Source: Schmidtea polychroa
Lineage: Eukaryota
Length of the DNA stretch: 64,000 nucleotides
Reading direction: 5' to 3'
NCBI GenBank assembly: GCA_044892525.1
Contig: CM097885.1
Location: 214,148,001 to 214,212,000, forward strand
Shown here: positions 1 through 64,000 of the stretch, piece after piece
Position numbering within the stretch: position 1 is the first letter of the stretch
Layout: each line of letters opens with the position of its first letter
The notes under the pieces: generated by a model
What the model saw: the letters and a program-made list of their open reading frames with translations, nothing else
Database searches by the model: none
What the model was told of the DNA's origin: nothing
Translations under genes and position numbers: made by a program

Positions 1-870
1 GGAAAATTTACTTTTTTCGGCTGCTGGTGTTTTTGGTGGTTTTGTTGATTTGGCAACTTATGATGAAATTTTTTATTTCTTTTCGCATGTTTGGCCATAT
101 GTATTTGTTGTGGGTGATTTCATATGTGGCCCTGTTTCCTGGATGATTGATATCGTTTATTTTTGAGATGCACGTATTCCTGTATTCCTTCGGTAGTAGT
201 ATTATTGGAGTATTTTTGTTACTGACGTCGTACCAATATTTGTTGATTTGTTCTAGTTTTAGACTGTATTTAGTTGGTAGTTTTTTCAGTGTTTCTGGTT
301 GTTCGATTTTGATTGTTTCGACTTCGAACATTTCGCTGAATTCGAGCACATTTATGTTTGTTTCGGTTCTTGATAGAGTGTCGGCTGCTATGTTTGCTGC
401 TCCTGCGATATAATTGATTGTACAATTAAATTTGGATATGTAATTTAATTGCCTTATTTGTTTTGGTGATGGATTTTTCATTTGGATTGCGTTTATATGA
501 AGTTTGTGGTCCGTGTATATTTTGAAGTTCCTCGCTTCTAGTAGGTGTTGAAATTATTTTATAGCCTCATGAATTGCGAGTAGTTCTCGATCGAATATTG
601 AGTATCTTGTCTGGTGTATTTTTAGTTTTTTAGAGAAGAAACCTATCGATTGTTTACCGAATCCATTGTCTTAGTAAAGGGTTGCCCCCATTGCGAAACC
701 AGAACAGTCTGTAGCTATGTTGTAGTCTAGTCTTATATCCGGGTATCCAAGTATTGTAGCTTAAGATAAACTTGTTTTTGCTTTTTCAAATTTTTTGATT
801 GTTTCCTCGGTCCGGTTTATTTTGATGTTTCGTCCTGTTTTTATTAGGTCGTTTAGGGGGGGTTAATTTT
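1..870 (-). mobile_element. Degenerate Ty3/gypsy pol fragment (RNase H to integrase zinc finger)
   Basis: ORF 8..481 has RQLNYISKFNCTINYIAGAANIAADTLSR (RNase H end) and HPG...WPNMRKEIKNFIISC (integrase H2C2). Upstream minus-strand sequence reads ATDCSGFAMGA and YSIFDRELLAI with in-frame stops. Confidence 0.85.
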
Positions 871-2764
871 TTTCTCGATAGGCTCACTCTATATAGTTTT
901 ACTATTTTTTTACCCAGTACAAACGACAACAACAAAGATCACAATTGCAAATTCTAATTGCGAAAAAAATTAACACCACGCTACAGACAAATTTCAGCTT
1001 TGCAATTTTTTCAATTATTAAAAAAATAATTGAATTTCTCTTAATTTATTTATGACAATAATTACGTAATCTAACAGTGACAGTTATACAATGTGAATAT
1101 CAAAAACGCAAAAGACAGGAACAATACTAATTTACAATTTATTATTTACTAAATAATACTAAATAAATTGGTGGATAATGCTGGATATTGTTGCGTTAAT
1201 TTAAATATAATTAATTATTAGCTTTTTTTGTTATCGAGGATAAAAGTGAAATAAGTATTTAAATAAAAATTTAGAGATTTTGCGGATCCCTTGGCAACTG
1301 CCCCAATGCCTAACCGTTGCTACTCCACTGAATGCAACTGAAACGCCTACACATAATTCTAAATCAGTTCTCAGCAGCCAACAAAAACTTCTTGGCTTGA
1401 CATGGATTGCATTGCATAAACTTACTAAAGTGAAGCCGAAATTGATATGACCATATCTAAATAGGTTATCAATTCTATTACGTCGAATACGATCAACTGG
1501 AAGTGGTTCGAATCTTAACTTCTCCGTGACAAAACCACGAGAACTAAGTTAAAATTCAGTGAAAAACTTTGCAAAACAGGCAAACATCACAGACAGTAGA
1601 GATACGTAGAGAATGAATTCTAAAATTATGTAGAACGACTCGGGGAATTAACGAAGTGAATAAAGAAATCAATAAAAATAAATGCACAAGACATAAGGAT
1701 AACTCGGTATATACCAACATAAGGATCCAACGTAAGAAACCATGAAGCTCAAGAGTAACCAAAGTAATATGAATATACGACACAGATATACGTATAATGC
1801 TCATACTAATAACCGGAATGGACCATAAGTATAAGAAAACGACACCGTTATCATAGAGATTGGGAAACAATTAGAACCAGAAGGGTGAGATATACAGTAA
1901 ATAAAAGAAACCTTCAAAGAGTACAGAACATTGAACACAAACCTCGTTACCATCGGAGATCGTTGATTTTGGAATCAACCAAATTTTGAAGGAACTCGAA
2001 TCAGCACGTTCACATTTCCTCGCCATCAATTCAGATCTTTAATTCACCACAACGACGATATACAAGTCTTATATTCCACGAGCTTTTGAAAAAGCAACTC
2101 ATGTTTAAATCAGAACCACATCCTATTCCGAGATACCTAGGCACATAAAAACTTTTTCATTATCGATGGACAAAATCAAACAATAAGCCTAGTTCGCATT
2201 AGGTTTCATCGACAACAAAAATTCACAAGATAACGAAATTTATCATGCTAACCTCTTTATCTTTCTAACGGTGTCTGACACCTAATTCTCATACTCTCCT
2301 CTGCAATCTTCGCTTCTGGCGATATTCAGCAGGCAGTTTTTAAACTCTTCATCAATGGATTTAACATATTTCAGATTGATTTCTTTCATCTATTATGATT
2401 TAACGATGACTATTTTACCAATGCTTCAAAATTTTCTATTATTACCCCTTGAAGAATTACAAGTATATACACATAGAAATCTCTTAACTTGAATTTGACG
2501 TAGACGAAATAATTCTTGTTTTGCTGACAAGCCTTCAATTTAATCTAATTTTTACATTTTTAATTAATTATTTCCTCACTTACTCACTTAAGTATAAATT
2601 CTTCTATCGAAAAATCTCATTAGTTATTTCTTTGATTTTTTTCTGCATTTATAAAATTATCCATTATTTATAAGTTATAAATTATAGCAATCCTTAAAAT
2701 TTTACTTATTTTATTATTTGATTCTTTTAAATAAAATGATTTTGTCTTTCGTTAATAAAGTTTA

Positions 2765-2935
2765 NNNNNNNNNNNNNNNNNNNNNNNNNNNNNNNNNNNN
2801 NNNNNNNNNNNNNNNNNNNNNNNNNNNNNNNNNNNNNNNNNNNNNNNNNNNNNNNNNNNNNNNNNNNNNNNNNNNNNNNNNNNNNNNNNNNNNNNNNNNN
2901 NNNNNNNNNNNNNNNNNNNNNNNNNNNNNNNNNNN
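2765..2935. other. Assembly gap (N run)
   Basis: Run of N. Confidence 1.
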
Positions 2936-3563
2936 TAAAAAGATAGAAAAATTTAAGTTATTAAATAAACTAGGTTTAATTAATTATTTCATTAGAACAC
3001 CTTAAGGCAAATAATTCATCTTTATAATATAAATGAAATTGCTTTAAATATTAAACAAAATTTGTATGAATTTAATAATTTCTACATAAATATATAAGTT
3101 CCTTCTCCAGAAATAATACCATTTAACAATTTTAAAATAACTCAATGTTTAATTTAGGATTGATTGGCAATATAGTTCGAATCCACGAGCAGAATTTTTA
3201 TTAATCCATTACGCAATCGGCAGGAGTGAGGATTAAAATTGAGTACAATCAAAAAATATTGATTACGGCACAAATCGTCACTAAAACAATCAATAATAAT
3301 AATAATTCAGGTGAATTGATTACATGACAAAAATGATGCATCAATGACTCCTGCTCCGTGAATCTGGATTTGCATCACAGAAACAATTCCATTCAAATGA
3401 CCCAGAATCGTGGACAATATTAATGAGACTTTTGACTCGATAGATTGTCTTTTTTGATTGGACGGCAGTTTACCAATGATATAGCATTTATTGGAAATTT
3501 TATTTATTATTATTACAAATGATAATAATTAATAATATTTATTAAAAATATAATAACATTATA

Positions 3564-3648
<85 letters not shown>
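3564..3648. repeat. (AAT)n microsatellite, about 28 units
   Basis: Perfect AAT run. Confidence 0.98.
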
Positions 3649-4061
3649 GTATTAGCAACCAATAACTCGCTTCATAACTTGCACCTTAACAGCTTTACGC
3701 AATTCAGTCAGACTAGGCATGACATTCGACCGTACAGCATGGCGGGTTTGACAGCGATAAAACAGCCTTGCTAGAAAGTGACCTGATTCATGGCAAGCAA
3801 CAATTCGGCCATGCACTATAAAAGATATAAAACTATTTACTGTGATGAGTATGTCTAGTTTTAGTTGCTAGGTCTTGTTAGATACTCAATTCATACAATC
3901 GTATTGAGTTTGATAATTTATATACATATCTAATTGAATTAATATAAAAATTACAAATATTAAATTATTTATTGAAGAAAATTAAAATAAATCAAAAATA
4001 AATTGAAGTATTTATTTACGAAATGATAACTACATCTTGGGAGGAGTGAGTATATTTTTGG

Positions 4062-5269
4062 TTAATATTTTGTCTGTGACATTGATAGATTTGATAAAGC
4101 ATCGTGAGCAGGGTATCGACAGCTGATTGAAGAAATGGATGGTTGGGTTGGTGTTTGACGAGAGAAATTGGAATTCAAAATTGGATCGCACTGATTTGTG
4201 TTGCGATTAATGAGAAACGGATCGATTCGGAATGGATTTGAAACAGATAACTCTTCGGATTTAATGAGGGGAAAATTCCCGGAACATAAAACCGGAGGAT
4301 AACCAATTGGACTGTTGAAAATCGGCTCCTGTTGGTGAAAGTAAGAATTTGATTCGGACGTCATGAAATAACTCGGAAATTTATGATATTGGGAATTGTA
4401 TAATGTGTTGGGATATGGATTCCAAAACATTCCCGATGATCTTCTTGGCATGAAAAATTGAGATCGAAAATTTTCGAAATTTTTCTGACACATACAATTA
4501 TACTGCAAACATCCCGAGCAACAATTTTCTTTTTCTATGATGGAAAAAATAAATTAAATCATATTGGAAAACATTTTTTACTATTATTTGATAATGAATC
4601 TGAGGGATTGATTAAAAAATTATTTTCCTAAATTGAAAAATAAATAAATATATATATATTCGAATTTGGATTATTACCATATAGATATTATTTGATTCCA
4701 ATGATTTCTTTCTATTTTCTCTATGAGGTCGCAAATCTGGCTTCAAATGATCATGCATACCTTTCGCTTGAAAAAATACTCGATCTTCATCTCTCCTCCA
4801 ATAGTGAGTGACCGGAAAGCCGACATTTCCTTTACAAGGCTGTAATATCAAATTTCCATTGCAATTCGGGCATTTATTCTTCATTTGTTTTTTGCGAGCT
4901 TTATCACAAATCGCTGGTCTCAATACAACAGGTTCTCTAGTTCCGGGTCTTATGCATTTTTTTTCGCACAACAATACACCTAAACACGATTTCTTCAATA
5001 TTTCTCGATTGTGATTATTTGTGTTTCTCATCGCCCATCCGCTTATATGTCTCCGGACTCTTTCATTTTTCGAATAATCATACACCAATTTAATATGACC
5101 ATCAGGCCATATTTGAAAGTCATTCGTTTCAATCAACTGGATTTAGAAAATTAATACATAAATGAAAACTTTATGCTACCTGTGGTAAACTCAAATCCGC
5201 TACATCCCAGTCATTTATTAAAGGGGAAGCGGCTGTCTTATCTATATTAATTGACGATTCTAAATGCAT
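4062..5269 (-). CDS. gcm: Glial cells missing (GCM) transcription factor, 4 exons, ~355 aa: complement(join(4062..4534,4582..4627,4678..5136,5180..5269))
   Basis: GCM domain motifs WDVADLSLPQ|LIETNDFQIWPDG, GWAMRNTNNHNREILKKSCLGVLLC, LRPAICDKAR, CPNC, GFPVTHYWR, FFQAKGMHDH. Three GT-AG introns (43, 50, 47 nt) restore one frame joining ORFs 4612..5136 and 4062..4508. Confidence 0.93.
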
Positions 5270-8173
5270 TCTCAAATGAGGGAGACCCTGATTATCCACC
5301 ATAATATTAGTAAGTGGCTACTAAACACACATCAAGTTATTGTGGGAATTTAACCAATCAAAATGCTTTGAATAATTTCCTGGGATTTTATTGGGTAATA
5401 TTATACACATACATGAATTGAACGATAAATTTTGGCGGACCAAATCTAATTTGTGAACAATTATCAGCACAAACTATATTTTTTACCAAGTTATTTTTGC
5501 ATCACTTTTGCAAAACTCCTCAAGTAAAACCATTCAACCGAAAAATTAACTTTATTAATATAAATTAAATTAATCGATTAATGATATTAAACCTTTTTTT
5601 TAATTAAAATATAATGAATTAATTTTTTTATTAAATAAATTAAGTGTTTAGTCACTAAACTTTAGTGTGAGAGAAATATGATACATATTATTTCCAAATA
5701 AAATGGAAGCGGATTGATAAAAATGTTTTAAGGTAAAATTAATAAATTTCTAATAAAAATTAAATATTGGCAATTTGGATTAATTTATTGAGGAAAAGTT
5801 TTAAATTGTAAAACTTGATGTTGTTGGTTTTATAATTTTATTTTTAAATGATTGTTCATTGCTTTTATTATACTCATTAATTGGTTTTTATTTGATGGAA
5901 TATTTAGATATTTTACAGATTGTTGCTAAGACGCATATATGCGTCGGCGGCCTGAAAGGGTGGTCGGTCATATCGTTTATAATGTAATGCGATGGTATCG
6001 AGTTAATGGTTTGATCGTTGCTGCATGATAATATGATGACAGTCAGTCTATCAGATGGCAAAAATCCAAATAAATGTATGGTTGATTTAATCAAAACCGA
6101 ATGACAGTGGAGCTTTAACAATTGATAGAATCACTGCTCCGTGTTTTTGTGCTCAGTAGTCACTCTGAATTTTATCTCTATCCTGCATTCCTAACATGCT
6201 TAATGAACCCGTTTTTGAAACCGCTTAACAACCGTAATTCGAGGTTACGCTTCCAAGCACTTCATGGTTGATTTTTTTTTAATATTTTAATGATATTGAT
6301 TGTTGATTTTGATAATTTTTACTTTTATTCGCTGAATTCAATCTTTCTATTGGTGGGAAAACTCTTTGTTAATTAAAGTTATAATAATTTAAATAATAAT
6401 AAATTTTAGGAACTATTGAATGAAAGATTATATAAAAAATAGGCTTATTTACACATGCTATAGCGGTTCTATAATGACGTAATAATTACGTAGTAAAATA
6501 AAATTTTCAGACCGCTGGTGTTGCTTTGAAATTAATAATTATAATCGGTTTTTATTTTTATTTGAAAATTAAATTTTTGATATGATTTTAGAGAATATGA
6601 GTGAGTGAGAAGAGCTGAGTGAGAATATTTAGGCTTTTAAGTTAAATTACAAATAAATTAAAATAGAGATGCAGTGAGGTAATTCTGTGCCAAAGACGGA
6701 CTATGAAATCATCTCCCTTTTCCTTCATGATTTATTTAACAGTTTCCAAATACAGATGTCCCTTAATTTATGCGCTAGTTTGGGACCACCAAAATTACGC
6801 ATAATTCAAAGCCGCATAATTCGAGACTAAGAATCCATAAAAAATATGGGGCCCGGTACACCCAAAAAAAATATTTATAAAAATAAAAAGTCATTTTCAC
6901 CATTATTTGTAAACAGGGCCGTAACAAGGGTGGTGCGAGCGGTGCAGTCGCACAGGGCGCACATCTGAAAGGGGCGCAAAATTGGAATGTTTAGTTCCTT
7001 TTTGTCGCGCGTCAGACGATTCGACTTTTCAAAACACTCTTTCACATTTTGTGAAGTGAACCTGGTAGCCCTGGCTTGTTGCACTTTGAACTCTAACCTT
7101 TTAGCACGATCCTTGTTGACCTTAAATTTAACTTTATTGAAAGTGGAATATTTACACAAAACCGCAGATATCCGTTTAATAGAATCAGGCACTAAAACAG
7201 TCATATAAAATCCCTAAAGTCTAAAGTAAATAGTGTATATTGTGGATGCTTATCACATTCGCTATTCACCGTGCTGATCGAATGAGTGTTGATGCCAAAG
7301 TCATAAATTATAAACATACATTTATATTAAATAGCACGAAAAAGAGGTATTTCACACTCTATTTCAACTTTTATTTTTGGACATAATTACTTCAAAGAAC
7401 CCATCTTTGTTTCCAGCTTTATTAAAGCAAATGGTAATTTTAGTAAAGGAGTCTCACCTACCTATATGTAGTTATCGGGACTTCCATTATAAACGAACTT
7501 TCTCATTGTTTGATCTGTTACACCCCAATATGGGTGTATTAAAACATTCAGCAACTCTAGCAACTTTTCTTTTGGGCAAAGTGTGCTCCTATCGCTTCCG
7601 GCTATGATATCAAACTATTTCTGACCCTAATGACAATAATAACCATTACATTTATGCAAATATAAATTCTCAACATCAGCAACAAGTCGAATAGGAGACT
7701 GCAAATTCCTCCAGGTAGTTGATAGTTGATCTGTTTTCATATTGAAACCTTTAATAGTTGTGATATAAAACTAACAATCATTAACATTGCTATTTCTTCC
7801 AGATGATGAAAATTATCAGTTTCTTCTTAAATTACATTTAAAATTTAAAGACACATAAAGACACACATTTCTTTTTTTACCACATAATTTCACTTTAAAA
7901 TAGGCATGATATATTGCTAAACGTTAGTTTCACTGTAAGACCTTCACTGCAAGACCCCATAAAACACGATTACATGGAAAACATGGATGCCGTGTTTTAT
8001 TCGCTTTTTAGCATTCATCGCATGTTTTTCATTAGAAGTGTTTTGTTATCTTTTAGTTGACCTTAACATATGCGTAAGCTTGTCTATAACAAGGTATCGC
8101 CGTTGTCTTATAATCAGGTCATCGTCTAAATCCACGTTGTGGTGATCTAAACTCATTCATATATACATTAGAA

Positions 8174-8420
8174 CAGGGGTGTCTAATCTTTTGCAGCATC
8201 TTGGCCACATGGTAAATATTTGAAAGCAGGCGGGCCACATAAAAAAGTCAACTAAATTTAAAAGTTTAGTTTTATAATGAAAATGAAAAATGCTTTGTAC
8301 ATGTAATGCATAAAATATTATAATCTTGTATTAGAATTATAAAAATGGTGAAACACAACATAAACATTGGAATGATTTATATTTGTTATACCACGCGTGG
8401 GCCACAAGTAAAACACCCTT
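8174..8420. mobile_element. Probable degenerate hAT (Charlie-like) MITE
   Basis: Starts CAGGGGTGTCTAATCTTTT, has GCGGGCCACA subterminal motifs, ends ...AAACACCCTT. No clean TSD found. Confidence 0.45.
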
Positions 8421-10350
8421 CTATTCTATTGTTGCTCATACATTCAGTGGTTGCTCATTCATGTTCAGCCATGTTTTTCGTTAATTAATACTTTTTGTTA
8501 TCAATATAAAATTGAAGACTAAGAGTATTTTAAGTTTAAGAAAATTTATGTATTTATGAAATATATAAATAAATTACGTATCTTAATTTTCTATAGTAAG
8601 TAGCAGATTTGTAATATTTATTTATTTAATTAGCTTCCTAGCACGTAGTACGAACTTGAAGTGTATCATCTGAGAAACAAATACAATGTAACTGGGTAAA
8701 AAAGGCAATATGTTAGTAGGATTCTTAGAATGCAAAACAATGATTTTCATAAATATAAAATTCAACTTAATTTTTATTATATTATTACAACTGCATAGTC
8801 AGAAGTACATTCAGGAAACATGAAACATACACAACTGAAGTTGTTTAGGACAGGTCGGACAATAAGTTGTTTTTTTACATTCTGTCGTAGCTATGAGCAG
8901 TCAAAAGAACGTCTAATATTTTCATAACATAATGTTCAACCTCATCTTATGTATTTCCCGCAAGTATTATAATGGCCATGCAAATCAGACAAGATTCGCG
9001 GGTTTTTTGACTACCCTTAAAGTTCCCTAGCTAATTATTATTTTTCTTCACTCTACTGAATATCTTTTAAAGTAAAATTATTTCATTTATTTTCTTAAGC
9101 TTATGTAAAAATATCGTGACTAGTTTAACAGAATCTTAAATGTGACTCAATATTAAAATTACACAAAAGCAAAAAACTACCAAAATTCAAATAATATAAA
9201 TCAAATAGTATGCATTTAAAATTTGCCAGCTTGATATTAGTAATTATATTAATTAATTTAAACAACGATAAAGCTTAAGAAATAAATTTAATAATTCAAA
9301 TGAAAATTTAAGAATTGAAAATTTTTGAAACAAAAGCTTCTTGATTTTAGAATATTCATGAAAAGATCTATTTATTCATTTGTGAATTAAAATTTTAAAA
9401 ACTCTAAAAATTTCTGGAGACAGAATCGTGCCCTCTAGCGACTACTTTGGGAACCATTGAATTACATAAATGACAATTTTGACTGGGATGATACAGCAAA
9501 TTGGAGGGGAAATGACAAAGTCAGTGAGGTAATCAAAAATGGTACAAGAATTAAAGTGAAAGTTCGGGAACTAGATATAAGTGCATCAAATAAATTTGAA
9601 ACTGAATATTTTATAAAATTCTATTTTTTCTGAAAGGAAAAATGAAATTGTTTTGAATAATCATATTCAATAGCAAAATATTTTTGCTGTTTTTGTAAAT
9701 TATCTAAACATTACCTAATAATTTATTTTCAAAAAGATATCGCCAAAAATGTGTTAAATATAAAACTCTGAAAGCTATATGAAAATAAAAGTTGTTATCC
9801 AAAATTGTTACTAAATATTAATATTACAATACCTAAATTACATAAAATAAATTTGCTTTGTAATATGGAAATTGACACGGTACTAATAAATGTCAAAAAC
9901 TCCTATAAATTGTGCGTTGGTGCATTTGAAAAAGAGAGAAAGTAATTTGAAGATAAATTGTGTAAATAAACAGTTATTGGAAACTATATTTTATAAATAT
10001 TTTAAGATATTATTAATTAAAAGAGGTTTCTGAGTTAATTAAAGAAACTTTAAAAATTAAAAAAAAAATTTTAGTGTTGCGTTTTAATTTTACAGGATAT
10101 TTAATTTTAAAAAATTTAAATTCTACAGAAAAAAAGTTTATTATTATTTTTAACTAATAAGACGTAAAAACAGGAAATAAAAGAGAAGATCAAAAAGCAT
10201 TTGGAAAATAGAAGAAATTAAATTCCAGGAAATTGACAAGGGCTATTTATACAACAATATTAATAATAAACATAATAATAAAACAAAATGAATTAATAAT
10301 AAATGTCTTTTAATCAAATAAATAAGTATTAATAAGTAAAACAATATATT

Positions 10351-10659
10351 TTATAAAAACAATTTAAAACATTTATAGATAATTAAATCAATTACTTCGA
10401 CTGACCATTTGACATAATTCTCATAAAAAGATTGTGATTTGATAAGAATCTGCTTCATATACACGAAAGCCACTATGACGCGTGTCCAGTTCCTGCCTGA
10501 TTCGAAAAGAGAACAAAGTACCAGTTTCAAATGGTACTCCTTTGCTCTAATCGATTTCTGATTTAAATTATACGAAAAATCAATAAGGTTTTCTTCTGTT
10601 ATATTGTCAGCATAGGATAAAAGAGTTCGGAAACTTGTAATAAAATTTGTTTGGTTCAT
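10351..10659 (-). CDS. Intronless 102-aa Bcl-2-like (BH1-containing) ORF
   Basis: SLFESGRNWTRVIVAFVY matches BH1 (ELFRDGVNWGRIVAFF). The following helix YVKWSVEVI resembles Bcl-2 alpha6. ATG start, TAA stop, no BH2 or TM. Confidence 0.55.
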   Translation of the reverse strand: MNQTNFITSFRTLLSYADNITEENLIDFSYNLNQKSIRAKEYHLKLVLCSLFESGRNWTRVIVAFVYMKQILIKSQSFYENYVKWSVEVIDLIIYKCFKLFL

Positions 10660-10700
10660 TTTAATAAAAAAATATTGACAAAAAATGTATGAATAATAAA

Positions 10701-10702
<2 letters not shown>

Positions 10703-10763
<61 letters not shown>
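10703..10763. repeat. (AAT)n microsatellite
   Basis: Perfect AAT run. Confidence 0.97.
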
Positions 10764-10765
<2 letters not shown>

Positions 10766-13250
10766 TAATATTATAATTAATCGTTAAAATTAAATAATTT
10801 TGATTTGACTTACCTATTATTTATTTGATTTACTTGATCCAGTTGTGGCATGTTCTTAAAGTCTGAAAAAAATGTGAAAAAACGTTGAAAATTATGGAAA
10901 ATGTAAAATTTATTTGACCTACATAAAATTTTTGGTAACTTACATAAAAATACTAGGAATTTTAGAAAAATAATTCTTATCCGGGGGGTGTACCTGATCC
11001 ATCTACTCATATCTTCTCATCTTATTAACAACCTTGACAGCTCGAACTTTGAAACTATCTGCACGAATAAAAACATGTATTTTACTCCATAATTGTATCA
11101 CTGTGAAAACACCCTCACAATGAATTTAATGACATGAGAATTATCTTGTATTGAGGATACCTAAATAATAAAATTATATAATTATTAAAGTGAGCAAAAT
11201 GAGTAGGGAGAAAAGGTATAAAATAAAGGTTATGTTGCTCCAGAAATCTGAGAAGTAGGATCAGTGGGAAGAAATGAAAAAGTGAAAAGGAAATAGCAAA
11301 GAATAGATAAAATCCAAAATGAAATACAATGTTGCAAATCGAAGAAGGAAAACGAAAACAAAATCTAATTTAAATTTTCATATCTTGACAACTAGTCCGA
11401 AATAACAGATGAATCACAAAAGAAGTCGGAGAAAAAGAAGATGGCAGGATAAATTCGGATTTTATATCTCGACAGTTGTCAGAGATAACAGAGAAATTAG
11501 CTGCAGATTATTTGAAGGCAAAAATCGAAAACCTAAATTTATCTACAATTGCCTGTGAATGGCAACTTATAAAAGGAGATACACAAATCGAGTTAGACAG
11601 AAGAAAGACTGAAGAGAAATAAACGAAATATTTGGAGAAAATTATGGAAGTGAAGAAACAGTAAACTCAGGATTTATTATAATTTGAAGGAGTAGCAATT
11701 GGAAGCAAGGTATCACAGAGATTAAAGAGGCATAACAGAATTTTAAAGTAACCAAAGAGTAACCAATTAGTACAAGTATATCGAAGAGGTTTAACTGAGA
11801 GGCAGTTAAGCGATCATTGAATCCTGAATCTTTTGTGTAATTATATTAGAAAAAATCAAATTAATTGTAATTTTAATAGACAATATATGTTGTTAACAAA
11901 GAAAACCTGTCACTGTTGTTAATATTTAAAGATACGGTTGAAATCAGATCAATAATTGGTAATATTTATTTCATTGACAACCCCAACATTTGAAAAAATG
12001 ATTCTCATTTTTCTTACGCTTCTTACACTAAGAATATCGGTTACATATCAAATTATAGTCAGGCTCGATATTTACCACCCTGCCTTCCTACTCTACATTC
12101 ATTTTTATTTGTAATCTGTTCACTGGGATGATATCTAACTCATTGAATAACTCATCGAAAATCCTTTCGACCCATTAGAGCTAGTTCATAATTTCATTAA
12201 AAAACAATACATGTCATATGCCTGCATTGAACAGTTAGGTAAAACTCAGCGTTTTGCAATCTGGGATATCCTATGAAATCAATGGAAATCACCATCCTCA
12301 AAGACGCCCCCATGATTAGAACTAGTAGACTAACCACAGTACGCAGACAAGTTACTAAGTTCTCTCAAAAACGAATTCCATGATTTTGAGGTTGCTGATC
12401 TTTCGTTTCATATTTTCCCTTACTGCGTATACTCGACTATAAGTAGAGAAATTTTGTTCTATTTTCACGATGGCGAAATGATCTTTGACTTATACTTGAG
12501 AGACAAAATATACTGAAGATTTTTGGACCGAATAACCAAAATTAACAAATTAAATTTAAACCCCGCGTTTGTTTAGTTTAATCGTTCTTAATTCAACCAA
12601 TTTAACACTTGAGCATAATCCGGAAAATTTCAACTAGGTCAAGAAGAAATAACTTTGACCTCACTTAAGTTTAAATTGGTAATTTTGGAAGATAAAACTT
12701 GTTTAAAAACAACTTCCGACTTATACTCAACGAACTTATAGTGCAGTTCCGAAAAATTGTGATAAATAGAAAATATTGATCTTTATTCGAAAACTAAATG
12801 AAGATAAATAAAAACATCAAAGAGGAAAAAGAAAGTTAAATTTATTAAATTGATAATAATTTTAATTAATTAAATTTATTAAATTGATAATAATTTTAAT
12901 TAATTTAATATTTGCAAAAGTTTATTACAAAAATTTCAAAAGTTATTTCCGCCATGGTAAACGATTTTTATTGAAAATATTTGATATTATTTGTGAAATA
13001 TCCCTATTTATAAATATGATTTTAAAAATAAATGTTTCAAAAGTTTTCCTAGTGAAAAAATAAACTTACTCAATTCGTATCTTCATAAAAATGAATAACA
13101 TCTATAAAAGCATGTTCAAATAATAAAAAAATAATTACATAACTTATTCATTAAAAGCTAGAAAATACATTAAGTTACATTTAAATTATTATGTAGAATC
13201 ATAAGACCAATTTGTAAAATATATTCATAGGAAAATCCAGCAGGTTTGCA

Positions 13251-13674
13251 CAGGCGGCCTTAATAACAGGGTTAAATGGGCTTTAGCCCCAGGACGCAAG
13301 ACTTTTCGGGCACCAATTGTTATTTGAGATGTATATGTTTTTTGTTATTATTAGTTATTTAGTTATTAGTTTTATAAAAATTCATTTTTCATATTATTGA
13401 TCAGTTTGTCAAAGAAAATGCTAGGAAAATAGATATATAAGTTACTTTTGTTTCTTGTTTGCATTAAGGTTTGTTTTGGTTTTATAAGGATTTTTTAATT
13501 TTATTTAATTCAATTTTTTGTTTTTGTTTTGTATATAGGTAATAAATTGATGTTTTTTAGTTCTGACACTTTGGTATAACTTTTCTCCCGTTTGCTATTC
13601 TGTGAATTTTCTTACGAAGACCTGCGCATTATTTTTAGTAGCCCACTGGCACCGAATTTTTTAAGACGGCCCTG
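13251..13674. mobile_element. hAT-type MITE
   Basis: Imperfect TIRs CAGGCGGCCTTAA / TTAAGACGGCCCTG; flanking 8-mers GGTTTGCA / GGTTTGAA (7/8 TSD). Confidence 0.7.
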
Positions 13675-13899
13675 GGTTTGAACAATGTTGATGCTTCCAT
13701 AAATTCATAAGAAAATCCAATAGTTTTGAACAATATTGATGCTTCGACAAATTCATAAAAAGATCCGGTAGGTTTGTGCAGTACTGATGCTTCAATTTTT
13801 ATTTGAGGATTGAATTCAAAATTTCCTCTAGCAATGCATTTATACAATACAGGATTGAACGAAGTTAATTTTTCGTAAACAATTAAATTGTCATTAAAG

Positions 13900-14592
13900 A
13901 TCAGTGAGTGATTATTGATACAATTATATACAATTATATCCAATCGGAGCTGATCTGACGTTCATTTGAGGATTTGTAATGTCATATGATGTTTTCGTTA
14001 GAAGAACTTCGAATATTAATGGCCGTGAGTATATCAAGAATAGGAAAATTGGTGTTGATACCATAATGAATCTGATATAGAAGCGAGATAGTGGCCTGTT
14101 TGACGAGTTGACGTTTCGAATATTGTAATGATGTGCATTTAACCCGAAGAAGTTGTGATAAATACAGATGGGGATAACCCTTAAAGTTGACGGAGGGTTG
14201 GCCCCGGACATCCAAAGTGACATGTTCTAGCAATGGATGAAATTTTTTTGTGAAAAACAAGTCAGGAATGGAAAAGAGTTTGATTTGTTAGTTTTTTAGG
14301 GGTATGAAATTTGTAGTGGGATAATTTATCCCGTGGACACATTATATCAAGGAAGATATTTGTTCTTGCAGTAAAGGATCAGGAACGGATGAGATGGAGG
14401 GGGCGTGTTTCGAATAGGTTTTGTGGTGACCAGTTTATCTGCATTTTTTACCAGCTGGAAAGTATCATCTGAATCGACGACGAGGAGTGAGATTTGAACG
14501 TGATGTGTTAGCGCTGTTAAAAATGGTGGCATAAGAGAGTAGTATTCTACGATAGTCCAGTATGAGTGTTCTCATGTTTTCGTACAAATTGG
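13900..14592 (-). mobile_element. Old gypsy gag-protease relic, 3' part (interrupted by the giant element)
   Basis: Frameshifted minus-strand peptides FLTALTHHVQISLLVVDSDDTFQLVKNADKL (gag), LVFHKKF and TNFPILDILTAINI (degenerate FLIDTG protease). Confidence 0.6.
14589..14592. other. Target-site duplication TTGG (left)
   Basis: TTGG precedes the LTR at 14593 and TTGG follows the LTR end at 45338. Removing the element plus one TTGG restores FLSQFVR in the older gag frame. Confidence 0.9.
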
Positions 14593-17500
14593 TGTTGGCG
14601 TATGTGGGGGAAAAAAAAATATATAGGCATGATTATCATACACATCGGGTGTCATTATTCTACTCAGATCATTCCCTCACGCACTCCAAATGATCATTCG
14701 CATATTCCCACATATGAGCCCGTGGTGATGTTCCACGTTGGTACTGCTCACACGGGTTGGGAAGAGTTAGCAGGTGAGCCCCTGCCTTAGGACTACTCCT
14801 AACCCTTTCTCGGTTCGGGTTCTACGGTGCCATAGAAGGTCTTACCCATTCTTTACGCATCATTCGGTCCGACCCTGGTCCAAAGGGTACGACATTTAAG
14901 TTTCTACTATATTTTCGTGATCCTTCTCTCATGCAATTCAACCGTAGCAAGTCATACATACAATTTACACAATCAAAGAAAAATCGAACAGTTATATTAG
15001 AACGGAACATCAAACTACATTCAATATTGTTTAAATAAATACAAAAAAACATTAAAGATTAGTCACGAGATAACGTCGCTTCTTCGAGTTCGTTAGTAAT
15101 AGCAGGGGAATCGAGACCCGAGAGAGAATTGGCTACGAGAATGCTTCTCCTTCTGCGAGCATCTCGTCGATGTCAACGGGCAACCGGCGGTCTTCAAGGA
15201 ATTTAATACTGCCGGCCGGAACTACCCGGAATACTTCCTTTGTAGGAATGGAATGGGTAACTGTAATTTCCTTGATAGTTGCTTTGGCCACAGATAACGA
15301 TGCTTCGAGCGCGGCCATGGCATTTCTACGCTTCTGATTTTTTTCAGAACGCGTCAGCCGCTTACGCTTTCGATGGGGAAATGTAGCTTCTGCTGGGGAC
15401 TGAAGGAGGTGTGGCACGAGTACTGGAGCCAAGATAGGGTCCGATGAACCGCCAGCCATAGGTCGATGGCCCGAAAGAACTGGGGCGGGAATTGGCGGCA
15501 TTTGTGGGCCATGCCCTTTACAACTGGATGTTGATGAGGTTTCAGCTAATTTGTGGTGCATTGGGAACACGTTAGTCCCATCTTGTATCGGGTACTCGCG
15601 AACTCGCTTCGCTAGTTCTGATTCGGAATACACCTTGTGCAGTGCCTCTGATTGGGCCTTTATGGTTAGCCTCTGGCACCTGCTTTCTTCCAGGAGACTG
15701 TCACGGCAGTGCTCCAAACGCAGAATCTTGCTCTTCTCCTCCTTCATTTGTGGTGGGGAGAACCACGTTCCCTCATAGAGGTCAATTCTCTTCTTCAATT
15801 CCCCGATGTACAAGTGGAGCTGTGCGATATCGGCATTTTTATCAGCACAGGAGAAGCAAGGTCTGAGGGTTTTCCCGGAACTGGTTGAGGTATTCATCTA
15901 AATCGTTAAGGAATTGTTATTTTTAAATTAAAAATTTACTGGGGTATTATTCATATTTTCGGAAAACGAAATGTAAGATTTCCCCGACCAAGTTATCCAA
16001 GAGTGGCCTACCAATCTACCCCGTCGGCAATTACCCACCTTCATACAATCTCAAACATCCAAACTAACCCATGTAATCATTACTACTTTATGAGAAGAAA
16101 ACGGGATTCATGAAAACAATTCATTATGCTAGCTTTTAGGTATACTTTTTGGGTTTGACTATCTTCAACTACTGCATGACTGTTACTTCGTTACTATGAA
16201 CGCTATTATCTTAATTATCGTTATTACATTTTAACAATTATATTTTACTCATTTTGCTGCTACGTCGTTAGATTCTACGCGTGCTATATGATGAACGGAA
16301 AATCGGCAATTACCGGGACACCCCGTCTTGTATGTAGACCCCTCGGGTTTGTAAGAAAATCATAATACCCTCGCTTAAATTGTTATCATGGATTATAATT
16401 TAGTTATTTCAATTTAACGCCATAAACATCGTCATAGTGACGCTTAAATCGGGCGCAGTTATGTGTTCATTTGCTTGTCTATCTATACCGTCAACTATCG
16501 ACGGGTTCGTTACGATGCATGTTGGTGCATTTAACTAGCGACTTGCACACTGACACAAAAAATTTCTCGTCGCATCGCCATGTTCTCTGACGCAATCCAG
16601 TGGTCTACTAGCCGATACAAGTTTACGACTCTCTCCCTATGATTAGGTAATGATGATATCCACATGTGCACTGTGACCTAATCTGAGTGTGATGCATGCG
16701 TACATGTGGGCGAGCGATTAATAGAGGTAGAGTTGTAGAGAGATGCTCTAGTTGAGACGGGTACTCAGTTGGTGTGTCCAAAACTCAAGAAATTCGATTG
16801 TGTGGGTGACTTGCGGATTCAGTAGATAAAAATTACTCTATATTCTGGATTTTCGATATTAGGTCGACTCACGATAAGACCACTCAATACACTCGATCGA
16901 CTGCCGCCTTCTCAATCAACTCGTTCGATGACTTTATCAAATTATCAGCCGATTTTCCCCGTCGGAAACTTATCTGGCCATGGGCAACTAATGATTCTCC
17001 TATCGCTATTGATATCTTCACTCGGACTCACGGCAAGTGATTTATTTCCTTATCAAAAAATTTGTTTACTTTCCCCTTTTAGACGAGCCGCTGTCAACGT
17101 CAAACCAAACTTTATCAGATATTCAATGTCAAGCTAAAGTCTAAATTAGTAAATGAATGGGTTTACTCGCTAGTGTCCCGGCAATGTACCTCTCGGGGTT
17201 CAATTTTTAAGTGCTTAGCGGATCTTCCAGTGAAAACTCTAACAATTCATCGCCCATCCCTACTCAGACATCTATCAATATTCGACGGAAAAGCAAATTT
17301 TCCTAACAACAACGAACTACTGATCTCAATCCGAAAAATTGTCTCCGACTTTGGAAATTTACATTATTTATTCTGGAACTTCAGCGTGACTTCATAAAAG
17401 AAAACGAAAGATCCTCTATCAGATCGCGCTCGATGTGAGAAATTTTACTTTCAACAGTATTCCACCTGCGGAGTCTCCTCACCCCTCATGACCCACCCAA

Positions 17501-18776
17501 GAAGGCAATCATCTCTGCCGCCGTTCTTGCATCGTCGTGAGGGACCGTTTGACTCGTCTTTCACAAAATCAACATTTAATATACAATTTATGAATAATAA
17601 AATGAATGAATGAATCAAATAGTAGCAAATGAATCAGTAAAAATAAATGGATCAATAAAGCTCACCCGGCGACCCTATCATTTGGACTCCAAGTATGATG
17701 TTATTCATTCCACACAACCGCAGCCTCATCATAACCTTGGTAGATCTCTCACATGATAAATATCCTTCTCTGCAAATATCACATCCTCATTTTCAGCATC
17801 TTCGGGATTTCTTATGAGGGTCAACCTTCCCACTGTTGTGTTCTCTGCCGTGGTACATTTCCAACTCATCCACATCATACTGGGAGCTCTCAGATGGTAC
17901 AGTCGCCGGCACCATGAAGAAAAGGCCATTTGTATTTCAATAAATTTATTTTACGAAATGAGTTTTGTCTTTCATCATTAATAAATTAACTAATACATAT
18001 AAATCAATCGGCCTACCGATAGTTTCAAAAACTGGAACGAAATCGAGTTTAAACTGGTTTCAAATTAATTGAAGGTAAATTCTGAAAATCTCTCGAATTA
18101 GCGTTTGCGATTCTAGTCCTGAATTCGGTGAAATATCTGAAGTCTATGCTCTGTAATCGTGAAAAATTAAAAGTGGTTTTAAGTTTTTCTAAAATTTACC
18201 TGTAATCGTGAAAAATTAAAAGTGGTTGTCGTCTAATTTTTCACGTTACATATATAGTATTTTTCGTCCAATCAGGACGCTACCTGCTTGTATTTTTACT
18301 ATTTATTATTATTTTTCTGTTTTTTATTATAATATATTAGATTTTTAATGACTTAACTTATTTCTTATTATTATTTTATTTATTTTCCTATTTTTATTAT
18401 TTTCCTCCTATTTTTCTTGTAGGTTTATTGCTACTTTATTGTAATATAATTTTTTTGTTTTAATTAGACTTAAAGATAGTTTTATTTTTTATTTATTTCT
18501 TAAATTTCTCTTTTATTTGTTGTCACTTTTTTACTTATTCTATTCTATTTCATCTGCTGGGTCCTAAATCGCTTTATTTCCAAATCTCAAGGGGTTTATT
18601 GGATTTTATTTAGTTTGTTTACTTATTCTTATTCTTTTATTGATATTTTATTGTTCCTTTTTGATTTATTAGCGAGAATTTGATGGTACTTTATTTTTTT
18701 ATTTTATTTCGTTTATTTTTCAAAGATTACTTTTCTATTCGCTCCAGTTTTCGAAACTCCACGTTTTAGCCCAACA
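14593..18776 (-). repeat. 3' LTR (4,184 bp)
   Basis: TGTTGG...CCAACA; direct repeat of 41155..45338 at offset 26,562. Confidence 0.97.
15133..15897 (-). CDS. LTR-encoded 254-aa protein (CxxC, coiled coil, basic NLS-like stretch), 3' LTR copy
   Basis: ATG-started ORF, identical protein in both LTRs; amino-acid-level conservation with the decayed homolog at 60381..61143. Confidence 0.75.
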   Translation of the reverse strand: MNTSTSSGKTLRPCFSCADKNADIAQLHLYIGELKKRIDLYEGTWFSPPQMKEEKSKILRLEHCRDSLLEESRCQRLTIKAQSEALHKVYSESELAKRVREYPIQDGTNVFPMHHKLAETSSTSSCKGHGPQMPPIPAPVLSGHRPMAGGSSDPILAPVLVPHLLQSPAEATFPHRKRKRLTRSEKNQKRRNAMAALEASLSVAKATIKEITVTHSIPTKEVFRVVPAGSIKFLEDRRLPVDIDEMLAEGEAFS

Positions 18777-19007
18777 AATCACTCCGGGGCCCGTTAAAAT
18801 TGCGCCCCGCAATTCACATAATATCATACGTTTAAATCATACCTTTTTTCGGCATAACAACTAATTTCACGATCATCATTCACACAAACATAAAATTAAA
18901 ATGACTAAATAATACTTTAATTAAACAGATAAAAGGACAAATATAAGCAAGCAGTGGCCACTTTAGGTGACCGGATTTATACACACAAAGTTTATGAATG
19001 GTCGATG

Positions 19008-19643
19008 TCACATGATCTCAAGGTTCGGAATGTTATTACTGTCTTGGTTGGTTGAATTCTGGGTCGGATGGCTGGTTGAAGTTGTTATCGTGGGGAGCTG
19101 GATTGTAACAGGCATTTGGTCAGGAGATAGATTTTGTTGCATTTGGTCGGGTGGGTTTGGTTGTTGAAAATGTACTGCTCGTTTATGTTTATTTTTCGGT
19201 CGTGGGTTCTTTCTTTCGTGTTTCTCGGATAGTGACTGGTTTCTTCTCCATGTTCGATGAATATCATACGCTTTCCAGATGACTAGTGCGCAGATGATAA
19301 GGGTTTCACTGATGGTAGCATAGAGTAAGACTTGATTTTCTTTTACTTCCTTCTTCACGATGATTTCCTTCAAGGATTGTTGGGTGGTTTGTTCTTGTAA
19401 GAGAATTTCGAGCTGTTCGATTTTTTGGGTTTGTAGGTGGAGTTGCATTTGAAGTTTTTGCCAGACGGCTTTGTTCCAGCATTGCTTCGGGATGTTGTTG
19501 GAGAGCTTTCTTTCGCTTTTCAGTTTGGTTAACGGGTTTTGCTGTTTCTCGGGATTCTCCCAGAATGTTGGGATTGGCTGCATCATGGGTATTCCGTTTA
19601 TCGCTATCATCATTATTGTCACCAGGGTTGTTCCGAACCACAT
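19008..19643 (-). CDS. 211-aa putative type I membrane protein
   Basis: N-terminal hydrophobic MWFGTTLVTIMMIAING, coiled coil (LQLQTQKIEQLEILLQEQ), TM VLLYATISETLIICALVIW, polar tail. Confidence 0.75.
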   Translation of the reverse strand: MWFGTTLVTIMMIAINGIPMMQPIPTFWENPEKQQNPLTKLKSERKLSNNIPKQCWNKAVWQKLQMQLHLQTQKIEQLEILLQEQTTQQSLKEIIVKKEVKENQVLLYATISETLIICALVIWKAYDIHRTWRRNQSLSEKHERKNPRPKNKHKRAVHFQQPNPPDQMQQNLSPDQMPVTIQLPTITTSTSHPTQNSTNQDSNNIPNLEIM

Positions 19644-19698
19644 ACTACTATACGAAAATTTTTATTTACAATTATTTACATTGATCATTCATCTTTAA

Positions 19699-20400
19699 TT
19701 ATTGCCGGGTTTTCTTTTTACGGGTTTTCTCGGATGTTCTCATCACTCTCGTTTCTGCTTTTATTACTCGTTTTCTCCATTCGGGTAGTACTTTTAATTG
19801 TTTGTCTTTTTCGTCTAACTGTTGCTTTAGGGTTATTATTTTTTCTTTTAGTGTTTTTATTTCTTGTGTTGCTCTTTCGAGGTTTTTATGGTTCATTATC
19901 TGTAGAAAATCATTTTCCCTTTCCCCGTCTTCTTCGTTGTCTATTTCCTGGTATTTGTTATTCATTCGTCTCATTATCTCACATTCTTTCTGTTTTCGGT
20001 GTAGTTGGAGTTGTAACTCTTTCAGGCTTTCTTGGTGTTTCCGTGCCTCGGTTTTCCAATAGTCACTAATTACTTCGTCGGCCTTTCGACTGGCCCTCTC
20101 CTGCCATAATTCTTCCGCGATCCTTTCCCAATTTCTCCCTCGCTTTCTTTGCTCGTGAAGCCATTCGTTTTCTTCCTCTACTTCTTTCTTTACTCCTTCT
20201 AACAAGATATATTCTCTTTTCAATACTTTGATCATTTTTCGATTATCTCTCCACCTTTCTACTAATCTTTCGTTTTCCTGTCTCTCTTCTTGTAATTCTT
20301 CCTTGATAGTTTTCTTCCTCTCCACTTCATCAACTTCAATTTCTCCCTCTTCTAACTCGATTATAGATGTTATGATGGGTTGTCCGTTTTCAGTGTTCAT
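19699..20400 (-). CDS. 233-aa coiled-coil protein
   Basis: Long ATG ORF, E/K/R-rich heptads, basic C-terminus; co-oriented in the element's 3' cassette. Confidence 0.8.
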   Translation of the reverse strand: MNTENGQPIITSIIELEEGEIEVDEVERKKTIKEELQEERQENERLVERWRDNRKMIKVLKREYILLEGVKKEVEEENEWLHEQRKRGRNWERIAEELWQERASRKADEVISDYWKTEARKHQESLKELQLQLHRKQKECEIMRRMNNKYQEIDNEEDGERENDFLQIMNHKNLERATQEIKTLKEKIITLKQQLDEKDKQLKVLPEWRKRVIKAETRVMRTSEKTRKKKTRQ

Positions 20401-20574
20401 TTTCTATAATATATACATAATTAATAACTGCGCTACAGTGCGGCTTATACTTATATATTTATATGTTATTTTATAATCAGGGTTACAGTCCCTTTCATAC
20501 TTTTACTGTACCATTAATTTTTTTGGTTGGGATACAGGTCCCGATTTTTATATTTTTTATCTTTCCTTTTATCC

Positions 20575-21612
20575 TTATACAAAGGTCTCTTCCTGGCCTA
20601 CATATCCCTCATCGCTTTCTACTGACGTTTGTAATTGGAGTGCGATGGGATCAAATGGGATGTAGTACCGGGGAATCTGCGCTCTAAGTTCTTGCACTTC
20701 GTCTCTTAGTGCTCTTGACACGTTAAGTTCCTCGTCCAACAGGTATGTTAGATACCTGGTTTCATCGTCTCTTACCTCTATCTGTTTTTCTAGCTCTTCC
20801 GCTTTTTCGCCGTTTTCCCATTTCTTGATCTCTATCTCCAGATTTTTAAGATTTTCGTTATACATTTTCCTTTCGTTTTCTAACTTTTTGTTTTTCCCCG
20901 CCAGTACCATATTTCTCTGCTCCAGAGCTCCTTGGTATCCGTTGACATCTCGTTCTAGTTCTGCGACCTTATTTACCAGTTCCACGAGTCGTCCTGACTG
21001 TTGAAGTATCAGTTCTTCCATTGCGGCATTCTCGTGCTCCCTTATGGAGATTTTCATGGCTAGATGTCTTTCAAATTCCATGGCTTTGGTCTGCCATGTT
21101 TGGCTTCGGGCCGCAATCTTTCTGAGCCGTTTCAGTTCTTCTCTTATGACCAGATTTTCCTCCCATTTGCCTTGTTCGCTTTCGTATTCTAATCTCATAG
21201 GCAATTCTTTCATTTCTTTTTTCATCTCTTTGTTCTGCCGCTTCCAGTTTCGGGCTTCTGCCAATAGGTGATTCATTTTCCTTCCTTCCTTTTGTTTTTC
21301 TGCTTCTCGTTTTGTGTTTTCGTCCGTCAATCGTTTCCGTGCTTCCTGCACTAACTGTTTTAAATAGTGGCTGTGTGCTTCTTGGCGAGTGTTTTCCAAT
21401 GATGCCCACTTAGAGGCTCTTTTGCATGCTTCTGCTTCGGCTCTTAAATTGTTTATTAACCACTGATATTTGTTATTCTCGTATTCCCTGGCCTCTTCGA
21501 GATGGTTGTGGGTCTGGTTCGTCAATTGTAACATTACTTTGACCCATTTTCCCTTATGGATTTTATTGACTTTGGTTTCGTGGTTTGGGGCTTCAGTTCC
21601 TTCTTGTGTCAT
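20575..21612 (-). CDS. 345-aa coiled-coil protein
   Basis: Long ATG ORF, almost entirely predicted helical coiled coil. Confidence 0.82.
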   Translation of the reverse strand: MTQEGTEAPNHETKVNKIHKGKWVKVMLQLTNQTHNHLEEAREYENNKYQWLINNLRAEAEACKRASKWASLENTRQEAHSHYLKQLVQEARKRLTDENTKREAEKQKEGRKMNHLLAEARNWKRQNKEMKKEMKELPMRLEYESEQGKWEENLVIREELKRLRKIAARSQTWQTKAMEFERHLAMKISIREHENAAMEELILQQSGRLVELVNKVAELERDVNGYQGALEQRNMVLAGKNKKLENERKMYNENLKNLEIEIKKWENGEKAEELEKQIEVRDDETRYLTYLLDEELNVSRALRDEVQELRAQIPRYYIPFDPIALQLQTSVESDEGYVGQEETFV

Positions 21613-21831
21613 CCTTGTCTAAATAACGATATCATTAACTTAACGTTGTACGCTTATATCTGGTTTATTATTTATTTATTTTTATAATTCGTTATAGGAG
21701 TTGTTTTAGGAGTTTTTCGCTTAAGTTTACCTTTGGTAGATTTGGGGGGAATTTGCTACACTACTATATAATATTTTACTGGATATATACGCCGATATTT
21801 ACAATTAGTATATACAAAATTATTCGTCTCC

Positions 21832-23220
21832 CTACTCAGTCCTACTCTTCCCATCACGCCTCACCGCTATTTTTATGTATATAGTGTCGTTTCTCGTCAT
21901 GTCTTCTACTTTCCGCTGTAGGATGAAATTTGGTGCTCCAGTTGCTGGTCCTTCTTCTTCCAAGGGCCTTTGGTAACATACGAGGTTTCCCGCTGTATGG
22001 AAACTCTGTTCGTGTATACTTTGATAGTTCATCATTGCAAGGTCTATTTTTGCTTTGAATGGCCATTCTATTAACTCGTCGTATGGCCCTTTGCACATCA
22101 AGAAGAATACTGAGAAATGCGTTCCGTATGCACTTCCATCCCCATTGGGGTATGCTTTCATTTTCATTTTATACCCGTTTTTCCATGAGTAGAATGCTGG
22201 ACTTAGTAATGTTGTATCCTTTCCATTTCTCGCTCTCTGCATCTTCTCTTTTATTCCCGTTATTTTCCATATGTACGGAGCCGTTGGTATTAATTCGTTG
22301 AGGTTTAATTCGCTTACTTTTTGATGTAGTTCTTTCACCATAATATTGCTAGTTTCTACTAGATCTGTCTGTATCTTTGTACTTGTTCTCGCCTCTTCAA
22401 ATGCTTCCTTTTCTTCCAATAGTTCTTTTACCAACGCTTTTAGCGAGACTATTTCTCTTTCTAAGTTTTCGGTTTTCCTTTCGTTTTCCTGTACAACCGT
22501 TGACCATATTTCCGCGTGTGTTGATACGTTTTCTGCTAGGTGTTGGGGTAATTCTCCTCGGTGTAATTGTTTCGGACATCCCCATTTTCCTAGCACACAC
22601 GTTATCTTTTTTCTTTCACACTCTTTTAGATGTTGAGCGAGTTTTATTACTCCGGGTTTATCGCATTTGTTGGGACATTCTCCTCTGAATTCTGCGCACA
22701 CTTTCTCCTCTTGTATGTTGTGATGTTGACTGATTAGTTTCTTCCAGGTGTCGTTTTCTCCGCAATACTCGCATTTCTCTAGTCTTTCTTCGCATCGACT
22801 TTGATGTTCTGCTTCTTCATTGACTTTAATCTCTTCTTGGCAACGTTTGCATTGACTGATTTTATACTCACATTGCTCCGTATGTTGCCTCACTTCCCAT
22901 ATCACTCCTCGCCAATTACATGGGGTGTTTTTACATCCTAGGTTTGCATTCAACATATCTTTTACAGCTGCTTTATCTTCGTTTGTATCTCCCAAACTTG
23001 TTATCATTGTTTCTTTGCATACTGGGCACCATTGTGGTCCCTTCTTTATTATCTCCTCTACACATTCTCTGCACATTCTGCATCCACATCTGGTTTGGTG
23101 AGGTTCTCTTAATAAGCTCTTGCATATTCCACACGTTACATGGTTGTGTATTCGAATTGTGGTGGACTTTCTGATTTGTTCAACAATTTCTCTGAATTCT
23201 TCTCGTTGTCGCTTATCCAT
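21832..23220 (-). CDS. TRAF-family protein (RING, TRAF zinc fingers, coiled coil, MATH), intronless, 462 aa
   Basis: RING CGIC...CGCRMCREC...CPVC; TRAF Zn fingers (C..NTPCNW...H...C); MATH motifs YIWKI, SPAFYS..NGYKMKMKAYPNGDG..GTHFSVF, GPYDELIEWPF. Confidence 0.95.
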   Translation of the reverse strand: MDKRQREEFREIVEQIRKSTTIRIHNHVTCGICKSLLREPHQTRCGCRMCRECVEEIIKKGPQWCPVCKETMITSLGDTNEDKAAVKDMLNANLGCKNTPCNWRGVIWEVRQHTEQCEYKISQCKRCQEEIKVNEEAEHQSRCEERLEKCEYCGENDTWKKLISQHHNIQEEKVCAEFRGECPNKCDKPGVIKLAQHLKECERKKITCVLGKWGCPKQLHRGELPQHLAENVSTHAEIWSTVVQENERKTENLEREIVSLKALVKELLEEKEAFEEARTSTKIQTDLVETSNIMVKELHQKVSELNLNELIPTAPYIWKITGIKEKMQRARNGKDTTLLSPAFYSWKNGYKMKMKAYPNGDGSAYGTHFSVFFLMCKGPYDELIEWPFKAKIDLAMMNYQSIHEQSFHTAGNLVCYQRPLEEEGPATGAPNFILQRKVEDMTRNDTIYIKIAVRRDGKSRTE

Positions 23221-23309
23221 TTCTATAATTATATATATACATATATTCGTTACTGGTACAGTTTCGTATTTTTATTTACATTTATTTACATTGCTATTTT
23301 AGGTTATAT

Positions 23310-23669
23310 TTATTGGCTGGAAGAGTCGGCCTCCTGTCCGCCCTCTTCCCTGTTGGTTAACCATTCTGACCAGTCTTCTATCTCCTCTCGCTCCATCTCT
23401 TCCGCGATTCTTATTAACTCCTCTTCTTGCACCTGGCTGTATCGTGATATTCGGTCTATCTCTCGCTGCATTTGTTCTATTTTCATTCGTTGGTCTTCGA
23501 TTATTCTTACATAATTGAAGCCTTTATTTAAACTTTCGACTAAGCTTCTTTGTACAGCGAGTCCTTGTTCCTGTAAATTCGAAATCACTTGAGTTAACAT
23601 TGCACATTGTTGTTTCCACATCTCCTCGGTTGTTGTACTGTGGTTTACTTCCTCGCCTATTCGCTCCAT
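23310..23669 (-). CDS. ~119-aa coiled-coil acidic protein (ORF track begins at a TTG at 23693; first ATG at 23669)
   Basis: Co-oriented ORF between the polyprotein and TRAF; heptad pattern. Confidence 0.65.
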   Translation of the reverse strand: MERIGEEVNHSTTTEEMWKQQCAMLTQVISNLQEQGLAVQRSLVESLNKGFNYVRIIEDQRMKIEQMQREIDRISRYSQVQEEELIRIAEEMEREEIEDWSEWLTNREEGGQEADSSSQ

Positions 23670-23837
23670 TCTTAATTTATATATACTTTTCAATCCTTAT
23701 CTAATTTTATTTTCATATTAATTATCCCCATCATTATATACTATTGATACCGCGCTTATATAAAAATATAGAATACTGTTATATAAATAAATATTTCCTA
23801 CTTACTTTTTACAATCTATATACAGTCATAATCCTTT

Positions 23838-26800
23838 CTATATACGTGAGCTTGGAGGGCGCTGAGCATTCCAGGCCTCCACCCACTGTTCCTGCTTGAT
23901 ATTACTTGGTCGTTTTACACGATGTTGAAAATTTCTTATTCTGGCCATTTCTAGTTCTCCGTGATGCCGTCTATCTTTGATTATTTTTATTGTCCCCCCC
24001 GTTATGATTAAAAAGGCCCCTGTTATTATTATGCCGCTGATCCACATCATCTGTTTTATGCTTATAATTTCCGCTTTTTCCTTGCTCGTTATTGTTGATA
24101 TTGCTTCTGTGCTTTTTAGATTACCGTCTTTGCCATTTCCTTTCATCATTCCTCGTATTCTTGCTATTTCCTCGTTCATACCTTCCTTTGCCATTTTTTG
24201 TATTTTCTCCATCTCCTCCTCGGATACATAATTGTCTTGATGTTTCTCACTGTTTTTCTTGCGTTTTCCTTGCTCATCTTTTTCATCATCGATTTTTCTT
24301 TTCTTTCCTCTTTTCCCAGGGTATCGTCGACATTCTCTCGCTGTATCTTTTCTCCAGATGCATATTGTGTATTCTTTTGGAGGTTGTTGCTGTATTACAT
24401 ATTGTAGACAGTCTTCACCCGGTCTTAATCTTGCGATGCAGACTTTGTGTTCTTTTCTTGGCTGGAGTTGCGTTATCACTACCTCACCTCCTTTTCCCAG
24501 GTGTACCTCCTTCCCTTTGACTTTCGTTATTCTCTTCCCTTCTCGATTTCGGTATGCTTCTTGTATTCTTACTTCCGTTATTGGTTCTGCATCTTCATTT
24601 TTTAACACTAGTCTCTGATAAGCTCTAGACATACATCTTCCTAATATACACCTTTCTTTTAAATCCCATTCTTCTTTTAGATCCCATTGCTGCTCTTGTA
24701 CTTGTTTTTTCTTTTCTTGTTTTAGTTCTTCCTCTTTGTTGTCCTTATTTTCCGTTTCTTTGGCTTCTTTTATCGTTCTCATTCCTCCCTGGGCTGTTAT
24801 CATTTCCACCATTGTTAGTACGAGTATCATTATCATCATATTTGTCTCCATTTCTTTGTTGGTAAAAAGTAGGCATACCCTCTGTTTTCCACTATTCGTC
24901 TTTTCTTCTTGCTTCATTCGGTTTCTCGGGTTATTTTCCTCTTTTTTCCTACTCGCGTCGTTATTTTCTTGATTATTCTCCTCTGATTTCTCTTTCTCTT
25001 TATTCCCGTTTCGACCTTTTTCATTATTATCGTCGTCTTTATCGTCTTTATCGTCTTTATCTCCCCCGCTATCGTTTAAAATGTCGTCCTCGACATTTAT
25101 ATCATTCAACAATCTGCGGTATGCCGTTAGCACTCTGTTTCTTGCTAATTTTGCTTCGAGTTCGAACTCCTTTCTGCCTGTTGCTACATGTCTCTTTCTA
25201 TTCCATTCTTTCACTAATTCTCTTAATTGTATCCGACGATGTTTCCCGATTCGCTTTTGTTCGTTTAGATTCTGCGTGAATTTGAGATCTTCCCTGTTTA
25301 ATACGATCATTATGATTTTCGGAGTTCCTCCTTTTGTTAGTGTATTTTTAACCATAGCATTTTCTCCGTTTTCGTAGAACTCATTTATGTTTATTGCATA
25401 TTTATTGCTTTGTGGTATTCTCCATGTTAGCAGCAACTTCATGGCTTCTAAGTTCATCCGTATCGTGTTCCATTGGAACTGTGACGTGTTTTTACAGATA
25501 TTTTCTGCCTCAGTTCTTGTAGCATTTTTACAAATGAATCTAATCATTTCCAAGTTTGGTTGTATTGTTGCCCAATCCATGGTAGAATTTCCTTCGTTTG
25601 ATATTTCGTCAAGTCTCGAACCTGATTGATGTAGTATATGTAATGTTTTCGGGTGTATATTTGTTATGGCTGCATACATCATTGCTGTTTCCCCTTGTTC
25701 ATTTTTTGCATTAGATTCTTCTCCGAAGTCTCTAAGGATTCTTATGATGGTTATTGCTCTGTTCTCTTTTGCTGCTAAAATGGCTTGTTGTAATGGTGTT
25801 CTTGAGTCTTTTGTTGGTAAGGTGAATGCTAGTGGTATAAATGTTTTTATTTTTCCTATGTCTAGATTTGTGGTCTGATCTCTTGCGTAGGTGTGTACTG
25901 TCTTGGTTATTTTTGCTAGTATCGCTTCATCGGATAGATCTTGCATTTCTTCAAAGAATACTTCTTTAGCCTTACGTACTACTATCTCTTGGTCGGAGTT
26001 TATTGTCTTTGGTTTACTTGTTGTTGCTATATCGGTTATTGGTTGCTCGACTTGTTCCTCAGACTTTCTTGTTTTTACTTTCTTCATTTTTATCTTTTTC
26101 TTGTTCGAACTGTTAATGCGTTCCTCTGCCGTTAGAACTTGAATAATACTTAGGTAGTTTTCTCGAATGTTGTTCATAGTTTCCATCATATGTAAAACAC
26201 TCACGGTGTCCCAAAATTTTACTTGTACTTTATCGGTAAATTGAGATATAGCTTTTTCGAAGTTGGTAATTCGTTTTCTGATTAGTTGTTCGTCTTTGTG
26301 ATTTGAGAATTTTATGCCTCGTTGTAGTAGTTGATTTGGAATTTCGAATAGGTGATGTCCTCTCATTGCTTCTCTCATCAAGGTATTTTCTCCTTTGGTA
26401 AATGTTTCGTTTATATCCACCATATAATCGTTTTTTATCGGGTTCCTCCATGCAATTAGTATTCCAGTAATTGTTGTTAATTTCTCTTTGATTGCAGTAA
26501 ATAGCCCGTCATACATGTTTCCTATCTCTCTATTATCCTCGTATGATATTAGATCTACTAAGATTATGAAGGCTTCCGTACTTTTCCCTTCGATTGCATG
26601 ATGTAATGCATTTTTCTGGTTGTGATCTTGTGTGGTTATCCTTGACCCAGTTTCAAGTAATGCGATGATAATATCTTTAGCTTTATCCCGATTGGCTGCT
26701 ATCATTAGTGGGGTGTAACCTTGGTTGTTTTCTTGATCTGTCGAAATGTTACAATCGCGAAATGCTTCAATTGTTTCTAATATCTGTTCGTTACTACCCA

Positions 26801-29800
26801 CCTTTAAAAGCTTGTGCAGGGGTGTGTCTCCGTAATGGTCTGTGATCGTGAATAATATAGGCCATTGACTTTTAACTACCCTGAGCAATGGGTGTGTTCT
26901 TTCTCGGTTTGCATAATTTTCGATCATTGTTAGCAGACCTCCCAATATCTCAAAATCTAATCTGTCTTCTGCCCATCCGGGCATTTTAACTTTTACTTCC
27001 TTTATGATTTTCTCGGCTTCTGATGGTTGTAACCCTAATCGATTACCTGTTGGTTCGTTTATTTGCTGTAACATGTTTATTCTATACGTTTGTGATCTTG
27101 TCGTTAGTGTACGTCCTTCTGGCTGACTGGTGGCGGTTTTCGGAATTGGCTTACATCGTGCAACATTTACATATATTGGCCTTGTAAAAGGGTTGTTCAC
27201 TAATCGTACTCTTACATTAGTTTCTCCGACGAATAGAATCTCATACGGCCCTTTACCGTTTCGTTGTAATTTTTTGGTGGTTCCTGGAATTAATTCTGGT
27301 GTTTCAATCATCACCCAATCGCCTGTTTGAAACGTATGCTGTTTGACGTTTTTCTTTCTATCATGTAACTCTTTGTAACTTTCTTGATAAAATTTTATAT
27401 TCAATCCTGCGGTTTCCCAGATTTCCTGCATTCTTTCCTTGAACTTGGTTACATAATCGTCTATTTCCATGTACTGTGATATCGGTGGCTGATATTCTAA
27501 ATCCATTGGCATATTGCATTCTCTGCCGTACATCAACTTGAACGGACTCATCTTTGTGGACGCGTGAATCGACATTCTGTAAGCCATGAGGCATAATTTT
27601 ATATATTCATCCCAGTCTCGTTGATGACGATCGACATAATTTGATAACATTTGAATCAGTGTTCCATTGAATCTTTCTGTCATACCATTAGTTTGTGGAT
27701 GGTACGGTGATGTTCTTAATTTTGCGATCTTGAAGTAGTTGGTGACTTCGCTCATTATTTCGCTCATGAAATTCGTTCCTTGATCCGTCAGTATTTGTTT
27801 CGGCGTTCCATATCGACAACATATTTCCTCTACCAATATTTTTGCGATTGTTCTTGCTTTCTGATCTGCCATTGCGAATGCTTCGGGGAATTTTGTCAAA
27901 TAATCTGTGATTACTAATATATATATATTTCCTCTATCTGATTCTGGTAGTGGACCGACTACGTCCATTGATATCATTGTCATTGGTTCTGCTGGCACTG
28001 GCATTGGCTTTAATGGTGCCTTCCATTTTGTTCCCGTGTTTTTTCTGGTTGCGCAAGTTATGCAATTTTTCACCCATTCCGTTACATCCTCGGTCAATGT
28101 AGGCCAAAAATATTTTTGTTTCATTCGTGCCAACGTCTTTTTAGATGACATATGTCCTCCGAGTCTTCCGTCATGGTATTGTGTTAGTAGATCTTTACGT
28201 CTATTCTCGGGAATGCACATCAGTCTTTTCTCGCCATCCATTATCAATAACCAATCTTTCTCGATAATATATCGATGTCGATGTTTATCCATATGCTCCT
28301 TCAATTTTTGATCTTTCTCATATACCTCTGCTTTCCCTGTTTTCACATATTCAATGATTTGCTTCAACTCTGTATCCTCTTGTTGGTCTTTCCGTAATTG
28401 GCAAAAATCTAAATCTTCTGCTACCATCAGACATATTCGTTGCATTTCGTGATCTACTAAATCTGGAAAGATAAATCTGGACATACAATCCGCATTGGCA
28501 TTCGCTCTTCCCGCTTTGAATTTTATGAACGGTGAATATTCTTGTAACTGCATTGCCCATCGCATCAATCTACTTGAAGCTTCTTTGTGTTGACCAAGCC
28601 ATACTAATGGTTGATGATCCGTGGTGATACATATTTCGTGTCCCCATAACAAATATCGAAAATGTTTAATTGCTTGTATGATTGCTAACGCTTCTCTCTC
28701 GGTTACGGAATAGTTTTTCTCGTGCTTTTTAAACGTTCTACTGTAGTATCCAATCACTCTTTCTTTTCCTTCTTCATCCAGTTGTCCTAATATTGCTCCG
28801 GCTGCATATCCACTTGCATCTGTTGCTAATAGGAACGGTTTCTTGAAATCAGGGTGTACTAGTATTGGGGCTTCAATTAATTTATCTCGCAATGTCTCAA
28901 ACGCTTTTTGTTGTTCTGCACCCCAAATAAATGAAATATCCTTTTTCACTAATTCCTGTATTGGTTTCGCAATACCTGCATAGTTTTTGATGAATTTTCG
29001 ATAATATCCGCATAATCCGAGAAATTCTTGAACTTGGGTGACAGTTTTTGGTGCTGGACATGTTTTTATTTTTTCTATGTTCCTTGGATCTGGTTCTTTG
29101 CCTTTTGCTGACACTATGTGTCCTAAGAACGTAACCTTTTCTTTTGCCCAATCACATTTGGATGGTTTAAGTTTCAGTTTCCATTGTCGTAATCGAACGA
29201 ACACATTTCTGATATCTTCCAAATGTTGTTCGAATGTTGCTGAATATATTAATAAATCATCAATATATACCATACACTGCTTGATCCCGTGTGTGACAAA
29301 ATTCATACATCTCTGGAATGATGCTGGGGCGTTGGTCAGTCCGAACGGCATTTTCCTGAATTGGTATAGATCTCGGCCCAATGTGAATGCTGTTTTCTCT
29401 TTGTCTTCCTCCTTGACTTTGATCTGCCAATATCCGCTTTTCAGATCTAAAGATGTAAAATATGCGGCCCCCTGTAACATAAGTAACATCTCATTGATGT
29501 CTGGTAACGGGTATGTGTCTCTTTTTGTTACTGCATTTAATTTCCGATAATCGATACAGAATCTCTGAGTACCGTCTTTTTTCTTCACCATGACTACTGG
29601 AAATTGCCATGGTGAGCAACTTGGTTCGATCACTTGTGCATCTAGCATTTTTTGTACTTCTGCTTCGGCTATCTCTTTTTGCTTCTCTGCTAGTTTGTAT
29701 GGGCGTAGTGCGATTGGAGTTTCGTCTATTAATGGTATTGCGTGTAATGTAACATCGCATGCTCCCAAATCTAAATCCGAAATTGCGAATATATCTTTAT

Positions 29801-32800
29801 ATTCTATCAATAATTGTTGAAGTCTCTCCTTCTCTTTTTCCGTTAGCAAGGTGCTGTCAATTATCCATAATTCGTCAGCTTTCGTTGTTTCGTTGATGAT
29901 TTTTGGTAATTCGATGTCTATCATGGGTGTCAATCTACCCAATCTTTCATTTTCATATATGATCTTGTCTTCTTCCTCAAAATTTGTGATGTTAATTGGT
30001 ATTTCCCCGTCTTCATTTATTGTTATTATTTCTCTTGCTAATGGTAATTCTCGTCGTTTTTCGAATGATTTGCTTGGCTCAAAAATGACTTCTCCTTCCA
30101 TTCCTGCATCCACTTTTATTTGACATATCATCTGTGATTTTGCGGGTACAATTATTTTCTCCGGGCATCTAATTATTGCGTTCATCTTGCATATTCTACC
30201 CATTTTGTCTTTTAGACACATTGTTGTTAAATCGATTACTACTTCCTTAAATAATTCCGGCATTAAATCCGTTCCGATTATACATGGTTCACTCAGTTTG
30301 GGTATCACCGCTAGATACGTTTCAATTTCGTTATCCTGATATCGTAACGTAGTCCACCATCTTCCTACTACGTCTACGGTTTCTTTACTGCATGCAATAA
30401 TATGGATAGTTGTTTGTTCGATATCCTTCCAACATTTACTGGGTATTTGGTTTATTGCTATTGCTGATACGTTTGCTCCGGTATCTATCATGGCGCTTGT
30501 CTCTTTCCCGTTGATTTGGATCATGACTGTTACTGCCGCACCTCCTGGTGAACTCATCACTGCTATCGTTCTTACGTCGTCCGCTTGGTCTACACTTTTC
30601 GTTCTTCGGGTCGGCATATAGTTCATTCCTGGTTGACTTGGTAACTGTGGATACATATTTTGTGTCATGGTCAAAGCTGTTTGTTGTCCAACGATATCTG
30701 GTGGTATGTAACTTCCGTTGGCTATCCAGGTATTTGTTTTTTCTTTCTCCCAATATGGTGCTGTTTCTATTGGCTTTTCATTCGGGTTTCTACTTGGATA
30801 TGGGTATTTGTCATTCCCGTTGTCGTCATCATCACTATCGCTGCTGTTTGATCGATTCCTAAATCTGTCTAAGAATTTTGGTTTGTTCTTTTTCAGTTGC
30901 GTCCTTGTTGCTTCATCATACATCGTTTTCCGAAATCGTCTACCGACTTCCTCGTCAGTTCCTTTTATTTTTGTCAGTATTTTGATCAATCGTTTTATTC
31001 TGTGTATGTCTTTAGAATGACCGTGCAACACCATTGTTTTCGCCAAAAATGGTAGAAAGCCTACTATCAATTTCCAATTTACCTTCTTTTCTCTCTTATA
31101 GATATCAAAACACGCTAACATTTGAGTTAATATTACTCTGACGATCTGAATAATTAAGATGATTCCCAATATTCCTGCCATCATTTGACCGAACACTAGA
31201 AATCTTCCCCACATTGCTTTCATCATGTTTGACGTGGCTTGTTGAAAATGATCAGGTGACAATAATAGTTCGTAATTGGGGCCTGACTGGAAATTCGTTC
31301 CCCCAGTTATGGTAACCATATTCGATAGAATGGATTCCCGTCTTGCTGGGAATAATACGTTTAATCGTGCCGTTTCTAAATCCTCCGGTGAGTACATACC
31401 TGCTTTTGACACATCAATTGGTTTGAAATCTTGTTCTGTTGCGAGTTCTATTAGTCCAAACTTTTTAGGTTCTTGTACTTCGGTTTTTACCGGTAACATT
31501 ATCCATTTCCCATCGGGTTTTTCATATAACGGTCCGTATGCATTTGAACAGTTAAAGGTGTTCGGGTAAAATCCAATTGGGTTCATTATTCGAGTGACGG
31601 GTTGAACGAATCTGTTTCGCCCTTTGTAACTAATTTCTAACTCGTTTGCACATTTCCCTGGTGGAATCGTGGGCTTTCTTGGCAGTCGCGCAAATGTCTT
31701 GGTACATGCATATGTATACATTACCTCTCCCACCATTCTACCAAAATGTCCATCCGGTAACGGGAGTGATGGCATTGTGTTATCTGGGTGTGTTATTGCG
31801 ATGGCTAATTTTGTTTTTAGTATCTCTTTATTCAATGAACAGTCATTTTGTATAAGATCGTAATACACTTTTTGCATTGTCGTTTGTCCTCGGTGAAATA
31901 AAAAGTCCATTTTGTTATTGGCGTACAGGTACAATTTTACGTCCTCTGTTGCTACCTTTCCCACTGCTCGGTCTATTACTTGCCTGGACATGTAGATACC
32001 TGCGTAGTTCGTCCGGTATACTATGCTGTCACATTTGGTGGTCTCTTTTTCTCTAATGAATCTCATGCCGATATCTGGGTCATCTGTAATTAATGCCGTT
32101 GGTGTTTTTTGGGTTGTGAGTCTCTTTTCTTTGGGGGATGGCGGAACTGGTTTCCCATTTCGCATCCTTACGTTTCCATTCTCTTCATCGTCATCCTCGT
32201 TTTCGTAAATTTCTCCTTTTACTTCATTGAATAGAGCACTTTTTAACAATTGGAGTCGGCATTTTTGGGTGTTAGCTTCATATATTATAGTCGAAATTCC
32301 CGTTCTACACACGTTTTCCGTAGCTCTGCATGCTGGGTTGGTTTTCATTTGATAGTTGTTCGCGTCGAATTGTGCTTCGTATTCCTTCAACTCCACTGTG
32401 TAGGACTCAATTACTACTACTCCCGATATCACCTCTCCTCTGATCGTATATGTGCCTCCGTTACATGATCCATCAGTTGATTTTACTCGTCCAGCGACAT
32501 AGATACTTTCTGTCTTGATCATTCCGCTTTGTCCGTGTATTGTTACTCCATCCCTGATTCTCATTGCTCCGGTTCTAAAAAGCTCTTTACAGTCTTCCCG
32601 TTGTATAGGTACTATTTCTTTATCTAATCCCGGTAATATAAGGGTTGAATATGAGTATTGTCCACAGTAATATGCCAACACTTTCTTTGATACTACGCAT
32701 TCTCTAGCTTGCGTTCTAATGAAATCTGATTCTTGGTATACGTGATAGGAGACTTTCTTCTTTACTATATCTAATTTATTCGGAGACGCCTGTCTACATT

Positions 32801-35800
32801 CCTCTATATCTCTCAGGGAGTATCTTTCTCCTATTATCGAATTGTCACAGTCGTAAATAGTAAATCCCGCGGCTCCACTGGTGCAGAGCATCCATATCAT
32901 CATGGTCATCATTAGTGAATTAATCGACGCTTTTCTGCTGGCTGGGTCTTTCAATGGCAATTCCCATTCTAGCTCATGTAGTAACTTCTTCAACCGAATT
33001 TGCATTGATCTCTCTTGCTCGTTTTTTCGTGGCGCTTGTATGAGTCTTTTCCACCCACCGGCGCGGATGATATGTGGTTCGATTGTATTTTCAATGATTG
33101 TGACGGTCATTTCTACATGATTTGCGAATTGTTTGTTAGGTATTTTCCTTGCTGCTAATCCCATCAAATTGTACATTAGATACGTTAATACTACTAAATG
33201 ATGTTCGTCGTCGTTTGCGTTTAAAGTTAATTGTTCAATTACTCTTCTTGTCTCTTCCCAATCGGTTTTAGTGGTTTTTGTCTTCTCTTTGATTAATTTC
33301 GGAATTATTCCGGATATTGTATTCCATAGTTGTCTGGCGTCTACGCTTGCTACTTTTCGTTGCCATAACCGTCGCAATTGTGGGTTCGTTATTATTAGCA
33401 TATCTTTTACTAGCTCTCGTATCCATTTTTCGCCTCTTTCGATAGTTGGCTGGGCCTCTTTTAGATCCCACACTATTTTATCCAGTTTCTCTAATCTGAC
33501 TTGTCCTTGTTCTTGTTTCAGTTGTTCTCTAGTTTTAAATTCCGGTTTTTCTCCTTGCTTCTTGGGTCTCCCTTTTGCCCGTTTTTCCATCATTGTTCCG
33601 GCTTCCCTTGTATTTTCATAATTCGGGTTTCTCTCGTTATCCGTTCTTGGCAATGAGCTATCGTTATTTCTTAGCCATTCGTTCCATTCGTCTATTATTT
33701 TGTCCGTTTGACCTTCTGGTGTTGCTTTCGTTGGTCCTTTCTGTCGTTGGAATTGTTCGTCGGTTTCGGTTTCTGTTGTATTATCGATAATCTCCTCGAT
33801 ACTCAGCTTATTTGGCTGCTGATAGCTAGTTGACGGTTGGCTTGTTGTCCATATTTCGGCTCCTGTCGGCCATCTTACCAGAATTGGTGATCTTTCTCCA
33901 GCTCCTTCATCGCTGTCTTCCAATATAATTTCCTCGATTTCCTCGGTTTCATTCGTTTTACTTGCCACTTTGTTAGGGCTTGGTGTACTCAAGCTACCTT
34001 TCGTAGGTTTACTGGATGTGTTCTTCCTTTTAATCGGTTTTCCCAATGTTTCTACCATTGTCAATACATTGATCTCCCCCAATCTCATGGGTGTTATTCC
34101 GACATCTGCATTATCATCCAACGATTTTCCGAATAGTTGTAGGTGAAACGGAGTTTCGTATGCTAATTTCTTTTTTAACTCTCTGATCTTTGTTGTTGGA
34201 TGTACTTCTGTATCCTCAATGCTTTTGTCGGGATACTTGACTCGGATACGATACCTTTCCTGGGTATCTTGTGCCCATTCTTGGTTTCTCCATTTCCTAA
34301 TAATTTGTTCTAGCTGTTCTGGGTACCATTCGTTATATTGTCTGTATTCCTCAATCGCTTTCGCCATTTCTCTTAGATTGTGGATATTCTCTGATGTCTT
34401 TAGGATGATGTTAGCCAATGCTATTACTTGACGTTTTTGATTTTTTGTTCCCGTTGCTAAGATATCACCTAATTGTTTATATCTTTCCTTCTCTTCTCGT
34501 TCTCGAGCTTCCATCGCTTCTTCGCTATCCATATCGGCATATTCGCGTTCTTTCTTTCTCATCGCATGAATATGTCTGGTTTCCGTTTCACTTTCTGATG
34601 TAACATCCGTTTCGCTTCCGTCGTCCGATGTCGATTCTATTTCGTCCTCTTCGTATTTTGGAGGTTCATCTTCCTCTTCTTCTGATTCACTTTCTATCTC
34701 ACCAATGTCTGTTTCCACGAAAATCCCTTTCCTGATTTTCCATTCTTTGTTTTCCGCATTCCACGTCCTTTCCCATGGGGTTCGTCTGCAGGATCTCACA
34801 CTTAGTTTCTTTATTTTTCCTTGAAGCTCTTTTTCTTTTAACCACTGTTGATGAATTTCAATTATCTCTACTGATTTTTGATATAGCGTTTTCATCCTGT
34901 CTCGTATTTCTTTCTGGTATGTTATATCTCTTGTTCGGAATTCGTCCATGGGCAATATTCTGATGATTTGATGATTATCCCACATTCCCATTTCGCTTAG
35001 CGAGGTGTCGTCTTCGGCCCGTAATATTATTTTATCGTACATCATGACTACGTCATCTATCATCCCGTCGCTACTCTCGCTTCGTACTTTTTCCGTTATC
35101 TCTTGGTTTATCTTGGTTACTAAGTCATCTACCGTACTCTGATTACTCATCTTTATTCGTCGTTTCTCCTCGTTTGGTAACCATATGGTTATTTCTAATT
35201 TCTGCGGTTGCGTTTCTTTCAACCTGCCATATTTGTGGATCAAATTTATGGTTCTCCAATCGCTCATCCTGAGCAATTCTGTATCTCGTAATCGGCTCAT
35301 TAGCTCATGCATGTCTGGAGTTCGTCTTGCTATGAGTAAATCCCAGTTATCTTCGACTTGTTCTTGAATTTGTTTGATTAATTTATCTAGATTTCGTCGC
35401 AAGGTGCATTGTTTTATTTGTTCCAGCTTCAGCTTGATGTTAAAATCGTATTCGGCCTTGGCGTCTTTAGCCCATTCGTGAATATTTGCTGGTTGTTTCT
35501 CTTTATACAATTTCAATATTTGAGTTTCTCCTGGCCAGATCAATGCATCTATTAGGTGCATGTCTGGTTTGATTTGTTCTCCTTGATATTGATACAGATA
35601 TTCTTTCTTTCTCGAGCTGCCCAAATGTTCTCTTATCCAATCGAAAAGGTCGTCTGTGACTGCATTTTTTATCCATATTCTCTCGAGTCCTTTACTCGTT
35701 CCGATTTTTATTACATAGCGTGTTGTCTCCGCTTGTTTCATTTTTTCCATATACTTCTTTATTATCACTTTTTCCTCGTTTGGTATTAGGTCTTTTTCGT

Positions 35801-38273
35801 TTCTTTCTAGTTTCATTATCTTTTGTATGAAGCGTCGGTATGGTATGATGTCAATGAATTCCTGGTTTCTTACCACCACTGGAAGTATTTCCTTTACTTG
35901 TTTTATCGCTTCTTCTCTTTCTTTTCTCAATTTCATTTCGATATTCTCGTCTTCGCTTTCGCTTGTCACGTCGCTTTCTCTTTCATCTTCATCTGCTCCA
36001 ATCTTTTCTCTTAGTTGGTCGATATTTTCATTTAACTGTAACATTTCTCCACCAAGGCTACTCACATAATCCTCATCGTCATCTGTTGACAACACCTTCT
36101 TTGTTGTCCTCATCATATTAATTCGTAAATTTCTCATTCTTGGTACTTTCTTTAACTTGTTGTTCTCGAGTATCGTTAGTTCCTCTGAGTCTAATTCTCG
36201 TATCATATTATGCTTTAGATGATTAATCTGTTTTTCATTTTCGTTATTTTCTGCTTCTGCTTCTGTTTTTGTTTGCTCATTTTCTCTTTCGATTTTATCT
36301 TTTATCTTTTTCCAAAATATTTTCTGAATTCTCTGATTTCCTTTTAGTGGTGTTGTTGAATTTTCCTTTTTTGCTGCTGTAATTGTTTCTTTCGGTTTCT
36401 CTGGTTCGCTCATAGGTACAACTCTTGGATTTTTACCGTAATTGTAACAATATTGCTCCTTTATCTCCTTTACCATCCTCATCATATTTATTCGTAGTGG
36501 TTGTTCTTGTCGCTGCTGAATTCGCTCTCTTTTTATCCTTTCTTCTTCAGCTTGTAGTCTTTGCCATTCTTGTGCATGTTGTTGCACTTCATAATTGTTA
36601 AGATTCTCGGTGCTTCTCATCATGCGTATATTCTGGGTTGGTTGTGGTACTTGCTCTTGTCTCGGTCTCATCATTTGTTGCATCATCTGCTTCATTTGTG
36701 AAATTTCTTGCATCACATTCATTTGCTTTCCCTCACTAGGATTACTTTGTCGTTGCGGATTTGGTGCATAGTTATTATTTCGCTGTGGTGGTCGTTGCTG
36801 TTGGCTCCTTTCTCGACAGTCTCTTGAGATATGACCTAGTTGCCCGCAGTTAAAACATCCTCTTGATTGGCATATATTTTCCGTGTGTCCTCGTCGTCCA
36901 CACCTATTGCAATTTGCGTTTCGGTAACAATCTCTATCCCAATGTCCTGGTTTACCGCATGTTCGGCATTGTTTGTTATCGTTTATATTTCGTCGATTAT
37001 TAAAGTTGTTCCCATTGTTTGAGTTGTTGCGTTCACTGTTATTCCCGTTTGATCGTCCTTGTGGTGGTTTGAAAATTTGATGCGCACCTGGTATAAACTG
37101 ATTCATCTTTGGTTCATGATTATTGTTATCTCCATTTTCCGTTTTCACCGCTGCTGTTGCGATTCTTCCCTCCTCTTGCATGACGTTCATTTGTGCTGGG
37201 AGGTGTAGTTCGCATCTTGTGGCCCAATCTATGGCTTCTTCTAGTGTTTTACACATTTGACATCCCACCGAGGCCCTTACCTCTTCTCGGCGTAGTCCTT
37301 CTATGAAGTAACCCATTAAATTTTCCTCCGGCAAGTTTCCGTTCATGGCCTTCTTTGCCAATCTTCGCAATTCACTTGCGTATAACGTAATTGACTCGTT
37401 TGCTCTTTGTTTTCTACTTGCCAGTTCACCTAACGCTTGATTTATTGGTTTGCTGGCTCCGAATGTTTTTCTCAAAAATGTTTTGATGTTTTCCCAATTG
37501 TCTAATTTCGTATTTCTTTCTTTTGCTTCCAGATATACTTCGAGTGCGCTATCGCACAAAAACAGAGGCATTCGTTTACTAATTGCTTCGGGTGTCCATC
37601 CACACACATCGATATAGACTTCAAAGTTGGTTATGAACGTTGCCAACTTGTTCGCATTCCCGTTGAATGGTTCGCCTCTAAATTTTTCCTTATACTCGTC
37701 AGTTTTTACCACATTCATCTTAATTGGTTCTTGAAACTCTATTATTTCTTTTAAATTTTCCAGCGATGTAGCTAAGCTATGGACGGATAATTCTTCTGTT
37801 GACCCGGTTAGGTTGTTGGTTATATCGGATAGACTTTCTCTACTTCTAGATCGGCTGGGCGTATGTCCGGCTGTGGGGTTTTCTTGATCGTATATCGGTG
37901 TTTTGTGGGGTCTTTTTGCTCCTTGTGATATTCCTCTCTGCTGCCTAAATGATCGTCCTCTTTTGAGTTGATCTAATTCGTCTCCTGAAAATAATACGTC
38001 TCCTGGCTTACTTGAAGATCTAAGGTTGGGTTTATCCGTGATTTTCCTTTTACTCTTTTCTGTCTTTTCACGTGGATTTTCTACGGTTAGCGTCTGCTGA
38101 ATTGGTCGAGTTCGGTTTTGATATTGTCTTCCTTTGTGCGGGTTCTGAATTGCTTTTCCTGGGTTGTTTGTATATTCTCTGGATTCCTCTTGAGCTGGTT
38201 CTGAATTGACTTGGTTGGATGGATGTCTACAATGAAAATATGATATCGTGTTGCCTTTGCTTACACGAATCAA
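23838..38273 (-). CDS. Single Gag-Ubl-Bcl2-Env-PR-RT-RH-IN-Ank-TM polyprotein (4,811 open codons; first in-frame ATG at 37718)
   Basis: 14.4-kb frame with no stop; recognisable CCHC, DTG, YIDD, TDAS, HHCC, D-D-E, GPY and ankyrin motifs. Confidence 0.97.
   Translation of the reverse strand: [4811 protein letters not shown]
25540..26845 (-). other. Two clusters of ankyrin repeats (within polyprotein)
   Basis: [67 protein letters not shown]. Confidence 0.88.
27130..28420 (-). other. Integrase (HHCC, DDE, GPY/F) (within polyprotein)
   Basis: YHDGRLGGH...CITC; MDVVGPL...TDQGTNF...ERFNGTL; GPYEI. Confidence 0.97.
28480..29720 (-). other. Reverse transcriptase and RNase H (within polyprotein)
   Basis: RPYKL, [76 protein letters not shown]. 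Confidence 0.98.
30190..30555 (-). other. Aspartic protease (within polyprotein)
   Basis: [23 protein letters not shown] ... CIIGTDLM. Confidence 0.95.
31020..32918 (-). other. Env-like glycoprotein (chuvirus G / gB-type class III fusogen): signal peptide, ~550-aa ectodomain, TM (within polyprotein)
   Basis: Hydrophobic [18 protein letters not shown] then FTIYDC; 14 ectodomain Cys; [53 protein letters not shown]. Confidence 0.8.
33040..33440 (-). other. Bcl-2-like domain (within polyprotein)
   Basis: [16 protein letters not shown] resembles BH2 (HLEPWIQENGGWDTFV) with Bcl-2-like helix spacing upstream; BH1 NWGR is not retained. Confidence 0.55.
34050..35725 (-). other. Three ubiquitin-like domains (~35500-35725, ~34945-35205, ~34050-34260; within polyprotein)
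   Basis: Best copy [46 protein letters not shown] aligns by eye to ubiquitin [44 protein letters not shown]. Confidence 0.6.
36815..37718 (-). other. Gag capsid-like domain plus three CCHC zinc knuckles (within polyprotein)
   Basis: [16 protein letters not shown]...Q..[18 protein letters not shown]...FIEGL; [42 protein letters not shown]. Confidence 0.92.
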
Positions 38274-38939
38274 TCATTCCTTTTTGCCACATTCAAGCAC
38301 AGACACCGTTTTAGGGCCTCTGTTATATTTTTCTTCATTTCCCCTCATACACTTCTTCGCAGAATATAATTACCCATCAACCCATATTTTTCGTCGATTT
38401 TAAATTATCTATTTGGGGTAGTAACAATTATCTATATAGTCGTATAAATTATCTATAGTTAGCATTTATAATATCGATAGGTCGTTGTCAGTTACTGCCT
38501 ATTACCTCCCATATTTTCTTAATCCTTTTACGCGGTTCCGCTATTTTACTTAATCTTTCATCTCTGTTTCCCCTTATTTGGTTCTACTCTGTAACCAAAA
38601 CAAAATTCGTTTAACCGGTTTAAACCAAAAAAATTCTGTAGAACTTTGTCTACTTGTCTGGGATCCCTTTTTTAATTAATTAATCACCTTCCTCTTTTAC
38701 TCATCACTTATTCTTTATTTTCATTATCTCTTTAATTCATTTTCCTTTTCCGTTTCTCTTTCCCACTGAAAAAAATTTCATTATTACTTCTCACGAGCTC
38801 GTTTAATCCTTTCTAAATTCAAATACCATATTTCAAACTCACTTTGCTTCTAGCTAGCTTTAATATTCCATCTCACTAGTAATTTAAATGTTATCAACTT
38901 GTAGCTTGAATGCTATCTCACTATTACTTTAGGCCTTTA

Positions 38940-39615
38940 CGACTGGCTGGCACTTTTCAACAGCTCAATCTTCTTCTCCTGACCGGTTGGACTATTCAAC
39001 AACTCGATCTTACGACTGGCTGGCACTATTCAACAGCTCAATCTTCTTCATCTCCGAACTGGCTGGACTTTTCACAGCTCAGTTTTAATTTTTCCTGACC
39101 GGCTGGACTTTTCAACAGCTCGGCCTTAATATCTCCGACTGGCTGGACTTTTCACAGCTCAGTTTTAATTTTTCCTGACCGGCTGGACTTTTCAACAGCT
39201 CGGCCTTAATATCTCCGACTGGCTGGACTTTTCACAGCTCAGTTTTAATTTTTCCTGACCGGCTGGACTTTTCAACAGCTCGGCCTTAATATCTCCGACT
39301 GGCTGGACTTTTCACAGCTCAGTTTTAATTTTTCCTGACCGGCTGGACTTTTCAACAGCTCGGCCTTAATATCTCCGACTGGCTGGACTTTTCACAGCTC
39401 AGTTTTAATTTTTCCTGACCGGCTGGACTTTTCAACAGCTCGGCCTTAATATCTCCGACTGGCTGGACTTTTCACAGCTCAGTTTTAATTTTTCCTGACC
39501 GGCTGGACTTTTCAACAGCTCGGCCTTAATATCTCCGACTGGCTGGACTTTTCACAGCTCAGTTTTAATTTTTCCTGACCGGCTGGACTTTTCAACAGCT
39601 CGGCCTTAATATCTC
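38940..39615. repeat. Tandem array in the element leader: about 7 perfect 80-bp units (two alternating 40-bp subunits, 39061-39615) plus 3 degenerate subunits
   Basis: GGCTGGACTTTTCACAGCTCAGTTTTAATTTTTCCTGACC alternating with GGCTGGACTTTTCAACAGCTCGGCCTTAATATCTCCGACT. Confidence 0.97.
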
Positions 39616-40197
39616 TAAACTCTGCATGCTTCCGTTCCTTTTTGTCTTTATTCTATACTGTCATCTTCCTATTTTTACTTTTATTTGTCGACTTAATCTG
39701 TACCGCTTTGGAAGGTTTCCCCTTTCCCCCCTTGCTTAAAACGCAAAACGATCGCATTGATCCATTTCTGCATTGGTATGGTGATCAGCCATACCGCAGA
39801 AACTTTTCAATATTCGCGATGGTACCTCGCCTTACATCTCTTACTCGGGGTGATCGGTTATCCCCTCCCGAACGGTTTTTCAATTATCGTACCTCCCGAA
39901 GGTGGCTCGGTTTATTCCCCCTTTAATCTTATGTTGGGACTAGCTCCACTTTATGTACTCGATTTAAATTTTAAAATACCCTTTCTTCATGGTGAAAATT
40001 ATGATACAACAGATCAAATTATAGCTTCGCAAAATGAAATAAACACACCAAAATGATTTATTGATTATTCAGTCCATGCTACATATGATATATGATACCC
40101 TTATTAAAATATTAATGAATCAAATCAAAAAAAATTAAAATATTTTAGTTTAATTGTTCAACCATCCAATTTCTCTCACCGAGCGACGATCACGTAC

Positions 40198-40677
40198 CTA
40201 ACTGAAGTAGATTGTGTGCTTCTCTTTTATTACACATGTGCACATAGAACACCGGATTAAACTGGCGGCGCATTCGTCACAATGGCTAAGGTGCCCACAA
40301 GGTAGAATCAGAATTTTGACAGGTCGCATCTTGCAAATGTTACAAGTTCTCAAGGCCGCTGCTTTCTCTACTATTGATGTTCGTATCCGCTGAGACAGAG
40401 TTTTGACTCGTTCGCGTATCCTCACATATTCGATGTTCAGCGCTGGGTCGTCGAGACGTTGCTGAAACCATTGGTAATGAATCGACAAGTCGGTATCGGT
40501 ATTCGTTGATCCTAATCTGTCGGTTAGAAAGTTTTGTTTGGATATCAGCGGTGCGTCGTGGCTTTGTTGTTCTAGCAGTTCTATTTGTTTCAGTTTTTCC
40601 CTTAATGTTTTTATTGAATCATTTTCTATTTCGACGAACCGGCTTAGCTGTTGTAGATGTTGTCTAGCGTCTGACAT
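40198..40677 (-). CDS. 159-aa coiled-coil plus IAP-type C-terminal RING protein (no BIR)
   Basis: CNICKMRPVKILILPCGHLSHCDECAASLIRCSMCTCVIKEKHTIYFS*; RING at the extreme C-terminus ending in an aromatic tail as in IAPs. Confidence 0.88.
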   Translation of the reverse strand: MSDARQHLQQLSRFVEIENDSIKTLREKLKQIELLEQQSHDAPLISKQNFLTDRLGSTNTDTDLSIHYQWFQQRLDDPALNIEYVRIRERVKTLSQRIRTSIVEKAAALRTCNICKMRPVKILILPCGHLSHCDECAASLIRCSMCTCVIKEKHTIYFS

Positions 40678-41129
40678 ATCTAAATGAATGTGTTGTTATT
40701 ATTTGTTCTTACTAGTATTAGCAATAATATTATTACGTTGTATTTAATATTCGTTTCTCTTTTATTTGTTATTGTTTCTAGCTTTCGTATTTTATTTAGT
40801 CTTTTTAACAATCCCCGTCGTATTTTTGACTTTAATCTTTTAATTTTATTGTCATTACTTTCTTTTGTCTCCCCTTTTTAATTTAATAAATTAAAATTAA
40901 ACAAAGTAACTAATTCCCGTTTCCTTCTCTCATCATACTCTATCATATACATTCATACTCATTTAGGTTCATCTTTATTCATACATGCTCTATTTTCAGT
41001 TCGTATCATCATTCTATTGTATTACGATATCGATTCGTTTCAGTCCCGATTCCATTTTTAATCATAATTAATTAAATTGTTAATCTAACACATCATAACA
41101 CAATAATAGGTAATCAACAAATCGAATTC

Positions 41130-41147
41130 ATCCCGGCTGAGCCCCCA
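41130..41147 (-). promoter_or_regulatory. Primer-binding site, tRNA-Pro type, 7 nt inside the 5' LTR end
   Basis: Minus strand TGGGGGCTCAGCCGGGAT; 16/18 identical to the MLV tRNA-Pro PBS TGGGGGCTCGTCCGGGAT. Confidence 0.88.
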
Positions 41148-41694
41148 AAAATCGTGTTGGCGTATGTGGGGGAAAAAAAAATATATAGGCATGATTATCA
41201 TACACATCGGGTGTCATTATTCTACTCAGATCATTCCCTCACGCACTCCAAATGATCATTCGCATATTCCCACATATGAGCCCGTGGTGATGTTCCACGT
41301 TGGTACTGCTCACACGGGTTGGGAAGAGTTAGCAGGTGAGCCCCTGCCTTAGGACTACTCCTAACCCTTTCTCGGTTCGGGTTCTACGGTGCCATAGAAG
41401 GTCTTACCCATTCTTTACGCATCATTCGGTCCGACCCTGGTCCAAAGGGTACGACATTTAAGTTTCTACTATATTTTCGTGATCCTTCTCTCATGCAATT
41501 CAACCGTAGCAAGTCATACATACAATTTACACAATCAAAGAAAAATCGAACAGTTATATTAGAACGGAACATCAAACTACATTCAATATTGTTTAAATAA
41601 ATACAAAAAAACATTAAAGATTAGTCACGAGATAACGTCGCTTCTTCGAGTTCGTTAGTAATAGCAGGGGAATCGAGACCCGAGAGAGAATTGG

Positions 41695-42459
41695 CTACGA
41701 GAATGCTTCTCCTTCTGCGAGCATCTCGTCGATGTCAACGGGCAACCGGCGGTCTTCGAGGAATTTAATACTGCCGGCCGGAACTACCCGGAATACTTCC
41801 TTTGTAGGAATGGAATGGGTAACTGTAATTTCCTTGATAGTTGCTTTGGCCACAGATAACGATGCTTCGAGCGCGGCCATGGCATTTCTACGCTTCTGAT
41901 TTTTTTCAGAACGCGTCAGCCGCTTACGCTTTCGATGGGGAAATGTAGCTTCTGCTGGGGACTGAAGGAGGTGTGGCACGAGTACTGGAGCCAAGATAGG
42001 GTCCGATGAACCGCCAGCCATAGGTCGATGGCCCGAAAGAACTGGGGCGGGAATTGGCGGCATTTGTGGGCCATGCCCTTTACAACTGGATGTTGATGAG
42101 GTTTCAGCTAATTTGTGGTGCATTGGGAACACGTTAGTCCCATCTTGTATCGGGTACTCGCGAACTCGCTTCGCTAGTTCTGATTCGGAATACACCTTGT
42201 GCAGTGCCTCTGATTGGGCCTTTATGGTTAGCCTCTGGCACCTGCTTTCTTCCAGGAGACTGTCACGGCAGTGCTCCAAACGCAGAATCTTGCTCTTCTC
42301 CTCCTTCATTTGTGGTGGGGAGAACCACGTTCCCTCATAGAGGTCAATTCTCTTCTTCAATTCCCCGATGTACAAGTGGAGCTGTGCGATATCGGCATTT
42401 TTATCAGCACAGGAGAAGCAAGGTCTGAGGGTTTTCCCGGAACTGGTTGAGGTATTCAT
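41695..42459 (-). CDS. LTR-encoded 254-aa protein, 5' LTR copy
   Basis: Same protein as 15133..15897; one synonymous substitution noticed (15196 A vs 41758 G). Confidence 0.75.
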   Translation of the reverse strand: MNTSTSSGKTLRPCFSCADKNADIAQLHLYIGELKKRIDLYEGTWFSPPQMKEEKSKILRLEHCRDSLLEESRCQRLTIKAQSEALHKVYSESELAKRVREYPIQDGTNVFPMHHKLAETSSTSSCKGHGPQMPPIPAPVLSGHRPMAGGSSDPILAPVLVPHLLQSPAEATFPHRKRKRLTRSEKNQKRRNAMAALEASLSVAKATIKEITVTHSIPTKEVFRVVPAGSIKFLEDRRLPVDIDEMLAEGEAFS

Positions 42460-44811
42460 CTAAATCGTTAAGGAATTGTTATTTTTAAATTAAAAATTTA
42501 CTGGGGTATTATTCATATTTTCGGAAAACGAAATGTAAGATTTCCCCGACCAAGTTATCCAAGAGTGGCCTACCAATCTACCCCGTCGGCAATTACCCAC
42601 CTTCATACAATCTCAAACATCCAAACTAACCCATGTAATCATTACTACTTTATGAGAAGAAAACGGGATTCATGAAAACAATTCATTATGCTAGCTTTTA
42701 GGTATACTTTTTGGGTTTGACTATCTTCAACTACTGCATGACTGTTACTTCGTTACTATGAACGCTATTATCTTAATTATCGTTATTACATTTTAACAAT
42801 TATATTTTACTCATTTTGCTGCTACGTCGTTAGATTCTACGCGTGCTATATGATGAACGGAAAATCGGCAATTACCGGGACACCCCGTCTTGTATGTAGA
42901 CCCCTCGGGTTTGTAAGAAAATCATAATACCCTCGCTTAAATTGTTATCATGGATTATAATTTAGTTATTTCAATTTAACGCCATAAACATCGTCATAGT
43001 GACGCTTAAATCGGGCGCAGTTATGTGTTCATTTGCTTGTCTATCTATACCGTCAACTATCGACGGGTTCGTTACGATGCATGTTGGTGCATTTAACTAG
43101 CGACTTGCACACTGACACAAAAAATTTCTCGTCGCATCGCCATGTTCTCTGACGCAATCCAGTGGTCTACTAGCCGATACAAGTTTACGACTCTCTCCCT
43201 ATGATTAGGTAATGATGATATCCACATGTGCACTGTGACCTAATCTGAGTGTGATGCATGCGTACATGTGGGCGAGCGATTAATAGAGGTAGAGTTGTAG
43301 AGAGATGCTCTAGTTGAGACGGGTACTCAGTTGGTGTGTCCAAAACTCAAGAAATTCGATTGTGTGGGTGACTTGCGGATTCAGTAGATAAAAATTACTC
43401 TATATTCTGGATTTTCGATATTAGGTCGACTCACGATAAGACCACTCAATACACTCGATCGACTGCCGCCTTCTCAATCAACTCGTTCGATGACTTTATC
43501 AAATTATCAGCCGATTTTCCCCGTCGGAAACTTATCTGGCCATGGGCAACTAATGATTCTCCTATCGCTATTGATATCTTCACTCGGACTCACGGCAAGT
43601 GATTTATTTCCTTATCAAAAAATTTGTTTACTTTCCCCTTTTAGACGAGCCGCTGTCAACGTCAAACCAAACTTTATCAGATATTCAATGTCAAGCTAAA
43701 GTCTAAATTAGTAAATGAATGGGTTTACTCGCTAGTGTCCCGGCAATGTACCTCTCGGGGTTCAATTTTTAAGTGCTTAGCGGATCTTCCAGTGAAAACT
43801 CTAACAATTCATCGCCCATCCCTACTCAGACATCTATCAATATTCGACGGAAAAGCAAATTTTCCTAACAACAACGAACTACTGATCTCAATCCGAAAAA
43901 TTGTCTCCGACTTTGGAAATTTACATTATTTATTCTGGAACTTCAGCGTGACTTCATAAAAGAAAACGAAAGATCCTCTATCAGATCGCGCTCGATGTGA
44001 GAAATTTTACTTTCAACAGTATTCCACCTGCGGAGTCTCCTCACCCCTCATGACCCACCCAAGAAGGCAATCATCTCTGCCGCCGTTCTTGCATCGTCGT
44101 GAGGGACCGTTTGACTCGTCTTTCACAAAATCAACATTTAATATACAATTTATGAATAATAAAATGAATGAATGAATCAAATAGTAGCAAATGAATCAGT
44201 AAAAATAAATGGATCAATAAAGCTCACCCGGCGACCCTATCATTTGGACTCCAAGTATGATGTTATTCATTCCACACAACCGCAGCCTCATCATAACCTT
44301 GGTAGATCTCTCACATGATAAATATCCTTCTCTGCAAATATCACATCCTCATTTTCAGCATCTTCGGGATTTCTTATGAGGGTCAACCTTCCCACTGTTG
44401 TGTTCTCTGCCGTGGTACATTTCCAACTCATCCACATCATACTGGGAGCTCTCAGATGGTACAGTCGCCGGCACCATGAAGAAAAGGCCATTTGTATTTC
44501 AATAAATTTATTTTACGAAATGAGTTTTGTCTTTCATCATTAATAAATTAACTAATACATATAAATCAATCGGCCTACCGATAGTTTCAAAAACTGGAAC
44601 GAAATCGAGTTTAAACTGGTTTCAAATTAATTGAAGGTAAATTCTGAAAATCTCTCGAATTAGCGTTTGCGATTCTAGTCCTGAATTCGGTGAAATATCT
44701 GAAGTCTATGCTCTGTAATCGTGAAAAATTAAAAGTGGTTTTAAGTTTTTCTAAAATTTACCTGTAATCGTGAAAAATTAAAAGTGGTTGTCGTCTAATT
44801 TTTCACGTTAC

Positions 44812-44834
44812 ATATATAGTATTTTTCGTCCAAT
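44812..44834 (-). promoter_or_regulatory. Putative LTR core promoter (ATTGG/CCAAT box plus TATA); copy at 18250..18272
   Basis: CCTGATTGGACGAAAAATACTATATAT; same blocks conserved in the diverged LTR at 57422..57458 (CCTGATTGGA...GACGAAAATACTATAAAT). Confidence 0.6.
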
Positions 44835-45338
44835 CAGGACGCTACCTGCTTGTATTTTTACTATTTATTATTATTTTTCTGTTTTTTATTATAATATATT
44901 AGATTTTTAATGACTTAACTTATTTCTTATTATTATTTTATTTATTTTCCTATTTTTATTATTTTCCTCCTATTTTTCTTGTAGGTTTATTGCTACTTTA
45001 TTGTAATATAATTTTTTTGTTTTAATTAGACTTAAAGATAGTTTTATTTTTTATTTATTTCTTAAATTTCTCTTTTATTTGTTGTCACTTTTTTACTTAT
45101 TCTATTCTATTTCATCTGCTGGGTCCTAAATCGCTTTATTTCCAAATCTCAAGGGGTTTATTGGATTTTATTTAGTTTGTTTACTTATTCTTATTCTTTT
45201 ATTGATATTTTATTGTTCCTTTTTGATTTATTAGCGAGAATTTGATGGTACTTTATTTTTTTATTTTATTTCGTTTATTTTTCAAAGATTACTTTTCTAT
45301 TCGCTCCAGTTTTCGAAACTCCACGTTTTAGCCCAACA

Positions 45339-45900
45339 TTGGGATAAAAATGATGATGAAGCTTGTCCTGTGTATGTAGTGAGTTTTGATAATTTTTCGA
45401 TTACTGAGTTGCCAGTGGGTGAATATTTTTTGAGTATCACTGTTTTAATGGACTTGTTTGGACCTTCTTAGTCTAAGGTGTGGGCTATTTGTGAACCTAA
45501 TTCTGACATTAACTCGTCAGGTATTGAGTCTAACAGGAGGATTTTTCTTGATTTGGGGTTATCGTTTGTGCACGATTCAAAAATGTGGAACAAAGATGAT
45601 GGAGTGCTGTATGAGTCTAAAAAAATCAATTAAGTTCGACAGATGAACGTGGATGAGTCATAATCGATGTTTGTTTTGGCGCTACCTCTTGCCCTAATAA
45701 AAAGTGTGACTATTGAATGTTCTGGGATTGAAAAAGGTCGATGATATGTATGCCGTTATTTAAGATGAAAAATTCGTTGTAGTATATTAAAAGATGTTTT
45801 TGAAATCTAAGGTTACGCAGACTTGATATAAAAAGTTGTTGTGACGGACAGTGTTGTTAATCGCTTGCGACGCGCGATTAGTAATCGGACAAAATAATTT
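45339..45900 (-). mobile_element. Old gypsy gag relic, 5' part (target of the giant element); first 4 nt are the right TSD TTGG
   Basis: Minus-strand LLDSIPDELMSELGSQI...PNKSIKTVILKKYSPTGNSVIEKLSKLTTYTGQASSSFLSQ resembles gypsy gag (PY..LK..LI.RFS...KPSQFLR). Confidence 0.6.
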
Positions 45901-46627
45901 TGCAAAGTTTCGAGAGGAAGCGGAAATGAGGAAAGCATAAACCAAATAAATCGTAGAGAAATAAGAAAGTTTTCGTTACTCAAAACCCACCAATTATTTG
46001 TTTAAATTGATACTTCTCTTTTTTTTATATTTTTGTGTTTTTAATCGATGATTATTTCAGTGTCTGCTTTTTTAATATTAGTAATTGTTATTTTATGTCC
46101 AAAAAGTAAAAGTTTAATCTTATTCGTGAAAACACTTGAAAATATAACTTAAAAAACAGTTTTTAAAAAAATGTAGTTAGTGTAGTAACTTTTTTCAAGC
46201 TATTTATTTCTTGCACTTTTTCACTATTCTCTTTTTATGATTTGAATTCCTCGCATTTTTCCTGTGTTGTTTCTTCGTTTCAATTAAACAACACGATTAT
46301 TCACCTTGTTTTTGCCCTACAGTATTCATTTCAGACATTGATCACTGAGCAACCTGTGCTTCAAATTGTGAATGATGCATTTTGGATTCTATTTTTAAGC
46401 ATTTTCTAATTGTTTAAAGAAGATTTTGTTTAAATAGCAGTTGAACGAAACGTGGTAGATTTCAAAAGTGAAAGAATTTATTAAATAAACTTTATTATTT
46501 TACGTGAATAGTCTACCACAGGACCTAGCAGCTCAAATAAGTGCCAGTCCTAATGCCATTTAAATCTTTCTGGAACAATTGGTAGAAAGAACAAAGTCTC
46601 TGTCAACATGTTATGGATTGGGTTTGA

Positions 46628-47024
46628 CAGTGCTCGAAGTGGAACAAAATATGTGCCGGGATAGGCATGCTGTGGCACCCGGGATTCCAGGCTTTTATGC
46701 AGAAATTTTCAGTTGGGGGTGTTGCAAAACTTTGAGGGGTGTTGCAAAACTTTGGGGGTGTCCACCCATTTAATCATAAGTTTCAGGGGGTGTATCTGTT
46801 TTAATGTGGGGGGGGGGTGTCAAACAATTTTAGAGAGAATAAAGAATATATATATAAATACATATATGGATGTACTATGTGTGACCTTAATTGCAGTATT
46901 TGTGTGCCTATAAAATGAAATAAGTACCGGGATAAACCTATAGATTATATGAAATGAAGTGCCGGGATGCAATTCCGCCTACATAATCAATGCCGGAATA
47001 ATATCCTGGCTATCCCGCCTCACT
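46628..47024. mobile_element. hAT MITE
   Basis: Perfect 14-bp TIR CAGTGCTCGAAGTG / CACTTCGAGCACTG; perfect 8-bp TSD GGGTTTGA. Confidence 0.93.
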
Positions 47025-47032
47025 TCGAGCAC

Positions 47033-47480
47033 TGGGGTTTGACGAATAATGCGTTTGTCATTTTTAGAAGTCTTGTCGAATGTTACGATTGTGGAAAAGA
47101 TGGTCATGTAAGATCTCAATGCGCGAAATTGAAATGCCATAAGTGTAAATATCCTGGCCATTACGCAAGAAGTTGGAAAGTCATTTCGGGAAACTATATG
47201 GTCAATTTGTCAGCAGGAATGTTCGCGTGCCAATAATACCAATTCAAGTAGAAAGGATGCGTAAGCGAGCGCTTTTGGATACTGGATCCTTACTAACTAC
47301 GATTGAAAACTATTGAAGTTCTGGGGTTGAAAAAAATGTATTGCTGGTTGAAGGTGGTAAAATGATTTCTCTGTGAGATATATGTGTCGATGAATTTCTC
47401 ATGGGAAAGGCAATTAATTTGAATGTTGTAGTTACGCCAAAGGTCGTTCCGGAATGTTAGGTTCAGCTATGGATGAATGC
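47033..47480 (+). mobile_element. Degenerate gypsy gag-protease relic
   Basis: CYDCGKDGHVRSQC and CHKCKYPGHYARS knuckles, then RALLDTGS. Confidence 0.75.
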
Positions 47481-49661
47481 AATATTCCTTTCAAAAATGA
47501 AAATTAAATGTACTTTATTCAGGCACTAAAAATAACAATTTTTTAACAGATTTTTTGAAATTTTTAATTTTGGAGCTGTTACATGCAAAATTTTTCATAT
47601 TTTACAAATATTTATTCATAAATATTTAAAATAACAATTTCATATAAATATTTAATAATCAAACATCTAATATATAGAGAACAAAACTAGGTATAGGTGA
47701 TAGGAATTAGGCTTGCCAACTCTCCAGCTTTTGCCGGGAGTCTCCCGGAATCGGCTTTCGTCTCCCGTCTCCCGGTTAAAACATTTGTTAGAAACCGAGC
47801 TGCATATACCGTATTCCATCGACAACGGGAGATAGATAAGAAGCAACTAAACTCGGTAGCGCCGAGGGTAGATTACCTTTATATATTTATCTTTTGTGTT
47901 TATACTTTTCGATTTTATTTCTTTTATGAATGAAATAAACAAAACTTGATGGGAGATAAAAATTTATTTAATTAAATTTGTGTCATTTTCTTAACAAAAA
48001 ACTATGAAATTAATTCGACAGACTTAAAAGGTTATAGGAACATTTCATAGGTTTTCCCCATCCGTAAATCTCATCCAAAATATTATCGTTACACTTAACA
48101 GAATTTACAACTTAATTTTACTCTAACGGTTGATTGACACCATTTTTAATTAATAAATTTGGAAATTATTTGCATTTTTCTAAGTACTGGACTCGTACGG
48201 TCGTAAACTAATTTTTTACCTCATAAAAGTTCTCCGTATAAAACAATATTGCTTATTATGAATCACGAAAATAATGAGCAGTTATGAAGCTGTCCTCTTG
48301 ACATTGAAATTCTTTTCATAAATTTATTTTTATTAATAATAATTTCAAAAATCAAGTATAAACGTGAACTACGGTCGACCTGATTGACTTTTGATGAGAC
48401 AAAAATGTTTATTTTTTCTTTAATGAATATTTTTCTAATAGTAGCTAACTTGTCTAAACTGCGAATTACTTATTTATGAAGTTTTTGTCCGCCTTTGATT
48501 TGTTTTTGTATTCTTTTGACATTTCATTTCTTTTCTTTATCATGAATCCATTTTTCCCTATCCATACAAATTTTTGTCACTGTATTTTGTAATCACTAAA
48601 AATTTGTTATACATATGAAACTCAGGGCCGACTTGATAGGGTGTGCGAAGGTGCGATCGCACCTGGGCCCGCAATTTGGAAAATTTATATAATATTATTA
48701 TTAAATACAAGAAAATATTAGAAATTTACACAATATATAAAAATTTCCTTCAATTCAAACAGTTTCTTTAAAAGTTAAAATAAAGATATTAATGATTTCC
48801 ATTTTTCAAAATTATAATTGCATTGCAGTTTTCAAAATACTGATAGAAAATTGTTATATATGTATATATGTATATTTTCATTTAAGTTATGCAAGTTGGT
48901 AAATAACTTATTGAAATATGTTATATATGCAACGATGTGATGTCAATCATATTTTATATTTGTAATTTATTATAGCAGATCCCAATCTCTTAGGCCTCGC
49001 AAACGTTCAAGCCGGTGCTGATAAAAGTGATATGGTTTAACCGTTAGACTGAGGAGAGTCAATATGTAGTATGTAGTATGTCTCTTCGGAATGACTTCAG
49101 CAGCGTAACGGTTAATATATGGAGTGATTGAGAAGTTAGTAGCTTTGAACAACTATTTTTAAAAACTATTGCACCTTCATAATTTTTAGACGTTCTATTG
49201 ATACACTCTGACTTACAGGAAAAATCTAAAATCACGTGAAACTTTAAAAACGACTTCGGATCAGAAAAGTTTTGTAACAACCTTATCATCGCGATAATGG
49301 TCTAATAAAACAAAAAATTCATTTTGATAGCATACCAAGAACAAGATAAAAAGATTGTTAATGATAAAGTGAATAGTTTACAAATCATTAATAATATTTA
49401 TTCAAAATTAATTTGTCAGTGTTGCCCGTGTGCCCCCCTCCCGTTGGTAATAGATTCCAAACATCCAAATCCCTCAATTAAAACAAGAAATCAATTTCAA
49501 GTATGTAGACAAATATTAAAATTAACAATTTAAAATTACAAAATATTAAAATATATCGCGTAGTCGTTGATTAGTACAGAAAATACTTGGTCACCGATTA
49601 AAACAAAAATAGTTTGACTATGATCTCAAATGATCTTGTCTTTAAATAATCTTGATGTATA

Positions 49662-51647
49662 ACCTTTGAATTAGAGCCCAGAAAACCTAATCCAGTAGTG
49701 AAAAAAGATGAAATAAAACTGTTAGTTCCATATAGTAATTAAGAAACGGGATGTCAAATTGAAAACCAACAAATAATATGACCTTGACCTCAAATTATTT
49801 AAACCTTCAAATTACCTTTAGAGTTGGAGTATGTGTTTCACACTACTCATTATACTCTACTATACCTTTTTAATGGCATTTACCGCCCAATTATAAGGTC
49901 CAATCTTGTTTTGGCTATAACCATATATAAACAGAATTTAATTCTCTGCAAGATGGCTTGATCAGAAATTTTAAATATTTGTGTTGTATGTGTTACATTC
50001 ATCACATGTTGTAATTTTTCATTTTTTATATAGTAAATTTTATTTTTACTGTAACAATGTATAGATGAAATTTAACTCTCCATACATTAATCTGATCAAA
50101 ATATAAAATATTGAATTATGACTACTACATATATATTTTAATGTATATTTTTTATTTTTCCACGAATTGGAATAACTTGATTAAGTTTTCACTGTAACAA
50201 TGTAGAGATGAAAATTAATTCTCTACAGCAGTAGTTCTTAACCTTTTCAAACTTATGGACCCCATAAATATATAATTGGTACCGACGGACCCTTGAAATG
50301 TTAAAAAATTAATAAATTGATAGTAAAACACATGCATTTTTTAATAATTATTTATAAATCTGTTTATTCAGCTTCAAACAAAAATAATAAAGGTTTTTTG
50401 TAAATAGTGCCGCGGACCACTTGGAACCCGTTCGCGGACCCCTGGGGGTCCATGGACCCCAGGTTAAGAATCACTGCTCTACAGTATATAAACGTTTCAC
50501 ACAGGAAAGATATTAAATTAAATACCTTTTAATCTATGATTGCAAATAGTACCATTATTTAGTTATAATTATAGACTTATGATACTGATAGACCATCGTT
50601 TTCGACTGTGATTAAATATATTTTACTTCCATAATTGTCAAAATTAATATGCCATAATTTAGCTATATCTGTTACACCTGTATCCACGCGACACTCTTTT
50701 CTACAAGCAAGTACTGTATAGCCCCACGCCAAATTCAATTAAAATAAATTTGAAAATTAGAAATTTTTTTGGAAAAATCAAAAATATATTCGAACTGAAT
50801 ATTCAACAAATAATGTGCTACTATTAAAACTTTGCCGCATAAGAAAATCGCTGATTGAGAGAACGGATGGGGGGGTGTCACCTTACAGTTGTCATGATGC
50901 CATTTTCATACGTGTTCCAGCGCGATACGCTTTTTAAAATTGAAATTATTTCATTCTTCGGTGTTGAGCATCATGAAAAATCCTAATTATTGGACATAAC
51001 CTTGAAGATTTTTTATAGTCCACAATGAAATCCGTCTAAATGCAGGACAAGCCTTCATCAAAATTATAAATCAAATTAATTCATCCGTATTAAAACATTA
51101 AAGTAAATCAAATGACTATGGCGATAACTATTATTTTGCCTCATGATTATGGAAATAATGTTTTAGGCCGAAATAATGATAATAAAGTTTCGATTGTTAA
51201 TTTATTTTGGTTGAATTATTACAGTAAAGGTTCATTTCTGATTCCTATAGAAAAATGACAGCCCTAAATTTTCATTTATAATTCATATAAGGAAAAATTA
51301 GGGACGACGAATAAACTGTGAAAAGAATTAATGGAAACAAGATAGTGTTGGTATTTACAGAAAATATTTAGGGTCCCACGAAGGCTGATTAAACATAATA
51401 CAAAGTTAACATAATAGCACATAAATACAACAATAGGAAGGCGGAAGTAGAATATTTTTTTTATAAATGTTATTTTCATTTTTTAAATATCCCTAAAAAG
51501 AAAAATATACATAGTTATTTTATTCTTCAATATACCTTTGAATTAGGGCCCAGAAAACCTAATCCAGTAGTGAAAAAAAATGAAATAAAACTGTTAGTTG
51601 CATATAATAAACAAGAAACGGGATGTCAAATTGAAAACCAACAAATA
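49662..51647 (+). repeat. Pair of ~114-bp direct repeats (49662..49775 and 51534..51647), ~90% identical by eye
   Basis: ACCTTTGAATTAG.GCCCAGAAAACCTAATCCAGTAGTGAAAA...GAAACGGGATGTCAAATTGAAAACCAACAAATA in both. Confidence 0.85.
50229..50476. mobile_element. hAT (Charlie-like) MITE
   Basis: TIR CAGTAGTTCTTAACCT / AGGTTAAGAATCACTG (14/16); perfect 8-bp TSD CTCTACAG. Confidence 0.93.
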
Positions 51648-54010
51648 TCTATTAATGTTATCATAGATTTTGAAAAGGAGATTCTGAGTAACTGACGATT
51701 TGAATATGCTTTGAAACAAGAAAGCAAAATAAAAGGAGACCCATCTTAACCTTTTTCTTTATGGTTTATTTTACAGTTGCTTTGTACTTAGTTCAGGTTT
51801 TAATTATTTATTTCTTTAAAAAGAAATTCACTCAGAAATTATTGGTTTAATTAAAAGCCACTTCGCGACAAGTATTTCAAAATAGAATAATTTGATTGGG
51901 CAGCTTGTTGCGCAAGTCTTGAAAATCAAAACTTTAGAATAAATTAATAAAAAGAAACAATTTAATCAAAAGCTACTTCAAGAAATTAATTATTTAAAGA
52001 ATAAAAATTCGAAATTTAATTTTTAAGACATTTGATTTTTTAATGTAAAATTATGAAGCGTCATATGTCTATTATTATTATGATAATGATAAATATAAAT
52101 GGATGTTATGAGATATAAAGTGACAGGAATTTCTTTTTATTCCAATATTTTTAATTATTTAATCAAAGTGAATAAAAATAATTAAGGACCAATAACATTC
52201 ACTCATTTCGCCAATTTGAGTATGAATATTATGATGTTGGCGTTGATGCAACAAGTCTTCATTATTTACTGACCAAACACCAGCTGGCAGATTGGCAGAT
52301 ACTACAGTTGGTTATTATGTCATTTATAAAAGATGGGTTGACCACAATTGTGAAGAAGCACATAATATTTGTAAGCCAAAAATGATACATGCATGTAGAG
52401 TTGTTGCTATCCAACAATAATATTTGTTCATCACTGATTGAATTCAACAAACCCAACATTGAGACCAGACTGTTTGTTAAATGCAAATATCAGTGGTGAA
52501 ATCGTTGTTTTCATTATCGTGATTATTAATTAATTTCAATATCATCTCGTTTATTCTCTCAAGGAGACCCTTGACTTTTCAAATTTTTTCTTAATCTCTT
52601 GCTCGATCCATTTGACGTACCCAGATGTTTAGAGGAACATCTTTATTTCACCTGTATTTTCACTGCCACCCGGAAAGCATTTATTGTATCGGTCATTTCG
52701 CATGAAATTGTCAAATTAATCATTAACATTCTTTTGACCACAATATATTTTTAATCCATTTAATGGGGACTTGAAATCTTTTGACAGGTTTCTGTTGAGT
52801 TTGTTGTCAAATTTCATTCATACTCGCTATTTGTTCAATTTGTTTCAGTGTCTTTGCACCGTATAATTCAATTATCCGCTTTGTAAGCACATTTTCACGA
52901 CTGACACCAACCGACATCCATAAAAATAACTGATCAGTGAAATGTGGTTGAATATTTTTTATGGCTCAGTGAATTTTTTTAGACATGAATGGAAAAATTA
53001 ATTTTATATAAGCTTGTGAATAATATAATTGTAATTGGTAGCGGATGTACAAGGTAAGCTTTTAATAAATTGGTGAGGCTTTATATATCTTGTCGCTTCT
53101 TACAAATTTTATCTAAAATGTTTTATAGGTAACTTTTTTGTACTTTATTTGAAGAACGTGAATTTCAATTTAAAATCATTTCCAGAGTTTTGTAGGGTTA
53201 TTTATCTTTCATTTTTCATTCGCCACCGCCGCATTCCTTTTACTCCCTTAGGAATTTTCATTTTTCTAAATTTTAACTAATTTTGCACTTAATAGTATAA
53301 TCGCAACAATATGAACTTATTCGGCAGATAGTTTGAGGTTACGGGAGATAATGGTAATTTTGGTTTGTAATGATGAATTATATTTTGGCGAAACAAAACA
53401 AAGGGCTCGTTTTTTATTTTTGAATTTACAGAGTTAAGAATGATTAGAGTAATTCCCGAAGTGAAAATCGAACATAAGTCTTCTACGACAGTTTGTAAAC
53501 CCTTCATATTGTCTGATATTACAGTTCACGGGGATGAACTCACTTTTTACGGACATTCAGGTATCCACTCAAAAGGCATTGGGTTGCTAATGCATTTGTA
53601 TTCTGGGTTACCCTAGAGACAGCACGAAAAGGTATCGTAACCTTTATAGCAGTCTGTTTTTTCAGATACTGTTCTCTGAACCGTGCTACTTTGTTCCAAA
53701 TTCGGATTTTCTTCGCCAAAATATTTATTGCCTTATCAATTAGTTCCATAGCATAATCACTTGCTGTTAGTTTCCTCTTGGAAACATATAAAAATATAGA
53801 AATATAGAAATATACATATTTATTAATTTAGTAGTACGCAACGAGACTATTAGAAAATGGAGAAGAAAGAGAAAGAAAATAGGTATTTTAGATTTATTCT
53901 ATGCATATATGCAAATTGGCGTGGATGAAAGTATGTGGGGATTTCAACTTTGCATTTTTGACTGGAAATGATGCGCATTAACGAGATTAGGATTTGAAAT
54001 TGATATTGTA

Positions 54011-54260
54011 CAGGGTGGGCCAAAAGTAACGCTCTATTTTATATATATTAAATTTTTTAATCTTAATCCCATTTTTTTAAATTAATCCCATATTCTAATA
54101 GCACGTGTTTCATATTTTTTCCATGCCAATCCTTAGCACTTTAGAAAGAACCAAACTGATAGAAATGTATTATTCTAACGGAAAGTCGATTATTCTGACT
54201 CAAAGATCGTTTGCAAAATATTTTAATGTATCAAAATATCCTTCAAGATCCACTATGCAT
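54011..54260 (+). mobile_element. Tc1/mariner 5' fragment
   Basis: TA|CAGGGTGGGCCAAAAGT terminal; ATG at 54123 gives MPILSTLERTKLIEMYYSNGKSIILTQRSFAKYF..PSRST (mariner-type HTH). Confidence 0.7.
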
Positions 54261-54299
54261 AATGACTATGCATAATGACTGAAATCGTGAATCGTGTGT

Positions 54300-55270
54300 T
54301 GGAATTTAATAATGGGATAAGAAAAGGATAAAGAAAAGGATACATTTATTGATGAGAAAATAGTTTTGCAGATGAACTTAAAGCATGGATACTCAATTTT
54401 ATTTTGAAAACAAAAGAAATTGAACGTCTTTCAGAAGCTAAAGCATTAAAAATATTGAGGTTAAGTATTGATAATATTATATTAAAATGGAATGGAATCA
54501 ATGATATTGGTCACGAATTAGAGGAAAATCAAATGATAAGATGAAAATTTTTACTCATTATGTGGCCGGAATAACCTGAATTCTTTCAAATGCAAATTAA
54601 TTAAGACCCACATATTCTTATCTAAAACGACTAAGTAAAGGAAACTGTGATAAAACAATTGATGGAAAGTGAGATGGTTGAATGAAGAAATTGGAACCAA
54701 TGATCCTGTTCATGGCAGTTGGAATGTATCAAATGATAAATGCAACAGCCTATGGTGCGAACTAGCTTTATTGATATAGGAATAGTGTTAGAAATTGATG
54801 AGAATATGATGGAGGATGCCGCTGATTAAGAAAATAAAAGGACATTAGGCATATAAAAGAATTAATTGCAGAATATGCAATAGAAGCAGAAATAGTGTAT
54901 GTGTCAACAACAGAATACAAAGCCAACGCACTGACTAGAGTACCTTCGAATTGGAGTTTTAAATGGTTTTAAATTATTTAGGCGAAGTGCTACAAAAACG
55001 GGAGACGAACTGCATCGAATAAGTCATTTTAGACGAGAACAATTGAAGTAGGAATTATTATCTCTGATTATAAGTTACGGGAAATGTAATAAATGCCAAT
55101 TTGTTGATCCTCAAACATTACAAACAAGCAAGGGTTAGAGATTAGCTATTGGTGTGACAAAATATAATCAGAAAAAGTTTTTTTACCATTATTGATTGCC
55201 GTTCTACAACAAATGTTTTTGGAGAGAAGACCATCTAATGAAACTAATGATAGGTGGAATTAATTTGCAA
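54300..55270 (+). mobile_element. Highly degenerate gypsy RNase H / integrase relic
   Basis: Broken peptides GIVLEIDENMMEDAA, KANALTR, CNKCQ, FTIIDC. Confidence 0.45.
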
Positions 55271-55289
55271 ATCTTTTCAGGGAAGTATG

Positions 55290-55770
55290 TCTAGATAGTG
55301 TCATTTTGATTCAAAAGAATTGTCAACATCAATTATTTTCAATGACATGTTCCAGGTTACAGCTCTCTGGAACCTGCTTCTCCATAGAATTCCATTTGCT
55401 GGACTCACACTGTGTCAGAAACATACAGGAATGAAAAGATTTCATCTACAGTAATGATATTTCTGAAGAATTGATTACCATGTTATTCATAAATGAGAAA
55501 GTTTAACTGACAGCATTCCATCCAATTTTCATACATCTCAGAAGAAAAAAAGGTCGGGTGAAAATGGATGCCAATTTTTTACGCTAAATTCCTTCAAGAT
55601 AGTATACACTTTGGTACCTTTGGTACTCACATTCAACTGCGGCGAGATATCCTTGATAGTGATTCGGTGTACTTCCTTCACAACATTTTTCTCTTTTGTG
55701 ATCAGAAATTTCACAAAGATGACAAATTTTCTCGTCAAGCACTGACATAAATTTTAGTATATATATTGCA
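55290..55770 (-). mobile_element. Degenerate mariner transposase fragment
   Basis: HRITIKDISPQLNVS (HTH), KNWHPFS (WVPHEL-like), FFRNIITVDE (first catalytic D). Confidence 0.6.
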
Positions 55771-55776
55771 AATTGC

Positions 55777-55779
<3 letters not shown>

Positions 55780-55813
<34 letters not shown>
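55780..55813. repeat. (TA)n microsatellite
   Basis: Perfect TA run. Confidence 0.95.
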
Positions 55814-55814
<1 letters not shown>

Positions 55815-56009
55815 CTGATTCCATTATTGCAAGCTGTTATCAACACGCGTAACAAAGAATTTAATCACACTTGCATACTCGACAGGATGTAACAAGATTT
55901 GACAACTAAATTGAAATATGTTCTCCAACTCCGATATTCAGGTGAATATTAAAATAAACTGTTGGGCTGAAGAGAAACGCCATTTTGGGGGGAAACCCGA
56001 ACAAAAATT

Positions 56010-56213
56010 NNNNNNNNNNNNNNNNNNNNNNNNNNNNNNNNNNNNNNNNNNNNNNNNNNNNNNNNNNNNNNNNNNNNNNNNNNNNNNNNNNNNNNNNNNN
56101 NNNNNNNNNNNNNNNNNNNNNNNNNNNNNNNNNNNNNNNNNNNNNNNNNNNNNNNNNNNNNNNNNNNNNNNNNNNNNNNNNNNNNNNNNNNNNNNNNNNN
56201 NNNNNNNNNNNNN
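56010..56213. other. Assembly gap (N run)
   Basis: Run of N. Confidence 1.
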
Positions 56214-58822
56214 GTCGATACGAGGCTAAACAGTATAAAATCGCATTTAGTTATTTAAAACTATTAAAAATATCAAGTAAAACAAAATTAAGTATAAATA
56301 TAACTAAAAAAAGTATAATTAAATAAAAAAAACAAAAATAATAAATTAATACGCGCAGGCAGTTGCATAAGGAACACATTCAAATGCCGAAAAAACACAA
56401 AAATATTGCCGAAAAGACACAAAATAGCAAAAAATATAAGCTTACCAAAGGGGTAAACCAATAAGAAATACAATTACTCAACCAATCAGAAAAACAAAAA
56501 AATAATAAAATAAAAGTTCAAACATAGATTGTCAAATTCACTTGAAAAAAGCAGTGCCGGAAATTCGTGAATATCAGAAACATCGATATATTTACTGATT
56601 CATAGTCAAGCTTTTAATTAAATACAATGTCAAGAAAATAAAAGTAAAAAATAAAGAATTAAAACAAAAATAAAATAAACCAATCAAATTGATTGGAATA
56701 TAAATATTAAAAATTTTAATTGATCAAAACGCGAAGGCAGGATCAACCCTGGTGGTTTGAGAAAACCGACAAAAACCTATATAAATCCGACGTCTCGGTA
56801 GATTAGACACTCAATATTTTTCTTTAAAATTTACCAACAATTATTAAATTAGAACCTTTTTTGGAACTATCATTATTCACCTAGTATTAAAACTTTAGGA
56901 TTTCTCATCAGCACAATTTAGTAAGAGTTAGTTGAGTTTTTATGCGGTTTTTTATTTTTATTTTTTTTATTTGGTTTGTAATTTTATAAATACCAAAATG
57001 TTAAAATTTTAAACTTATCATCGTTCAGTTTTACCATTTTATTTTTATTCTTATTATTTTTTTTATTTTATTATGTCATGTGTTCTTTTCTTGCCTTGAG
57101 TATAAGATTTTCATATTTTCTTAAGTGGAATGGTAACGCTGAAAAGTCAATCGGATGATGGAAAATTAAAAATAATTAATTAGACAATAGAAAATAAAAA
57201 TTAGTAATTAAATTAATAATTCAAAGGAAATAAATAGAAAATTAATAATTAATAAAAACAAGAAAAGACACAAAAAATAGAACATCCATCAAGATTAAAA
57301 TAAAAAATTTTTTAAAAAAAATAAAAGAAAATAAATAAAGCAGAAAATTATTAAAATTAGGAAAATAACAATAAAAAACTAAATAAAATAGAAAAAGAAA
57401 CAAAATACAACATCACTTAACCCTGATTGGATGAAAGCGCGACGAAAATACTATAAATATCCACATCTAAGATTGATTGTTCAATGTTATTTCAAAACCA
57501 ACAGGTAGATTTCATTTTTGTAAACTATTTTTTTTAAATGTTATTTCAAAACCAACAGGATCGCCAAGATAGCTTAACCATTTGTATCGCGGAACTTCAG
57601 TAATTAAAAACTCCATCTTCAACTAGACAATTTTTCTGACAACTGAAAATCAACCATTTGGAAAATAATGTAAATTTTATATTTTTTAATGTTTATTATA
57701 CTCATGTAACTTAATAGTAGCTCGTTGTATTTATGACAATAATTAAATTTTAATAACGAATATGGTTTTTCTCTTCCTCTTATTTAAAATTATTTGACAA
57801 TAATTTAATAACCAATAACAATAAACATTTATTTAATCATGAACAATATATTTTCATTTATTTTGCACGACGATGCTCTCCAGCTTTGGATACGTATGTG
57901 AACTATTGGCCGAAGAGACTGATAGCCAGCAGACGGTTGACCAGTTCGGAACATCAATTTATGGATTTTATGCTGATAATTACGAAAAGAATATTGATGA
58001 TAGGAATCAGATCATAGTCAGTAGTAAAATGTCGTTATCTGTTTGTTTCATAGAAGAATAGAAGGAGGAGTCTTCCACAGTGATTGAGATCGCCCAACGA
58101 ATGACCAGAGGCACAATGTGACGTATAACGGAATGATGAATCGATGGCCATGTAAAAAATTAGTTGATGAGTGTTTGAAAAGCCAAATGACTAGGACGAT
58201 AATCACGAATTCCCATAAGTGCCAATAGCACGAACTTGAAAAATTGTATTCTATATATATCAGATTTCTCCACATCACCACGTAATGGTTTTTCTTAAGA
58301 CGTAACGCCCGACGAACAAATAGGTCACCAGTGTTCAGCGAATAAATATTCGGCGTACAAGCCTTCATCGATTATCCAGAAATAAGCCCCGCATAGATCA
58401 AATGGTAGATTTCGTAATACGACAACACATACGCTTAGCTATATTCTTCACTTGTGGATCGTCGAACGAAGTGTTTAGTATGAATTCACCATACTGCCGA
58501 ACTGAGATGCGTGATCGGATGATCGTTGACCAGCGGCAAAAATACCACTAAAAATAACACTAATGGGAATAACAGCAATAACTTCTATGATACGGTAGCA
58601 AGCACAATAATGAGGGCGACAATAATTAGAATCACAATAACAACAACAACAATAATAACGATAATAATCATAACCTATGCCGTACCAAGCCGATATATAT
58701 ATATCGGTCAAAATGACCGGCTTGGTATGCGACGTCCTAAAATGGCTTGGTAAATGGCGGGTTAAGCGGGGAAATGATAATAATCTCAATAACAACCATA
58801 GACATAACAATCATGCGGAACA

Positions 58823-58903
58823 TGACGACAATGACGGTAACAACAATAATCATTATACCAATGTTGAGGTCTCGATATTCGGGAACACTCAACTTATCTG
58901 GTT

Positions 58904-58967
<64 letters not shown>

Positions 58968-59046
58968 CCAGATAAGTTGAGTGTTCCCGAATATCGAGAC
59001 CTCAACATTGGTATAATGTTTATTGTTGTTACCGTCATTGTCGTCA
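58823..59046. repeat. 224-bp near-perfect palindrome: 83-bp arms (1 mismatch) around (TA)29
   Basis: 58823..58905 is the reverse complement of 58964..59046. Confidence 0.95.
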
Positions 59047-60380
59047 AAATAAGTCTATAGATAAATATTTATTAAAAACAAAATTTACCAAATAACAGAT
59101 GAATTTAAATTTCTAAATCGATCTACATAATTTATCCAAATACTTCTTTTATTCTATTATATTTTCTAAAAATGCTTGTGAAATATTGTATTTTTGTTAT
59201 TACGTTGTGTCGTGCGTGTATATGTATAATTACTGTAAATAAAAATTTGTGGAACGTTCTGTGCTGTTCCGGGCTTTGTTTTATTCGTAGGATTAACCTT
59301 TGAATATTATTACAAACACTGAATTTTTTGGGTGACTAAGACTAATTTTTTGTCGCTATTTATACAAATTTTTAGGGCAGCTGTTATTGTAAAAAATAAT
59401 TTAATATTTTATTTCCACATGTTAAGAAATATTTTATTTTTCTTTAAGAGTACTTATAACTCTAAGGAAATATTTTGTTTTTAAAAAAAATGTTCTAATT
59501 GTTTGTATTAAATTAATATTCTCTTAATTAATAAACGTTAATAATTAAAATTTTATTAATCCCATCCCCTGATTATTTGATTAAAGTTTTATGTGAAAAA
59601 AACACGAAAAACAAATAATAAATAGATTAAAAACAAATAAAAAGCCAATTATTTACAACACATAGATAAAATAGGCTTTTAGATATATACACCCGATACC
59701 ATGAAAAATAATCAAAATAAAATACACATCAATGATAATAAAATACACATACACAAATTGTCAATTATTTCACAGATAGTCAATTTTCAGATTGTTTTGA
59801 AAGATTGTTTTGGATTGTTTTTAGATTGAATTGGGTTGCATGGAATTGGGTTGTTGATTGTTGGGAAATTAGATTGTTTATTTATCTACGCTCTTAGGCG
59901 TATACATTGACTCTGTATTTCTAAGGCCCTGTCCTATAATACCTGTTGAGGTTAAATGTGGTGATGTGCCTACCTTCATCATCCAACACCAACAATAAAA
60001 ATCGTGATACTGCTACCCCTTACGATAATAGTAGTGGCAATGATAGCAATAGTCATAACACCCAGGATAAATATAATAATTATGAAAGTCCTAATAAAAT
60101 GGAAATAATAACGATAATTTTAATCATAGCGATAAGAATAATCGATTATGACGATTTATGATAGTAAGTATTGTAGTAAAAATCAGAGTCGAAATGAACA
60201 GAAGGAGTACCTTTCATCGTCATCCCTCAGTCGGGTCTATCACCGCCATTTACCCGCCCTAAAGTGAATGTTTGAATGAATGCATGGGGTGTGATGATGA
60301 TGGATTTTAAGCTGACCAATTTTTTTTGACAATTGTTTTCGTAAGGTTACTCTTAGTTAAAAACCATTTCATTCTGGAAA

Positions 60381-61143
60381 ATGTCTGAACCAAGCCTGCA
60401 AAAAATAGAGCCTAAGACTGTGCTTGTCATGCGCGGACAAGAATGTCACCATCAAATAGGAACAGGCAAAAATAGGGTCCCTAAAGAAGCGGATAGATTT
60501 TCTGGAGGGTACTTGGTTCACTCCAGCTCAAATGAATGAGGCCAACAGAAAATTGCTGAGACTTGAACACTGCAGAGATAGTATCCTTGAGGAGAATAGG
60601 AATCTGCGCCTCACTATTAAGCCGCAATGAGAAGCACTCCATATACACGGAGTCCGAACTCAAAAAACGGATTTCCGAATGTCCTGTCTCCGATAAGAAT
60701 AATATTTTCCCCGCGCACCGCCTGCATGACGATTTTCTGTTTACTTCTAAACCTTCAAGCACGAGCCACGGGATGGAATCTCCGCATCCCTCACCTGACA
60801 CCCTATACATCGGCACCAGCGTGCTCCCACTAAGTCGCTACCTCCGCCCATCGTTTCTCGAGCTACAAATGATCCACCCGTCACGATCAATGCTAACTCT
60901 CGTCCGAAGAGGAAACGTCTGACTCGGGCAGAAAAATCCAAACGCAAGCGAGACGAGAGAACCGCTGTGGAAGCAGTCTTATTCTCAGTTCCTCCGGTAA
61001 TGCTGCCGATGATGCCAGTTCCAGTTCCCTCTCAACCGACGTCGTTCCGAATGGTACCAGCAACGGCCACTCCCTGGGACTATGATGCGCAGTTAGAAGC
61101 GGACATTGAACTCTTCCTGCAAGAAATGAGTGACGACGTCTAG
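60381..61143 (+). pseudogene. Disrupted homolog of the LTR-encoded 254-aa protein
   Basis: CLSCADKN, LKKRIDFLEGTWFTPAQM, LRLEHCRDS, RKRLTRAEK; contains frameshifts and stops. Confidence 0.85.
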
Positions 61144-63080
61144 GCCCCTGATGACGCCTTGCCAGGAACATCCTAGCCTTGAGATGACGCTTTCTAATGC
61201 GATTTTCGGGTATAATTGAATGTAGATTAATGACCTTGCCGATGTGCCAGTGAAATACAGAACTCACAAATATGTCGCGTGTGGTGATTGATAAATGATA
61301 ATAAATGTATTAGTGTTCTGAATAGTCATCTATAATTTTTGTTGCTTGTTATTTGATTTGAACAGTGGTAAATGACATTAACCCTTGGACCAGGGTTTTT
61401 CAAACAATTCTTCAGTCAATTTTGTCTTAGTACACAAGGATGTAAGCCCTTCTATCGGCATTCCAGGACCCGTAATTGAGGAAGCTATGAGGAGTAGTTT
61501 TAACATAAAAACTCACCTGTTCATAGATCCTTAGCTACTATGTGCAGTACTAACATGGTCGTCGCCATTGGCACATGAGTAGTTAAAACAACAATCACCT
61601 TGGCGTCTAGGAAGGAGTCGGGTTGAATCAACCACAGTTACACCCTACTACCATTTTGAGCATGACACACCCTTAGGCGCCAACAATAACAACTTTTAGT
61701 TAACCACGATTCTGTTCACAATTCCTAATCTAATTTCGCTCTGGAAAGTCTCGACCTTGTGCGATTTAAAAATAAGTTTCACTTTTTTATTTGATATTCC
61801 GCTTTCTGATTCGATCTCCTTTAATACTCCTTTTTCTAACTCTTCAGTTCCTCTTATAATTCCATTTTCAGTTCTTGACTTTGTTCCTCAAACTCATATT
61901 ATGAGTTTCTTCTTCTCTACCTAAGAATACTGTCGATTAACTGAATTTGGAGTTTCCTTATATACTTATATAATCGTTGTAATTGCTCCGTTTTTGACCT
62001 AATTGGTTTTGATTTCCTTAGTCATCATTCTCTAACTAGTTATTTCTGTTGACCCTTTTAGAAATTCCCCTTGTTTTGTTTACCCTAGTTTATCCGACTG
62101 TTTAGATAAGTTTGTTTATTCACTCTAATTGCCGCGTTCAGGTTTTCTTCATCGCTCGGGTTCTCCATTGCCTTGGATTTTCCATTAGCCAATTAATTAT
62201 TATAATTAGTATGCATTAATTAATTTTGCACTTTTATTGATTTTACCATAACTTTTTATGCCTTCCTTTTATATATAAACTTTTTGGTTTTTGTTAACTT
62301 TTAGGCTTGGTTAAGTAGAGTAATCGGGTTAAGCCAGCTTACATTAACTACGACACCACTGTATACAGTACCACAATGGCTTATTTCCATGGGTAAACAA
62401 GGGGTTGATTTCCAAAGATCATGTTGCCGTCTGTCAACGGATCACCACGTATTTTCCCCCTAGAACGTCTCAACATATGGTACTGACAGAAATATTTGAA
62501 AACGCCAACTTACACTATATATTTCGACAGTTTCAATGACATCATCTGGTTGAAACGAAAAAACTAGAACCCCAAGTGACTTTGTGGTTTATATTGAAAA
62601 TATAAGATAAATTGTAAATTTGAATTAACCCACTGACACGAACACGTAGTCGCTGCGTCAAAATGACGGTCTTATCACGCCGAGATGTAATCACCATTTT
62701 TTAAAAGATTACTCATAAATTACATTTAAAACTGACAATACTAAAATAGCAATATTATACAATTAATTATTAAACTTATTTACATAACTGCCATGTTTTG
62801 TTATTATTTATTTACATAGACAAATTAAATGACCTAGTTTCTAGTAATTTTATATTTCCGTAAAATCAATTTAAAAGATAATAAAGAATTTTTAAATAAC
62901 ATAATATCAACAAAAATTAAACAATTAATAAAACTATTTCAATTTTTACCTTCTATGTTTGATATTGAATAATGAATCTATATAGATTCTATATTATACT
63001 TTAAATTAAGTAAGTCGGAATAAAATTAATTTACTTTTATATGTTATAAATTGAATTTATTGTTAATACTATCTATTGCT

Positions 63081-63373
63081 ATGTCGGTTCCATCAAATAA
63101 TCCAACATTAGCATGGTCCATTTTGAAACCATACCAACACAAGCTTAAGATAAAATTACCTAAACCTAGTGTGAAATTTTCAGACAATGTTATTAGATTC
63201 GTTGCAATATCTGATACACACGATAGGCATTTAAAGTAAGCTAAATTTAGATTTAAACTTTTCATATTTTATCAGGATGAATATCCCCGGTGGAGATGTT
63301 TTGTTACACTGTGGAGATTTCACTTTCTTCGGTGATCAGCGGAAACATTTGGTATCTGTTGATAAGTTTTTAG
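63081..63373 (+). CDS. MPPED1/2-like metallophosphoesterase, first two exons join(63081..63235,63276..63373); gene continues beyond
   Basis: SNNPTLAW, RFVAISDTH, GDVLLHCGDFT; 40-nt GT-AG intron keeps the frame; next donor at 63374. Confidence 0.88.
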
Positions 63374-64000
63374 GTAAATAAATTATTATTATTCAAAAAA
63401 AATGTACTACTATTGAAACGTGCGATTATCAGAGATATTGGCATAGTGAGCAATATAGATAATTCTTAAATGATTGATGGAAAACAAGGGAAAACAAATA
63501 ATGATAGAAAACTTATTTTAACCAATTTATCAAATCAAGAAATGGTTCAGTTTCTCACTTTAATGTAGTGGGTTAACTGGGTCATTTGTGGGCCCAGATT
63601 ACTTCTTAATTGTGTTTTTAGGATAATCCATTAATGAATTTTTAACCCTGAAAAATTCCCAAAAAGGTAAATTTAACACGGGCCTTACAAATTGGCTACT
63701 TAATATAATAAATTAATTATATCGATTTTAAAATTTGGCATTGTTTTAATTTCAGCTTTTTAACATTGTTATTCTACTACTTTTACTGATAAACTAAATA
63801 TTTCCCTCCCAACTAAGCAGATCAACTGATTATCAAATTACACATATCTGTAGGGTTATTGTCGTCCTAGTAACTACCATACATTTATGTCAGAGTCGTT
63901 GACATGGCTTGACTGGCGTCAGTCATAACTTTAAGCTAAATCATATTCGTCACGAGTGAAGTTGGTACTGTATAACCAAAGTTGAGTATATCTTAGGTTC

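Follow-up and report, generated by a model that had tools for sequence, protein, structure and literature searches.

A young, intact Burro-type Ty3/gypsy element with a constrained, predicted class III envelope protein

Whether a giant retroelement that encodes an envelope protein (Env) in frame with Gag and Pol can pass from cell to cell is the question raised by a locus in the 64,000-nucleotide stretch of DNA analysed here (the window). In 2019, PMC6431247 put forward the possibility that planarian Burro elements are proviruses; a question left by PMC13524379 is how gB-type Ty3/gypsy envelopes would mediate entry without herpesviral partner proteins. The architecture of the element is already known; added here are copy counts, the selection acting on Env, predicted expression signals, a putative second membrane protein and a Gag-only family. 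We consider it probable that this young, intact Burro-type Ty3/gypsy element, with its constrained and class III-like Env, replicates via enveloped particles passing between the cells of its flatworm-like host. If this is true, an enveloped retroelement of 30 kb would carry DNA from cell to cell in an animal with lifelong pluripotent stem cells.

Structure, ends and copies of the element

The initial annotation had claimed an intact element of about 30.7 kb, and this is borne out: it occupies positions 14593-45338 on the minus strand (30,746 bp), as do all features below unless stated otherwise, and the N runs of the window lie only outside it (2765-2935 and 56010-56213; none within). It is bounded by a 5' LTR (41155-45338) and a 3' LTR (14593-18776) of 4,184 bp each, both of the TG...CA type and differing by one mismatch, at 15196. 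The strandless target site duplication (TSD) TTGG (14589-14592 on the left, 45339-45342 on the right) is 4 bp long, lengths of 5 or 6 bp being ruled out by the flanks. The primer binding site (PBS) at 41130-41147, separated from the LTR end by a 7-nt spacer, is identical over 18 of 18 nucleotides (read from 41147 to 41130) to the 3' end of host tRNA-Pro plus CCA. The further claim that all cis parts are undisrupted thus stands for LTRs, TSD and PBS, but not for a canonical polypurine tract, which is absent next to the 3' LTR: the closest stretch of 8 or more purines is 74 nt upstream. A polypurine tract adjoining the 3' LTR is usual, though not universal, in Ty3/gypsy elements. Its place is taken by a junction at 18777-18814 that consists of a 7-bp hairpin and CCGGAGTGATT and is common to all complete copies, the sister families and the Gag-only family; the 19-nt 3' junction has 544 exact matches genome-wide. 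A second tRNA-binding site was considered as a substitute for the polypurine tract and rejected, the tRNA-like pattern having no genomic match. The leader also contains an array of 80-bp tandem repeats (38937-39615), whose copy number differs between elements.

The window copy is young, recently inserted and intact, and it has many relatives in the host genome. By hand count, the 96 LTR starts fall into 38 pairs, one triple and 17 singles, with about 39 two-LTR loci. Ten of 12 single LTR starts that were fetched are solo LTRs with a 4-bp TSD; for the other two, no LTR end lies inside the fetched stretch. Two LTRs with 0-2 substitutions between them and a 4-bp TSD are present in 24 of 25 copies examined, and a stop-free frame of at least 4,736 aa in 19, but these 25 are the best RT matches and their choice by similarity favours intact copies. 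One copy retains its TSD and near-identical LTRs although Gag and half of its Env are missing; an extra locus (C1:139954456) was excluded, as the script did not find the LTR motif there. Two LTR types, internally only about 55-75% alike, occur on a body that is 98-99% identical, which implies recombination between co-packaged genomes. The same genome holds graded sister families, with 82-97% protein identity for most ORFs, as well as an abundant Gag-only family, more numerous than the element itself, that has both priming junctions in common with it.

Polyprotein, cargo and predicted expression signals

Eight undisrupted ORFs, among them a 14.4-kb frame, had been annotated at the outset, and we confirm seven internal ORFs plus one ORF per LTR. 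The 14.4-kb frame (23838-38273) runs stop-free for 4,811 codons as a single polyprotein, in the order Gag, cargo, Env, protease (PR), RT, RNase H (RH), integrase (IN), ankyrins and a C-terminal membrane module; its first ATG, at 37718, would give 4,626 aa. Gag (36813-37568) matches retrotrans_gag and carries three CCHC knuckles, the aspartic protease (30252-30527) has a DTGA motif, RT with RNase H (28536-29588) has YIDD, and the integrase (27696-28214) has the HHCC motif and core. In a similarity ranking, rather than a tree, RT is nearest to Ty3 (E 3e-90), ahead of the runner-up entry (2e-58) and retroviral RTs (1e-35). The Ty3/gypsy assignment of the initial annotation is therefore well founded, given this RT and the domain order gag-CCHC-env-PR-RT-RH-IN, and the TG...CA LTRs, TSD, tRNA PBS and catalytic motifs of PR-RT-RH-IN are those of Metaviridae. 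The term "retrovirus" holds only in a loose sense and does not extend to Retroviridae, since the RT is Ty3-like; membership of that family was rejected because there is neither a retroviral-type RT nor a class I Env after pol. The protease would cut the domains free of the polyprotein, Gag and Pol would remain cytosolic and the integrase would generate the 4-bp TSD.

Host-modulating cargo, also claimed at the outset, is present as domains, strong for TRAF and ankyrin and weak for the Bcl-2-like segment. Ankyrin repeats (25632-26777) lie within the polyprotein, as does the Bcl-2-like segment (32994-33578), whose PF00452 match (E 0.038) is under the curated cut-off, but whose omega is 0.03 and whose position is that described for Burro (PMC6431247). 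A full-length TRAF with RING, TRAF zinc fingers, coiled coil and MATH is encoded by a separate ORF (21832-23220), and a 159-aa ORF (40198-40677) combines a coiled coil with an IAP-type RING finger (PF13920, E 3e-8; cIAP/XIAP RING, E 1e-9). Such TRAF, IAP-RING, Bcl-2-like and ankyrin cargo would damp death and immune signalling. The LTR ORF (254 aa; 41695-42459, second copy 15133-15897) is without a Pfam match, and its protein has 72% identity between LTR types with an omega of 0.18. The remaining ORFs encode a helical protein of 119 aa without a reliable family match (23310-23669), two charged and likely coiled-coil proteins of 345 aa (20575-21612) and 233 aa (19699-20400) without Pfam matches, and a 211-aa protein with a hydrophobic N-terminus and one membrane segment (19008-19643). 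Pfam searches gave no BIR or dUTPase match in the element and a weak match to the ubiquitin-fold PI3K_rbd (E 0.056), and the N-terminal cargo found no match among PDB sequences. A joint seen in runs X1 and X3 skips 19683-23297, including TRAF and two ORFs, and suggests a cargo-poor variant of the element.

How these ORFs are expressed can be proposed from comparative signals, which point to an ACG start for the polyprotein and to a leader exon in the LTR that may be spliced onto the individual ORFs. A promoter and first exon are predicted at 44755-44836, comprising an inverted CCAAT, a TATA (44818), a short leader and a CAG|GTAAA donor at which the exon ends (44762). LTR types A and B agree with two LTRs of sister families in the order and spacing of these motifs. 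RNA with a short first exon would start from this promoter, near LTR position 520, and the exon would be spliced to an acceptor ahead of each ORF. For the polyprotein, a predicted acceptor (38227-38240) is followed by an ATG-free stretch reaching a predicted ACG start codon (38037-38039) with A at -3 and G at +4; acceptor and stretch are kept in the three copies and two sister-family copies examined. This ACG lies 107 codons ahead of the first ATG and is found in 26/26 copies and 2/2 sister-family copies; protein conservation begins at the ACG, with stops and indels upstream of it, and translation may well initiate there. At all seven accessory ORFs an AG lies no more than 6 nt ahead of the ATG (directly before it in the LTR ORF), versus 13 of 70 background ATGs with an AT-rich upstream region, a pattern that was defined post hoc on sequences already inspected, that also fits the polyprotein's own ATG and that is missing at 2 of 11 ORF starts in relatives. 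Two copies show a 51-nt loss beside the LTR donor that fits splicing and recombination between 28-bp repeats equally and was therefore left out of the evidence. The analysis names exact testable sites: the donor at 44762, the acceptors, the ACG at 38039 and a candidate second surface protein.

Relation to Burro and other envelope-bearing elements

The element is a new member of the published Burro kind, likened to Burro through the published descriptions. Novelty of the architecture itself, which the initial annotation had left open, is refuted by that annotation's own criterion: PMC6431247 already describes in-frame env and this cargo for Burro and puts forward the provirus idea, and gB-type GAG-ENV-POL elements are in PMC13524379. 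The suspicion that the size class was not new proved right (Burro, >30 kb; PMC6431247). As described in PMC6431247, planarian Burro combines in-frame Gag-Env-Pol with TRAF, ankyrin, Bcl-2 and ubiquitin-like cargo, and Burro 1-4/GYPSM1 of Schmidtea mediterranea and a Burro-like element of Dugesia tigrina resemble our element in size (>30 kb, with multi-kb LTRs), accessory ORFs and tandem repeats. Shared as well are a polyprotein of ~4,800-5,100 aa with Gag, three CCHC knuckles, a Bcl-2-like segment, in-frame Env, PR-RT-RH-IN and ankyrins, and the TRAF cargo (PMC6431247). TRAF, however, is here a separate ORF downstream of pol, whereas it lies inside ORF1 in Burro1 and in an upstream ORF in D. 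tigrina (PMC6431247), and instead of a match to the Burro BIR we find the IAP-type RING ORF. The ubiquitin-like and dUTPase-like motifs of Burro were HHpred calls, and its Env was linked to gypsy Env, with mononegavirus matches noted (PMC6431247), whereas the Env described here is class III by predicted fold. BURRO1 shows enrichment in the intestine upon smedwi-2 RNAi (PMC8532177). The host genome of our element, AT-rich, 781 Mb in size and with four large contigs, would suit a Schmidtea-like planarian.

Flatworm GAG-ENV-POL errantiviruses with HSV/gB-type Env have coding spans of 14.5-18 kb and reach up to 215 copies in S. mediterranea (PMC13524379). The element resembles Smed_errantivirus_1-6 in its Ty3/gypsy Pol, its gB-type Env between gag and pol and its many near-identical copies, but differs from all six, the closest by eye being Smed_errantivirus_5 (by hand count, some 58% across roughly 130 aa; PMC13524379). 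PMC13524379 lists no tRNA for these elements, and none of the strings "purifying", "accessory" and "splic" appears in its main text. Our literature search gave no pointer to the added features for Burro; they may still be described in papers behind subscription, in Repbase reports or in the supplement of Grohme 2018, which lay outside it. Chuvirus/xinmovirus-type glycoproteins are also carried by mosquito BEL/Pao elements (PMC13524379), and Drosophila gypsy errantiviruses are Ty3/gypsy elements with an envelope whose somatic-cell particles infect the germline (PMC13524379). Drosophila gypsy is our working model. Its Env, however, is of the F type and encoded by an ORF of its own downstream of pol, and, unlike our element, it lacks large cargo and has a much smaller genome.

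Selection on Env and spread between cells

The initial annotation's intact Env is supported by a PF24664 match (E 7e-72) and by a structure model. Env (31014-32927; membrane anchor 31184-31128) is predicted to fold as an anchored class III fusion glycoprotein, between gag and pol, like chuvirus G and herpesvirus gB (pLDDT 87.7; Foldseek E 1.5e-39 and 7e-14). It shares Pfam family and fold with chuvirus/xinmovirus glycoproteins, but only 17-20% identity, and is here fused into a Ty3/gypsy polyprotein. A word-based search with Env alone found no relatives, whereas HMMER found 1,026 among representatives at E 0.001. The Env signal segment of the window copy is below both hydrophobicity thresholds, and the equivalent segment is above them in five of five distant relatives.

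By its substitution pattern, Env is under strong purifying selection. Shared variants are 46 synonymous to 0 replacement (p 9e-26, allowing for transition bias), although 21 of the 46 mark a single split between two sublineages and so record selection since that split rather than 46 independent recent events. Against two sister families its omega is 0.023 and 0.050, comparable to RT and IN; its constraint exceeds that of the cargo alongside it in the polyprotein (Fisher 2e-6 and 4e-7) and does not differ from that of PR+RT+IN (p 0.24). In this young family, the pattern argues at the population level for a need for Env.

The end of the polyprotein encodes a predicted second type I membrane protein (23841-24866), with a signal-like segment (24839), a beta-rich ectodomain and an anchor (24047), and internal signal and anchor segments would place Env and this protein in the membrane. 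A word-based search with this C-terminal module found no relatives, its single-sequence model is poor (pLDDT 47) and found no fold match, and Pfam gave no fn3 match to the ectodomain. A five-piece ectodomain profile, which rests on four relatives because the window's piece is out of register, gave four sub-threshold PDB matches (E 0.27-1.6), to regions judged by name to be of fibronectin-III type. It is tempting, though doubtful, to propose that Burro elements are active complex flatworm viruses that pair a gB-like fusogen with a fibronectin-III-like attachment partner from the polyprotein end, express eight genes by way of an ACG start and one short LTR leader joined on by splicing, initiate plus strands in the absence of a polypurine tract and carry as their parasite a more abundant Gag-only satellite retaining just the two priming junctions.

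Since Env is conserved as tightly as RT, spread between cells in membrane-wrapped particles is likely; infectivity is plausible, with purifying selection on Env in its support. It is possible, if on the unlikely side, that the element instead transposes only within the transcribing stem or germ cell, and that Env is kept for polyprotein folding or routing, or for budding at inner membranes. Env stops and frameshifts would be purged for the sake of Pol alone, as Env lies in frame between Gag and Pol; particles are not reported in the literature searched; and the Gag-only family spreads well despite lacking Env, although it has to borrow enzymes and might borrow Env too. However, replacements are tolerated in further domains of this polyprotein (omega 0.15-0.38, versus 0-0.05 for Env), and across 114 relatives, stand-alone glycoproteins included, there is almost no variation at 24 Env positions, of which 16 are cysteines.

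Cell-to-cell spread within the host, as we favour it, differs from a scenario in which the locus is a provirus of a virus also moving between animals or species, the young copies reflecting repeated germline invasions from outside. The full intact gene set, the low share of solo LTRs and the two LTR types on one near-identical body, with the co-packaging they imply, speak for such invasions, yet the graded sister families fit long residence and co-divergence of env, pol and host is argued in PMC13524379, making this origin very improbable. A second organism label (run X2) has 73% of the words and covers the stretch, but the label is coded and comes from the same study as the other runs, so it may denote a sister taxon or a mislabel. 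Near-identical 4-kb repeats can mislead assemblers, but an assembly artefact or collapsed repeat is scarcely conceivable here: it is refuted by the distinct TSDs of 24 other copies, each with its own flanks and 4-bp TSD, and two independent runs cover the 20-kb stretch examined in each of its 30 bins.

A very young element of the Burro kind

A single pair of direct repeats, spaced 26,562 bp apart, occurs in the window; its members are the LTRs of a 30.7-kb element whose sense is that of the minus strand (45338 to 14593). The LTRs (5' LTR 41155-45338, 3' LTR 14593-18776) are 4,184 bp each, start with TGTTGG, end with CCAACA and differ from each other at a single base. A 4-bp TSD, TTGG, lies on both sides of the element, and 7 nt past the 5' LTR there is a PBS of 18 nt, every base of which is complementary to the 3' end of host tRNA-Pro with its CCA. 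The host tRNA-Pro genes were located in the genome and called by ARAGORN. The frame at 23838-38273 runs through 4,811 codons without a stop and seven further ORFs are open (159, 119, 462, 345, 233 and 211 aa, and 254 aa within each LTR), confirming the initial annotation of a 30.7-kb element with eight undisrupted ORFs, a 14.4-kb frame included. The accompanying claim that all cis parts are intact holds for LTRs, TSD and PBS, but a polypurine tract is missing next to the 3' LTR. G+C in the element is ~0.39 versus ~0.29 otherwise, and the sense strand is strongly A-skewed.

The element is real and very young. An RT search of the genome gave 40 scored places at 98-100% among 928 candidates, and the LTR start of this family is present at 96 sites, which a hand count resolves into 38 pairs, a triple and 17 singles. 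The copies fetched were the best 25 among the 39 remaining RT places, which biases the sample towards intact ones. In 24 of them both LTRs are present along with a 4-bp TSD, and the two LTRs differ by 0-2 substitutions (in two of these copies one LTR also carries a deletion); in the remaining copy the 3' LTR is truncated. The frame stays free of stops over 4,736 aa or more in 19 of the 25. Ten of 12 fetched single LTR starts are solo LTRs with a TSD. The family shows a very recent burst. Two LTR types of 4.18 and 4.24 kb, 97% alike over the first 400 bp and ~55-75% inside (window 41155-45338 versus fetched loci L044-L047), sit on 98-99% identical internal regions, and the LTR ORF is kept in both, at 72% identity. 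Contigs assembled from two sequencing runs, X1 and X3, join across 19682-23298, which would drop the TRAF, 345-aa and 233-aa ORFs as one block.

The assignment to Ty3/gypsy with an Env is borne out by the Pfam domain order (retrotrans_gag, CCHC knuckles, Monjiviricetes fusion glycoprotein at E 7e-72, protease, RT, RNase H, integrase, ankyrins), by an RT-RH to which Ty3 is nearest among solved structures, and by the Env model matches described below. The element does not belong to Retroviridae; it is a new family of the Burro or flatworm GAG-ENV-POL kind, and the kind itself is not new. Novelty of its architecture falls to the Burro annotations in PMC6431247. The elements described there, from S. 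mediterranea and D. tigrina, exceed 30 kb, carry accessory ORFs and have an ORF of 4,873 or 5,140 aa that encodes Gag, TRAF, Bcl-2-like and ankyrin parts, with Env in frame between gag and pol; they are proposed to be proviruses. The size class is also mentioned in PMC11410931. PMC13524379 lists six S. mediterranea GAG-ENV-POL elements of 14.5-18 kb with a gB-type Env in 1-215 copies, of which Smed_errantivirus_5 appears closest to ours (~58% over ~130 aa, by eye). PMC8532177 places BURRO1 RNA upon smedwi-2 RNAi in differentiated, intestine-enriched cells. Within the same genome, a sister-family locus is 94-97% identical to the element over the polyprotein.

Selection on the envelope

The Env is a class III fusogen by its AlphaFold model (114 sequences, pLDDT 87.7), because that model matches the glycoproteins of chuviruses (E 1.5e-39, TM 0.64) and the gB of herpesviruses (E 7e-14). 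Among 17 relatives scanned, Env shares a polypeptide with Gag, protease or Pol domains in 12, three are stand-alone glycoproteins of ~660-685 aa, and in two the Env domain alone was detected in a longer chain. As to cargo, a complete TRAF makes up the 462-aa ORF, an IAP-type RING lies at the end of the 159-aa ORF, and a Bcl-2-like segment upstream of Env is a weak match. A short I-N-M-M-type motif occurs 11 times by pattern within 23838-37718, mostly at domain borders.

Codon variants were counted column by column in 26 copies, and those present in at least two were taken as shared. Env has 46 synonymous and no replacement shared variants, compared with 23:2 in RT-RH and 15:1 in IN; the N-terminal cargo has 33:18 and the ankyrins 27:19. 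Env differs from the two cargo regions (Fisher 2e-6 and 4e-7) but not from the enzymes (0.24), and the result holds with kappa 4.6; 21 of the 46 variants have a single carrier set in common, which marks the split of two sublineages. Against two sister families, omega is 0.023 and 0.050 for Env and 0.15-0.38 for cargo. The accessory ORFs lean synonymous (omega 0.14-0.25), o119 and o345 not significantly. That Env shares an ORF with Gag and Pol accounts for the missing stops and not for the missing replacements, and therefore the sequence of the Env protein is important for replication. Such conservation may mean infection, and the element most likely works in the manner of Drosophila gypsy, its envelope being of class III rather than class I. 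In the openly accessible literature searched, no Env selection signal, expression model, second membrane protein or satellite was found for Burro; together these make the infectivity question testable.

Predicted expression and membrane proteins

In both LTR types, and also in two otherwise diverged sister-family LTRs, an inverted CCAAT, a TATA and a CAG|GTAAA donor follow one another in the same order at the same spacing; the set was not found in a Gag-only family or in a fourth relative. An acceptor-like AG lies within 6 nt of the ATG in 7/7 accessory ORFs, versus 77/606 other ATGs and 13/70 with AT-rich upstream sequence, a pattern selected after inspection of the sequences. The predicted LTR promoter and donor would feed splicing to the accessory-ORF acceptors. 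Ahead of the first ATG of the long frame, selection acts on that same frame (11:7, versus 0:17 and 4:14). Conservation starts with the ACG of codon 79, which has an A at -3 and a G at +4 and is present in 26/26 copies and 2/2 sister copies; stops and indels lie upstream of it, and a predicted acceptor and an ATG-free stretch come before it. We infer this ACG as the start, which would give a predicted polyprotein of 4,733 aa. The Gag-only family has 117 open codons ahead of its ATG, without a matching ACG.

Topology prediction suggests two membrane proteins, Env and a C-terminal module. The Env anchor lies at 31184-31128; the signal-like segment is Met-rich and below the thresholds used, and its equivalent exceeds them in 5/5 relatives. 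The polyprotein C-terminus carries a second signal and anchor pair with ~260 aa between, comparable to the C-terminal pairs of 5/5 distant relatives. Four of five relatives have an L-x-P/G-x-T motif there, presumably a fibronectin-III signature, of which the window has a looser version, LQPRK; fibronectin-III likeness received sub-threshold support in a single test, and a poor fold model of the module (pLDDT 47) gave no structure match. Constraint is lowest in this module (omega 0.36-0.38), which would suit a receptor-facing protein, and we hypothesize that it is one.

Junctions, a Gag-only family and the surroundings

The 19-nt junction preceding the 3' LTR occurs 544 times in the genome. Ten junction loci sampled on contig C1 comprise two sister families, one more distant relative and seven loci of the Gag-only family (C1:5742719, L112-L115, and six more in L108-L139). 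The latter elements measure 13.5-15.9 kb, with LTRs of ~1.55-1.65 kb and a 4-bp TSD (six measured), and at one locus units of 13.55 kb form a tandem array. Their Gag, 760 aa, is ~30% identical to the element's where intact, and neither pol nor env was found. Only the two priming junctions (PBS junction 31 bp, 97%; 3' junction 53 bp, 94%) and a hairpin, constant in stem and variable in loop, are common to this family and the element. Since the 3' junction is retained across these families, it is a conserved cis signal, probably the plus-strand start although it is no purine tract. The Gag-only family is likely a non-autonomous satellite. TGATT lies 3' of the 5' LTR (41148-41154, CGATT in the window copy) and 5' of the 3' LTR (18777-18781), and is common at both borders to the element's family, sister families and Gag-only family.

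Outside the element, a domain of the GCM DNA-binding type (PF03615, E 1e-46) is encoded at 4062-5142 and has a proline/serine-rich frame downstream; this is likely a host glial-cells-missing gene. A short Bcl-2-like frame (10351-10701, E 5e-4) lies beside an AAT microsatellite, and 8-553 is a fragment of another LTR element with an integrase zinc finger (E 2.5e-10). Elsewhere, C1:130.90-130.95 Mb (L002) holds a long tRNA-Pro(TGG) gene array at 475-bp spacing, whose gene 3' end has 2,382 genome-wide matches at no more than one mismatch.

Follow-up and report, generated by a model that had tools for sequence, protein, structure and literature searches.

The AG dinucleotides that precede the accessory start codons of a 30,746-bp retroelement in Schmidtea polychroa are conserved and, in a reading to which we assign a probability of roughly two in three on sequence grounds, would be 3′ splice sites, each joined in cis to a short leader that comes from the element's own long terminal repeat (LTR) and contains no ATG, giving one mRNA per gene. 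On balance, the observations speak for cis-splicing rather than spliced-leader (SL) addition; the RING ORF, Gag and the five 3′ ORFs would follow the same route by extension.

The window, i.e., the whole 64,000-nucleotide stretch analysed, contains a Burro-type Ty3/gypsy element on the minus strand (14593–45338), with LTRs of 4184 bp that end in TGTTG...CCAACA and show one internal mismatch between the 5′ and 3′ copies, and with a 4-bp target duplication, CCAA. Its class, gypsy-like, is the placement given in PMC6431247. The Pfam domains of the polyprotein are ordered PF03732 (51–144), PF24664 (1869–2208), PF00077 (2398–2489), PF00078, PF17917, and PF00665, a single ORF in which an env-like fusion domain separates gag from the protease-RT-RNase H-integrase part; ankyrin repeats (PF12796) also occur in the polyprotein, and MATH/TRAF domains (PF21355/PF22486) in the 462-aa ORF, while three ORFs have no Pfam match. 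Searches revealed no Rfam match within 37000–46000 and no relatives among viral contigs. A length above 30 kb, a huge single ORF, env between gag and pol, ankyrin repeats, TRAF/MATH, and accessory ORFs are shared with planarian Burro/GYPSM1 as described in PMC6431247, whereas two traits of the Burro-1/GYPSM1 subtype, MATH within the polyprotein and a BIR domain, are absent by Pfam from the window element, where MATH is encoded in a separate downstream ORF. The features are listed in Table 1.

Table 1. Features of the element; slashes mark putative splice junctions, and numbers after contexts are ATG positions.
Feature	Position	Strand	Remarks
5′ LTR	41155..45338	−	4184 bp
Inverted CCAAT box (GATTGG) and TATA box	44811..44835	−	likely LTR promoter
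Leader exon 1 (X1)	44762..44789	−	28 nt; no ATG; begins 29 nt past TATA
Mini-intron, donor D1	44713..44761	−	49 nt; GT..AG; final 28 nt are X2 (44713–44740)
Leader exon 2	44579..44712	−	134 nt; ATG-free in 29/29 distinct LTRs
Putative intron 2	42460..44578	−	2119 nt; donor D2 (CG/GTAGGC) to TAG before LTR ORF
AATAAA	44507..44512	−	likely LTR poly(A) signal; 66 nt past D2
LTR ORF	41695..42459	−	254 aa; no Pfam match; putative acceptor TAG abuts ATG; gatttag/ATG 42459
Primer-binding-site-like stretch	41131..41147	−	3′ of 5′ LTR; presumably resembles tRNA-Pro
RING ORF	40198..40682	−	159 aa; PF13920; acceptor-like site ends 40680; catttag/atATG 40677
Acceptor-like cattgtag/ upstream of polyprotein	37719..38229	−	ends 38227; then 508 nt without ATG to first Met
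Donor-like site, same region	38011	−	
Second acceptor-like site, same region	37985	−	
Polyprotein	23838..37718	−	4626 aa; Gag, CCHC, fusion glycoprotein, protease, RT, RNase H, integrase, ankyrin repeats
119-aa ORF	23310..23673	−	TAAG/ ends 23671, AAG type; attaag/aATG 23669
TRAF-like ORF	21832..23225	−	462 aa; RING, zinc fingers, MATH; acceptor-like site ends 23223; attatag/aaATG 23220
345-aa ORF	20575..21621	−	acceptor-like site ends 21619; tatttag/acaaggATG 21612
233-aa ORF	19699..20406	−	acceptor-like site ends 20404; attatag/aaaATG 20400
211-aa ORF	19008..19650	−	tandem TAG-TAG acceptor-like site, ends 19648 or 19645; cgtatag/tag/tATG 19643
3′ LTR	14593..18776	−	same leader and mini-intron; LTR ORF copy at 15133–15897

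The seven minus-strand contexts quoted in the preliminary description read as it gave them: TAG stands 0–6 nt 5′ of the ATG in six of the seven accessory ORFs, the five 3′ ORFs lie head-to-tail behind spacers of 168, 89, 219, 174, and 55 nt, and CAG/GTAAAT is located at 44762/44761. The shuffled-spacer comparison that it proposed, in which each upstream stretch was permuted (per-site p of TAG in position, 0.10–0.18), yielded a P for at least six of seven of approximately 3e-5 for TAG and 2e-4 for YAG. On the other side, only three of the eight acceptor-like sites in the window fit UUNYAG by eye. Because the TAG pattern was noticed post hoc, its repetition in a second, unrelated-looking Burro family of the same genome outweighs this statistic; there, YAG precedes six of the seven accessory ATGs (P approximately 3e-4) and AAG the seventh. 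The LTRs of this second family, in which polyprotein MATH and a BIR domain both occur, carry a donor (GTAAGC, GTGAGT, GTAAGT, or GTAAGG) approximately 45–60 nt past the predicted start in 6/6 cases; against the proposal, its leader contains a conserved ATG.

The preliminary description had made conservation across copies a touchstone, and diverged copies do retain the acceptor-like sites even though TAG and CAG replace each other and the flanks vary freely. YAG is found before the RING ORF in 21/21 mapped copies (CAG in two) and before the 345-aa ORF in 28/28 (TAG in 15, CAG in 13); TAG is found before the TRAF-like ORF in 29/29 and before the 233-aa ORF in 27/27, with the ATG 2 or 3 nt further on; the AAG-type site of the 119-aa ORF is preserved in 28/28; and YAG lies 1–4 nt before the ATG of the 211-aa ORF in 19/19 correctly mapped rows (six mis-mapped rows and five without a match being left out), all counts retaining nine of the 29 closest copies, which are 97–99% alike and too similar to inform. 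The AG-to-ATG offset differs among copies (0/1, 2/3, 5/6 nt), and the frame of an upstream AUG is therefore not conserved. The AGs likely behave as splice acceptors. That TAG is instead a feature of translation (a stop or context word helping ribosomes to re-initiate along a single long RNA) or mere chance in AT-rich DNA is scarcely credible: the background is approximately 20% per ATG (31/136 other non-coding ATGs; 33/169 internal Met codons) and an offset of 0, 3, or 6 places the TAG in frame as a stop, yet the swaps to CAG at four sites preserve YAG and not the stop, the joint P in the two families is 1e-4 to 1e-5, and deletions that begin at a donor end precisely at one of the sites.

As the first step of the proposed mechanism, the LTR would supply the promoter, the leader, its donors, and a poly(A) signal. 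The layout of TATA box, exon 1, a 43–52-nt GT-AG intron, ATG-free exon 2, D2, and AATAAA is conserved across subfamilies that are approximately 65–75% alike over this region, with the promoter box present upstream of the donor in 497 LTRs, D1 conserved in 18/19 alignment-mapped LTRs, D2 in 29 distinct LTRs, and AATAAA 49–105 nt beyond D2 in 29/29 distinct LTRs against 3.3 expected. If HIV-1 and foamy virus are a guide, U1 at D2 would mute the AATAAA of the 5′ LTR. The preliminary description had envisaged a single LTR donor at 44761; this donor is present but has its best partner in a nearby acceptor, 49 nt further along (44713), and the donor recorded in DNA fossils is the second one, at 44578.

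These fossils, in which splicing of D2 to the LTR ORF acceptor may be read as the second step, are LTRs that lack the stretch from D2 to the LTR ORF TAG/ATG. There are five, in four elements of four subfamilies, and they account for five of the six genome matches to the joined pattern; the joins are exact in three of the cases. L143 reads TTGAG/ATG, against TTGAG/GTATGT in its sibling L147 and ttctag/ATG in L148; L144 reads ATTACA/ATG, against ATTACA/GTAAGT in its sibling L149, without microhomology with the AG; L145 reads TTTG/ATG, against TTG/GTAAGT in L151 and ttatag/ATG in L152; and L063/L083 carry the deletion in both LTRs with a single differing base. L146, also considered, is an unrelated rearrangement. 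Fossils are known at one of the seven acceptor-like sites, that of the LTR ORF; a search for a leader-RING join found none, and none is expected because such an RNA would be without a primer site. In the third step, the acceptors of RING, Gag, and the five 3′ ORFs would receive the same leader across introns of up to 25 kb.

In foamy virus, accessory genes are driven by an internal promoter, and each accessory ORF here might likewise have one, the AG belonging either to an initiator or to a short intron within the 5′ UTR. We consider this very unlikely. TATA-like words occur in four of the five 3′ spacers, but at irregular distances of 12–177 nt from the ATG, with three ORFs lacking them, and they are absent from all seven second-family stretches, whereas the LTR keeps a spacing of 29–30 nt; TGTAAATA, which recurs in both families, might bind a factor or act as a local donor, but the intron-loss copies would remain unexplained.

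Planarian SLs typically end in ATG, which bears on a hybrid operon wherein the LTR ORF is cis-spliced and the five 3′ ORFs (perhaps also RING and Gag) are cleaved at each spacer and SL-capped. The SLs of parasitic flatworms are also reported to terminate in ATG (PMC12582326). Such an operon seems unlikely to us, although SL trans-splicing is reported in planarians (PMC10899757) and the 55–219-nt spacers lie within the operon range (same-strand genes at most 300 nt apart). AATAAA occurs in four of the five 3′ spacers in the window, which are A-rich, and in four of five in the second family, and TGTAAATA in three of the five window spacers, as would suit operon-like cleavage; AATAAA is, however, missing from one spacer and elsewhere lies 23–68 nt away from the ATG, within A-rich sequence. 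The reading of TGTAAATAAA as a UGUA followed by AAUAAA loses weight, planarian poly(A) signals being reported to have no UGUA upstream (PMC5068929). Flatworm acceptors are described as often common to cis and trans splicing (PMC12582326), and an acceptor without an upstream donor as sufficient for SL use (PMC8629364), yet the acceptors here have two conserved cis donors, D1 and D2, and an ATG-free leader upstream, and D2 is the partner in every intron-loss copy. With an SL ending in ATG, moreover, 7/14 offsets would be out of frame, and they differ among copies. Short spacers and an acceptor near the start codon are shared with flatworm SL operons (PMC12582326, PMC8629364), whereas an element-encoded cis leader is the partner in the sole junction recovered, in DNA. 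Of the earlier proposal of SL addition or cis-splicing, the cis part is supported for the LTR ORF by the intron-loss copies, and nothing found backs the SL or operon part. Among the matches listed over 14400–24900 from three contig runs of presumed RNA, of uncertain type, and one control, no joints or loose ends were found at the acceptors, for cis- or trans-splicing alike. Joints near 19680 and 23300 correspond to a spacer repeat and are seen in the control too, and one poly(T) loose end at 24088, which precedes an A-rich stretch, was disregarded.

For Gag, the TAG at 38227 is found in 22/22 mapped copies (shuffle P 8e-4), and no interior ATG separates it from the first Met of the polyprotein in 20/22. 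The AG abutting that first ATG (37718/37719) was rejected as an acceptor, being kept in just 2/21 mapped copies, as was an SL-AUG starting a Gag extension, since phase 0 from 38227 reaches a stop after 24–52 codons in most copies. The 44 codons 5′ of the first Gag ATG vary mainly at third positions, and no start codon was found for them.

The mini-intron itself has a peculiar structure. Its 3′ end, X2, repeats exon 1 exactly over 28 nt in the window element, and X1 equals X2 over at least 22 nt in 55/66 distinct LTRs (intron 43–52 nt), the identity beginning 27–33 nt after TATA and stopping at AG/GT. Between different LTRs, X1 and X2 match over at least 22 nt in just 4/1332 pairs, and 37 sequence variants are distributed among the subfamilies; no triplicated unit occurs in 89 LTR rows, and the repeat is absent from the second Burro family. 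This pattern is consistent with a genomic RNA that is spliced and an intron that is then restored at strand transfer. In the fourth step, the mini-intron would be spliced out of the genomic RNA 5′ end, the first cDNA, ending in exon 1, would land on X2 of the unspliced 3′ end, and the new LTR would regain the mini-intron, X2 being rewritten from X1 in every cycle. In agreement with rebuilding, the mini-intron is retained in three of the four elements without intron 2. It has been lost at 34 places, against 497 with the donor, which is not proof of splicing because repeat slippage can also cause loss. We lean, by a narrow margin, towards a self-renewing intron in R: the genomic RNA would always be 5′-spliced, reverse transcription would rebuild the intron and overwrite its acceptor with an exon 1 copy, a single 25-nt word would provide the start site, the first exon, the branch point, and the acceptor, and the same leader would feed at least eight acceptors over 25 kb, a complex-virus-like splicing programme in a transposon.

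Non-coding leaders spliced to an acceptor just before a start codon are known from errantivirus env and the adenovirus major-late leader, although errantiviruses make one such message and adenovirus is a DNA virus without reverse transcription. Further parallels are HIV-1, HTLV-1, and foamy virus, which share 5′ donor(s) and an acceptor per downstream gene; the foamy virus donor is described as lying inside R, and donor-bound U1 as muting the 5′ poly(A) site in complex retroviruses (PMC12789967, PMC3185757). By contrast, the present element belongs to Ty3/gypsy, is three times as long, has at least eight acceptor-like sites and an accessory ORF inside U5, seems to have even its genomic RNA spliced, the intron being regained at reverse transcription, and shows no Rev/Rex-like factor among its Pfam matches, three of its ORFs matching none. 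Retroelements are expected to lose introns spliced from genomic RNA; an intron kept by strand-transfer rebuilding, with its record preserved across hundreds of LTRs, would depart cleanly from this rule and would naturally mark both the start site and the step of transfer. The available text of PMC6431247 is silent on accessory ORF expression, splice sites, and an LTR intron; the leader and acceptor map bears on the way in which TRAF, RING, and IAP-like cargo is expressed by LTR elements of the largest size known. Furthermore, it yields exact junctions to seek in existing planarian long-read and piwi-knockdown data, and smedwi-2 RNAi is reported to raise Burro-1 RNA (PMC8532177).

The LTR element, a Ty3/gypsy type of 30,746 bp, carries two LTRs of 4184 bp each with a single internal mismatch between them, and its 4626-aa ORF encodes Gag, a fusion glycoprotein, protease, RT, RNase H, integrase, and ankyrin repeats; further ORFs encode RING and TRAF-like proteins. 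This domain set agrees with that of planarian Burro elements (PMC6431247), an agreement that points to a planarian host. The seven accessory ORFs are the LTR ORF (254 aa), RING, and five 3′ ORFs (119-aa, TRAF, 345-aa, 233-aa, and 211-aa). The preliminary description had reported a TAG closely preceding six of the seven ATGs, and the contexts and spacer lengths that it quoted are all correct. The TAG excess is borne out against shuffled DNA (P ~3e-5 for at least six of seven ATGs, each upstream stretch being shuffled), and the background frequency of YAG before ATG is 31/136 and 33/169. The genome also contains a second Burro family, with a MATH-containing 4791-aa frame and a separate BIR ORF; six of its seven accessory ATGs are preceded by YAG and the remaining one by AAG (P ~3e-4), one copy bearing CAG in place of TAG at the BIR ORF. 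Furthermore, ttgtag, ttttag, or tttcag lies 2–8 nt upstream of the lone 3′ ORF in a smaller gag-env-pol family.

Features of the element and their positions in the window
Feature	Position	Strand	Remark
LTR element	14593-45338	minus	4-bp target duplication
LTR ORF	15133-15897 and 41695-42459	minus	within LTR
AAG before seventh accessory ATG	23671	minus	
Open Gag extension	37719-38270	minus	~185 codons upstream of first ATG
Phase-1 acceptor	37985	minus	27 nt past GTAAG(C/T) donor
ACG with favourable start context	near 38040	minus	several copies
Acceptor-like site	38227	minus	
Tandem array	38937-39697		between RING and Gag; at least seven near-identical 80-nt units
Donor D2	44578	minus	ends exon 2
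Donor D1	44761	minus	ends exon 1

The preliminary description had made its proposal of RNA processing depend on retention of these AGs across copies, and they are retained. Sites were mapped in 20 copies across 75–99% identity (20 of the 40 matches listed), one more copy, and nine close copies, and the counts cover mapped rows only. YAG was found in 21/21 copies at RING, 29/29 at TRAF, 28/28 at the 345-aa ORF (CAG in 13), 27/27 at the 233-aa ORF, and all 19 correctly mapped rows at the 211-aa ORF (six rows were mis-mapped), and the AAG in 28/28, although counts at the 3′ ORFs are not independent because many copies there are 94–99% alike. The LTR ORF site (17/19; the exceptions are one mis-mapped and one intron-less row) is the best conservation test, since its upstream DNA is unalignable between subfamilies yet always YAG-terminated. 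The AG at the first polyprotein ATG, kept in only 2/21 copies, was rejected as an acceptor. The acceptor-like site upstream of Gag is conserved in 22/22 copies and is followed in 20 by 508–683 nt without interior ATG (shuffle P 8e-4), whereas the 1971 nt preceding this stretch contain 27 ATGs.

The LTR comprises a CCAAT box, a TATA, and, 29 nt past TATA, a 28-nt exon 1 (X1) ending at CAG/GTAAA; this donor, D1, is retained in 18/19 alignment-mapped LTRs, and 497 places fit the promoter-donor pattern. X1 is followed by a 49-nt GT-AG stretch (the mini-intron), a 134-nt exon 2, and D2. Among 29 distinct LTRs, exon 2 (119–203 nt) is always ATG-free and AATAAA always lies 49–105 nt past D2 (3.3 expected), on which grounds both donors likely fall within R, ahead of the poly(A) signal. 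The second family likewise has a strong donor after the predicted start (6/6 LTRs), but its leader contains ATG and has no X1/X2-type repeat. The LTR of a smaller gypsy family (3437-aa frame) has GTGAGT, then AATAAA ~45 nt on.

A search for LTRs in which no more than 460 nt separate the promoter from the LTR ORF gave six matches, one being an unrelated rearrangement. The other five LTRs belong to four elements, each from a different subfamily, and in them exon 2 runs at its end directly into the LTR ORF ATG, exactly against the GT of their siblings in L143, L144, and L145 and with one base differing in L063/L083. The L144 join is not attributable to AG microhomology because its exon, compared with the sibling on the donor side, terminates in ACA. 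The best interpretation of the four deletions, from a donor to one of the AGs initially noticed, is that spliced RNA was reverse-transcribed. Loss of AATAAA would explain the rarity of LTRs lacking intron 2 (D2 to the LTR ORF acceptor).

Of the two routes initially proposed, cis-splicing from an LTR donor or spliced-leader (SL) addition, the former is thus supported at the LTR ORF, with D2 as partner; at RING, Gag, and the five 3′ ORFs, we infer the LTR leader to be the partner, as it is ATG-free and serves as such in the fossil joins. SL addition at these latter sites would suit the short spacers, the AATAAA in 4/5 3′ spacers, the recurrence of TGTAAATA in spacers, the long distances from leader to acceptors, and the SL machinery of the host (PMC10899757, PMC12582326, and PMC8629364), but an ATG-free cis leader exists and AG-to-ATG offsets vary between copies, which favours cis-splicing; an AUG-ending SL would favour otherwise. 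Internal promoters before the accessory ORFs fit poorly, as TATA-like words occur at no fixed spacing and are absent from the second family. TGTAAATA occurs in 3/5 3′ spacers of the element and 4/5 of the second family, often doubled and overlapping AATAAA. Burro elements and the leader-to-acceptor splicing of complex retroviruses are already known; the acceptor-like pattern before the ATGs is a real feature. No report of splicing in Burro, or of reverse transcription rebuilding an LTR intron, turned up in the literature searched, which did not include the original Burro description.

The final 24–28 nt of the mini-intron (X2) repeat X1. The comparison included 84 LTR rows (66 distinct), 40 of them hand-picked for variety among the first 100 of the 497 matches, under a search pattern that demanded the donor. 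X1 and X2 are identical over at least 22 nt in 55/66 distinct LTRs; by eye, nine differ by about one base and two have diverged. Exact matches begin 27–33 nt past TATA and stop at AG/GT. X1 has 37 different words, of which 26 have a YTRAY branch-like word within X2, and X1 matches X2 of another LTR in only 4/1332 pairs. The mini-intron would be spliced out at the 5′ end of genomic RNA, such that the first cDNA would terminate in X1, anneal to the X2 of the still unspliced 3′ end, restore the intron, and rewrite X2; first-strand transfer proceeds through R in the standard retroviral cycle (PMC12789967). Were the RNA unspliced, slippage would be the sole other keeper of this likeness and triplications would be expected; none was found among 89 LTR rows. 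Retention of the mini-intron in 3/4 intron-2-less elements is predicted by rebuilding, but equally expected from an unspliced mini-intron. Splicing, slippage, or point changes may account for the 34 places without a donor after X1. Partial additional X words immediately downstream of X2 in five LTR stretches (L072, L075, L109, L126, and L143) are possibly relics of shifted strand transfers.

The last 85–90 codons of the Gag extension look protein-coding across copies, and variation in the 44 codons next upstream of the ATG is chiefly third-position (21, 44, 99). Neither a start codon nor a donor exon was found for the Gag extension. The phase-1 acceptor and its upstream donor are both present in 16/16 copies. 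In the second family (L048-L058), ATGCCA occurs in the leader exon of 6/6 LTRs, its frame being open to the donor in phase 1 in four by eye, and 103 open codons precede the first ATG of Gag; the leader may therefore supply the Gag start.

In smaller gypsy families (L033/L034, L037/L038, L041/L042, and L011-L025), gag and pol are separated by an in-frame env; these families have frames of 3334 and 3437 aa, 0.9-kb LTRs, and no more than one 3′ ORF. TRAF-like ORFs at three loci (L059-L061; single frame, 442–456 aa), with no element seen around them in these stretches, may represent host genes related to the TRAF of the element. Copies L006-L009 and L002-L005 have different LTR subtypes despite 99% likeness in the 3′ ORFs, pointing to recombination between subfamilies. 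The unit number of the tandem array differs among copies. Given the position of the LTR ORF, solo LTRs would bear a promoter, leader, and complete gene.

Follow-up and report, generated by a model that had tools for sequence, protein, structure and literature searches.

Giant gypsy-like LTR retroelements of dugesiid planarians are known as Burro or GYPSM1 (Jurka 2007; Grohme 2018, as described in PMC6431247). In 2019, their cargo was proposed to meddle with apoptosis and ubiquitination (PMC6431247). According to that account, death- and ubiquitin-related cargo on a giant planarian retroelement is thus already published, so that its presence in the element reported here is not a discovery and supports no claim of novelty. 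An anti-apoptotic, stem-cell-protecting role has been reported for B-IAP, a protein of Burro1 with a BIR and a RING (Lee et al. 2026 Dev Cell, as cited in PMC13465017). BURRO1 is described as intestinally enriched, which indicates that Burro elements are expressed outside stem cells as well, and BURRO1 RNAi in a piwi-knockdown setting is described as not improving the phenotype (PMC8532177). As to host proteins, the survival of planarian cells is under the control of TRAFs (PMC7586133), which also respond to TBK1 (PMC13563047); the latter account gives seven divergent RHD factors with no clear NF-kB homologue.

The window analyzed here is a stretch of 64,000 nucleotides from Schmidtea polychroa (contig CM097885.1 of assembly GCA_044892525.1). 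The cargo-bearing element within it is an env-bearing gypsy LTR element of 30,746 bp (14593-45338, minus strand), with two 4,184-bp LTRs that carry TG..CA ends and differ by one mismatch, flanked by a 4-bp target-site duplication (TTGG). It is a recently inserted, young copy of a Burro-type giant retroelement and a BIR-less member of that known family, the likeness being drawn from the published description. The anatomy agrees with that description (PMC6431247) point by point, including a length above 30 kb with long LTRs, a single polyprotein of about 5,000 aa (4,626 aa from the first ATG in the window) with the gypsy order PR-RT-RH-IN, an env in frame between gag and pol (a Monjiviricetes_fusion match between the Bcl-2 domain and PR), and Ubl, Bcl-2-like, ankyrin, and TRAF/MATH cargo. 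Three CCHC knuckles, tandem repeats, accessory ORFs, and the placement of Ubl and Bcl-2-like domains ahead of env are also common to both. The coordinates of all features are listed in Table 1.

Table 1. Features of the Burro-type element, in the direction of its minus-strand reading frames
Feature	Position	Strand	Remarks
5' LTR	41155..45338	-	4,184 bp; 254-aa ORF at 41695-42459, matches no known family
Primer-binding site	41130..41147	-	complementary to 3' end of host tRNA-Pro(TGG)
5' accessory RING ORF, 159 aa	40198..40677	-	helical N-terminus and C-terminal IAP-type RING, no BIR; CSMCT where cIAP1 has CPICR
80-bp tandem repeat array in leader	38937..39615
Polyprotein	23838..37718	-	4,626 aa from first ATG; open frame of 4,811 codons stop to stop
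Gag, three CCHC knuckles	36789..37718	-
Helical unit + Ubl1 (35484-35723), helical unit + Ubl2 (34944-35204)	34944..35933	-	no C-terminal di-Gly
Helical unit + Ubl3 (34044-34259)	34044..34478	-	no C-terminal di-Gly
Bcl-2-fold domain	32994..33488	-	polyprotein aa 1411-1575; BH2-like GGW kept, BH1 NWGR motif replaced by DDEH
In-frame Env	31095..32867	-	Monjiviricetes-type fusion glycoprotein, E 6e-72; preceded by signal-like stretch, transmembrane segment at end
Aspartic protease	30252..30527	-
Reverse transcriptase + RNase H	28536..29588	-
Integrase, zinc-binding + core domains	27696..28214	-
Ankyrin array 1	26319..26843	-
Ankyrin array 2	25329..25898	-	BIR-bearing family shows one array
Polyprotein C-terminal piece	23841..24872	-	signal-like stretch, Cys-bearing region, transmembrane segment; predicted type I membrane protein, no known family
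119-aa helical accessory ORF	23310..23669	-	common to BIR-bearing family
Full-length TRAF	21832..23220	-	RING, zinc fingers, coiled coil, MATH; intronless
345-aa accessory ORF	20575..21612	-	no Pfam match; directly after TRAF where sister family has B-IAP
233-aa accessory ORF	19699..20400	-	no confident Pfam match
211-aa accessory ORF	19008..19643	-	hydrophobic stretches; no confident Pfam match
3' LTR	14593..18776	-	4,184 bp, TG..CA; second copy of 254-aa ORF (15133-15897)

At least three related families occur in the genome, one with only the Bcl-2 domain, one with the set but without a BIR, to which the window element belongs, and one with the set and a BIR. The loci L074 and L075, considered as a chimera of two families, proved to be two neighboring elements. 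Several differences separate the window family from the published elements. Burro1 (GYPSM1) is described as having a MATH domain inside ORF1 (4,873 aa) and a BIR (PMC6431247), whereas the window family has neither; L031 and L036 have a MATH domain after Ubl2 and before the third unit, which is absent from the window polyprotein. In further contrast to the Burro1 description, TRAF occurs in the window family solely downstream, in an ORF of its own, and the ankyrins form two arrays. The Burro review counts one Ubl (PMC6431247), in contrast to three helix-plus-Ubl units in the window and the BIR-bearing family. At the place of the Burro dUTPase-like region, between PR and RT, the window has a conserved region (66% to the BIR-bearing family) with no Pfam match.

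The preliminary description had placed a TRAF, an IAP-type RING, IkB-like ankyrins, a Bcl-2-like domain, and three Ubl domains on one LTR element, as a set directed at cell death and NF-kB signaling. The TRAF, the IAP-type RING, and the ankyrin repeats are there with strong scores, all on the minus strand. The TRAF ORF matches the Pfam MATH (E 2.8e-25) and RING (E 9.5e-5) families, and its best PDB matches are TRAF3 and TRAF2 (E 3e-28). The family's domain order of RING, zinc fingers, coiled coil, and MATH is complete, as in cellular TRAF2 and TRAF3, from which the window protein differs in being intronless and carried on a mobile element. Its best database relatives are unnamed and share 23-29% identity. 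Among 1,866 candidates, 92 copies were scored, and in 84 of these the ORF is stop-free. Because it is complete, with all domains present, the TRAF is the most likely active signaling part and, judging from its sequence, would act on host TRAF/kinase signaling.

The RINGs of cIAP1, cIAP2, and XIAP make up the top 9 of 13 PDB matches to the 5' accessory ORF (E 1e-9 to 2e-8), which also shares with IAPs a C-terminal C3HC4 RING ending in an aromatic-bearing tail. Its zinc ligands are kept among the copies listed, except for one Cys-to-Tyr change in L026, and 131 of 150 scored copies (3,591 candidates) are stop-free. Comparisons with Pfam, PDB, and B-IAP revealed no BIR in this ORF or in the element, and the RING is without two residues, Pro and Arg, that B-IAP keeps in the CPxCR stretch of IAPs. 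In the sister family of this genome, a BIR-plus-RING ORF of about 392 aa directly follows TRAF. No B-IAP lies between TRAF and the 345-aa ORF in the window or in any of 10 further copies, and B-IAP aligned to the window matches only at the RING. The window RING ORF and Burro1 B-IAP are alike in having an IAP-class RING on a Burro element, but the former is a different gene, upstream of gag, and its positional counterpart in the BIR-bearing family is 25% identical and likewise BIR-less. A role of the window RING in inhibiting apoptosis is not supported, given that it is BIR-less, belongs to another ORF than B-IAP, and comes from a family lacking B-IAP; for this last reason, the B-IAP result does not carry over to the window family. 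The RING is more likely to be an adaptor or dimer partner than a caspase inhibitor.

The ankyrin repeats (Pfam Ank_2, E 7.9e-16) form two arrays, and no IkB, Bcl-3, or p105 was found among the best 60 of 160 PDB matches, so the label IkB-like is not confirmed; by these matches, the repeats appear generic rather than IkB-specific. A death domain suspected by eye before array 1 had no Pfam match. An RHD profile search of the genome was silent everywhere, as were its controls. NF-kB signaling as a target is unsupported because the ankyrins appear generic and planarians are described as having no clear NF-kB homologue (PMC13563047), and the target is probably not a canonical NF-kB/IkB module.

Support for the Bcl-2 fold and for the Ubl units is weaker than for the TRAF, RING, and ankyrins and comes from profiles, joined in the case of Bcl-2 by a fold search. 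Alone, the Bcl-2-like domain falls under the Pfam cut-off (E 0.023-0.075). An eight-row profile from three Burro-like families ranked Bcl-xL first (E 0.003), and its first 48 rows are all Bcl-2 family. With a model of modest confidence (pLDDT 55), Foldseek returned Bcl-2-family chains in every listed row of the top 50 ranks (probability 0.93-1.00, TM 0.40-0.59), with no match at E 0.001 or better and E 0.03 or worse throughout the listed rows. The third, shorter family has the domain directly ahead of env, with Pfam values down to E 1.2e-6. The position of the BH1 NWGR motif reads DDEH in the window, DQNR in the BIR-bearing family, and NRDK in the third family. The nearest viral folds in BFVD are those of herpesvirus v-Bcl-2/BALF1, adenovirus E1B-19K, and poxvirus proteins (ranks 1-14 being named or recognizable Bcl-2-type proteins; probability 0.82-1.00, E 0.03-0.5), from which the window domain differs in its 8-15% identity, its lost BH1, and its embedding in a retroelement polyprotein. 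Some poxvirus Bcl-2-fold proteins block innate signaling, not death. The modeled fold without BH1 is more likely to be a binding scaffold or decoy than a classic BH3 sponge.

Individually, the Ubl units also lie under the Pfam cut-offs, with no Ubl match for unit 1, E 0.19 for unit 2, and E 0.013 for unit 3. A joint 13-row profile placed polyubiquitin, ISG15, and single ubiquitin variants on top (E 2.4e-7 to 1.2e-4 in the first 10 rows). A 1002-aa model spanning the region had low confidence (pLDDT 39), with the strand-strand-helix order alone visible in units 1 and 2, and did not confirm the units. Because all three units lack a di-Gly at the C-terminus, they are not conjugatable. Profile searches gave nothing credible for the preceding helical units as death-fold or BAG domains, and fold searches returned generic helical bundles (Z up to 8.4). 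Alignments of the Ubl/Bcl-2 region are shallow because protein database searches found nothing at E 0.001 (5,529 and 5,892 candidates).

The pieces of the polyprotein are predicted to be separate proteins. A border motif occurs 11 times, compared with a mean of 1.06 in 1,000 shuffles, a test that overstates the motif because its pattern was drawn by eye from the same protein; it is found again at matching places in the BIR-bearing family. The element's protease would cut at this motif and would free three pieces, one with the order helix-Ubl-helix-Ubl (aa about 535-1050), one running helix-Ubl...Bcl-2 (aa about 1050-1600), and one with the ankyrins (aa about 3550-4280). The TRAF and RING would be produced from their own ORFs. 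Contigs from sequencing runs that may or may not be RNA span parts of the region and show neither a splice joint nor a leader where the accessory ORFs lie.

The cargo is under purifying selection and is held as tightly as gag and env. Against six sister-subfamily copies, dN/dS was 0.02-0.05 for Ubl1, 0.01-0.03 for Ubl2 (four of six computable), 0.05-0.07 for Ubl3, 0.02-0.03 for Bcl-2 (five of six), 0.02-0.03 for gag, and 0.03 for env. Against divergent copies, it was 0.02-0.07 for the ankyrin arrays and 0.07-0.12 for the TRAF MATH domain. Synonymous sites are near saturation in these cargo comparisons (overall dN/dS about 0.01-0.12), from which 9 of 20 loci (L011-L016, L021, L025, and L028) with little or partial polyprotein were excluded. 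The BIR-bearing family keeps the same cargo order at 25-51% identity, with the RT at 88-89%. The constraint indicates that the cargo matters to the element; it shows importance to the element alone, and the polyprotein domains could be structural.

The reading favored here, at a probability of roughly 60%, is that of a recent Burro-type, env-bearing gypsy element whose constrained cargo damps host ubiquitin-dependent stress and death signaling in the manner of viruses. The TRAF, the BIR-less RING, the Bcl-2 fold, the Ubl units, and the ankyrins would serve the element as virus-style accessory proteins. Judged from sequence, host manipulation by this cargo is likely. For the host manipulation first suggested, the selection on the cargo, the 2019 proposal (PMC6431247), and the B-IAP precedent (PMC13465017) speak in favor; the parts without support are the NF-kB link and the RING as an apoptosis inhibitor.

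An unlikely alternative places the main work of the cargo within the cycle of the element itself, in particle assembly, membrane budding, turnover of its own proteins, or recruitment of the host's ubiquitin machinery, and leaves the fate of the host cell little affected. The Ubl, Bcl-2, and ankyrin domains do share one equally constrained frame with Gag, Env, and Pol, the Ubl units are not conjugatable, and the Bcl-2 domain adjoins the Env signal in three families. However, a structural role hardly accounts for a TRAF of full length and an IAP-type RING that each have an ORF of their own. The third env-bearing family has no Ubl, ankyrin, or adjacent full TRAF match, which suggests that these are dispensable for replication. 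The separate ORFs also diverge much faster than Pol (TRAF about 70%, RING about 43%, RT 98%), and host-facing proteins often diverge fast.

Somewhat less probable still is a coordinated anti-apoptotic and anti-NF-kB set, made of an IAP, a Bcl-2 protein, and an IkB mimic, through which stem cells carrying the element would survive, in line with the report on Burro1. The presence of a Bcl-2 fold whose nearest viral folds are viral Bcl-2 proteins, the IAP-class RING, and the Burro1 B-IAP precedent (PMC13465017) are consistent with such a set, but the element has no BIR, the BH1 motif is lost, the RING is without the Pro and Arg of the CPxCR stretch, the ankyrins show no IkB-specific likeness, and planarians are described without a clear NF-kB homologue (PMC13563047). 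Captured host sequence hitchhiking without function is very improbable, being largely refuted by the low dN/dS with synonymous sites near saturation and opposed by the RING zinc ligands kept in all but one of the copies listed and the cargo order kept across families.

The BIR-less lineage, recently amplified to well over a hundred copies, might conceivably be a natural control for the reported transposon-host mutualism, a doubtful proposal in which it either free-rides on the sister family's B-IAP or reaches the same end by other means. In the latter case, a Bcl-2 fold without a groove and a RING serving as a decoy would join a full TRAF that acts on TRAF/TBK1 signaling, and splicing or trans-splicing would yield the accessory ORFs from a polycistronic cassette. 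Whether Burro elements protect stem cells as a general strategy, or one family gained this late, would emerge from a comparison of the families, as would the contributions of the TRAF, the Bcl-2 fold, and the Ubl units, B-IAP being the sole component reported as tested (PMC13465017). In addition, planarian immune-gene counts may be inflated by the numerous intact copies of TRAF, RING, and BIR.

The cargo lies entirely within a single LTR element of 30,746 bp. Since its two LTRs (4,184 bp each, with TG start and CA end) differ from each other at only one base and the target duplication TTGG borders it, the insertion is recent. Its primer site corresponds to the 3' terminus of a host tRNA-Pro(TGG), a pattern with 1,577 matches across the genome. 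Each LTR contains an ORF of 254 aa without a match in Pfam, and no plain polypurine tract was seen before the 3' LTR (window 18777-18830).

Features of the element, its surroundings and related loci (window positions unless a locus or G000, the genome, is named; an empty cell means that no position or strand is given)
Position	Strand	Feature
14593-45338	minus	LTR element
	minus	Order 1: RING ORF, 159 aa
	minus	Order 2: 80-bp tandem array
	minus	Order 3: polyprotein, 4,626 aa from the first ATG (three-knuckle Gag, then cargo, Env, protease, RT, RNase H, integrase, ankyrins, membrane-type tail)
	minus	Order 4: ORFs of 119, 462 (TRAF), 345, 233 and 211 aa
41695-42459; 15133-15897		254-aa ORF, one per LTR; other LTRs of the genome hold relatives at 35-52%
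37719-38273		Polyprotein frame open for ~185 codons 5' of the first ATG, like upstream open frames in other copies
34479-34943		Shorter Trp-bearing, acidic stretch, perhaps the remnant of a lost domain, at the site of the in-frame MATH of the BIR family (L031:6300-7270)
23841-24872		C-terminal end of polyprotein, predicted as a second membrane protein with a signal-like stretch, a Cys-bearing region and a transmembrane segment; BIR-family counterpart longer, of similar layout
19644-19698; 20401-20574; 21613-21831; 23221-23309; 23670-23837		Spacers between accessory ORFs sharing the words TGTAAATA and TATAAGC, with AG immediately ahead of the next ATG
18777-18830	minus	Self-complementary GC-rich stretches where a polypurine tract is expected
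58823-59046		Near-perfect 224-bp palindrome beyond the element
49659-49775; 51530-51647		117-bp direct repeat, 1.87 kb separation, outside the element
3487-3701; 10627-10835		Related microsatellite tracts, 9-bp period, 7 kb separation, outside the element
G000:C1:259092500-259112499 (L052-L053)		Shorter env-bearing family, frame ~3,050 codons; better-conserved Bcl-2 domain immediately before env
G000:C1:130.9 Mb (L095-L098)		Long tRNA-Pro(TGG) gene array, 475-bp period

A motif like the sites of the element's protease occurs 11 times in the polyprotein, compared with a mean of 1.06 and a maximum of 5 in 1,000 shuffles, a generous comparison since the pattern was picked by eye. Because this motif sits at domain borders and is present again in the BIR-bearing Burro-like elements of the same genome (the BIR family), release of the cargo as separate proteins is predicted, with the element's protease presumably cutting the polyprotein at those borders. 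In addition, a YAG lies at most 7 bases before the ATG in six of the seven short ORFs, whereas the share is 14 of 51 among non-coding ATGs and 36 of 169 among internal ones. By eye, the sister subfamily (divergent copies of the window's own family) and the BIR family show this arrangement too, frequently preceded by UGUA and AAUAAA-like words. Such a layout is a hint of subgenomic messages made by splicing or trans-splicing. That the cargo serves the element's own cycle is a possible but clearly less favored explanation.

Still less probable is the scheme of the preliminary description, a cell-death, NF-kB and ubiquitin toolkit with an IAP-type RING, a Bcl-2-like domain and IkB-like ankyrins. 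The underlying observation, that TRAF, RING, Bcl-2-like, ankyrin and Ubl domains occur together in one LTR element, is confirmed except for the label IkB-like: the two ankyrin arrays resemble generic ankyrin proteins, with no IkB-family chain among the best 60 of 160 matches. The TRAF has the full domain set and is nearest to TRAF3/TRAF2. The RING is nearest to those of cIAP and XIAP, in keeping with an IAP type, but no BIR was found in its 159-aa ORF, and CSMCT stands at the position of cIAP1's CPICR. The Arg of this IAP stretch helps E2 activation. The BIR family has, besides its BIR+RING protein (B-IAP), a separate BIR-less 5' RING ORF 25% identical to that of the window, and the RING is therefore not B-IAP, whose match to the window is confined to its own RING.

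The Bcl-2-like domain by itself gave only a weak match. A profile of it that drew on three families ranked Bcl-xL first (E = 0.003), and 6 of the 8 rows matched Pfam Bcl-2 (best, 1.2e-6). The PDB matches listed for the structure model (pLDDT 55) were Bcl-2-family chains only, and in BFVD it matched viral Bcl-2 proteins, all with E values of at least 0.03. The BH2 GGW is retained, and the BH1 position reads DDEH. Other multicopy Bcl-2-like sequences occur outside Burro (L062-L065 and further places), many with one TAG within the match. The three Ubl units, each preceded by a helical unit of no recognized kind, matched weakly when taken singly and were not resolved in a large structure model; their joint profile retrieves ubiquitin and ISG15. 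None has a di-Gly end. Many ubiquitin or di-ubiquitin units are also dispersed in the genome within frames of up to ~1,400 codons, which probably represent another mobile family.

The element is present in many copies in the genome. All 150 places scored for the Bcl-2 region (784 candidates) matched at ≥93%, and internal stops were absent from 84 of the 92 TRAF copies scored and from 131 of the 150 scored for RING. Pairwise Nei-Gojobori dN/dS values against the sister subfamily (two runs, with 13 and 21 loci given; dS about 1 to 2 or saturated) were 0.01 to 0.07 for the Ubl, Bcl-2, and ankyrin domains, similar to gag and env, and 0.05 to 0.12 for TRAF where computable. The RING ORF gave 0.03 to 0.11 against four closer copies and was saturated against the rest. 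That the cargo is neutral is very improbable. The separate ORFs are less conserved than Pol (identities of ~43% for RING and ~70% for TRAF versus 98% for RT). Inside single copies, such as L023, dS shifts abruptly between adjacent domains, a pattern suggestive of recombination between subfamilies.

The BIR search of the genome scored 150 places out of 309 candidates, mostly with frames of ~392 codons. Two BIR+RING elements (L031-L033 and L036-L038), laid out like the window element, share 88 to 89% identity with it in RT and 25 to 51% in cargo. They have a MATH domain within the polyprotein and a BIR+RING ORF immediately 3' of TRAF, and these fit the published Burro1. The window element is a Burro, yet its family lacks both defining features; the 345-aa ORF follows TRAF in the window and in all 10 further copies spanning the junction. 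The element itself suggests a dugesiid planarian as host. The third, shorter family carries Gag, Bcl-2, Env, and Pol, with no Ubl or ankyrin matches within the stretches examined.

The available text of PMC6431247 gives MATH/TRAF, BIR, ankyrin, BCL2-like, Ubi2/SUMO-like, and dUTPase-like domains and an in-frame env as Burro features, and proposes that Burro meddles with host apoptosis and ubiquitination. The preliminary interpretation is partly supported and mostly already in print, and BIR-less families may have been described in figures or supplements of Lee et al. 2026 or Grohme 2018. In the portions available of the other sources, the B-IAP of Burro1 protects stem cells from caspase-mediated death (Lee et al. 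2026, as reported in PMC13465017), BURRO1 is under PIWI control and enriched in the intestine (PMC8532177), and cell survival requires host TRAFs (PMC7586133). PMC13563047 reports seven RHD factors, which are divergent, and no clear homologue of NF-kB, and finds that the induction of TRAF depends on TBK1. The best explanation, to which we assign a probability of roughly 60%, is that the cargo consists of virus-style accessory proteins that would damp ubiquitin-dependent stress and death signaling.

Follow-up and report, generated by a model that had tools for sequence, protein, structure and literature searches.

How are separate proteins obtained from a mobile element that encodes its capsid, envelope and replication enzymes in one uninterrupted chain, and does the protease within that chain read a recurring signal at the junctions? 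The question is raised by a stretch of 64,000 nucleotides from Schmidtea polychroa (GenBank assembly GCA_044892525.1, contig CM097885.1; hereafter the window), whose minus strand carries an LTR element of 30,746 bp (~30.7 kb) spanning positions 14593-45338. The two LTRs differ by 1 mismatch in 4,184 positions, the pair is flanked by a 4-bp target site duplication, TTGG, and a single ORF lies between them:

14593..18776, minus strand, 3' LTR, 4,184 bp, TGT...ACA
41155..45338, minus strand, 5' LTR, 4,184 bp
23838..38273, minus strand, single ORF, 4,811 codons from stop to stop
37719..38273, minus strand, open leader of the ORF, 185 codons without an in-frame AUG, the first Met being aa 186

The ORF encodes, in order, the leader, Gag, an accessory region, Env, the protease (PR), a dUTPase-like domain, reverse transcriptase (RT), RNase H (RH), integrase (IN), ankyrin repeats and a second membrane protein. 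The Gag region combines a Retrotrans_gag domain with three CCHC knuckles (aa 436, 455 and 473), Env is a Monjiviricetes-type fusion glycoprotein (Pfam PF24664, E 8.7e-74), and the ankyrin repeats match Ank_2 (Pfam, E 6.6e-20). PR displays a catalytic DTG and a retropepsin fold, its nearest structural matches being Ddi1 and the EIAV and XMRV proteases. Between PR and RT lies the following domain:

29892..30185, minus strand, dUTPase-like domain, aa ~2697-2794, matched to EBV dUTPase (Z 10.1, rmsd 3.7, 94 aligned residues, model residues 146-243)

The accessory region, which runs from Gag to Env, yields weak Pfam scores for PI3K_rbd (0.0056), ubiquitin (0.064) and Bcl-2 (0.094). Its ubiquitin-like (Ubl) part has ESM Atlas matches to ubiquitin of 0.76-0.77, which as values below 0.8 are leads, while a sequence search of the PDB returned no match for the Bcl-2-like part, and the single-sequence model of aa 1192-1796 has a pLDDT of 39.7, too low for use.

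This anatomy is that of the Burro/GYPSM1 elements of planarians, which exceed 30 kb with their LTRs, encode a giant ORF (4,873 aa in Burro1), carry Ubl and BCL2-like domains, and number thousands of copies in planarian genomes, according to the accessible part of their description (PMC6431247). The element is a Burro-type giant Ty3/gypsy element, an assignment made from its length and from published anatomy, compared by description: it is longer than 30 kb, its single ORF falls within ~4,800-5,100 aa with Gag, Env, PR, RT, RH and IN in that order, Env lying in frame between gag and pol, and it shares with that group the three knuckles, the dUTPase-like domain between PR and RT, the ankyrin repeats and a MATH/TRAF domain. 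Unlike in Burro1, where the same source places TRAF inside the polyprotein, MATH/TRAF is encoded here in a separate downstream ORF, and unlike in Burro, a BIR domain was not found by Pfam. Related loci were not found in viral and metagenome contigs. BURRO1 RNA has been reported to rise upon loss of SMEDWI-2, with transcription taking place when PIWI control fails (PMC8532177, in its accessible part).

The original prediction held that a short core motif recurs at domain junctions of the polyprotein and maps the cuts made by the element's protease. All 12 motifs that it listed are present and in frame in the minus-strand ORF, no more than 6 nt from where they had been placed. Their core pattern has 19 matches in the ORF, as compared with 7.25 in global shuffles (0 of 2,000 reaching 19) and 7.8 or 7.6 in local shuffles (1 and 0 of 2,000), an enrichment that is overstated, the pattern having been derived from its own matches. 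Independently of any pattern, the protein contains three exactly repeated 7-mers (QMNVMQE, LRINMMR and DVTSESE) where 0.03 are expected from 300 local shuffles, and two of the three are listed sites. Such repeats could in principle reflect local duplication of DNA, or an A-rich, Met-rich composition, with the match to junctions picked out afterwards; the fitting of the pattern to its own matches lends itself to this explanation, and the recurrence of the unrelated DVTSESE indicates that internal duplication has occurred. The copies of the repeated 7-mers, however, differ at synonymous codon positions, the shuffles yielding 7.6-7.8 matches keep local composition, and the signal is present in held-out relatives at 25-45% identity, so that this explanation is largely refuted and can be regarded as extremely improbable.

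The distribution of the matches along the ORF bears on a second possibility, namely that the motifs are structural, capping helices or forming short hydrophobic edge strands where domains meet and being kept for folding, in which case PR would be mostly inactive there and the accessory region would remain in large pieces. Thirteen matches lie outside folded or membrane segments, where 1.33 are expected, and six lie inside, where composition alone predicts 6.35, so that the motif is not equally frequent within domains, in a comparison that is partly circular since domain limits were drawn by eye with the sites already known. The seven matches absent from the original list comprise one that overlaps a listed site (aa 598) and six in domains (aa 905, 1009, 1401, 2378, 3689 and 3870), and these internal matches, INVL at aa 1401 among them, are what a structural role would predict. 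EIN-VL at aa 1401 was considered as a further site and set aside, as by eye it forms the final strand of a ubiquitin-like module. When the sites are expressed as a six-residue profile, the top unlisted matches fall in the luminal ectodomain of Env (aa 2304, 2348 and 1858) and in the IN core (aa 3560). None of the 40 variants listed, of more than 4,100 in sequencing runs, falls inside a site.

Evidence from beyond the window was sought in 20 relatives, drawn from 32 and 150 listed matches on the basis of this Env type and/or coverage of the junctions. Fixed anchors, namely each catalytic Asp (segments preceding it) and the end of RNase H, the last knuckle and IN (segments following them), defined 51 junction segments, divided into PR (31), NC (10), RH (7) and IN (3) classes. 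The profile built from the 12 sites of the window gave a mean best score of 2.38 over the 51 segments, against 0.55 for shuffled segments and 0.88 for random segments of the same proteins (0 of 300 in each case), and 2.11 with the closest relative left out (0 and 1 of 300). This signal is carried by the PR and NC classes; taken alone, the RH class (63 of 300 shuffles, 33 of 300 random segments) and the IN class (14 and 138 of 300) are not significant. An unsupervised motif search of the relatives' segments was noisy (log-likelihood 101 versus 79-82 in four shuffles run with fewer starts) and was not counted.

A further regularity concerns the N-terminus of PR. The pattern [IVML]xx[IVML] occurs 25-28 residues before the catalytic Asp in 20 of the 31 PR domains of the relatives (shuffles: mean 5.4, maximum 13, 0 of 2,000), as compared with 4-5 in each of four other offset bands, with the qualification that the band was chosen after the profile test and that related proteins are not independent; counting only the first PR of each protein, 12 of 17 have it, and it is absent from 11 of the 31. 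In relatives with 2-4 tandem PR domains, the site is repeated before several of them. Among 28 other gypsy-like polyproteins, the best match to the profile falls at 25-28 in only 3 of 21 PR segments, which may mean either that its weighting is group-specific or that those records are poor.

Close relatives were also aligned pairwise with the ORF (P0198, 40% over aa 17-1221; P0199; P0059). Across the five Gag-region sites, 22 of 30 residues are retained in P0198, as compared with 65 of 150 in the flanks (Fisher p 0.002), and substitutions at these sites stay inside the motif alphabet; retention of hydrophobic P2 and P2' is not significant by itself (5 of 6 versus 13 of 25 other linker pairs, p 0.18, within a range of 0.06-0.18). 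The Gag-region sites and their neighbours are given below, a slash marking the predicted scissile bond:

37704..37721, minus strand, KMN-VVK, aa 185-190, lost in all three close relatives (P0198, P0199, P0059), its Met being the first AUG of the ORF
37176..37193, minus strand, QMN/VMQ between CA and NC, predicted cut after aa 363, supported by QIT/LMQ, QIA/TMQ and QVA/VLA in all three close relatives
36708..36725, minus strand, QMN/VMQ after NC, predicted cut after aa 519, supported by QVN/VMQ (P0198) and QIN/VMQ (P0059)
36615..36632, minus strand, NIR/MMR, predicted cut after aa 550, supported by NIH/MMQ in P0198
36477..36494, minus strand, RIN/MMR, predicted cut after aa 596, supported by RIN/MLR in P0198
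36108..36125, minus strand, RIN/MMR, predicted cut after aa 719, supported by RIN/MLR in P0198
34557..34574, minus strand, HIH/AMR, plausible cut after aa 1236, leave-one-out rank 7 of 4,795

The site at aa 719 is a conserved island, its flanks being identical to those of P0198 at 5 of 15 and 1 of 15 positions, and in distant relatives sites similar to the QMN/VMQ that follows NC are found after the knuckles. The module downstream of HIH/AM is absent from P0198. The first entry stands apart, because the original prediction took KMNVV as the cut that starts CA, and its loss from all three close relatives, together with its position at the first AUG, argues against that assignment; it is probably the initiator Met rather than a cut site, and may be cut if the leader is read. 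The openness of the leader has a chance probability of 2e-5, both of its two listed variants are synonymous, and indel pairs keep the frame.

That KMNVV itself is probably a start, and that Met occupies P1' or P2' at many sites, would fit a third explanation, in which Met-rich sites are internal translation starts or the sites are cut by a host protease. Homologous sites in relatives, however, have Leu, Val, Thr or Ser in place of Met, and the register of the sites is that of LTR-element proteases. Caspases cut after Asp and furin recognises polybasic sequences, and the sites contain neither an Asp at P1 nor a polybasic pattern. Host cleavage or internal initiation is accordingly very improbable. 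The conserved Gag sites speak against a purely structural role, as five lie in low-complexity linkers and three have no domain edge within 30-107 residues.

The remaining sites surround PR and follow the Pol enzymes:

30552..30569, minus strand, TIA/VMS between the Env tail and PR, predicted cut after aa 2571, the best supported, making the catalytic Asp residue 26
30171..30197, minus strand, PR-dUTPase-like junction, overlapping candidates RIC/KMN (after aa 2695) and KMN/AII (after aa 2698)
28422..28439, minus strand, RIC/LMV between RH and IN, predicted cut after aa 3281, supported by RIC/ALQ (P0035) and SMN/MLT (P0046)
27066..27083, minus strand, RIN/MLQ between IN and ankyrin, predicted cut after aa 3733, moderately supported, leave-one-out rank 1
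24864..24881, minus strand, RVC/LLF, plausible cut after aa 4467, leave-one-out rank 22 of 4,795

TIA/VM stands at the distance from the catalytic Asp expected for a retropepsin. In a gapless alignment, query residue 12 corresponds to residue 11 of HIV-1 PR, placing the N-terminus one residue earlier, and the segment lies without confident structure in the model, as an accessible linker would; a site that is unstructured here, and whose P2, although not part of the mature PR, recurs at constant spacing ahead of tandem PR domains, is difficult to reconcile with a structural role. Counterparts of RIN/MLQ follow IN in P0035 (QIS/MLQ), P0003 (LIG/MMV) and P0004 (MVG/MIY), and RVC/LLF lies upstream of the second signal peptide described below, at a distance of ten residues. 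Leave-one-out ranking placed TIAVM at 40 and KMNAI at 50 of 4,795, and the results at rank 1 owe much to nearly identical partner sites that remained in the training set. In sum, eight predicted cut sites are backed by relatives: the five of the Gag region, TIA/VM, RIC/LM and RIN/ML. The motif does not occur in the ORF between the dUTPase-like domain and RT, and the N-terminus of RT is unmarked.

The C-terminal end of PR also bears on a structural role. KMNAI, proposed as the end of PR, does lie at the PR-dUTPase-like junction; P0059, however, the one relative covering this end, has RICMLKSE in place of RICKMNAI, keeping a site of the form RIC/xx three residues upstream and losing MNAI. The model shows a tight junction, with the PR fold extending to ~aa 2694-2696 and the dUTPase-like fold starting from ~2697 with AIIR as its first strand, and a weak alignment to ASPRV1 (E 0.56) puts RIC in the last strand region of PR, both features being compatible with motifs that merely shape domain borders, as is the report that foamy virus Pol is cut once only, PR and RT remaining fused (PMC6669543, accessible part). 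A cut at RIC/KM has a near-even chance, a cut at KMN/AI seems rather doubtful, and it is unlikely that the end of PR is left uncut. For the motifs as a whole, a purely structural role is improbable, and recognition by the protease is the preferred reading.

We put at roughly 0.8 the probability that the motif sites are recognised by the element's own aspartic protease, a reading that draws its support from the held-out relatives, from the position of TIA/VM relative to HIV-1 PR, and from the published specificities of Ty1 PR and ASPRV1. The motif would constitute a P2-P1/P1'-P2' core for a dimeric aspartic protease that cuts mid-core (for example RIN/MM), with hydrophobic residues at P2 (Ile, Met or Val) and P2' (Met or Leu), a small or polar P1 (Asn, Cys, His, Ala or Arg), and residues at P3 and P3' that are mostly polar. 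Hydrophobic P2 and P2' with a non-aromatic, small or polar P1 characterise 12 of 12 sites, by construction. Ty1 sites (PTIN/NVH, HLIA/AVK and ARAH/NVS) have Val or Ile mainly at P2 and P2' and hydrophilic P1 and P1' (PMC6952103), ASPRV1 favours hydrophobic P2 and P2' (PMC11402058), and foamy virus sites resemble those of yeast elements (PMC3185560), so far as the accessible portions of these sources go; hydrophobic P2 and P2', a polar or small P1 and the retropepsin fold are thus shared with the Ty1, ASPRV1, foamy and Ty3 proteases. Unlike in Ty1, P1' is here usually hydrophobic (Met, Val, Leu or Ala; hydrophilic on average in Ty1), the sites are unusual in their uniformity and richness in Met, they number up to 11 as compared with three, and they are predicted from sequence whereas those of Ty1 were mapped experimentally. 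As retroviral proteases are generally without a strict consensus (PMC3185560), true sites may be missed by the motif.

A protease map has to be read together with membrane topology, for which signal peptides were called from hydropathy and homology:

32865..32942, minus strand, internal Env signal peptide, predicted signal peptidase cut after G1803
31128..31184, minus strand, Env transmembrane helix, aa 2364-2382, hydropathy 2.53
23841..24872, minus strand, second signal peptide and 317-aa type I membrane protein, predicted cut after A4494

A hydrophobic stretch precedes the start of mature Env in the window and in 16 of 16 relatives examined. SIN-SL, which lies before the Env signal, was entertained as a missed site; similar sequences occur in P0003 and P0004, most of the 16 relatives show no clear counterpart, and SIN-SL is taken to begin the signal helix. 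The C-terminal membrane protein has a TM at aa 4739-4757, no Pfam family and no usable match in the ESM Atlas, and a pair of signal-like and TM-like segments follows IN in six of six relatives examined. With a single Env TM at aa 2364-2382, every listed site would be cytoplasmic in the predicted topology. Its weak point is a further hydrophobic stretch after this helix (aa 2398-2416, hydropathy 1.41), as a second crossing there would flip Pol into the lumen.

In the proposed scheme, the chain would be translated from Met186, and host signal peptidase would cut the two internal signals co-translationally, generating three membrane-tethered precursors: Gag with the Ubl modules and the Bcl-2-like part, carrying the Env signal as a C-terminal anchor; Env, bearing PR, the dUTPase-like domain, RT, RH, IN and ankyrin on its cytoplasmic tail; and the type I membrane protein. 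PR would then free the soluble products. These would be CA (186-363), NC (364-519), three spacers of 31, 46 and 123 aa (520-550, 551-596 and 597-719), two accessory proteins (720-1236 and 1237-1803), an Env piece (1804-2571), PR (2572-2695 or 2698), a dUTPase-like-RT-RH protein reaching 3281, IN (3282-3733), an ankyrin protein (3734-4467), and finally 4468-4494 and 4495-4811. Eleven PR cuts and two signal peptidase cuts would give 14 pieces, and the eight cuts backed by relatives, with the same two, would give 11. The original prediction of some 14 products of joint processing by PR and signal peptidase is supported in its general outline by the relatives, the HIV-1 PR register and the Ty1 and ASPRV1 precedents, and falters at KMNVV and at the end of PR.

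This scheme leads us to propose, tentatively and at rather less than even odds, a tethered-precursor route for single-ORF GAG-ENV-POL elements, unlike the Gag-Pol mode of retroelement assembly. Signal peptidase would part Gag from Pol, the Env signal would hold Gag while doubling as tail anchor of the Bcl-2-like protein, Pol would enter particles on the Env cytoplasmic tail and the second signal anchor, all in a 1:1:1 ratio, and the uniform motif would serve as a release code for capsid, enzymes and host-modulating proteins. The relatives with 2-4 tandem PR domains, several of them headed by the motif, would be variations of this route. Joint processing by signal peptidase and a protease is known in Flaviviridae, for example in HCV, whose core protein ends with the E1 signal peptide (PMC5402940, PMC7601889; accessible parts), and the anchoring of the capsid precursor by the envelope's signal peptide is alike; the viruses and proteases are unrelated, and unlike in HCV the enzymes would here be carried on the Env tail and packaged. 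In foamy viruses, Pol is made apart from Gag and PR-RT stays uncut (PMC6669543, in the portion available). GAG-ENV-POL errantiviruses with an HSV/gB-type Env have been reported in Nematoda, Bryozoa and Platyhelminthes (PMC13524379), with the same gene order and an ectodomain between signal peptide and TM; PR cleavage, a membrane protein after IN and tandem PRs are not discussed in the accessible part of that account.

Element type, domain list, gene order and the kind of specificity were known; neither a processing map for Burro, with its cut sites, nor the tethering logic was found in print, in a literature search that excluded supplements, Grohme 2018, and Kirchner and Sandmeyer 1993. So far, descriptions of the Burro polyprotein have gone no further than listing its domains, and the predicted cut map gives product boundaries at the level of residues. 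It names the neo-N-termini that proteomics could seek as proof of PR activity in the animal, and the specificity allows the prediction of host substrates. If the tethered route is true, it would explain how enzymes are packaged without a Gag-Pol fusion when Env sits between Gag and Pol.

Between Gag and Env, the accessory part of the polyprotein appears to comprise repeated modules and a putative Bcl-2-like domain, placed as follows (minus strand).

34060-35910, -: helical-plus-ubiquitin-like module, three repeats, recognised by eye
about 32865-33506, -: region with the GGW motif of the putative Bcl-2-like domain and the Env signal

The third of these modules, which in the window is preceded by the candidate cut site HIH|AM (after aa 1236), is absent from P0198, one of the closer related polyproteins. 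In the window and four relatives, mature Env begins 46-76 residues after the GGW of the Bcl-2-like domain, and because of this spacing the Env signal could also serve as the tail anchor of that domain.

Upstream of CA, the reading frame is also open in the closer relatives P0198, P0199 and P0059, and an N-M-A is present there. The site just inside the 5' LTR is probably a primer-binding site, which may resemble that for tRNA-Pro.

37719-38273, -: open leader, 185 codons, without in-frame AUG
38937-39697: tandem repeat of 80 bp, about 9 copies, 5' untranslated region
40198-40695, -: 165-codon ORF, 5' region
about 41130-41147, -: putative primer-binding site
15133-15897 and 41695-42459, -: 254-codon ORF, one per LTR

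The dUTPase-like/RT interval of the window (about 29850-29920, -) contains no candidate cut-site motif, unlike those of the related polyproteins P0012 (VCAL) and P0050 (VCAI). Two to four retropepsin domains per polyprotein occur in relatives P0003, P0004, P0035, P0036, P0037, P0038 and P0041, located in the Env-RT interval and again after IN, with four in tandem in P0037.

Downstream of the polyprotein, a TRAF-like protein is encoded by a separate ORF, whereas MATH lies within the polyprotein of Burro1 (PMC6431247). Four further accessory ORFs are coiled-coil-like or hydrophobic in character, and in Pfam none of them passes the curated threshold for any family.

21832-23271, -: TRAF-like ORF (RING, TRAF zinc finger, MATH; Pfam, MATH E 2.8e-25)
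23310-23696, -: accessory ORF, 128 codons
20575-21618, -: accessory ORF, 347 codons
19699-20403, -: accessory ORF, 234 codons
19008-19661, -: accessory ORF, 217 codons

Contigs of four runs cover all 30 bins of 23800-38500, at identities from below 90% to above 99%, a spread that reflects many diverged copies; among the variants listed for these contigs, 25 of 40 are synonymous. The window also contains two N gaps and, outside the element, a palindrome and short-period repeats.

2765-2935 and 56010-56213: N gaps
3487-3701 and 10627-10835: short-period repeats
58823-59046: (TA)n-centred palindrome

P0039, clearly an element polyprotein, is labelled as a hypothetical protein of a Flavobacteriaceae MAG, probably through bin contamination.

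A second, predicted membrane protein follows IN.

23841-24872, -: second signal-like plus TM-like pair

Such a pair is also found after IN in all six relatives examined (P0003, P0004, P0012, P0035, P0039 and P0046), and the post-IN position is a common slot for a predicted membrane protein that looks unrelated.

Follow-up and report, generated by a model that had tools for sequence, protein, structure and literature searches.

The locus described here raises the question of what an envelope glycoprotein (Env) does when it is placed in frame between the Gag and the protease (PR) of a retroelement, and of what becomes of the Gag and Pol domains on either side of it. The preliminary description had noticed this arrangement in the window, i.e., the whole 64,000-nucleotide stretch of Schmidtea polychroa DNA analysed here, and had known of no earlier account of this gene order. 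The arrangement stands, as one stop-free frame with the Pfam domains in that order, but its novelty does not, given that the sections of PMC6431247 (2019) and PMC13524379 dealing with such elements already contain the gag-env-pol order.

The element and its single frame

Outside the Env region, the features of the element are as follows:

14593..45338, minus strand: whole Burro-like Ty3/gypsy LTR element, 30,746 bp
14589-14592 and 45339-45342: flanking target-site duplication, 4 bp
41155..45338, minus strand: 5' LTR, 4,184 bp, TG...CA ends
14593..18776, minus strand: 3' LTR, 4,184 bp
40198..40677, minus strand: accessory RING-finger ORF upstream of the polyprotein (PF13920, E 3e-8)
23838-38273, minus strand: single stop-free frame, 4,811 codons stop to stop, Gag-accessory-Env-PR-RT-RH-IN-ankyrin
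37287..37568, minus strand: Retrotrans_gag capsid domain, aa 236-329 (PF03732, E 2.7e-10)
36813..36970, minus strand: three CCHC zinc knuckles (nucleocapsid), about aa 436-487, start approximate (PF00098, E 3.5e-10)
30252..30527, minus strand: aspartic protease, aa 2583-2674 (RVP, PF00077, E 2.1e-7)
29112..29588, minus strand: reverse transcriptase (RT), aa 2896-3054 (RVT_1, PF00078, E 3.9e-36)
28536..28925, minus strand: RNase H (RH), aa 3117-3246 (PF17917/PF17919)
27696..28214, minus strand: integrase (IN) zinc finger and core, aa 3354-3526 (PF17921, PF00665)
25632..26777, minus strand: ankyrin repeats after the integrase, aa 3833-3907 and 4174-4214
21832..23220, minus strand: accessory TRAF-like ORF (RING, TRAF zinc finger, MATH) downstream of the polyprotein (E 2.8e-25)

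The two LTRs differ by one mismatch, so the insertion is very recent, and no tRNA gene, sought as a primer-site check, was found in the 64-kb window. With its 30,746 bp and 4,184-bp LTRs, the element has the size of about 30 kb and the multi-kilobase LTRs of the Burro type; its polyprotein likewise has about 4,800 aa, with env before PR and the integrase after RNase H (the Ty3/gypsy order), and its TRAF-like and RING ORFs correspond to the apoptosis/ubiquitin cargo of that type. Ubiquitin-like signals were weak (E 0.002-0.07), and Pfam found no BIR domain in the polyprotein or ORFs of this element. From its first ATG at 37718 the polyprotein measures 4,626 aa, and Pfam orders Retrotrans_gag, zf-CCHC, PF24664, RVP, RVT_1, RNase H, integrase, and ankyrin along one chain, the Env region extending on the minus strand from 32918 (aa 1786 of the 4,811-codon frame) to 30555 (aa 2573). 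The element is a recently inserted giant Ty3/gypsy element of the Burro type and adds a member to the GAG-ENV-POL group already published for planarians.

We give practically no credence to the idea that faulty assembly, or separate ORFs fused by chance in one copy, produced this frame, since a frame of at least 4,700 codons is found in 39 of 77 scored genomic copies on several chromosomes (15 of the 39, window included, with exactly 4,811 codons, and one with a stop flagged inside the match). The same order is common to two further families of this genome, with frames of 3,334 and 3,565 codons, and to many distant homologs, and it is published for related elements in the Burro sections of PMC6431247. 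This also supplies the survey of related elements that had been called for, with PR or Pol after Env in one chain in 10 of 22 scanned homologs. Stops or joined ORFs, named beforehand as the findings that would undo the reading, were not seen: all 10 fetched loci, the window's own included, are stop-free from signal peptide to protease, and misassembly was rejected because the copies, these loci, and the two further families keep the order. Short contigs of four sequencing runs cover the stretch at the DNA level, being uninformative on splicing or expression, and among the 12 of 17 indels listed from them none lies between the first ATG and the stop of the polyprotein. One low-depth joint in these contigs skips 30536-32467, i.e., most of Env, and is not interpretable.

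Relation to published elements

For the Burro elements of planarians, an env lying in frame between gag and pol has been on record since 2019 (PMC6431247, citing Grohme et al. 2018 and Jurka 2007 for Burro and GYPSM1). According to the Burro passages of that paper, the present element resembles Burro/GYPSM1 in its length of about 30 kb, very long LTRs, tandem repeats, and accessory ORFs, in its one polyprotein near 4,800 aa (4,873 aa in GYPSM1), in having a Gag with three CCHC knuckles, a BCL2-like domain (here a weakly assigned candidate), an in-frame env, and PR-RT-RH-IN, and in its ankyrin repeats and MATH/TRAF cargo. The latter is here on a separate downstream ORF, whereas it is inside the polyprotein in S. 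mediterranea and on an upstream ORF in D. tigrina (PMC6431247). The same passages compare Burro env with the Env of gypsy, with the fusion proteins of baculoviruses, retroviruses, and paramyxoviruses, and with mononegavirus glycoproteins, whereas Env is of class III here; they do not discuss a signal peptide, topology, or Pol packaging.

Errantiviruses with a GAG-ENV-POL order and an HSV/gB-type ENV, thus of the same gene order and Env class as here, are described from Platyhelminthes, Nematoda, and Bryozoa in PMC13524379, where six S. mediterranea elements are classed as ENV_HSV; the window element matches none of these six rows. The Env row of Smed_errantivirus_5 agrees with this Env at about 87 of 157 positions in a hand count by eye, and that of Smed_errantivirus_2 is, also by eye, nearly identical to family 2 of this genome (PMC13524379). 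The LTR search of that paper excluded LTRs more than 14 kb apart, and its main text has no wording on a polyprotein, frameshift, splicing, same or single ORF, or fused or in-frame genes, so that what the in-frame fusion entails is not treated in those terms. BEL/Pao elements with a chuvirus-like env carry the same Env family inside an LTR retroelement, but after the integrase end (PMC13524379) instead of ahead of the protease; among our scanned homologs, P0069, with DUF5641 followed by Env, is the BEL/Pao-type case. The nematode non-canonical endogenous retroviruses (Sacco et al. 2022, J Gen Virol, as cited in PMC13524379) are also alike, as Ty3/gypsy elements with env before pol and a glycoprotein from an RNA virus lineage. 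They differ in their host phylum. These nematode elements reportedly have one continuous gag-env-pro-pol ORF and are reportedly smaller than the present element.

An in-frame env of class III type between gag and pol is, therefore, already in print and no surprise to specialists, and what is added here is that none of the 13 polyproteins examined has lost the signal peptide and that selection on Env is at the RT level (pN/pS 0.04). The proposed split of Gag from an Env-tethered Pol by signal peptidase was not found in the literature searched, and the supplements of Grohme 2018 and Sacco 2022 could bear on its novelty.

Fold, selection, and probable function of Env

The Env region and the segment preceding it contain the following:

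33051..33251, minus strand: Bcl-2-like segment with a BH2-like GGW at its end, aa 1675-1741, directly upstream of Env; weak assignment
32865..32918, minus strand: internal signal peptide, aa 1786-1803, predicted signal-peptidase cut after aa 1803
31185..32864, minus strand: class III fusogen ectodomain, aa 1804-2363, 14 Cys, predicted chuvirus-G/herpes-gB fold
31128..31184, minus strand: transmembrane helix (TM), aa 2364-2382, KD19 2.53
31026..31082, minus strand: second hydrophobic helix, conserved, aa 2398-2416, probably juxtamembrane/amphipathic and not membrane-spanning
30564..31025, minus strand: low-complexity tail/linker on the cytoplasmic side, aa 2417-2570, with the candidate protease site TIAVM at its end

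All the elements of Env first noted by eye were located, namely the signal peptide, 14 Cys (between aa 1809 and 2242), YDC (aa 1807-1809), GMYSPEDL...LFP (aa 2292-2309), the TM, TIAVM (aa 2569-2573, in front of PR), and the DTG of the protease (aa 2597-2599), besides one N-glycosylation sequon at aa 2241. The class III, chuvirus-type identity also proposed then is supported by both profiles and the modelled structure. The viral fusion glycoprotein family PF24664 is matched with E 6.7e-72 in the full chain and E 1.3e-73 for the Env segment alone (248 bits vs. a cut-off of 27). The AlphaFold model of the ectodomain as a monomer (pLDDT 90, pTM 0.70) retrieves a chuvirus-like G in BFVD by Foldseek (E 1.4e-38, TM-score at most 0.73) and herpes gB in the PDB (E 5.7e-14), all 34 matches listed being gB, with TM-scores of only 0.35-0.44 for the monomer; VIA aligned 382 residues with gB (Z 11.1, rmsd 6.4). 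Weak PDB profile matches of Env were gB in 33 of 33 cases, an HMMER library search with the ectodomain gave 973 matches at E <=0.001, and 12 Cys positions are at least 90% conserved among 121 sequences. With the same ectodomain, a word-indexed search found no match among similar-length proteins and a single-sequence PDB search found none either, while Atlas placed it with PF24664 and rhabdovirus-G clusters at 0.91-0.94, which is weak evidence because of its low recognition value. The class III match spans the entire ectodomain, all listed profile and fold matches are of class III, and no family or structure of a class I F-type Env (baculovirus F/Drosophila gypsy) is among them. As modelled, Env is shown to have a class III (chuvirus-G/gB-like) fold. 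It shares with chuvirus/Monjiviricetes G (PF24664) and herpesvirus gB a signal peptide, a Cys-rich beta ectodomain, a long central helix, and a C-terminal TM, but the latter two occur on their own as type I membrane proteins and have a short tail, whereas the present Env is embedded between about 1,600 aa on its N-terminal side and 2,400 aa on its C-terminal side.

Selection was counted in 25 of 29 copies, the other 4 being dropped for indels or distance, on variants common to at least two copies; the set was picked by protease identity, given that choosing copies by Env identity biases the ectodomain count. In these related copies, whose changes are not independent events, pN/pS was 0.042 for Env aa 2075-2363 (66 synonymous vs. 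1 amino-acid change), 0 for the TM plus second helix (36 vs. 0), and 0.037 for RT-RH, showing that purifying selection acts on Env and RT with equal strength. In family 2, Env is less skewed (46 synonymous vs. 40 amino-acid changes in 6 copies), its constraint being weaker although the neutral ratio of about 1 to 3.6 is not reached. We suggest keeping in mind that such selection shows need, not membrane fusion.

Most likely, Env works as a fusogen carrying particles between host cells, for instance from differentiated to stem or germ cells. Alternatively, it could be a membrane scaffold that tethers Pol and organises budding into the ER, with particles staying in the producer cell, a role that alone would account for the conserved signal peptide, TM, and juxtamembrane helix, and the literature searched holds, in its accessible text, no fusion data on these elements. 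We consider this scaffold role unlikely, because the whole ectodomain retains its class III fold and cysteines, because Env is about 37% identical between families vs. 22-26% for the Gag capsid and 27% for the protease, and because it is constrained at the RT level within the family.

Predicted membrane topology and proposed packaging of Pol

The hydrophobic stretch of aa 1787-1803 ends in small residues and immediately precedes the YDC motif. All 13 polyproteins have such an h-region (KD11 2.05-3.42) just before the start of mature Env, at the position occupied by the N-terminal signal peptide in 5 of 5 aligned stand-alone glycoproteins, the h-region of the window copy being the weakest of the 13 (KD11 2.05). 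Together with one strong C-terminal TM, this is a type I arrangement at the sequence level, and the one-TM topology with a cytosolic Pol that had been proposed appears sound. The second helix, on which the topology hinges, had gone unmentioned in the preliminary description. This helix is conserved in 12 of 13 polyproteins (degenerate in P0007) and in stand-alone glycoproteins, but it is weaker, was scored too polar for a TM, and in all 13 exceeds the TM in polarity, with a summed insertion cost of 3.7-11.9 kcal/mol vs. -2.1 to 3.2 for the TM on an approximate scale; these hydropathy and cost sums simply add per-residue scale values and take no account of position. It is quite improbable, in our opinion, that the second helix also crosses the membrane, or that the signal peptide often goes unused, so that topologies are mixed and the fraction of luminal Env sets the Env-to-Pol ratio. 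The conservation of the helix, without any amino-acid change in 25 copies, and the weak h-region of the window copy would agree with this, but the insertion cost would not, and, once the signal peptide has been used, another crossing of the membrane would leave RT and integrase luminal, which is incompatible with replication.

The Bcl-2-like segment upstream of Env is matched weakly by Pfam (E 0.038) and, with a six-sequence profile, matches Bcl-xL at E 0.003, the best 60 of 102 matches all being of the Bcl-2 family. With the model of this region (pLDDT 50), Foldseek gave no match at E <=0.001, BAX and Bcl-xL appearing only at E 2-3, and the best VIA-wide score was Z 6.8, to unrelated bundles; a single-sequence PDB search gave no match and Atlas nothing useful. 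Of the 13 polyproteins, 5 have a BH2-like GGW 42-76 aa ahead of the point where mature Env begins, a sixth case being weak, and Bcl-2 proteins carry their membrane anchor at about that distance after this motif.

Taken as a whole, the best explanation is probably a Burro-type Env domain within an ER-targeted polyprotein, with Pol tethered to Env and Env most likely a fusogen. Gag and the accessory domains would be made in the cytosol; the internal signal sequence would then direct the ribosome to the ER, the ectodomain would be translocated, signal peptidase would cleave after aa 1803, and the TM would stop transfer, with PR-RT-RH-IN synthesized again on the cytosolic side. Flavivirus and alphavirus polyproteins alternate across the membrane in a comparable way. 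Gag would stay membrane-anchored through the spent signal peptide, no longer joined to Pol, which would remain on the Env tail, and particles budding where both sit would collect Pol via Env. The element's protease would afterwards free the domains at a recurring motif, TIAVM ahead of PR being a candidate cut suggested by this recurrence (11 regex matches).

Equimolar Gag and Pol are unusual for LTR elements, and, therefore, a correcting step may exist; the 1:1:1 Gag:Env:Pol ratio would hold only at synthesis, and only without splicing or selective decay. An excess of Gag is usually required by LTR elements, and those with a single ORF are known to restore the ratio through splicing or degradation, a point in favour of a further explanation that we regard as rather unlikely, namely that the DNA order is real but replication proceeds through spliced or shortened messages (Gag-only, or Gag-Pol without Env) or Env-Pol decay, with a ratio other than 1:1:1 and the usual Pol packaging. 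Two canonical slippery heptamers (aa 1684 and 1750) also lie shortly ahead of the signal peptide, and a -1 shift at them would meet a stop within 29 and 17 codons, respectively. However, in-register slippery sites are rarer than by chance (19 vs. 30.6 +/- 5.0, and 6 vs. 9.2 +/- 2.7 between Gag and Env), and a dispensable skipped exon would not need to be constrained like RT in recently spread copies. Programmed frameshifting was rejected, slippery sites not being enriched.

Returning to the proposed tethering of Pol, when a type I membrane protein sits in the middle of a polyprotein, Gag and Pol must end up on different chains, a constraint not faced by any retrovirus that makes a Gag-Pol fusion, and, according to the selection data, Env has not become dispensable in this young family with its many copies. 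More tentatively, and with real doubt on our part, Burro-type elements may be enveloped viruses in which the packaging of the enzymes needs no Gag-Pol fusion, with signal peptidase splitting Gag from Env-Pol, with Env indispensable even for transposition, and with the spent signal peptide anchoring the Bcl-2-like domain where this is present. If Env were indispensable for transposition, this would explain its RT-level selection. Given that BURRO1 RNA is strongly increased after smedwi-2 RNAi, as described in the relevant part of PMC8532177, the tether model can be tested on native material. If it is true, it would represent a distinct way to package reverse transcriptase, and Burro would be an infectious endogenous virus of a stem-cell-rich animal.

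Architecture of the element and its cargo

One LTR retroelement lies complete in the window, a Burro-type giant Ty3/gypsy element with these features:

14593-45338, minus: complete LTR retroelement, 30,746 bp
23838-38273, minus: single frame with no stop over 4,811 codons; 4,626 aa when counted from its first ATG
~24783-24839 (aa 4479-4497) and ~23979-24035 (aa 4747-4765), minus: two hydrophobic segments at the polyprotein end
21832-23220, minus: complete TRAF-like ORF (RING, TRAF zinc finger, MATH), located downstream of the polyprotein as its own gene
40198-40677, minus: accessory ORF of 159 aa with a RING finger at its end (PF13920, E 3e-8), upstream of the polyprotein
20575-21612, 19699-20400, 19008-19643 and 23310-23669, minus: more accessory ORFs, mostly coiled-coil-like
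15133-15897 and 41695-42459, minus: ATG-started ORF of 254 aa in each LTR, with no Pfam match

The LTRs, of 4,184 bp each with TG...CA ends, differ from one another at 1 position, and there is a 4-bp target-site duplication. In the long frame, the Pfam matches on the one chain run from the Gag capsid (aa 236-329) through CCHC knuckles, the Monjiviricetes fusion glycoprotein PF24664 (E 6.7e-72), an aspartic protease (aa 2583-2674), RT, RNase H and integrase to ankyrin repeats. The Env region covers aa 1786-2573, and every feature listed for it in the preliminary description is present: a hydrophobic stretch (aa 1787-1803) before YDC, 14 Cys between aa 1809 and 2242, the GMYSPEDL...LFP motif, a TM at aa 2364-2382, TIAVM at aa 2569 and DTG at aa 2597.

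An 18-nt stretch opening with TGG (~41130-41147), 7 nt inward from where the 5' LTR ends, resembles a tRNA primer site, the tRNA presumably being tRNA-Pro; no purine-rich tract was found before the 3' LTR, where a GC-rich near-palindrome (~18777-18800) stands instead. In the leader, which separates gag from the upstream ORF, near-identical 80-bp units form a tandem array (38978-39697), and outside the element lies a perfect 112-nt inverted repeat with a TA run at its centre (58823-59046). Three of the four mostly coiled-coil-like ORFs were scanned without a Pfam match, and the 19008-19643 product has an apparent N-terminal signal and TM. The RING of the 159-aa ORF we take to be similar to IAP-type RINGs. 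The TRAF-like cargo occupies a third position, in contrast to the two given in section 7 of PMC6431247.

Fusogen class, gene order and precedent

The AlphaFold model of Env (121-sequence input; pLDDT 90, pTM 0.70) has beta-rich domains and a central helix of 48 residues. The viral models that Foldseek placed at the top were chuvirus-like glycoproteins (E 1.4e-38, TM-score up to 0.73), and in the PDB post-fusion herpesvirus gB came top (E 5.7e-14, TM-scores 0.35-0.44); VIA against gB gave Z 11.1 with an rmsd of 6.4 over 382 aligned residues, and all 33 weak matches of a profile search of PDB sequences were gB. Because of these results, the assignment of the modelled Env to the class III fusogen type is solid at fold level, and together with PF24664 they uphold the chuvirus-like identity proposed earlier.

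The position of Env between Gag and protease, in frame and without a stop, is equally real. Our search of the same genome gave 77 scored copies among 2,804 candidates, all 99-100% identical. In 39 of the scored copies the open frame reaches 4,700 codons or more, and in 15, the window copy included, it is exactly 4,811; all ten fetched loci were stop-free from signal peptide to protease. In two more families of this genome, too, a single frame (3,334 and 3,565 codons) takes in Gag, Env and Pol, with Env about 37% identical to that of the window element. An artefact or misassembly is therefore rejected. Among 22 scanned library homologs, protease or Pol follows Env on the same chain in 10, two of which also have a Gag feature before Env, and one of the 22 has another, BEL/Pao-like order. 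At least two tandem aspartic-protease domains appear to follow Env in the library proteins P0003, P0004, P0005, P0006, P0010 and P0019, against one in the window element. Another, P0008 (HBK71150.1), has the form Env-PR-RT-IN and is on deposit under a Flavobacteriaceae MAG; its source is probably animal DNA that was binned with a bacterial genome. A further subfamily (matches at 94% protease identity) has many copies with a 4,732-codon open frame, and therefore the element family has had at least two recent bursts.

The gene order had been thought undescribed, and this did not hold, since both order and fusogen class are already in print. Section 7 of PMC6431247 describes planarian Burro/GYPSM1 elements of more than 30 kb, with a polyprotein of 4,873 aa that has three CCHC knuckles as well as BCL2-like, MATH-TRAF and ankyrin domains; the stretch from BCL2 to PR shows env homology, with matches to mononegavirus glycoproteins. 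The element family points to a planarian as host here too. The supplement of PMC13524379 holds six S. mediterranea elements of the GAG-ENV-POL kind with gB-type Env, one of which is by eye about 55% like the window Env and another nearly identical to family 2, one of our two further families; for nematode elements whose env precedes pol, the same paper refers to Sacco et al. 2022. PMC8532177 reports BURRO1 RNA de-repressed after smedwi-2 RNAi. In the open-access literature we found no topology argument, Gag/Pol separation or selection on Env for such elements.

Proposed topology and processing of the polyprotein

We compared 13 polyproteins, namely the window element, family 2 and 11 library matches with near full-length Env. 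A hydrophobic h-region lies directly ahead of the mature N-terminus in all 13, at the position of the N-terminal signal peptide in all five aligned stand-alone glycoproteins. On the C-terminal side there is one good TM and a second helix (aa 2398-2416), conserved but more polar, with an approximate insertion cost of 3.7-11.9 versus -2.1 to 3.2 kcal/mol for the TM. The simplest reading of these sequences would place Gag in the cytosol, the ectodomain in the lumen and Pol in the cytosol, and we infer from it that signal peptidase would separate Gag from Pol, Gag would retain the spent signal peptide as membrane anchor, and Pol would hang on the Env tail until released by the element's own protease. 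The window copy has the weakest h-region of the 13, so its signal peptide may be used only partially. TIAVM, the proposed cleavage site, resembles a motif that appears to recur at domain borders (11 pattern matches).

The 1:1:1 Gag:Env:Pol ratio proposed earlier would apply at most at synthesis. Synonymous shuffles contain 30.6 +/- 5.0 in-register slippery heptamers over the whole frame and 9.2 +/- 2.7 between Gag and Env; the actual sequence has fewer, 19 and 6 respectively, and therefore this count across the frame gives no sign of a programmed frameshift; two canonical slippery sites lie shortly upstream of the signal peptide.

The segment upstream of the signal peptide has weak Bcl-2 likeness in sequence, and structure searches gave no confirmation of a Bcl-2 fold; in 5 of the 13 polyproteins a BH2-like GGW comes 42-76 aa before mature Env begins, and at least 7 are without the motif. 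Bcl-2 proteins carry a tail anchor at a position which, purely as a hypothesis, the spent signal peptide would occupy after signal-peptidase cleavage. Two places between Gag and this segment (~34010-35220, minus; aa ~1020-1420) show weak hints of a ubiquitin-like or Ras-binding fold (E 0.002-0.07). The two hydrophobic segments at the polyprotein end bracket a 250-aa stretch with several Cys, and are possibly a second internal signal peptide and TM, which would make this a second luminal domain.

Selection on Env and its meaning

The open frame through Env must stay for the sake of Pol; the amino acids of Env need not. Of 30 loci chosen by protease identity, 25 served for comparison with the window copy as reference, the remainder being that copy itself and 4 set apart by indels or a large distance; the copies are related, and the counts are therefore not independent events. 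In Env aa 2075-2363, which is the C-terminal half of the ectodomain only, there were 99 synonymous, 15 amino-acid and 1 stop change (pN/pS 0.042), and 66 synonymous to 1 amino-acid change among shared variants; the TM and second helix had 36 to 0, and RT-RNase H 113 to 16 (pN/pS 0.037); pN/pS was 0.08 in the Env tail and 0.15 in the PR-RT linker. The skew is weaker in the Env of family 2 (46 synonymous to 40 amino-acid changes over 6 copies). Between families, the ectodomain (37% identity) is more conserved than the Gag capsid (22-26%) or protease (27%).

On these comparisons, the synonymous excess in the copies and the between-family conservation of the ectodomain indicate that Env is under strong constraint in a family now spreading. 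Such constraint is compatible with infection as well as with an obligatory role as tether.

Follow-up and report, generated by a model that had tools for sequence, protein, structure and literature searches.

Giant gypsy elements of planarians, known as Burro or GYPSM1, are the closest described systems and are treated in section 7 of PMC6431247, which cites Grohme 2018 and Jurka 2007. That section, published in 2019, describes Burro polyproteins with a Ubi2/SUMO-like motif (PF11976) located between MATH and BCL-2, and it proposes that Burro interferes with host ubiquitination and apoptosis. As stated there, MATH lies inside the polyprotein of Burro1 and upstream in the D. tigrina element, a dUTPase-like domain between PR and RT was found by HHpred, and the motif list, which includes BIR, spans several families. 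Additionally, BURRO1 is described in a passage of PMC8532177 as expressed and PIWI-silenced, and a passage of PMC11410931 reports giant Burro in a genome of more than 70% A/T. The matching passages of PMC13238120 contained nothing relevant to the subject treated here, ubiquitin-like domains (Ubls).

The window, that is, the whole 64-kb stretch of DNA that was analysed, contains one Ty3/gypsy LTR element of 30,746 bp on the minus strand. Amino acid numbers follow the stop-to-stop numbering of ORF 23838-38273 (minus strand), in which position 35725 is aa 850 and position 34050 is aa 1408. The main parts of the element are:

41155..45338, minus strand: 5' LTR, 4,184 bp, TG...CA
40198..40695, minus strand: accessory coiled-coil/RING ORF, upstream of ORF1 (Pfam zf-C3HC4_3, E 3.2e-8)
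23838..38273, minus strand: ORF1 polyprotein, 4,811 codons stop to stop
21832..23271, minus strand: accessory RING-zinc finger-MATH (TRAF-like) ORF, downstream of ORF1 (Pfam MATH, E 3e-25; RING, E 9.9e-5)
14593..18776, minus strand: 3' LTR, 4,184 bp, TG...CA, one mismatch to the 5' LTR

Since the LTRs differ at only 1 of 4,184 bases and the 4-bp target-site duplication is intact on either flank of the element (14593-45338), the insertion is very recent. By Pfam, the order of domains in ORF1 is Gag, three CCHC knuckles, Ubl block, Bcl-2-like domain, Env, PR, RT, RH, IN and ankyrins. The Gag was recognized as Retrotrans_gag (aa 236-329) followed by zf-CCHC, and the Env as a fusion glycoprotein (Monjiviricetes_fusion, E 6.7e-72). 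The two RING ligase ORFs mentioned in the initial annotation, 21832-23271 and 40198-40695, are both present by Pfam.

The element has the published layout of planarian Burro, to which it was matched by description. Its size agrees with the more than 30 kb and multi-kb LTRs of Burro, and its 4,811-codon frame with Gag-CCHC, PR-RT-RH-IN and ankyrins corresponds to the single Burro ORF of about 4,900-5,100 aa with the same content. A Gag with three CCHC knuckles, a Bcl-2-like motif (a weak match here) followed by an Env that is encoded in frame and separates Gag from Pol, and a ubiquitin/SUMO-like motif before Bcl-2 are also common to both. A MATH/TRAF module, which may belong to the polyprotein or to an accessory ORF, is a further Burro trait and is found here in the accessory ORF 21832-23271. 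However, MATH is placed in a separate RING-TRAF ORF downstream of ORF1, rather than in the polyprotein as in Burro1 or upstream as in the D. tigrina element, and there are three candidate Ubls here, whereas the text of section 7 of PMC6431247 names one for Burro. One BIR-like pattern, searched in six frames, had no match on the minus strand, although a spliced or diverged BIR would escape it. As to the dUTPase-like domain, which in Burro was an HHpred find, Pfam gave no match on 29850-30200. The flanks of the element have a GC content of 30-31%, which is compatible with the A/T-rich genome of PMC11410931 and proves nothing.

A primer-binding-site-like sequence lies a few bases internal to the 5' LTR (41131-41148, minus strand), and we take it to resemble a tRNA-Pro site. 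Each LTR contains a 254-aa ORF with no Pfam family (15133-15897 and 41695-42459, minus strand), and an 80-bp tandem array (38937-39697) occupies part of the 5' leader, after the RING ORF and before ORF1. Four further accessory ORFs of 217, 234, 347 and 128 aa (19008-21618 and 23310-23696, minus strand) were without a significant Pfam family. The first Met of ORF1, at 37718, is preceded by 185 open codons (37719-38273, minus strand) and lies inside a motif resembling a protease site; thus, translation may in fact begin further upstream, through splicing or at a non-AUG codon, and the N-terminus of Gag may be made by cleavage. The end of ORF1 (23979-24839, minus strand) had no significant Pfam match. 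Another signal-like segment (aa 4479-4497) lies there, together with a Cys-containing, beta-rich stretch and a transmembrane-like segment (aa 4747-4765), and this part is possibly a second membrane protein. In the host DNA, a near-perfect palindrome of 224 bp surrounds an AT microsatellite (58823-59046).

An HMMER search of 1.84 billion representatives identified two relatives, P0002 and P0003, both single-member clusters, neither of which covers Ubl-3. The region of ORF1 from the end of Gag to the start of Env is composed as follows, in the order of translation:

36105..36125, minus strand: candidate cleavage site for a retroviral protease (aa 718), ahead of the Ubl block (score 15.3, equal to the training junctions)
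35502..35720, minus strand: Ubl-1, probable beta-grasp, aa 852-924 (partial AlphaFold2 topology, Pfam DCX2_DCDC1, Atlas, identity to P0002)
35201..35499, minus strand: helical linker between Ubl-1 and Ubl-2, aa 926-1022 (helical in the model; 26/97 identical in P0002)
34950..35198, minus strand: Ubl-2, beta-grasp domain, aa 1026-1108 (AlphaFold2 and fold search; conserved acidic insertion after helix 1)
34728..34943, minus strand: helix and Trp-rich hairpin, aa 1111-1182 (MATH next in P0002, TRAF-type zinc fingers next in P0003)
34284..34493, minus strand: conserved helical domain before Ubl-3, aa 1261-1330 (28/68 identical in P0002; helical in the model)
34050..34256, minus strand: Ubl-3, likely beta-grasp, aa 1340-1408 (Pfam, phmmer, hhalign rank, Atlas, position between the MATH slot and Bcl-2)
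32970..33320, minus strand: weak Bcl-2-like domain (Pfam Bcl-2, E 0.015-0.016, below cut-off; expected here from section 7 of PMC6431247)
32856..32912, minus strand: hydrophobic segment aa 1788-1806, probable internal Env signal sequence (KD19 1.40; the Env profile match starts directly after)

The three ubiquitin-like segments had been assigned the correct coordinates and frame, and they do lie between Gag and the fusion glycoprotein as claimed. The Bcl-2-like region had no Bcl-2 match in the PDB, and the helical domain at aa 1261-1330 had no significant Pfam match. A death-domain reading of the helical linker (aa 926-1022) was rejected, the match to Pfam Death_3 (E 0.09) not being significant. 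The probable Env signal sequence begins about 45 residues past the Bcl-2-like match and could double as a Bcl-2 tail anchor. Bcl-2 proteins normally have such an anchor.

AlphaFold2 was run on aa 831-1193 with the two relatives and gave a model with a mean pLDDT of 51.5. In this model Ubl-2 has the order strand-strand-helix-strand-strand-strand (model residues 195-278, block pLDDT 53-76). When the model was searched against 48,161 representative chains, the best Z was 9.8 with an rmsd of 2.3 Å over 72 residues (VIA), and the best 50 matches were all ubiquitin-fold chains, all covering model residues 188-280. A second fold comparison gave a Z of 10.1 and an rmsd of 2.1 over 74 residues. Furthermore, Foldseek matched Ubl-2 to ISG15 (E 6.4e-5) and also to viral ubiquitin-like proteins and BVDV polyprotein fragments. 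As modelled, Ubl-2 is a beta-grasp domain with a five-strand sheet and one helix, and its being a true beta-grasp is virtually certain. A search of the PDB with the Ubl-2 sequence returned only unrelated weak matches, and the identity to the listed Ubl structures was 7-21%. Ubiquitin, SUMO, ISG15, FAT10, UBX, shuttle-factor Ubls and FERM F0 were tied in the fold match; because the Z-scores are tied over all Ubl classes, the fold of Ubl-2 names no partner.

Ubl-3 matched Pfam ubiquitin over profile positions 1-35 (E 0.014, below cut-off), and its only two phmmer matches in the PDB at E up to 10 were to a designed ubiquitin variant (E 0.82 and 1.0). When a two-sequence profile of Ubl-2 was compared with 228 windows by hhalign, the Ubl-3 windows ranked first of the non-self windows and were in register over 35 columns, at a probability of 8%. 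The ESM Atlas placed Ubl-3 near ubiquitin/Rad60-SLD clusters at 0.87-0.89, a lead only. The AlphaFold2 model of the helical domain and Ubl-3, for which no homolog covered Ubl-3, was all helix with a pLDDT below 50 and is uninformative. Ubl-3 is very probably a true beta-grasp.

The third candidate, Ubl-1, is the weakest. Its model has strands at residues 22-29 and 32-39, a helix at 43-54 and a strand at 88-95, with a middle lacking assigned structure and a block pLDDT of 29-51. One tile matched the doublecortin-like Pfam family DCX2_DCDC1 (E 0.087), and the ESM Atlas again gave ubiquitin/Rad60-SLD clusters, at 0.87-0.88, as a lead only. No ubiquitin-family match was obtained in Pfam or the PDB with Ubl-1 alone or as a profile with its relative, and none of the fold-search matches covers it. 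Nevertheless, a true beta-grasp is the probable structure of Ubl-1.

The possibility was considered that only one or two of the segments are true Ubls and that Ubl-1, perhaps also Ubl-3, has another small alpha/beta fold, a reading compatible with any role. The Pfam and PDB searches with Ubl-1 and the AlphaFold2 model of Ubl-3 gave nothing ubiquitin-like, nor did a profile of all three segments, which misregisters Ubl-3 and found unrelated weak matches and no ubiquitin in the PDB. Moreover, all sequence matches of the segments are below the curated cut-offs. However, in a chance control that divided ORF1 into 45 non-overlapping tiles of 80 aa (aa 190-2749 and 3710-4749, without the RT-RH-IN core; Pfam E up to 0.3), families of the beta-grasp type (DCX2_DCDC1, PI3K_rbd, ubiquitin) were found on three tiles, exactly those overlapping the segments. 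The Atlas neighbours of Ubl-1 and Ubl-3, the strand-helix order in the Ubl-1 model and the PF11976 match published in section 7 of PMC6431247, at the position of Ubl-3, also argue for the full set, and a smaller number of Ubls is a real but less than probable alternative. Most likely, all three segments are ubiquitin-like domains of the integral kind (type II), situated in the accessory block of a giant gypsy polyprotein of Burro type. Of the beta-grasp pattern that the initial annotation saw in all three, AlphaFold, one of its proposed checks, bore out Ubl-2, gave Ubl-1 a partial topology at low pLDDT, which leaves it plausible, and decided nothing for Ubl-3, which is likely on the other evidence.

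A recent tandem duplication of one Ubl was rejected, there being no BLASTP match among the three segments, which are 20-22% identical. The hhalign comparison of Ubl-1 with Ubl-2 was not significant either (probability 0.2%). All 30 bins of the interval 32500-37800 were covered by contigs from four sequencing runs, each of which had variant records in the hundreds to thousands. Third codon positions account for 23 of the 40 differences listed (there are 1,009 further); only 5 of the 40 are inside Ubl segments, 2 of them third-position, and the variant positions therefore say nothing specific on the Ubls.

Ubl-1, Ubl-2 and the linkers are kept in P0002, a relative of 882 aa that is 33% identical (E 1.4e-44). 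The order in P0002 is Ubl-1, helical linker, Ubl-2, helix and Trp-rich hairpin, MATH and helical domain, and the protein ends before Ubl-3. The identity is 39% in Ubl-1 (29/74), 35% in Ubl-2 (30/86) and 27-29% in the adjacent helical parts (26/97 and 21/72). In P0003 the hairpin is followed by TRAF-type zinc fingers. Because these zinc fingers and the MATH of P0002 are each 36% identical to the accessory TRAF ORF 21832-23271, the TRAF module moves between a position directly behind Ubl-2 and an ORF of its own. Word-index homolog searches and scans of metagenome and viral contigs found no relative. Two short motifs were also recorded. Ser-Leu-Gly-Gly, in an acidic stretch at aa 741 (~36050, minus strand), is about 110 residues upstream of Ubl-1 with no Ubl before it and is kept in P0002 (aa 115). 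The sole PPxY of ORF1 (aa 1204; 34653-34664, minus strand) is in the acidic linker that replaces MATH.

Since MATH stands after Ubl-2 in P0002, the published Ubi2/SUMO-like motif of Burro is most likely Ubl-3, as judged from position, Fig. 2A of PMC6431247 aside. Additional Ubls in Burro, and any function of theirs, went unmentioned in the literature searched, which leaves out most subscription papers. Ubl-1 and Ubl-2 appear to be undescribed in that literature, although the figures and supplements of Grohme 2018 may annotate more Ubls. The Burro family, one Ubl in it and the general hypothesis on ubiquitination and apoptosis are already in print; what appears to be new is the upstream pair of Ubl-1 and Ubl-2, the conservation of the pair and its link to the mobile TRAF module. 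The initial annotation was largely right, its observation being proven for Ubl-2 and probable for Ubl-1 and Ubl-3. However, it regarded Ubls as unexpected in an LTR polyprotein, and this surprise was overstated, since section 7 of PMC6431247 had already reported both the motif between MATH and BCL-2 and the general hypothesis for this family in 2019.

The segments were correctly said to lack a terminal di-Gly. In aa 700-1800, GG pairs occur only at 741 and 1739, and the hallmark of a type I modifier, di-Gly after strand 5, is absent in all three. With the fold shown for one segment and likely for the others, this supports the claim that the Ubls are integral and non-conjugatable. A pestivirus-like use of the block, with cleavage behind each Ubl by deubiquitinases of the host or with release and conjugation of the Ubls, would account for tandem Ubls in a polyprotein and for the BVDV polyprotein fragments among the fold matches. 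It is nevertheless highly improbable, given that no segment is followed by di-Gly, that the identity to the listed Ubl structures is so low and that the element encodes a protease of its own together with cleavage sites.

Protease sites were scored with a matrix trained on 8 sites chosen by position; these share a recurrent short motif and lie where the Gag, protease, RT/integrase and post-integrase junctions are expected. The site at aa 718 is the only one with a score of at least 9 in aa 600-1800, where shuffles average 0.27 such sites, and P0002 has its own highest-scoring site at the corresponding position. At aa 1235, a weak protease-like site (score 4.4) has a weak counterpart in P0002. 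The KD19 peak elsewhere in aa 186-1780 is 1.25, against 1.40 at aa 1788-1806; with no hydrophobic segment before aa 1788, the Ubl block is expected on the Gag side of the membrane. Cleavage by the element's aspartic protease at aa 718, together with signal-peptidase cleavage where Env begins, would set free a cytosolic product spanning about aa 720-1800, with Ubl-1, Ubl-2, Ubl-3 and the Bcl-2-like domain. This product is perhaps cut again near aa 1235, and it may remain on the membrane via the Env signal sequence.

Alternatively, the block could be structural, bridging the Gag capsid and the membrane-anchored Env, binding nucleocapsid or acting as a stably folding spacer. Its location in a single ORF, with Gag on one side and Env on the other, the lack of an earlier hydrophobic segment and the PPxY between Ubl-2 and Ubl-3 are consistent with such a role. 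However, the PPxY is absent in P0002 and a single one in 4,811 aa can be chance, the strong protease-like site lies between Gag and the block, and the relatives hold signalling modules, MATH or TRAF zinc fingers, in the same slot. A structural role is considered unlikely.

The segments were also registered by hand on the turn between strands 3 and 4. The residue equivalent to Ile44, in ubiquitin numbering, is Met in Ubl-2 of this element and of P0002, and Gln in Ubl-1 and Ubl-3 of this element. The Phe-Pro touch-turn of UBX between these strands, a motif named in PDB entry 3qca, is absent in all three segments by this registration. The Met in both elements and the equal superposition of Ubl-2 on ubiquitin, FAT10, ISG15, UBX and shuttle-factor Ubls would suit a degradation signal, in which Ubl-2 or the Ubl-1/Ubl-2 tandem delivers the accessory product or bound proteins to the proteasome or p97, offsetting the equimolar output of the polyprotein. 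However, the tie in Z over all Ubl classes, the missing UBX turn and the Gln in Ubl-1 and Ubl-3 make such a signal improbable.

The reading that is tentatively preferred, as one falling just short of probable, is that the Ubls are adaptor surfaces for ubiquitin and death-signalling proteins, carried in a protease-released accessory product and working with the TRAF module; it is drawn from sequence and domain context. The Ubls would be docking modules, not modifiers, and would work with the TRAF/MATH module of the element, which is fused behind Ubl-2 in the two relatives and is a separate ORF here. Together they would gather proteins of the ubiquitin pathway and of apoptosis, so that the host cell stays alive during replication of the element. 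The Bcl-2-like, TRAF, RING and ankyrin neighbours in the element are supporting context for the adaptor role, and the general proposal is also made in section 7 of PMC6431247. It is rather unlikely that the released product, tethered to the membrane by the Env signal sequence and carrying the three Ubls and the Bcl-2-like domain, forms, with the TRAF-like and RING ligases of the element, a self-encoded ubiquitin-signalling and anti-apoptotic platform in which Ubl-1 and Ubl-2 dock an E2 or E3 of the host or the element. Platforms of such a kind are known from large DNA viruses. The pairing of Ubls with the RING ligases, or the recruitment of proteasome, p97 or ESCRT machinery, as the initial annotation suggested, is speculation. 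When Ubl-2 was modelled in complex with either RING region, the score was 0.09 (mark 0.34), with controls that were not folded, and this decides nothing.

Burro belongs with the largest known LTR elements, and one half of its polyprotein has no annotation. Two extra Ubls, one with a structure-level call, sharpen the published idea that Burro manipulates host ubiquitination and apoptosis, and Ubls are small soluble domains that can be assayed alone.

Several non-conjugated Ubls in a viral polyprotein are known from coronavirus nsp3, which has Ubl1 and Ubl2, and nsp3 Ubl1 binds nucleocapsid. The present element shows no demonstrated homology to nsp3, has no papain-like protease and falls outside that virus class. 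In pestivirus (BVDV), as here, a Ubl fold lies within the polyprotein, according to the fold matches. However, pestivirus ubiquitin insertions are near-intact host genes keeping the di-Gly cleavage signal, whereas the Ubls here are highly diverged and lack it. The integral Ubls of Ddi1/Ddi2, Dsk2, BAG, parkin, UHRF1, UBX and FERM F0 are likewise beta-grasp domains without di-Gly. Although no class among them stands out, at 7-21% identity, and Ubl-2 has an acidic insertion after helix 1 and no UBX Phe-Pro turn, it aligns with these domains at Z 8.7-10.1.

Follow-up and report, generated by a model that had tools for sequence, protein, structure and literature searches.

A diverged Bcl-2-fold domain predicted ahead of the Env signal in the polyprotein of a Burro-type retroelement of Schmidtea polychroa

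The window, as we call the whole 64,000-nucleotide stretch of the planarian Schmidtea polychroa analysed here, contains a 30.7-kb Ty3/gypsy LTR element of Burro type on its minus strand (positions 14593-45338), with the following main parts:

14593..18776, minus strand: 3' LTR of 4,184 bp, with TG...CA ends and a TTGG target-site duplication at the flanks
21832..23271, minus strand: TRAF-like accessory ORF with RING, TRAF zinc finger and MATH
23838..38273, minus strand: gag-env-pol frame, a single open frame of 4,811 codons
31095..32864, minus strand: Env glycoprotein (Pfam Monjiviricetes_fusion, E 6.7e-72)
31128-31184, minus strand: Env transmembrane helix, within the glycoprotein
40198..40695, minus strand: RING accessory ORF, with a C3HC4 RING at its end
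41130..41147, minus strand: primer-binding site, complementary to the 3' end of tRNA-Pro(TGG)
41155..45338, minus strand: 5' LTR

The 99.93% identity of the two LTRs, together with their TG...CA ends, the target-site duplication and the tRNA-Pro primer site, indicates a young element. The long frame begins with Gag, in which Pfam sees three zinc knuckles, and passes through the Bcl-2 domain to Env, protease, RT, RNase H and integrase, with ankyrin repeats besides; the Bcl-2 domain itself is below the Pfam cut-off. The RING accessory ORF is presumably IAP-like, judging by its motif, and a BIR domain was not matched by Pfam in any of the eight window proteins scanned. More accessory ORFs at 19008-21618 and 23310-23696 (minus strand) have no confident Pfam family, several of them looking like coiled coils, and each LTR contains a 254-codon ORF (15133-15897 and 41695-42459, minus strand). 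An 80-bp tandem array occupies 38937-39697, in the leader that separates gag from the RING ORF. The first ATG of the frame is preceded by 185 open codons (37719-38273, minus strand), and since the relative P0004 starts with Met well upstream, translation may begin at a codon other than ATG, or a leader may be spliced on. A tRNA-Pro(TGG) fitting the primer site lies elsewhere in the genome within a 475-bp tandem array (L114, G000:C1:130.90-130.95 Mb), and its 3' motif has 1,555 exact genome matches. Outside the element, an exon at 4612-5142 (minus strand) resembles, as we take it, a GCM DNA-binding domain and probably belongs to a host gene.

Giant gypsy-like LTR retroelements of planarians are known as Burro or GYPSM1 (Jurka, 2007; Grohme et al., 2018, both per PMC6431247), and a BCL2-like motif has been noted in Burro-2, -3 and -4, with env lying in the same frame, after BCL2 and ahead of the protease (PMC6431247). 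The domain and its place before env are therefore already published for Burro elements. The window element shares with that description a size above 30 kb, one ORF1 of about 4,800 aa, three CCHC knuckles, the BCL2-like motif, env between BCL2 and protease, ankyrin repeats and TRAF/MATH, and, set against Burro-2, -3 and -4 by their descriptions, it is of Burro type. Burro1/GYPSM1, however, has MATH inside ORF1 together with a BIR, whereas MATH lies here in a separate downstream ORF. It is another family of the genome, L077 (with L078), that fits the description of Burro1, having MATH in ORF1 and a BIR nearby, and as its RT is 92% identical to that of the window, we regard the window element as a sister family and not as Burro1. 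The identity to L077/L078 changes from 35-47% in the Bcl-2 domain and the N-terminal half of Env to 74% in the C-terminal half of Env and the 92% of the RT, a jump that suggests recombination between families. In the literature we found only PMC6431247 to name the motif, with no fold test, topology or function given there, and found no functional test or anchor proposal, though Grohme 2018 and Lee 2026 may say more. The gene order of the window element is also that of the GAG-ENV-POL errantiviruses of Platyhelminthes with HSV/gB-type Env, as presented in the available parts of PMC13524379. A 10-residue Env stretch of Smed_errantivirus_1 from that source is common to our family L105, and the six Smed elements listed in its available parts span 14.5-18 kb against 30.7 kb in the window. 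The main text of PMC13524379 does not contain the string 'Bcl', which occurs a single time across seven supplement files, in an assembly name, and supplement 3 gave no match to two Env motifs of the window, although gaps could hide them there.

A previous sequence-only reading proposed a Bcl-2-like domain in front of Env, and the peptides that it quoted do lie where it placed them, on the minus strand and in one open frame. The domain and its surroundings can be described as follows:

33033..33443, minus strand: Bcl-2-fold domain, polyprotein residues about 1611-1747, delimited by profile, model and fold matching
33396-33425, minus strand: alpha1 of the domain, WIRELVKDML
33228-33257, minus strand: peptide EETRRVIEQL, in the 4,811-codon frame
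33201-33212, minus strand: BH1 position of the domain, reading DDEH
33165-33200, minus strand: peptide HLVVLTYLMYNL, in the same frame
33051-33089, minus strand: peptide NTIEPHIIRAGGW, in the same frame; BH2 of the domain, ending in AGGW
33444..33584, minus strand: N-terminal extension, outside the Bcl-2 superposition
33558-33584, minus strand: GRPK motif within the extension

The N-terminal extension is predicted at low confidence (pLDDT 57-58) to form an additional amphipathic helix, and its GRPK motif is, we assume, AT-hook-like. The extra helix (33462-33497 on the minus strand of the window; L051:5845-5868 in a related family) could fill the groove of its own domain and has what we take to be a BH3-like spacing (LDKIVWDL in the window, LRDIANNM in L051).

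When searched alone, the window domain is weak. It matches Pfam Bcl-2 (PF00452) at E 0.021-0.027 and 15.5-15.8 bits, under the gathering cut-off of 31.4 bits; phmmer against the PDB returned no Bcl-2 match for it but a single unrelated one, and for the domain of L051 only Bcl-xL at E 1.8; word-indexed homolog searches gave 0, 1 and 0 matches; and the ESM Atlas returned no Bcl-2 cluster, its best score of 0.86 falling to no Pfam family. A model of the single sequence (pLDDT 54) had no Bcl-2 match by Foldseek or VIA-align and was dropped as a poor model. Taken by themselves, these results would suit an accidental likeness, the domain being an ordinary helical bundle that happens to have a GGW motif. 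Relatives were gathered because of this weakness: L051 was found through a Pfam Bcl-2 search and four families by routes blind to Bcl-2, namely L073 and L075 via Env, L077 via BIR and L105 via L075. Loci without the Bcl-2/Env junction (L057, L076, L079-L081) were not used, and copies broken by stops were left out of the alignments A1 and A2. Taken individually, eight of the ten aligned element domains match Pfam Bcl-2, at best with E 8e-7. Profiles built from element domains, with cellular rows absent, match Bcl-xL at E 5e-4 and, over alpha4-alpha8, at 1.3e-4, and in both searches all 60 among the matches listed are Bcl-2/Bcl-xL. Against 1.84 billion representatives the profile matched 12 proteins, five of which carry the domain, a signal and Env, one is linked to Gag and ends before Env, four are short fragments and two are cellular Bcl-2 proteins. 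With profile, fold and reciprocal library searches in agreement, a chance resemblance is largely refuted and may be regarded as extremely improbable.

The fold itself was predicted with an alignment-guided model from 17 element-only rows (pLDDT 80.6, pTM 0.75). By VIA-align its best match reaches Z 13.8 (rmsd 2.7, 135 residues aligned) in a comparison in which helical bundles may score up to Z near 13 by chance; Bcl-2-fold structures fill ranks 1-35 of the best 50, and no unrelated row scores above Z 6.3. Foldseek against the PDB listed Bcl-2 family matches throughout (probability 1.00, TM 0.63/0.72), although no row reached E 0.001, the best being 3.5e-3, and in a viral structure library the top named rows are mostly viral Bcl-2 proteins. 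Structure prediction, the check proposed along with the original reading, thus recovers the Bcl-2 bundle, and the likeness is seen by profile as well as by fold. The alignment to alpha4-BH2 alone proved too narrow, since the model matches the Bcl-2 fold across residues 28-164 (33033-33443), that is, over the full helical bundle. We consider it confirmed, at the level of sequence profiles and a predicted model, that the stretch encodes a real, diverged Bcl-2-fold domain.

With Bcl-2-family proteins the window domain shares the whole-domain fold (Z 13-13.8 at 12-13% identity) and BH2; it differs from them in the loss of NWGR, in being embedded in a polyprotein and in an anchor that would derive from a cleaved ER signal. 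BH2, for which the pattern W(I)xxxGGW was sought, reads HIIRAGGW in the window, the first Trp being replaced by His, and its GGW is nearly invariant across element domains. BH1 had been called divergent, and indeed the canonical NWGR is missing, N-W-G-R being D-D-E-H in the window. Across 16 element or presumed-element domains the Trp of BH1 is kept in none, the Gly in one and the Arg/Lys in 12, the window domain being one of the four lacking the latter. Both the Gly and the Arg of NWGR matter for BH3 binding according to the portion available of PMC9027176; vaccinia N1, lacking NWGR and having acidic residues in place of GR, still blocks apoptosis (PMC2885619, in its accessible part). Any binding of pro-death proteins by the window domain would therefore be non-canonical, in the manner of poxviral Bcl-2 proteins.

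The poxviral Bcl-2-fold proteins A52, B14 and K7 inhibit innate immune signalling, and the element may have reused the fold for the same end, without BH3 binding. The loss of the BH1 Trp and Gly across the clade would suit such a role, as would the TRAF, RING and ankyrin cargo of the same element and the presence of A52, B14 and A46 among the structural matches (Z 9.0, 7.0 and 6.7). However, the best matches (Z 11.5-13.8) come from cellular pro-survival proteins and from viral proteins that bind BH3, and the GGW of BH2 has hardly changed, so that we think this role unlikely.

At least 150 copies of the domain are present in the genome at 93-100% identity, and 144 of the 150 scored have no stop within it. 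Contigs from three runs, taken to be RNA by guess only, covered 30, 19 and 9 of 30 bins and were not used as evidence. A comparison of the window subfamily with L060 shows 93% amino-acid identity in the domain while 64.2 of 88.0 synonymous sites have changed, giving a dN of 0.045 and a dN/dS of about 0.02, similar to the protease; elsewhere in the polyprotein dN/dS is 0.01-0.09 (acidic linker 0.06, Env 0.05). As the rest of the polyprotein is similarly constrained, selection demonstrates that the domain is used, but not for what. Between element families the identity of the domain is 16-30%. A tree of 27 rows places every one of the 16 element domains on one side of a well-supported branch (99/96), which is consistent with a single capture. 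Closest to them among the host rows is a divergent subfamily comprising L032, L043 and P0015, which a 93/91 branch (not starred) sets apart from the remaining host rows; in this unrooted tree it is no more than a candidate donor.

Host-type Bcl-2-like genes of this divergent kind, which possess a C-terminal hydrophobic tail of their own (L032, L036-L050), are scattered through the genome in dozens of near-identical copies. One family of them has an intron and another has none, and the dispersal suggests that they are being moved by some mobile element. A host-type Bcl-2-like exon is also found within the window, 4 kb outside the element (10395-10660, minus strand), where BH1 reads NWTR followed by a GT intron start; it is 33-41% identical to the multi-copy host-type genes, and its second exon was not located. 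At a further locus (L110:9532-9639), a host gene of the Bax/Bak-like type includes a BH3 exon with the sequence IGKKLASIADTL.

Downstream of the domain, the path to Env is marked by two features:

32931..33032, minus strand: linker from the domain to the signal, with basic residues (SRK) at its end
32865..32930, minus strand: predicted internal Env signal peptide and putative anchor (KD19 1.40), with a putative cleavage behind it

BH2 is followed by about 40 residues, a basic patch, an uncharged run of 26 residues (about 32856-32930), small residues and FTIYDC, before which signal peptidase would be expected to cut; the signal was called from these sequence features. The domain had been described as standing immediately before the Env signal, and while a signal-like segment and then Env do follow, 'immediately' applies only approximately, given the roughly 40 residues after BH2. 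In three host-type genes the corresponding linker measures 18-25 residues. The window domain lacks a stop-terminated tail, and, unlike the three host-type tails, its signal-like segment has no basic residues behind it. The segment is weakly hydrophobic in the window, where KD19 is 1.40, against 1.27-1.35 in the two closest relatives and 1.96-2.43 in four more distant families, and a comparable hydrophobic segment occurs in all 13 element proteins in which Env follows (8, and 5 from outside). The Bcl-2/signal/Env junction is found in the window family and in L051, L073, L075, L077 and L105, the distance from BH2 to the YDC of Env being 45-73 residues in these six families of the genome and 50-79 in the five outside proteins, and its position is fixed even in smaller families with frames of 3,053-3,437 codons. 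Layout and conservation agree in making it plausible that the Env signal is left as the C-terminal anchor of the domain. A segment leading Env into the secretory pathway would, though, put the domain at the cytosolic face of the ER and not at mitochondria.

That the domain keeps so constant a place ahead of the Env signal in every family examined, smaller ones included, might also mean that it serves the particle, as a cytosolic leader of Env through which the Gag precursor is tied to the ER membrane, in the way of the capsid anchors of flaviviruses and hepaciviruses. The universal loss of the BH1 Trp would fit such a leader, and a precedent exists in HCV core, which is held by the envelope signal and later released by signal-peptide peptidase (PMC5402940, in the text available). 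Yet the full bundle and BH2 have been kept at 16-30% identity between families, beyond the needs of a tether, and a protease-like site upstream would part the domain from Gag; for these reasons such a service to the particle seems improbable to us. The site in question is the following:

34062..34076, minus strand: EINVL, last good upstream match to the protease motif, at residue 1401, a putative cleavage site

The motif [IM]N[MV][MLV], which we read as the site of the element's protease and which was defined only after inspection of the sequence, is seen seven times where shuffles would give 0.38, most of these occurrences lying near borders of domains, and when family L077 is scored with a matrix derived from the window, five protease-like sites take its top ranks. 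Where the signal begins, matrices crossed between families rank INSL in the window at 20 of 4,803 and MNAI in L077 at 19 of 1,978. These candidates bear on the persistence of the anchor, which, whatever the function of the domain, might be transient, a soluble domain being freed by the element protease at the start of the signal or by signal-peptide peptidase; by analogy with HCV core, the anchor may be removed after membrane insertion. INSL and MNAI resemble the protease motif, but their scores of 4.4 and 3.1 lie far below the 10-23 of clear sites, their ranks fall to 88 and 41 once every training site is included, and in the remaining four families nothing at the corresponding position fits the strict motif. 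We consider a transient anchor somewhat less likely than not, but a possibility to be taken seriously.

The topology that we propose starts from the hydrophobic segment acting as an internal signal, so that Gag and the Bcl-2 domain would remain cytosolic, Env would pass into the lumen, and Pol would be back on the cytosolic side beyond the Env transmembrane helix. Cleavage by signal peptidase would fall before FTIYDC and that by the element protease near residue 1402, leaving an ER-anchored product of about 400 residues that would consist of the acidic linker, the GRPK motif, the Bcl-2 domain and the anchor. Cut free and left at the cytosolic ER face by the Env signal, the domain would help to keep the host cell alive during particle making, a role to which we assign an even chance. 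Such a pro-survival role is favoured by the TRAF, RING and ankyrin modules, by a report, second-hand in the available part of PMC13465017, that the captured IAP of the sister element Burro1 protects stem cells, and by vaccinia N1, which does without NWGR; the loss here of both the Gly and the Arg of NWGR counts against it. More tentatively, and with distinctly less confidence, the history may be read as one capture of a host Bcl-2 by an ancestral flatworm GAG-ENV-POL element, possibly from the divergent multi-copy subfamily, in which the tail anchor became the Env signal, a single hydrophobic segment from then on both directing Env to the ER and parking a working pro-survival Bcl-2 there in the cell that produces the particles.

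What is new here is modest: the confirmation of the domain at the level of the fold, strong purifying selection and a specific topology proposal, together with the recognition that the domain, instead of being cargo of giant elements, belongs to the element clade as a whole as an old, fixed module. Like the viral Bcl-2 proteins A179L, BHRF1, KsBcl-2, N1, M11L, F1L and A52, it is a captured fold with eroded BH motifs; those, however, are stand-alone genes of large DNA viruses, to which the viral Bcl-2 proteins reviewed in the accessible part of PMC11209288 belong, whereas the window domain sits in the polyprotein of a reverse-transcribing element. If the capture reading is true, a reverse-transcribing virus would here have a viral Bcl-2 that functions. 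If the pro-survival role holds, an enveloped retrotransposon of a regenerating animal would possess a working viral Bcl-2 that pairs with the IAP reported for Burro1, and these elements would control host cell death at two levels.
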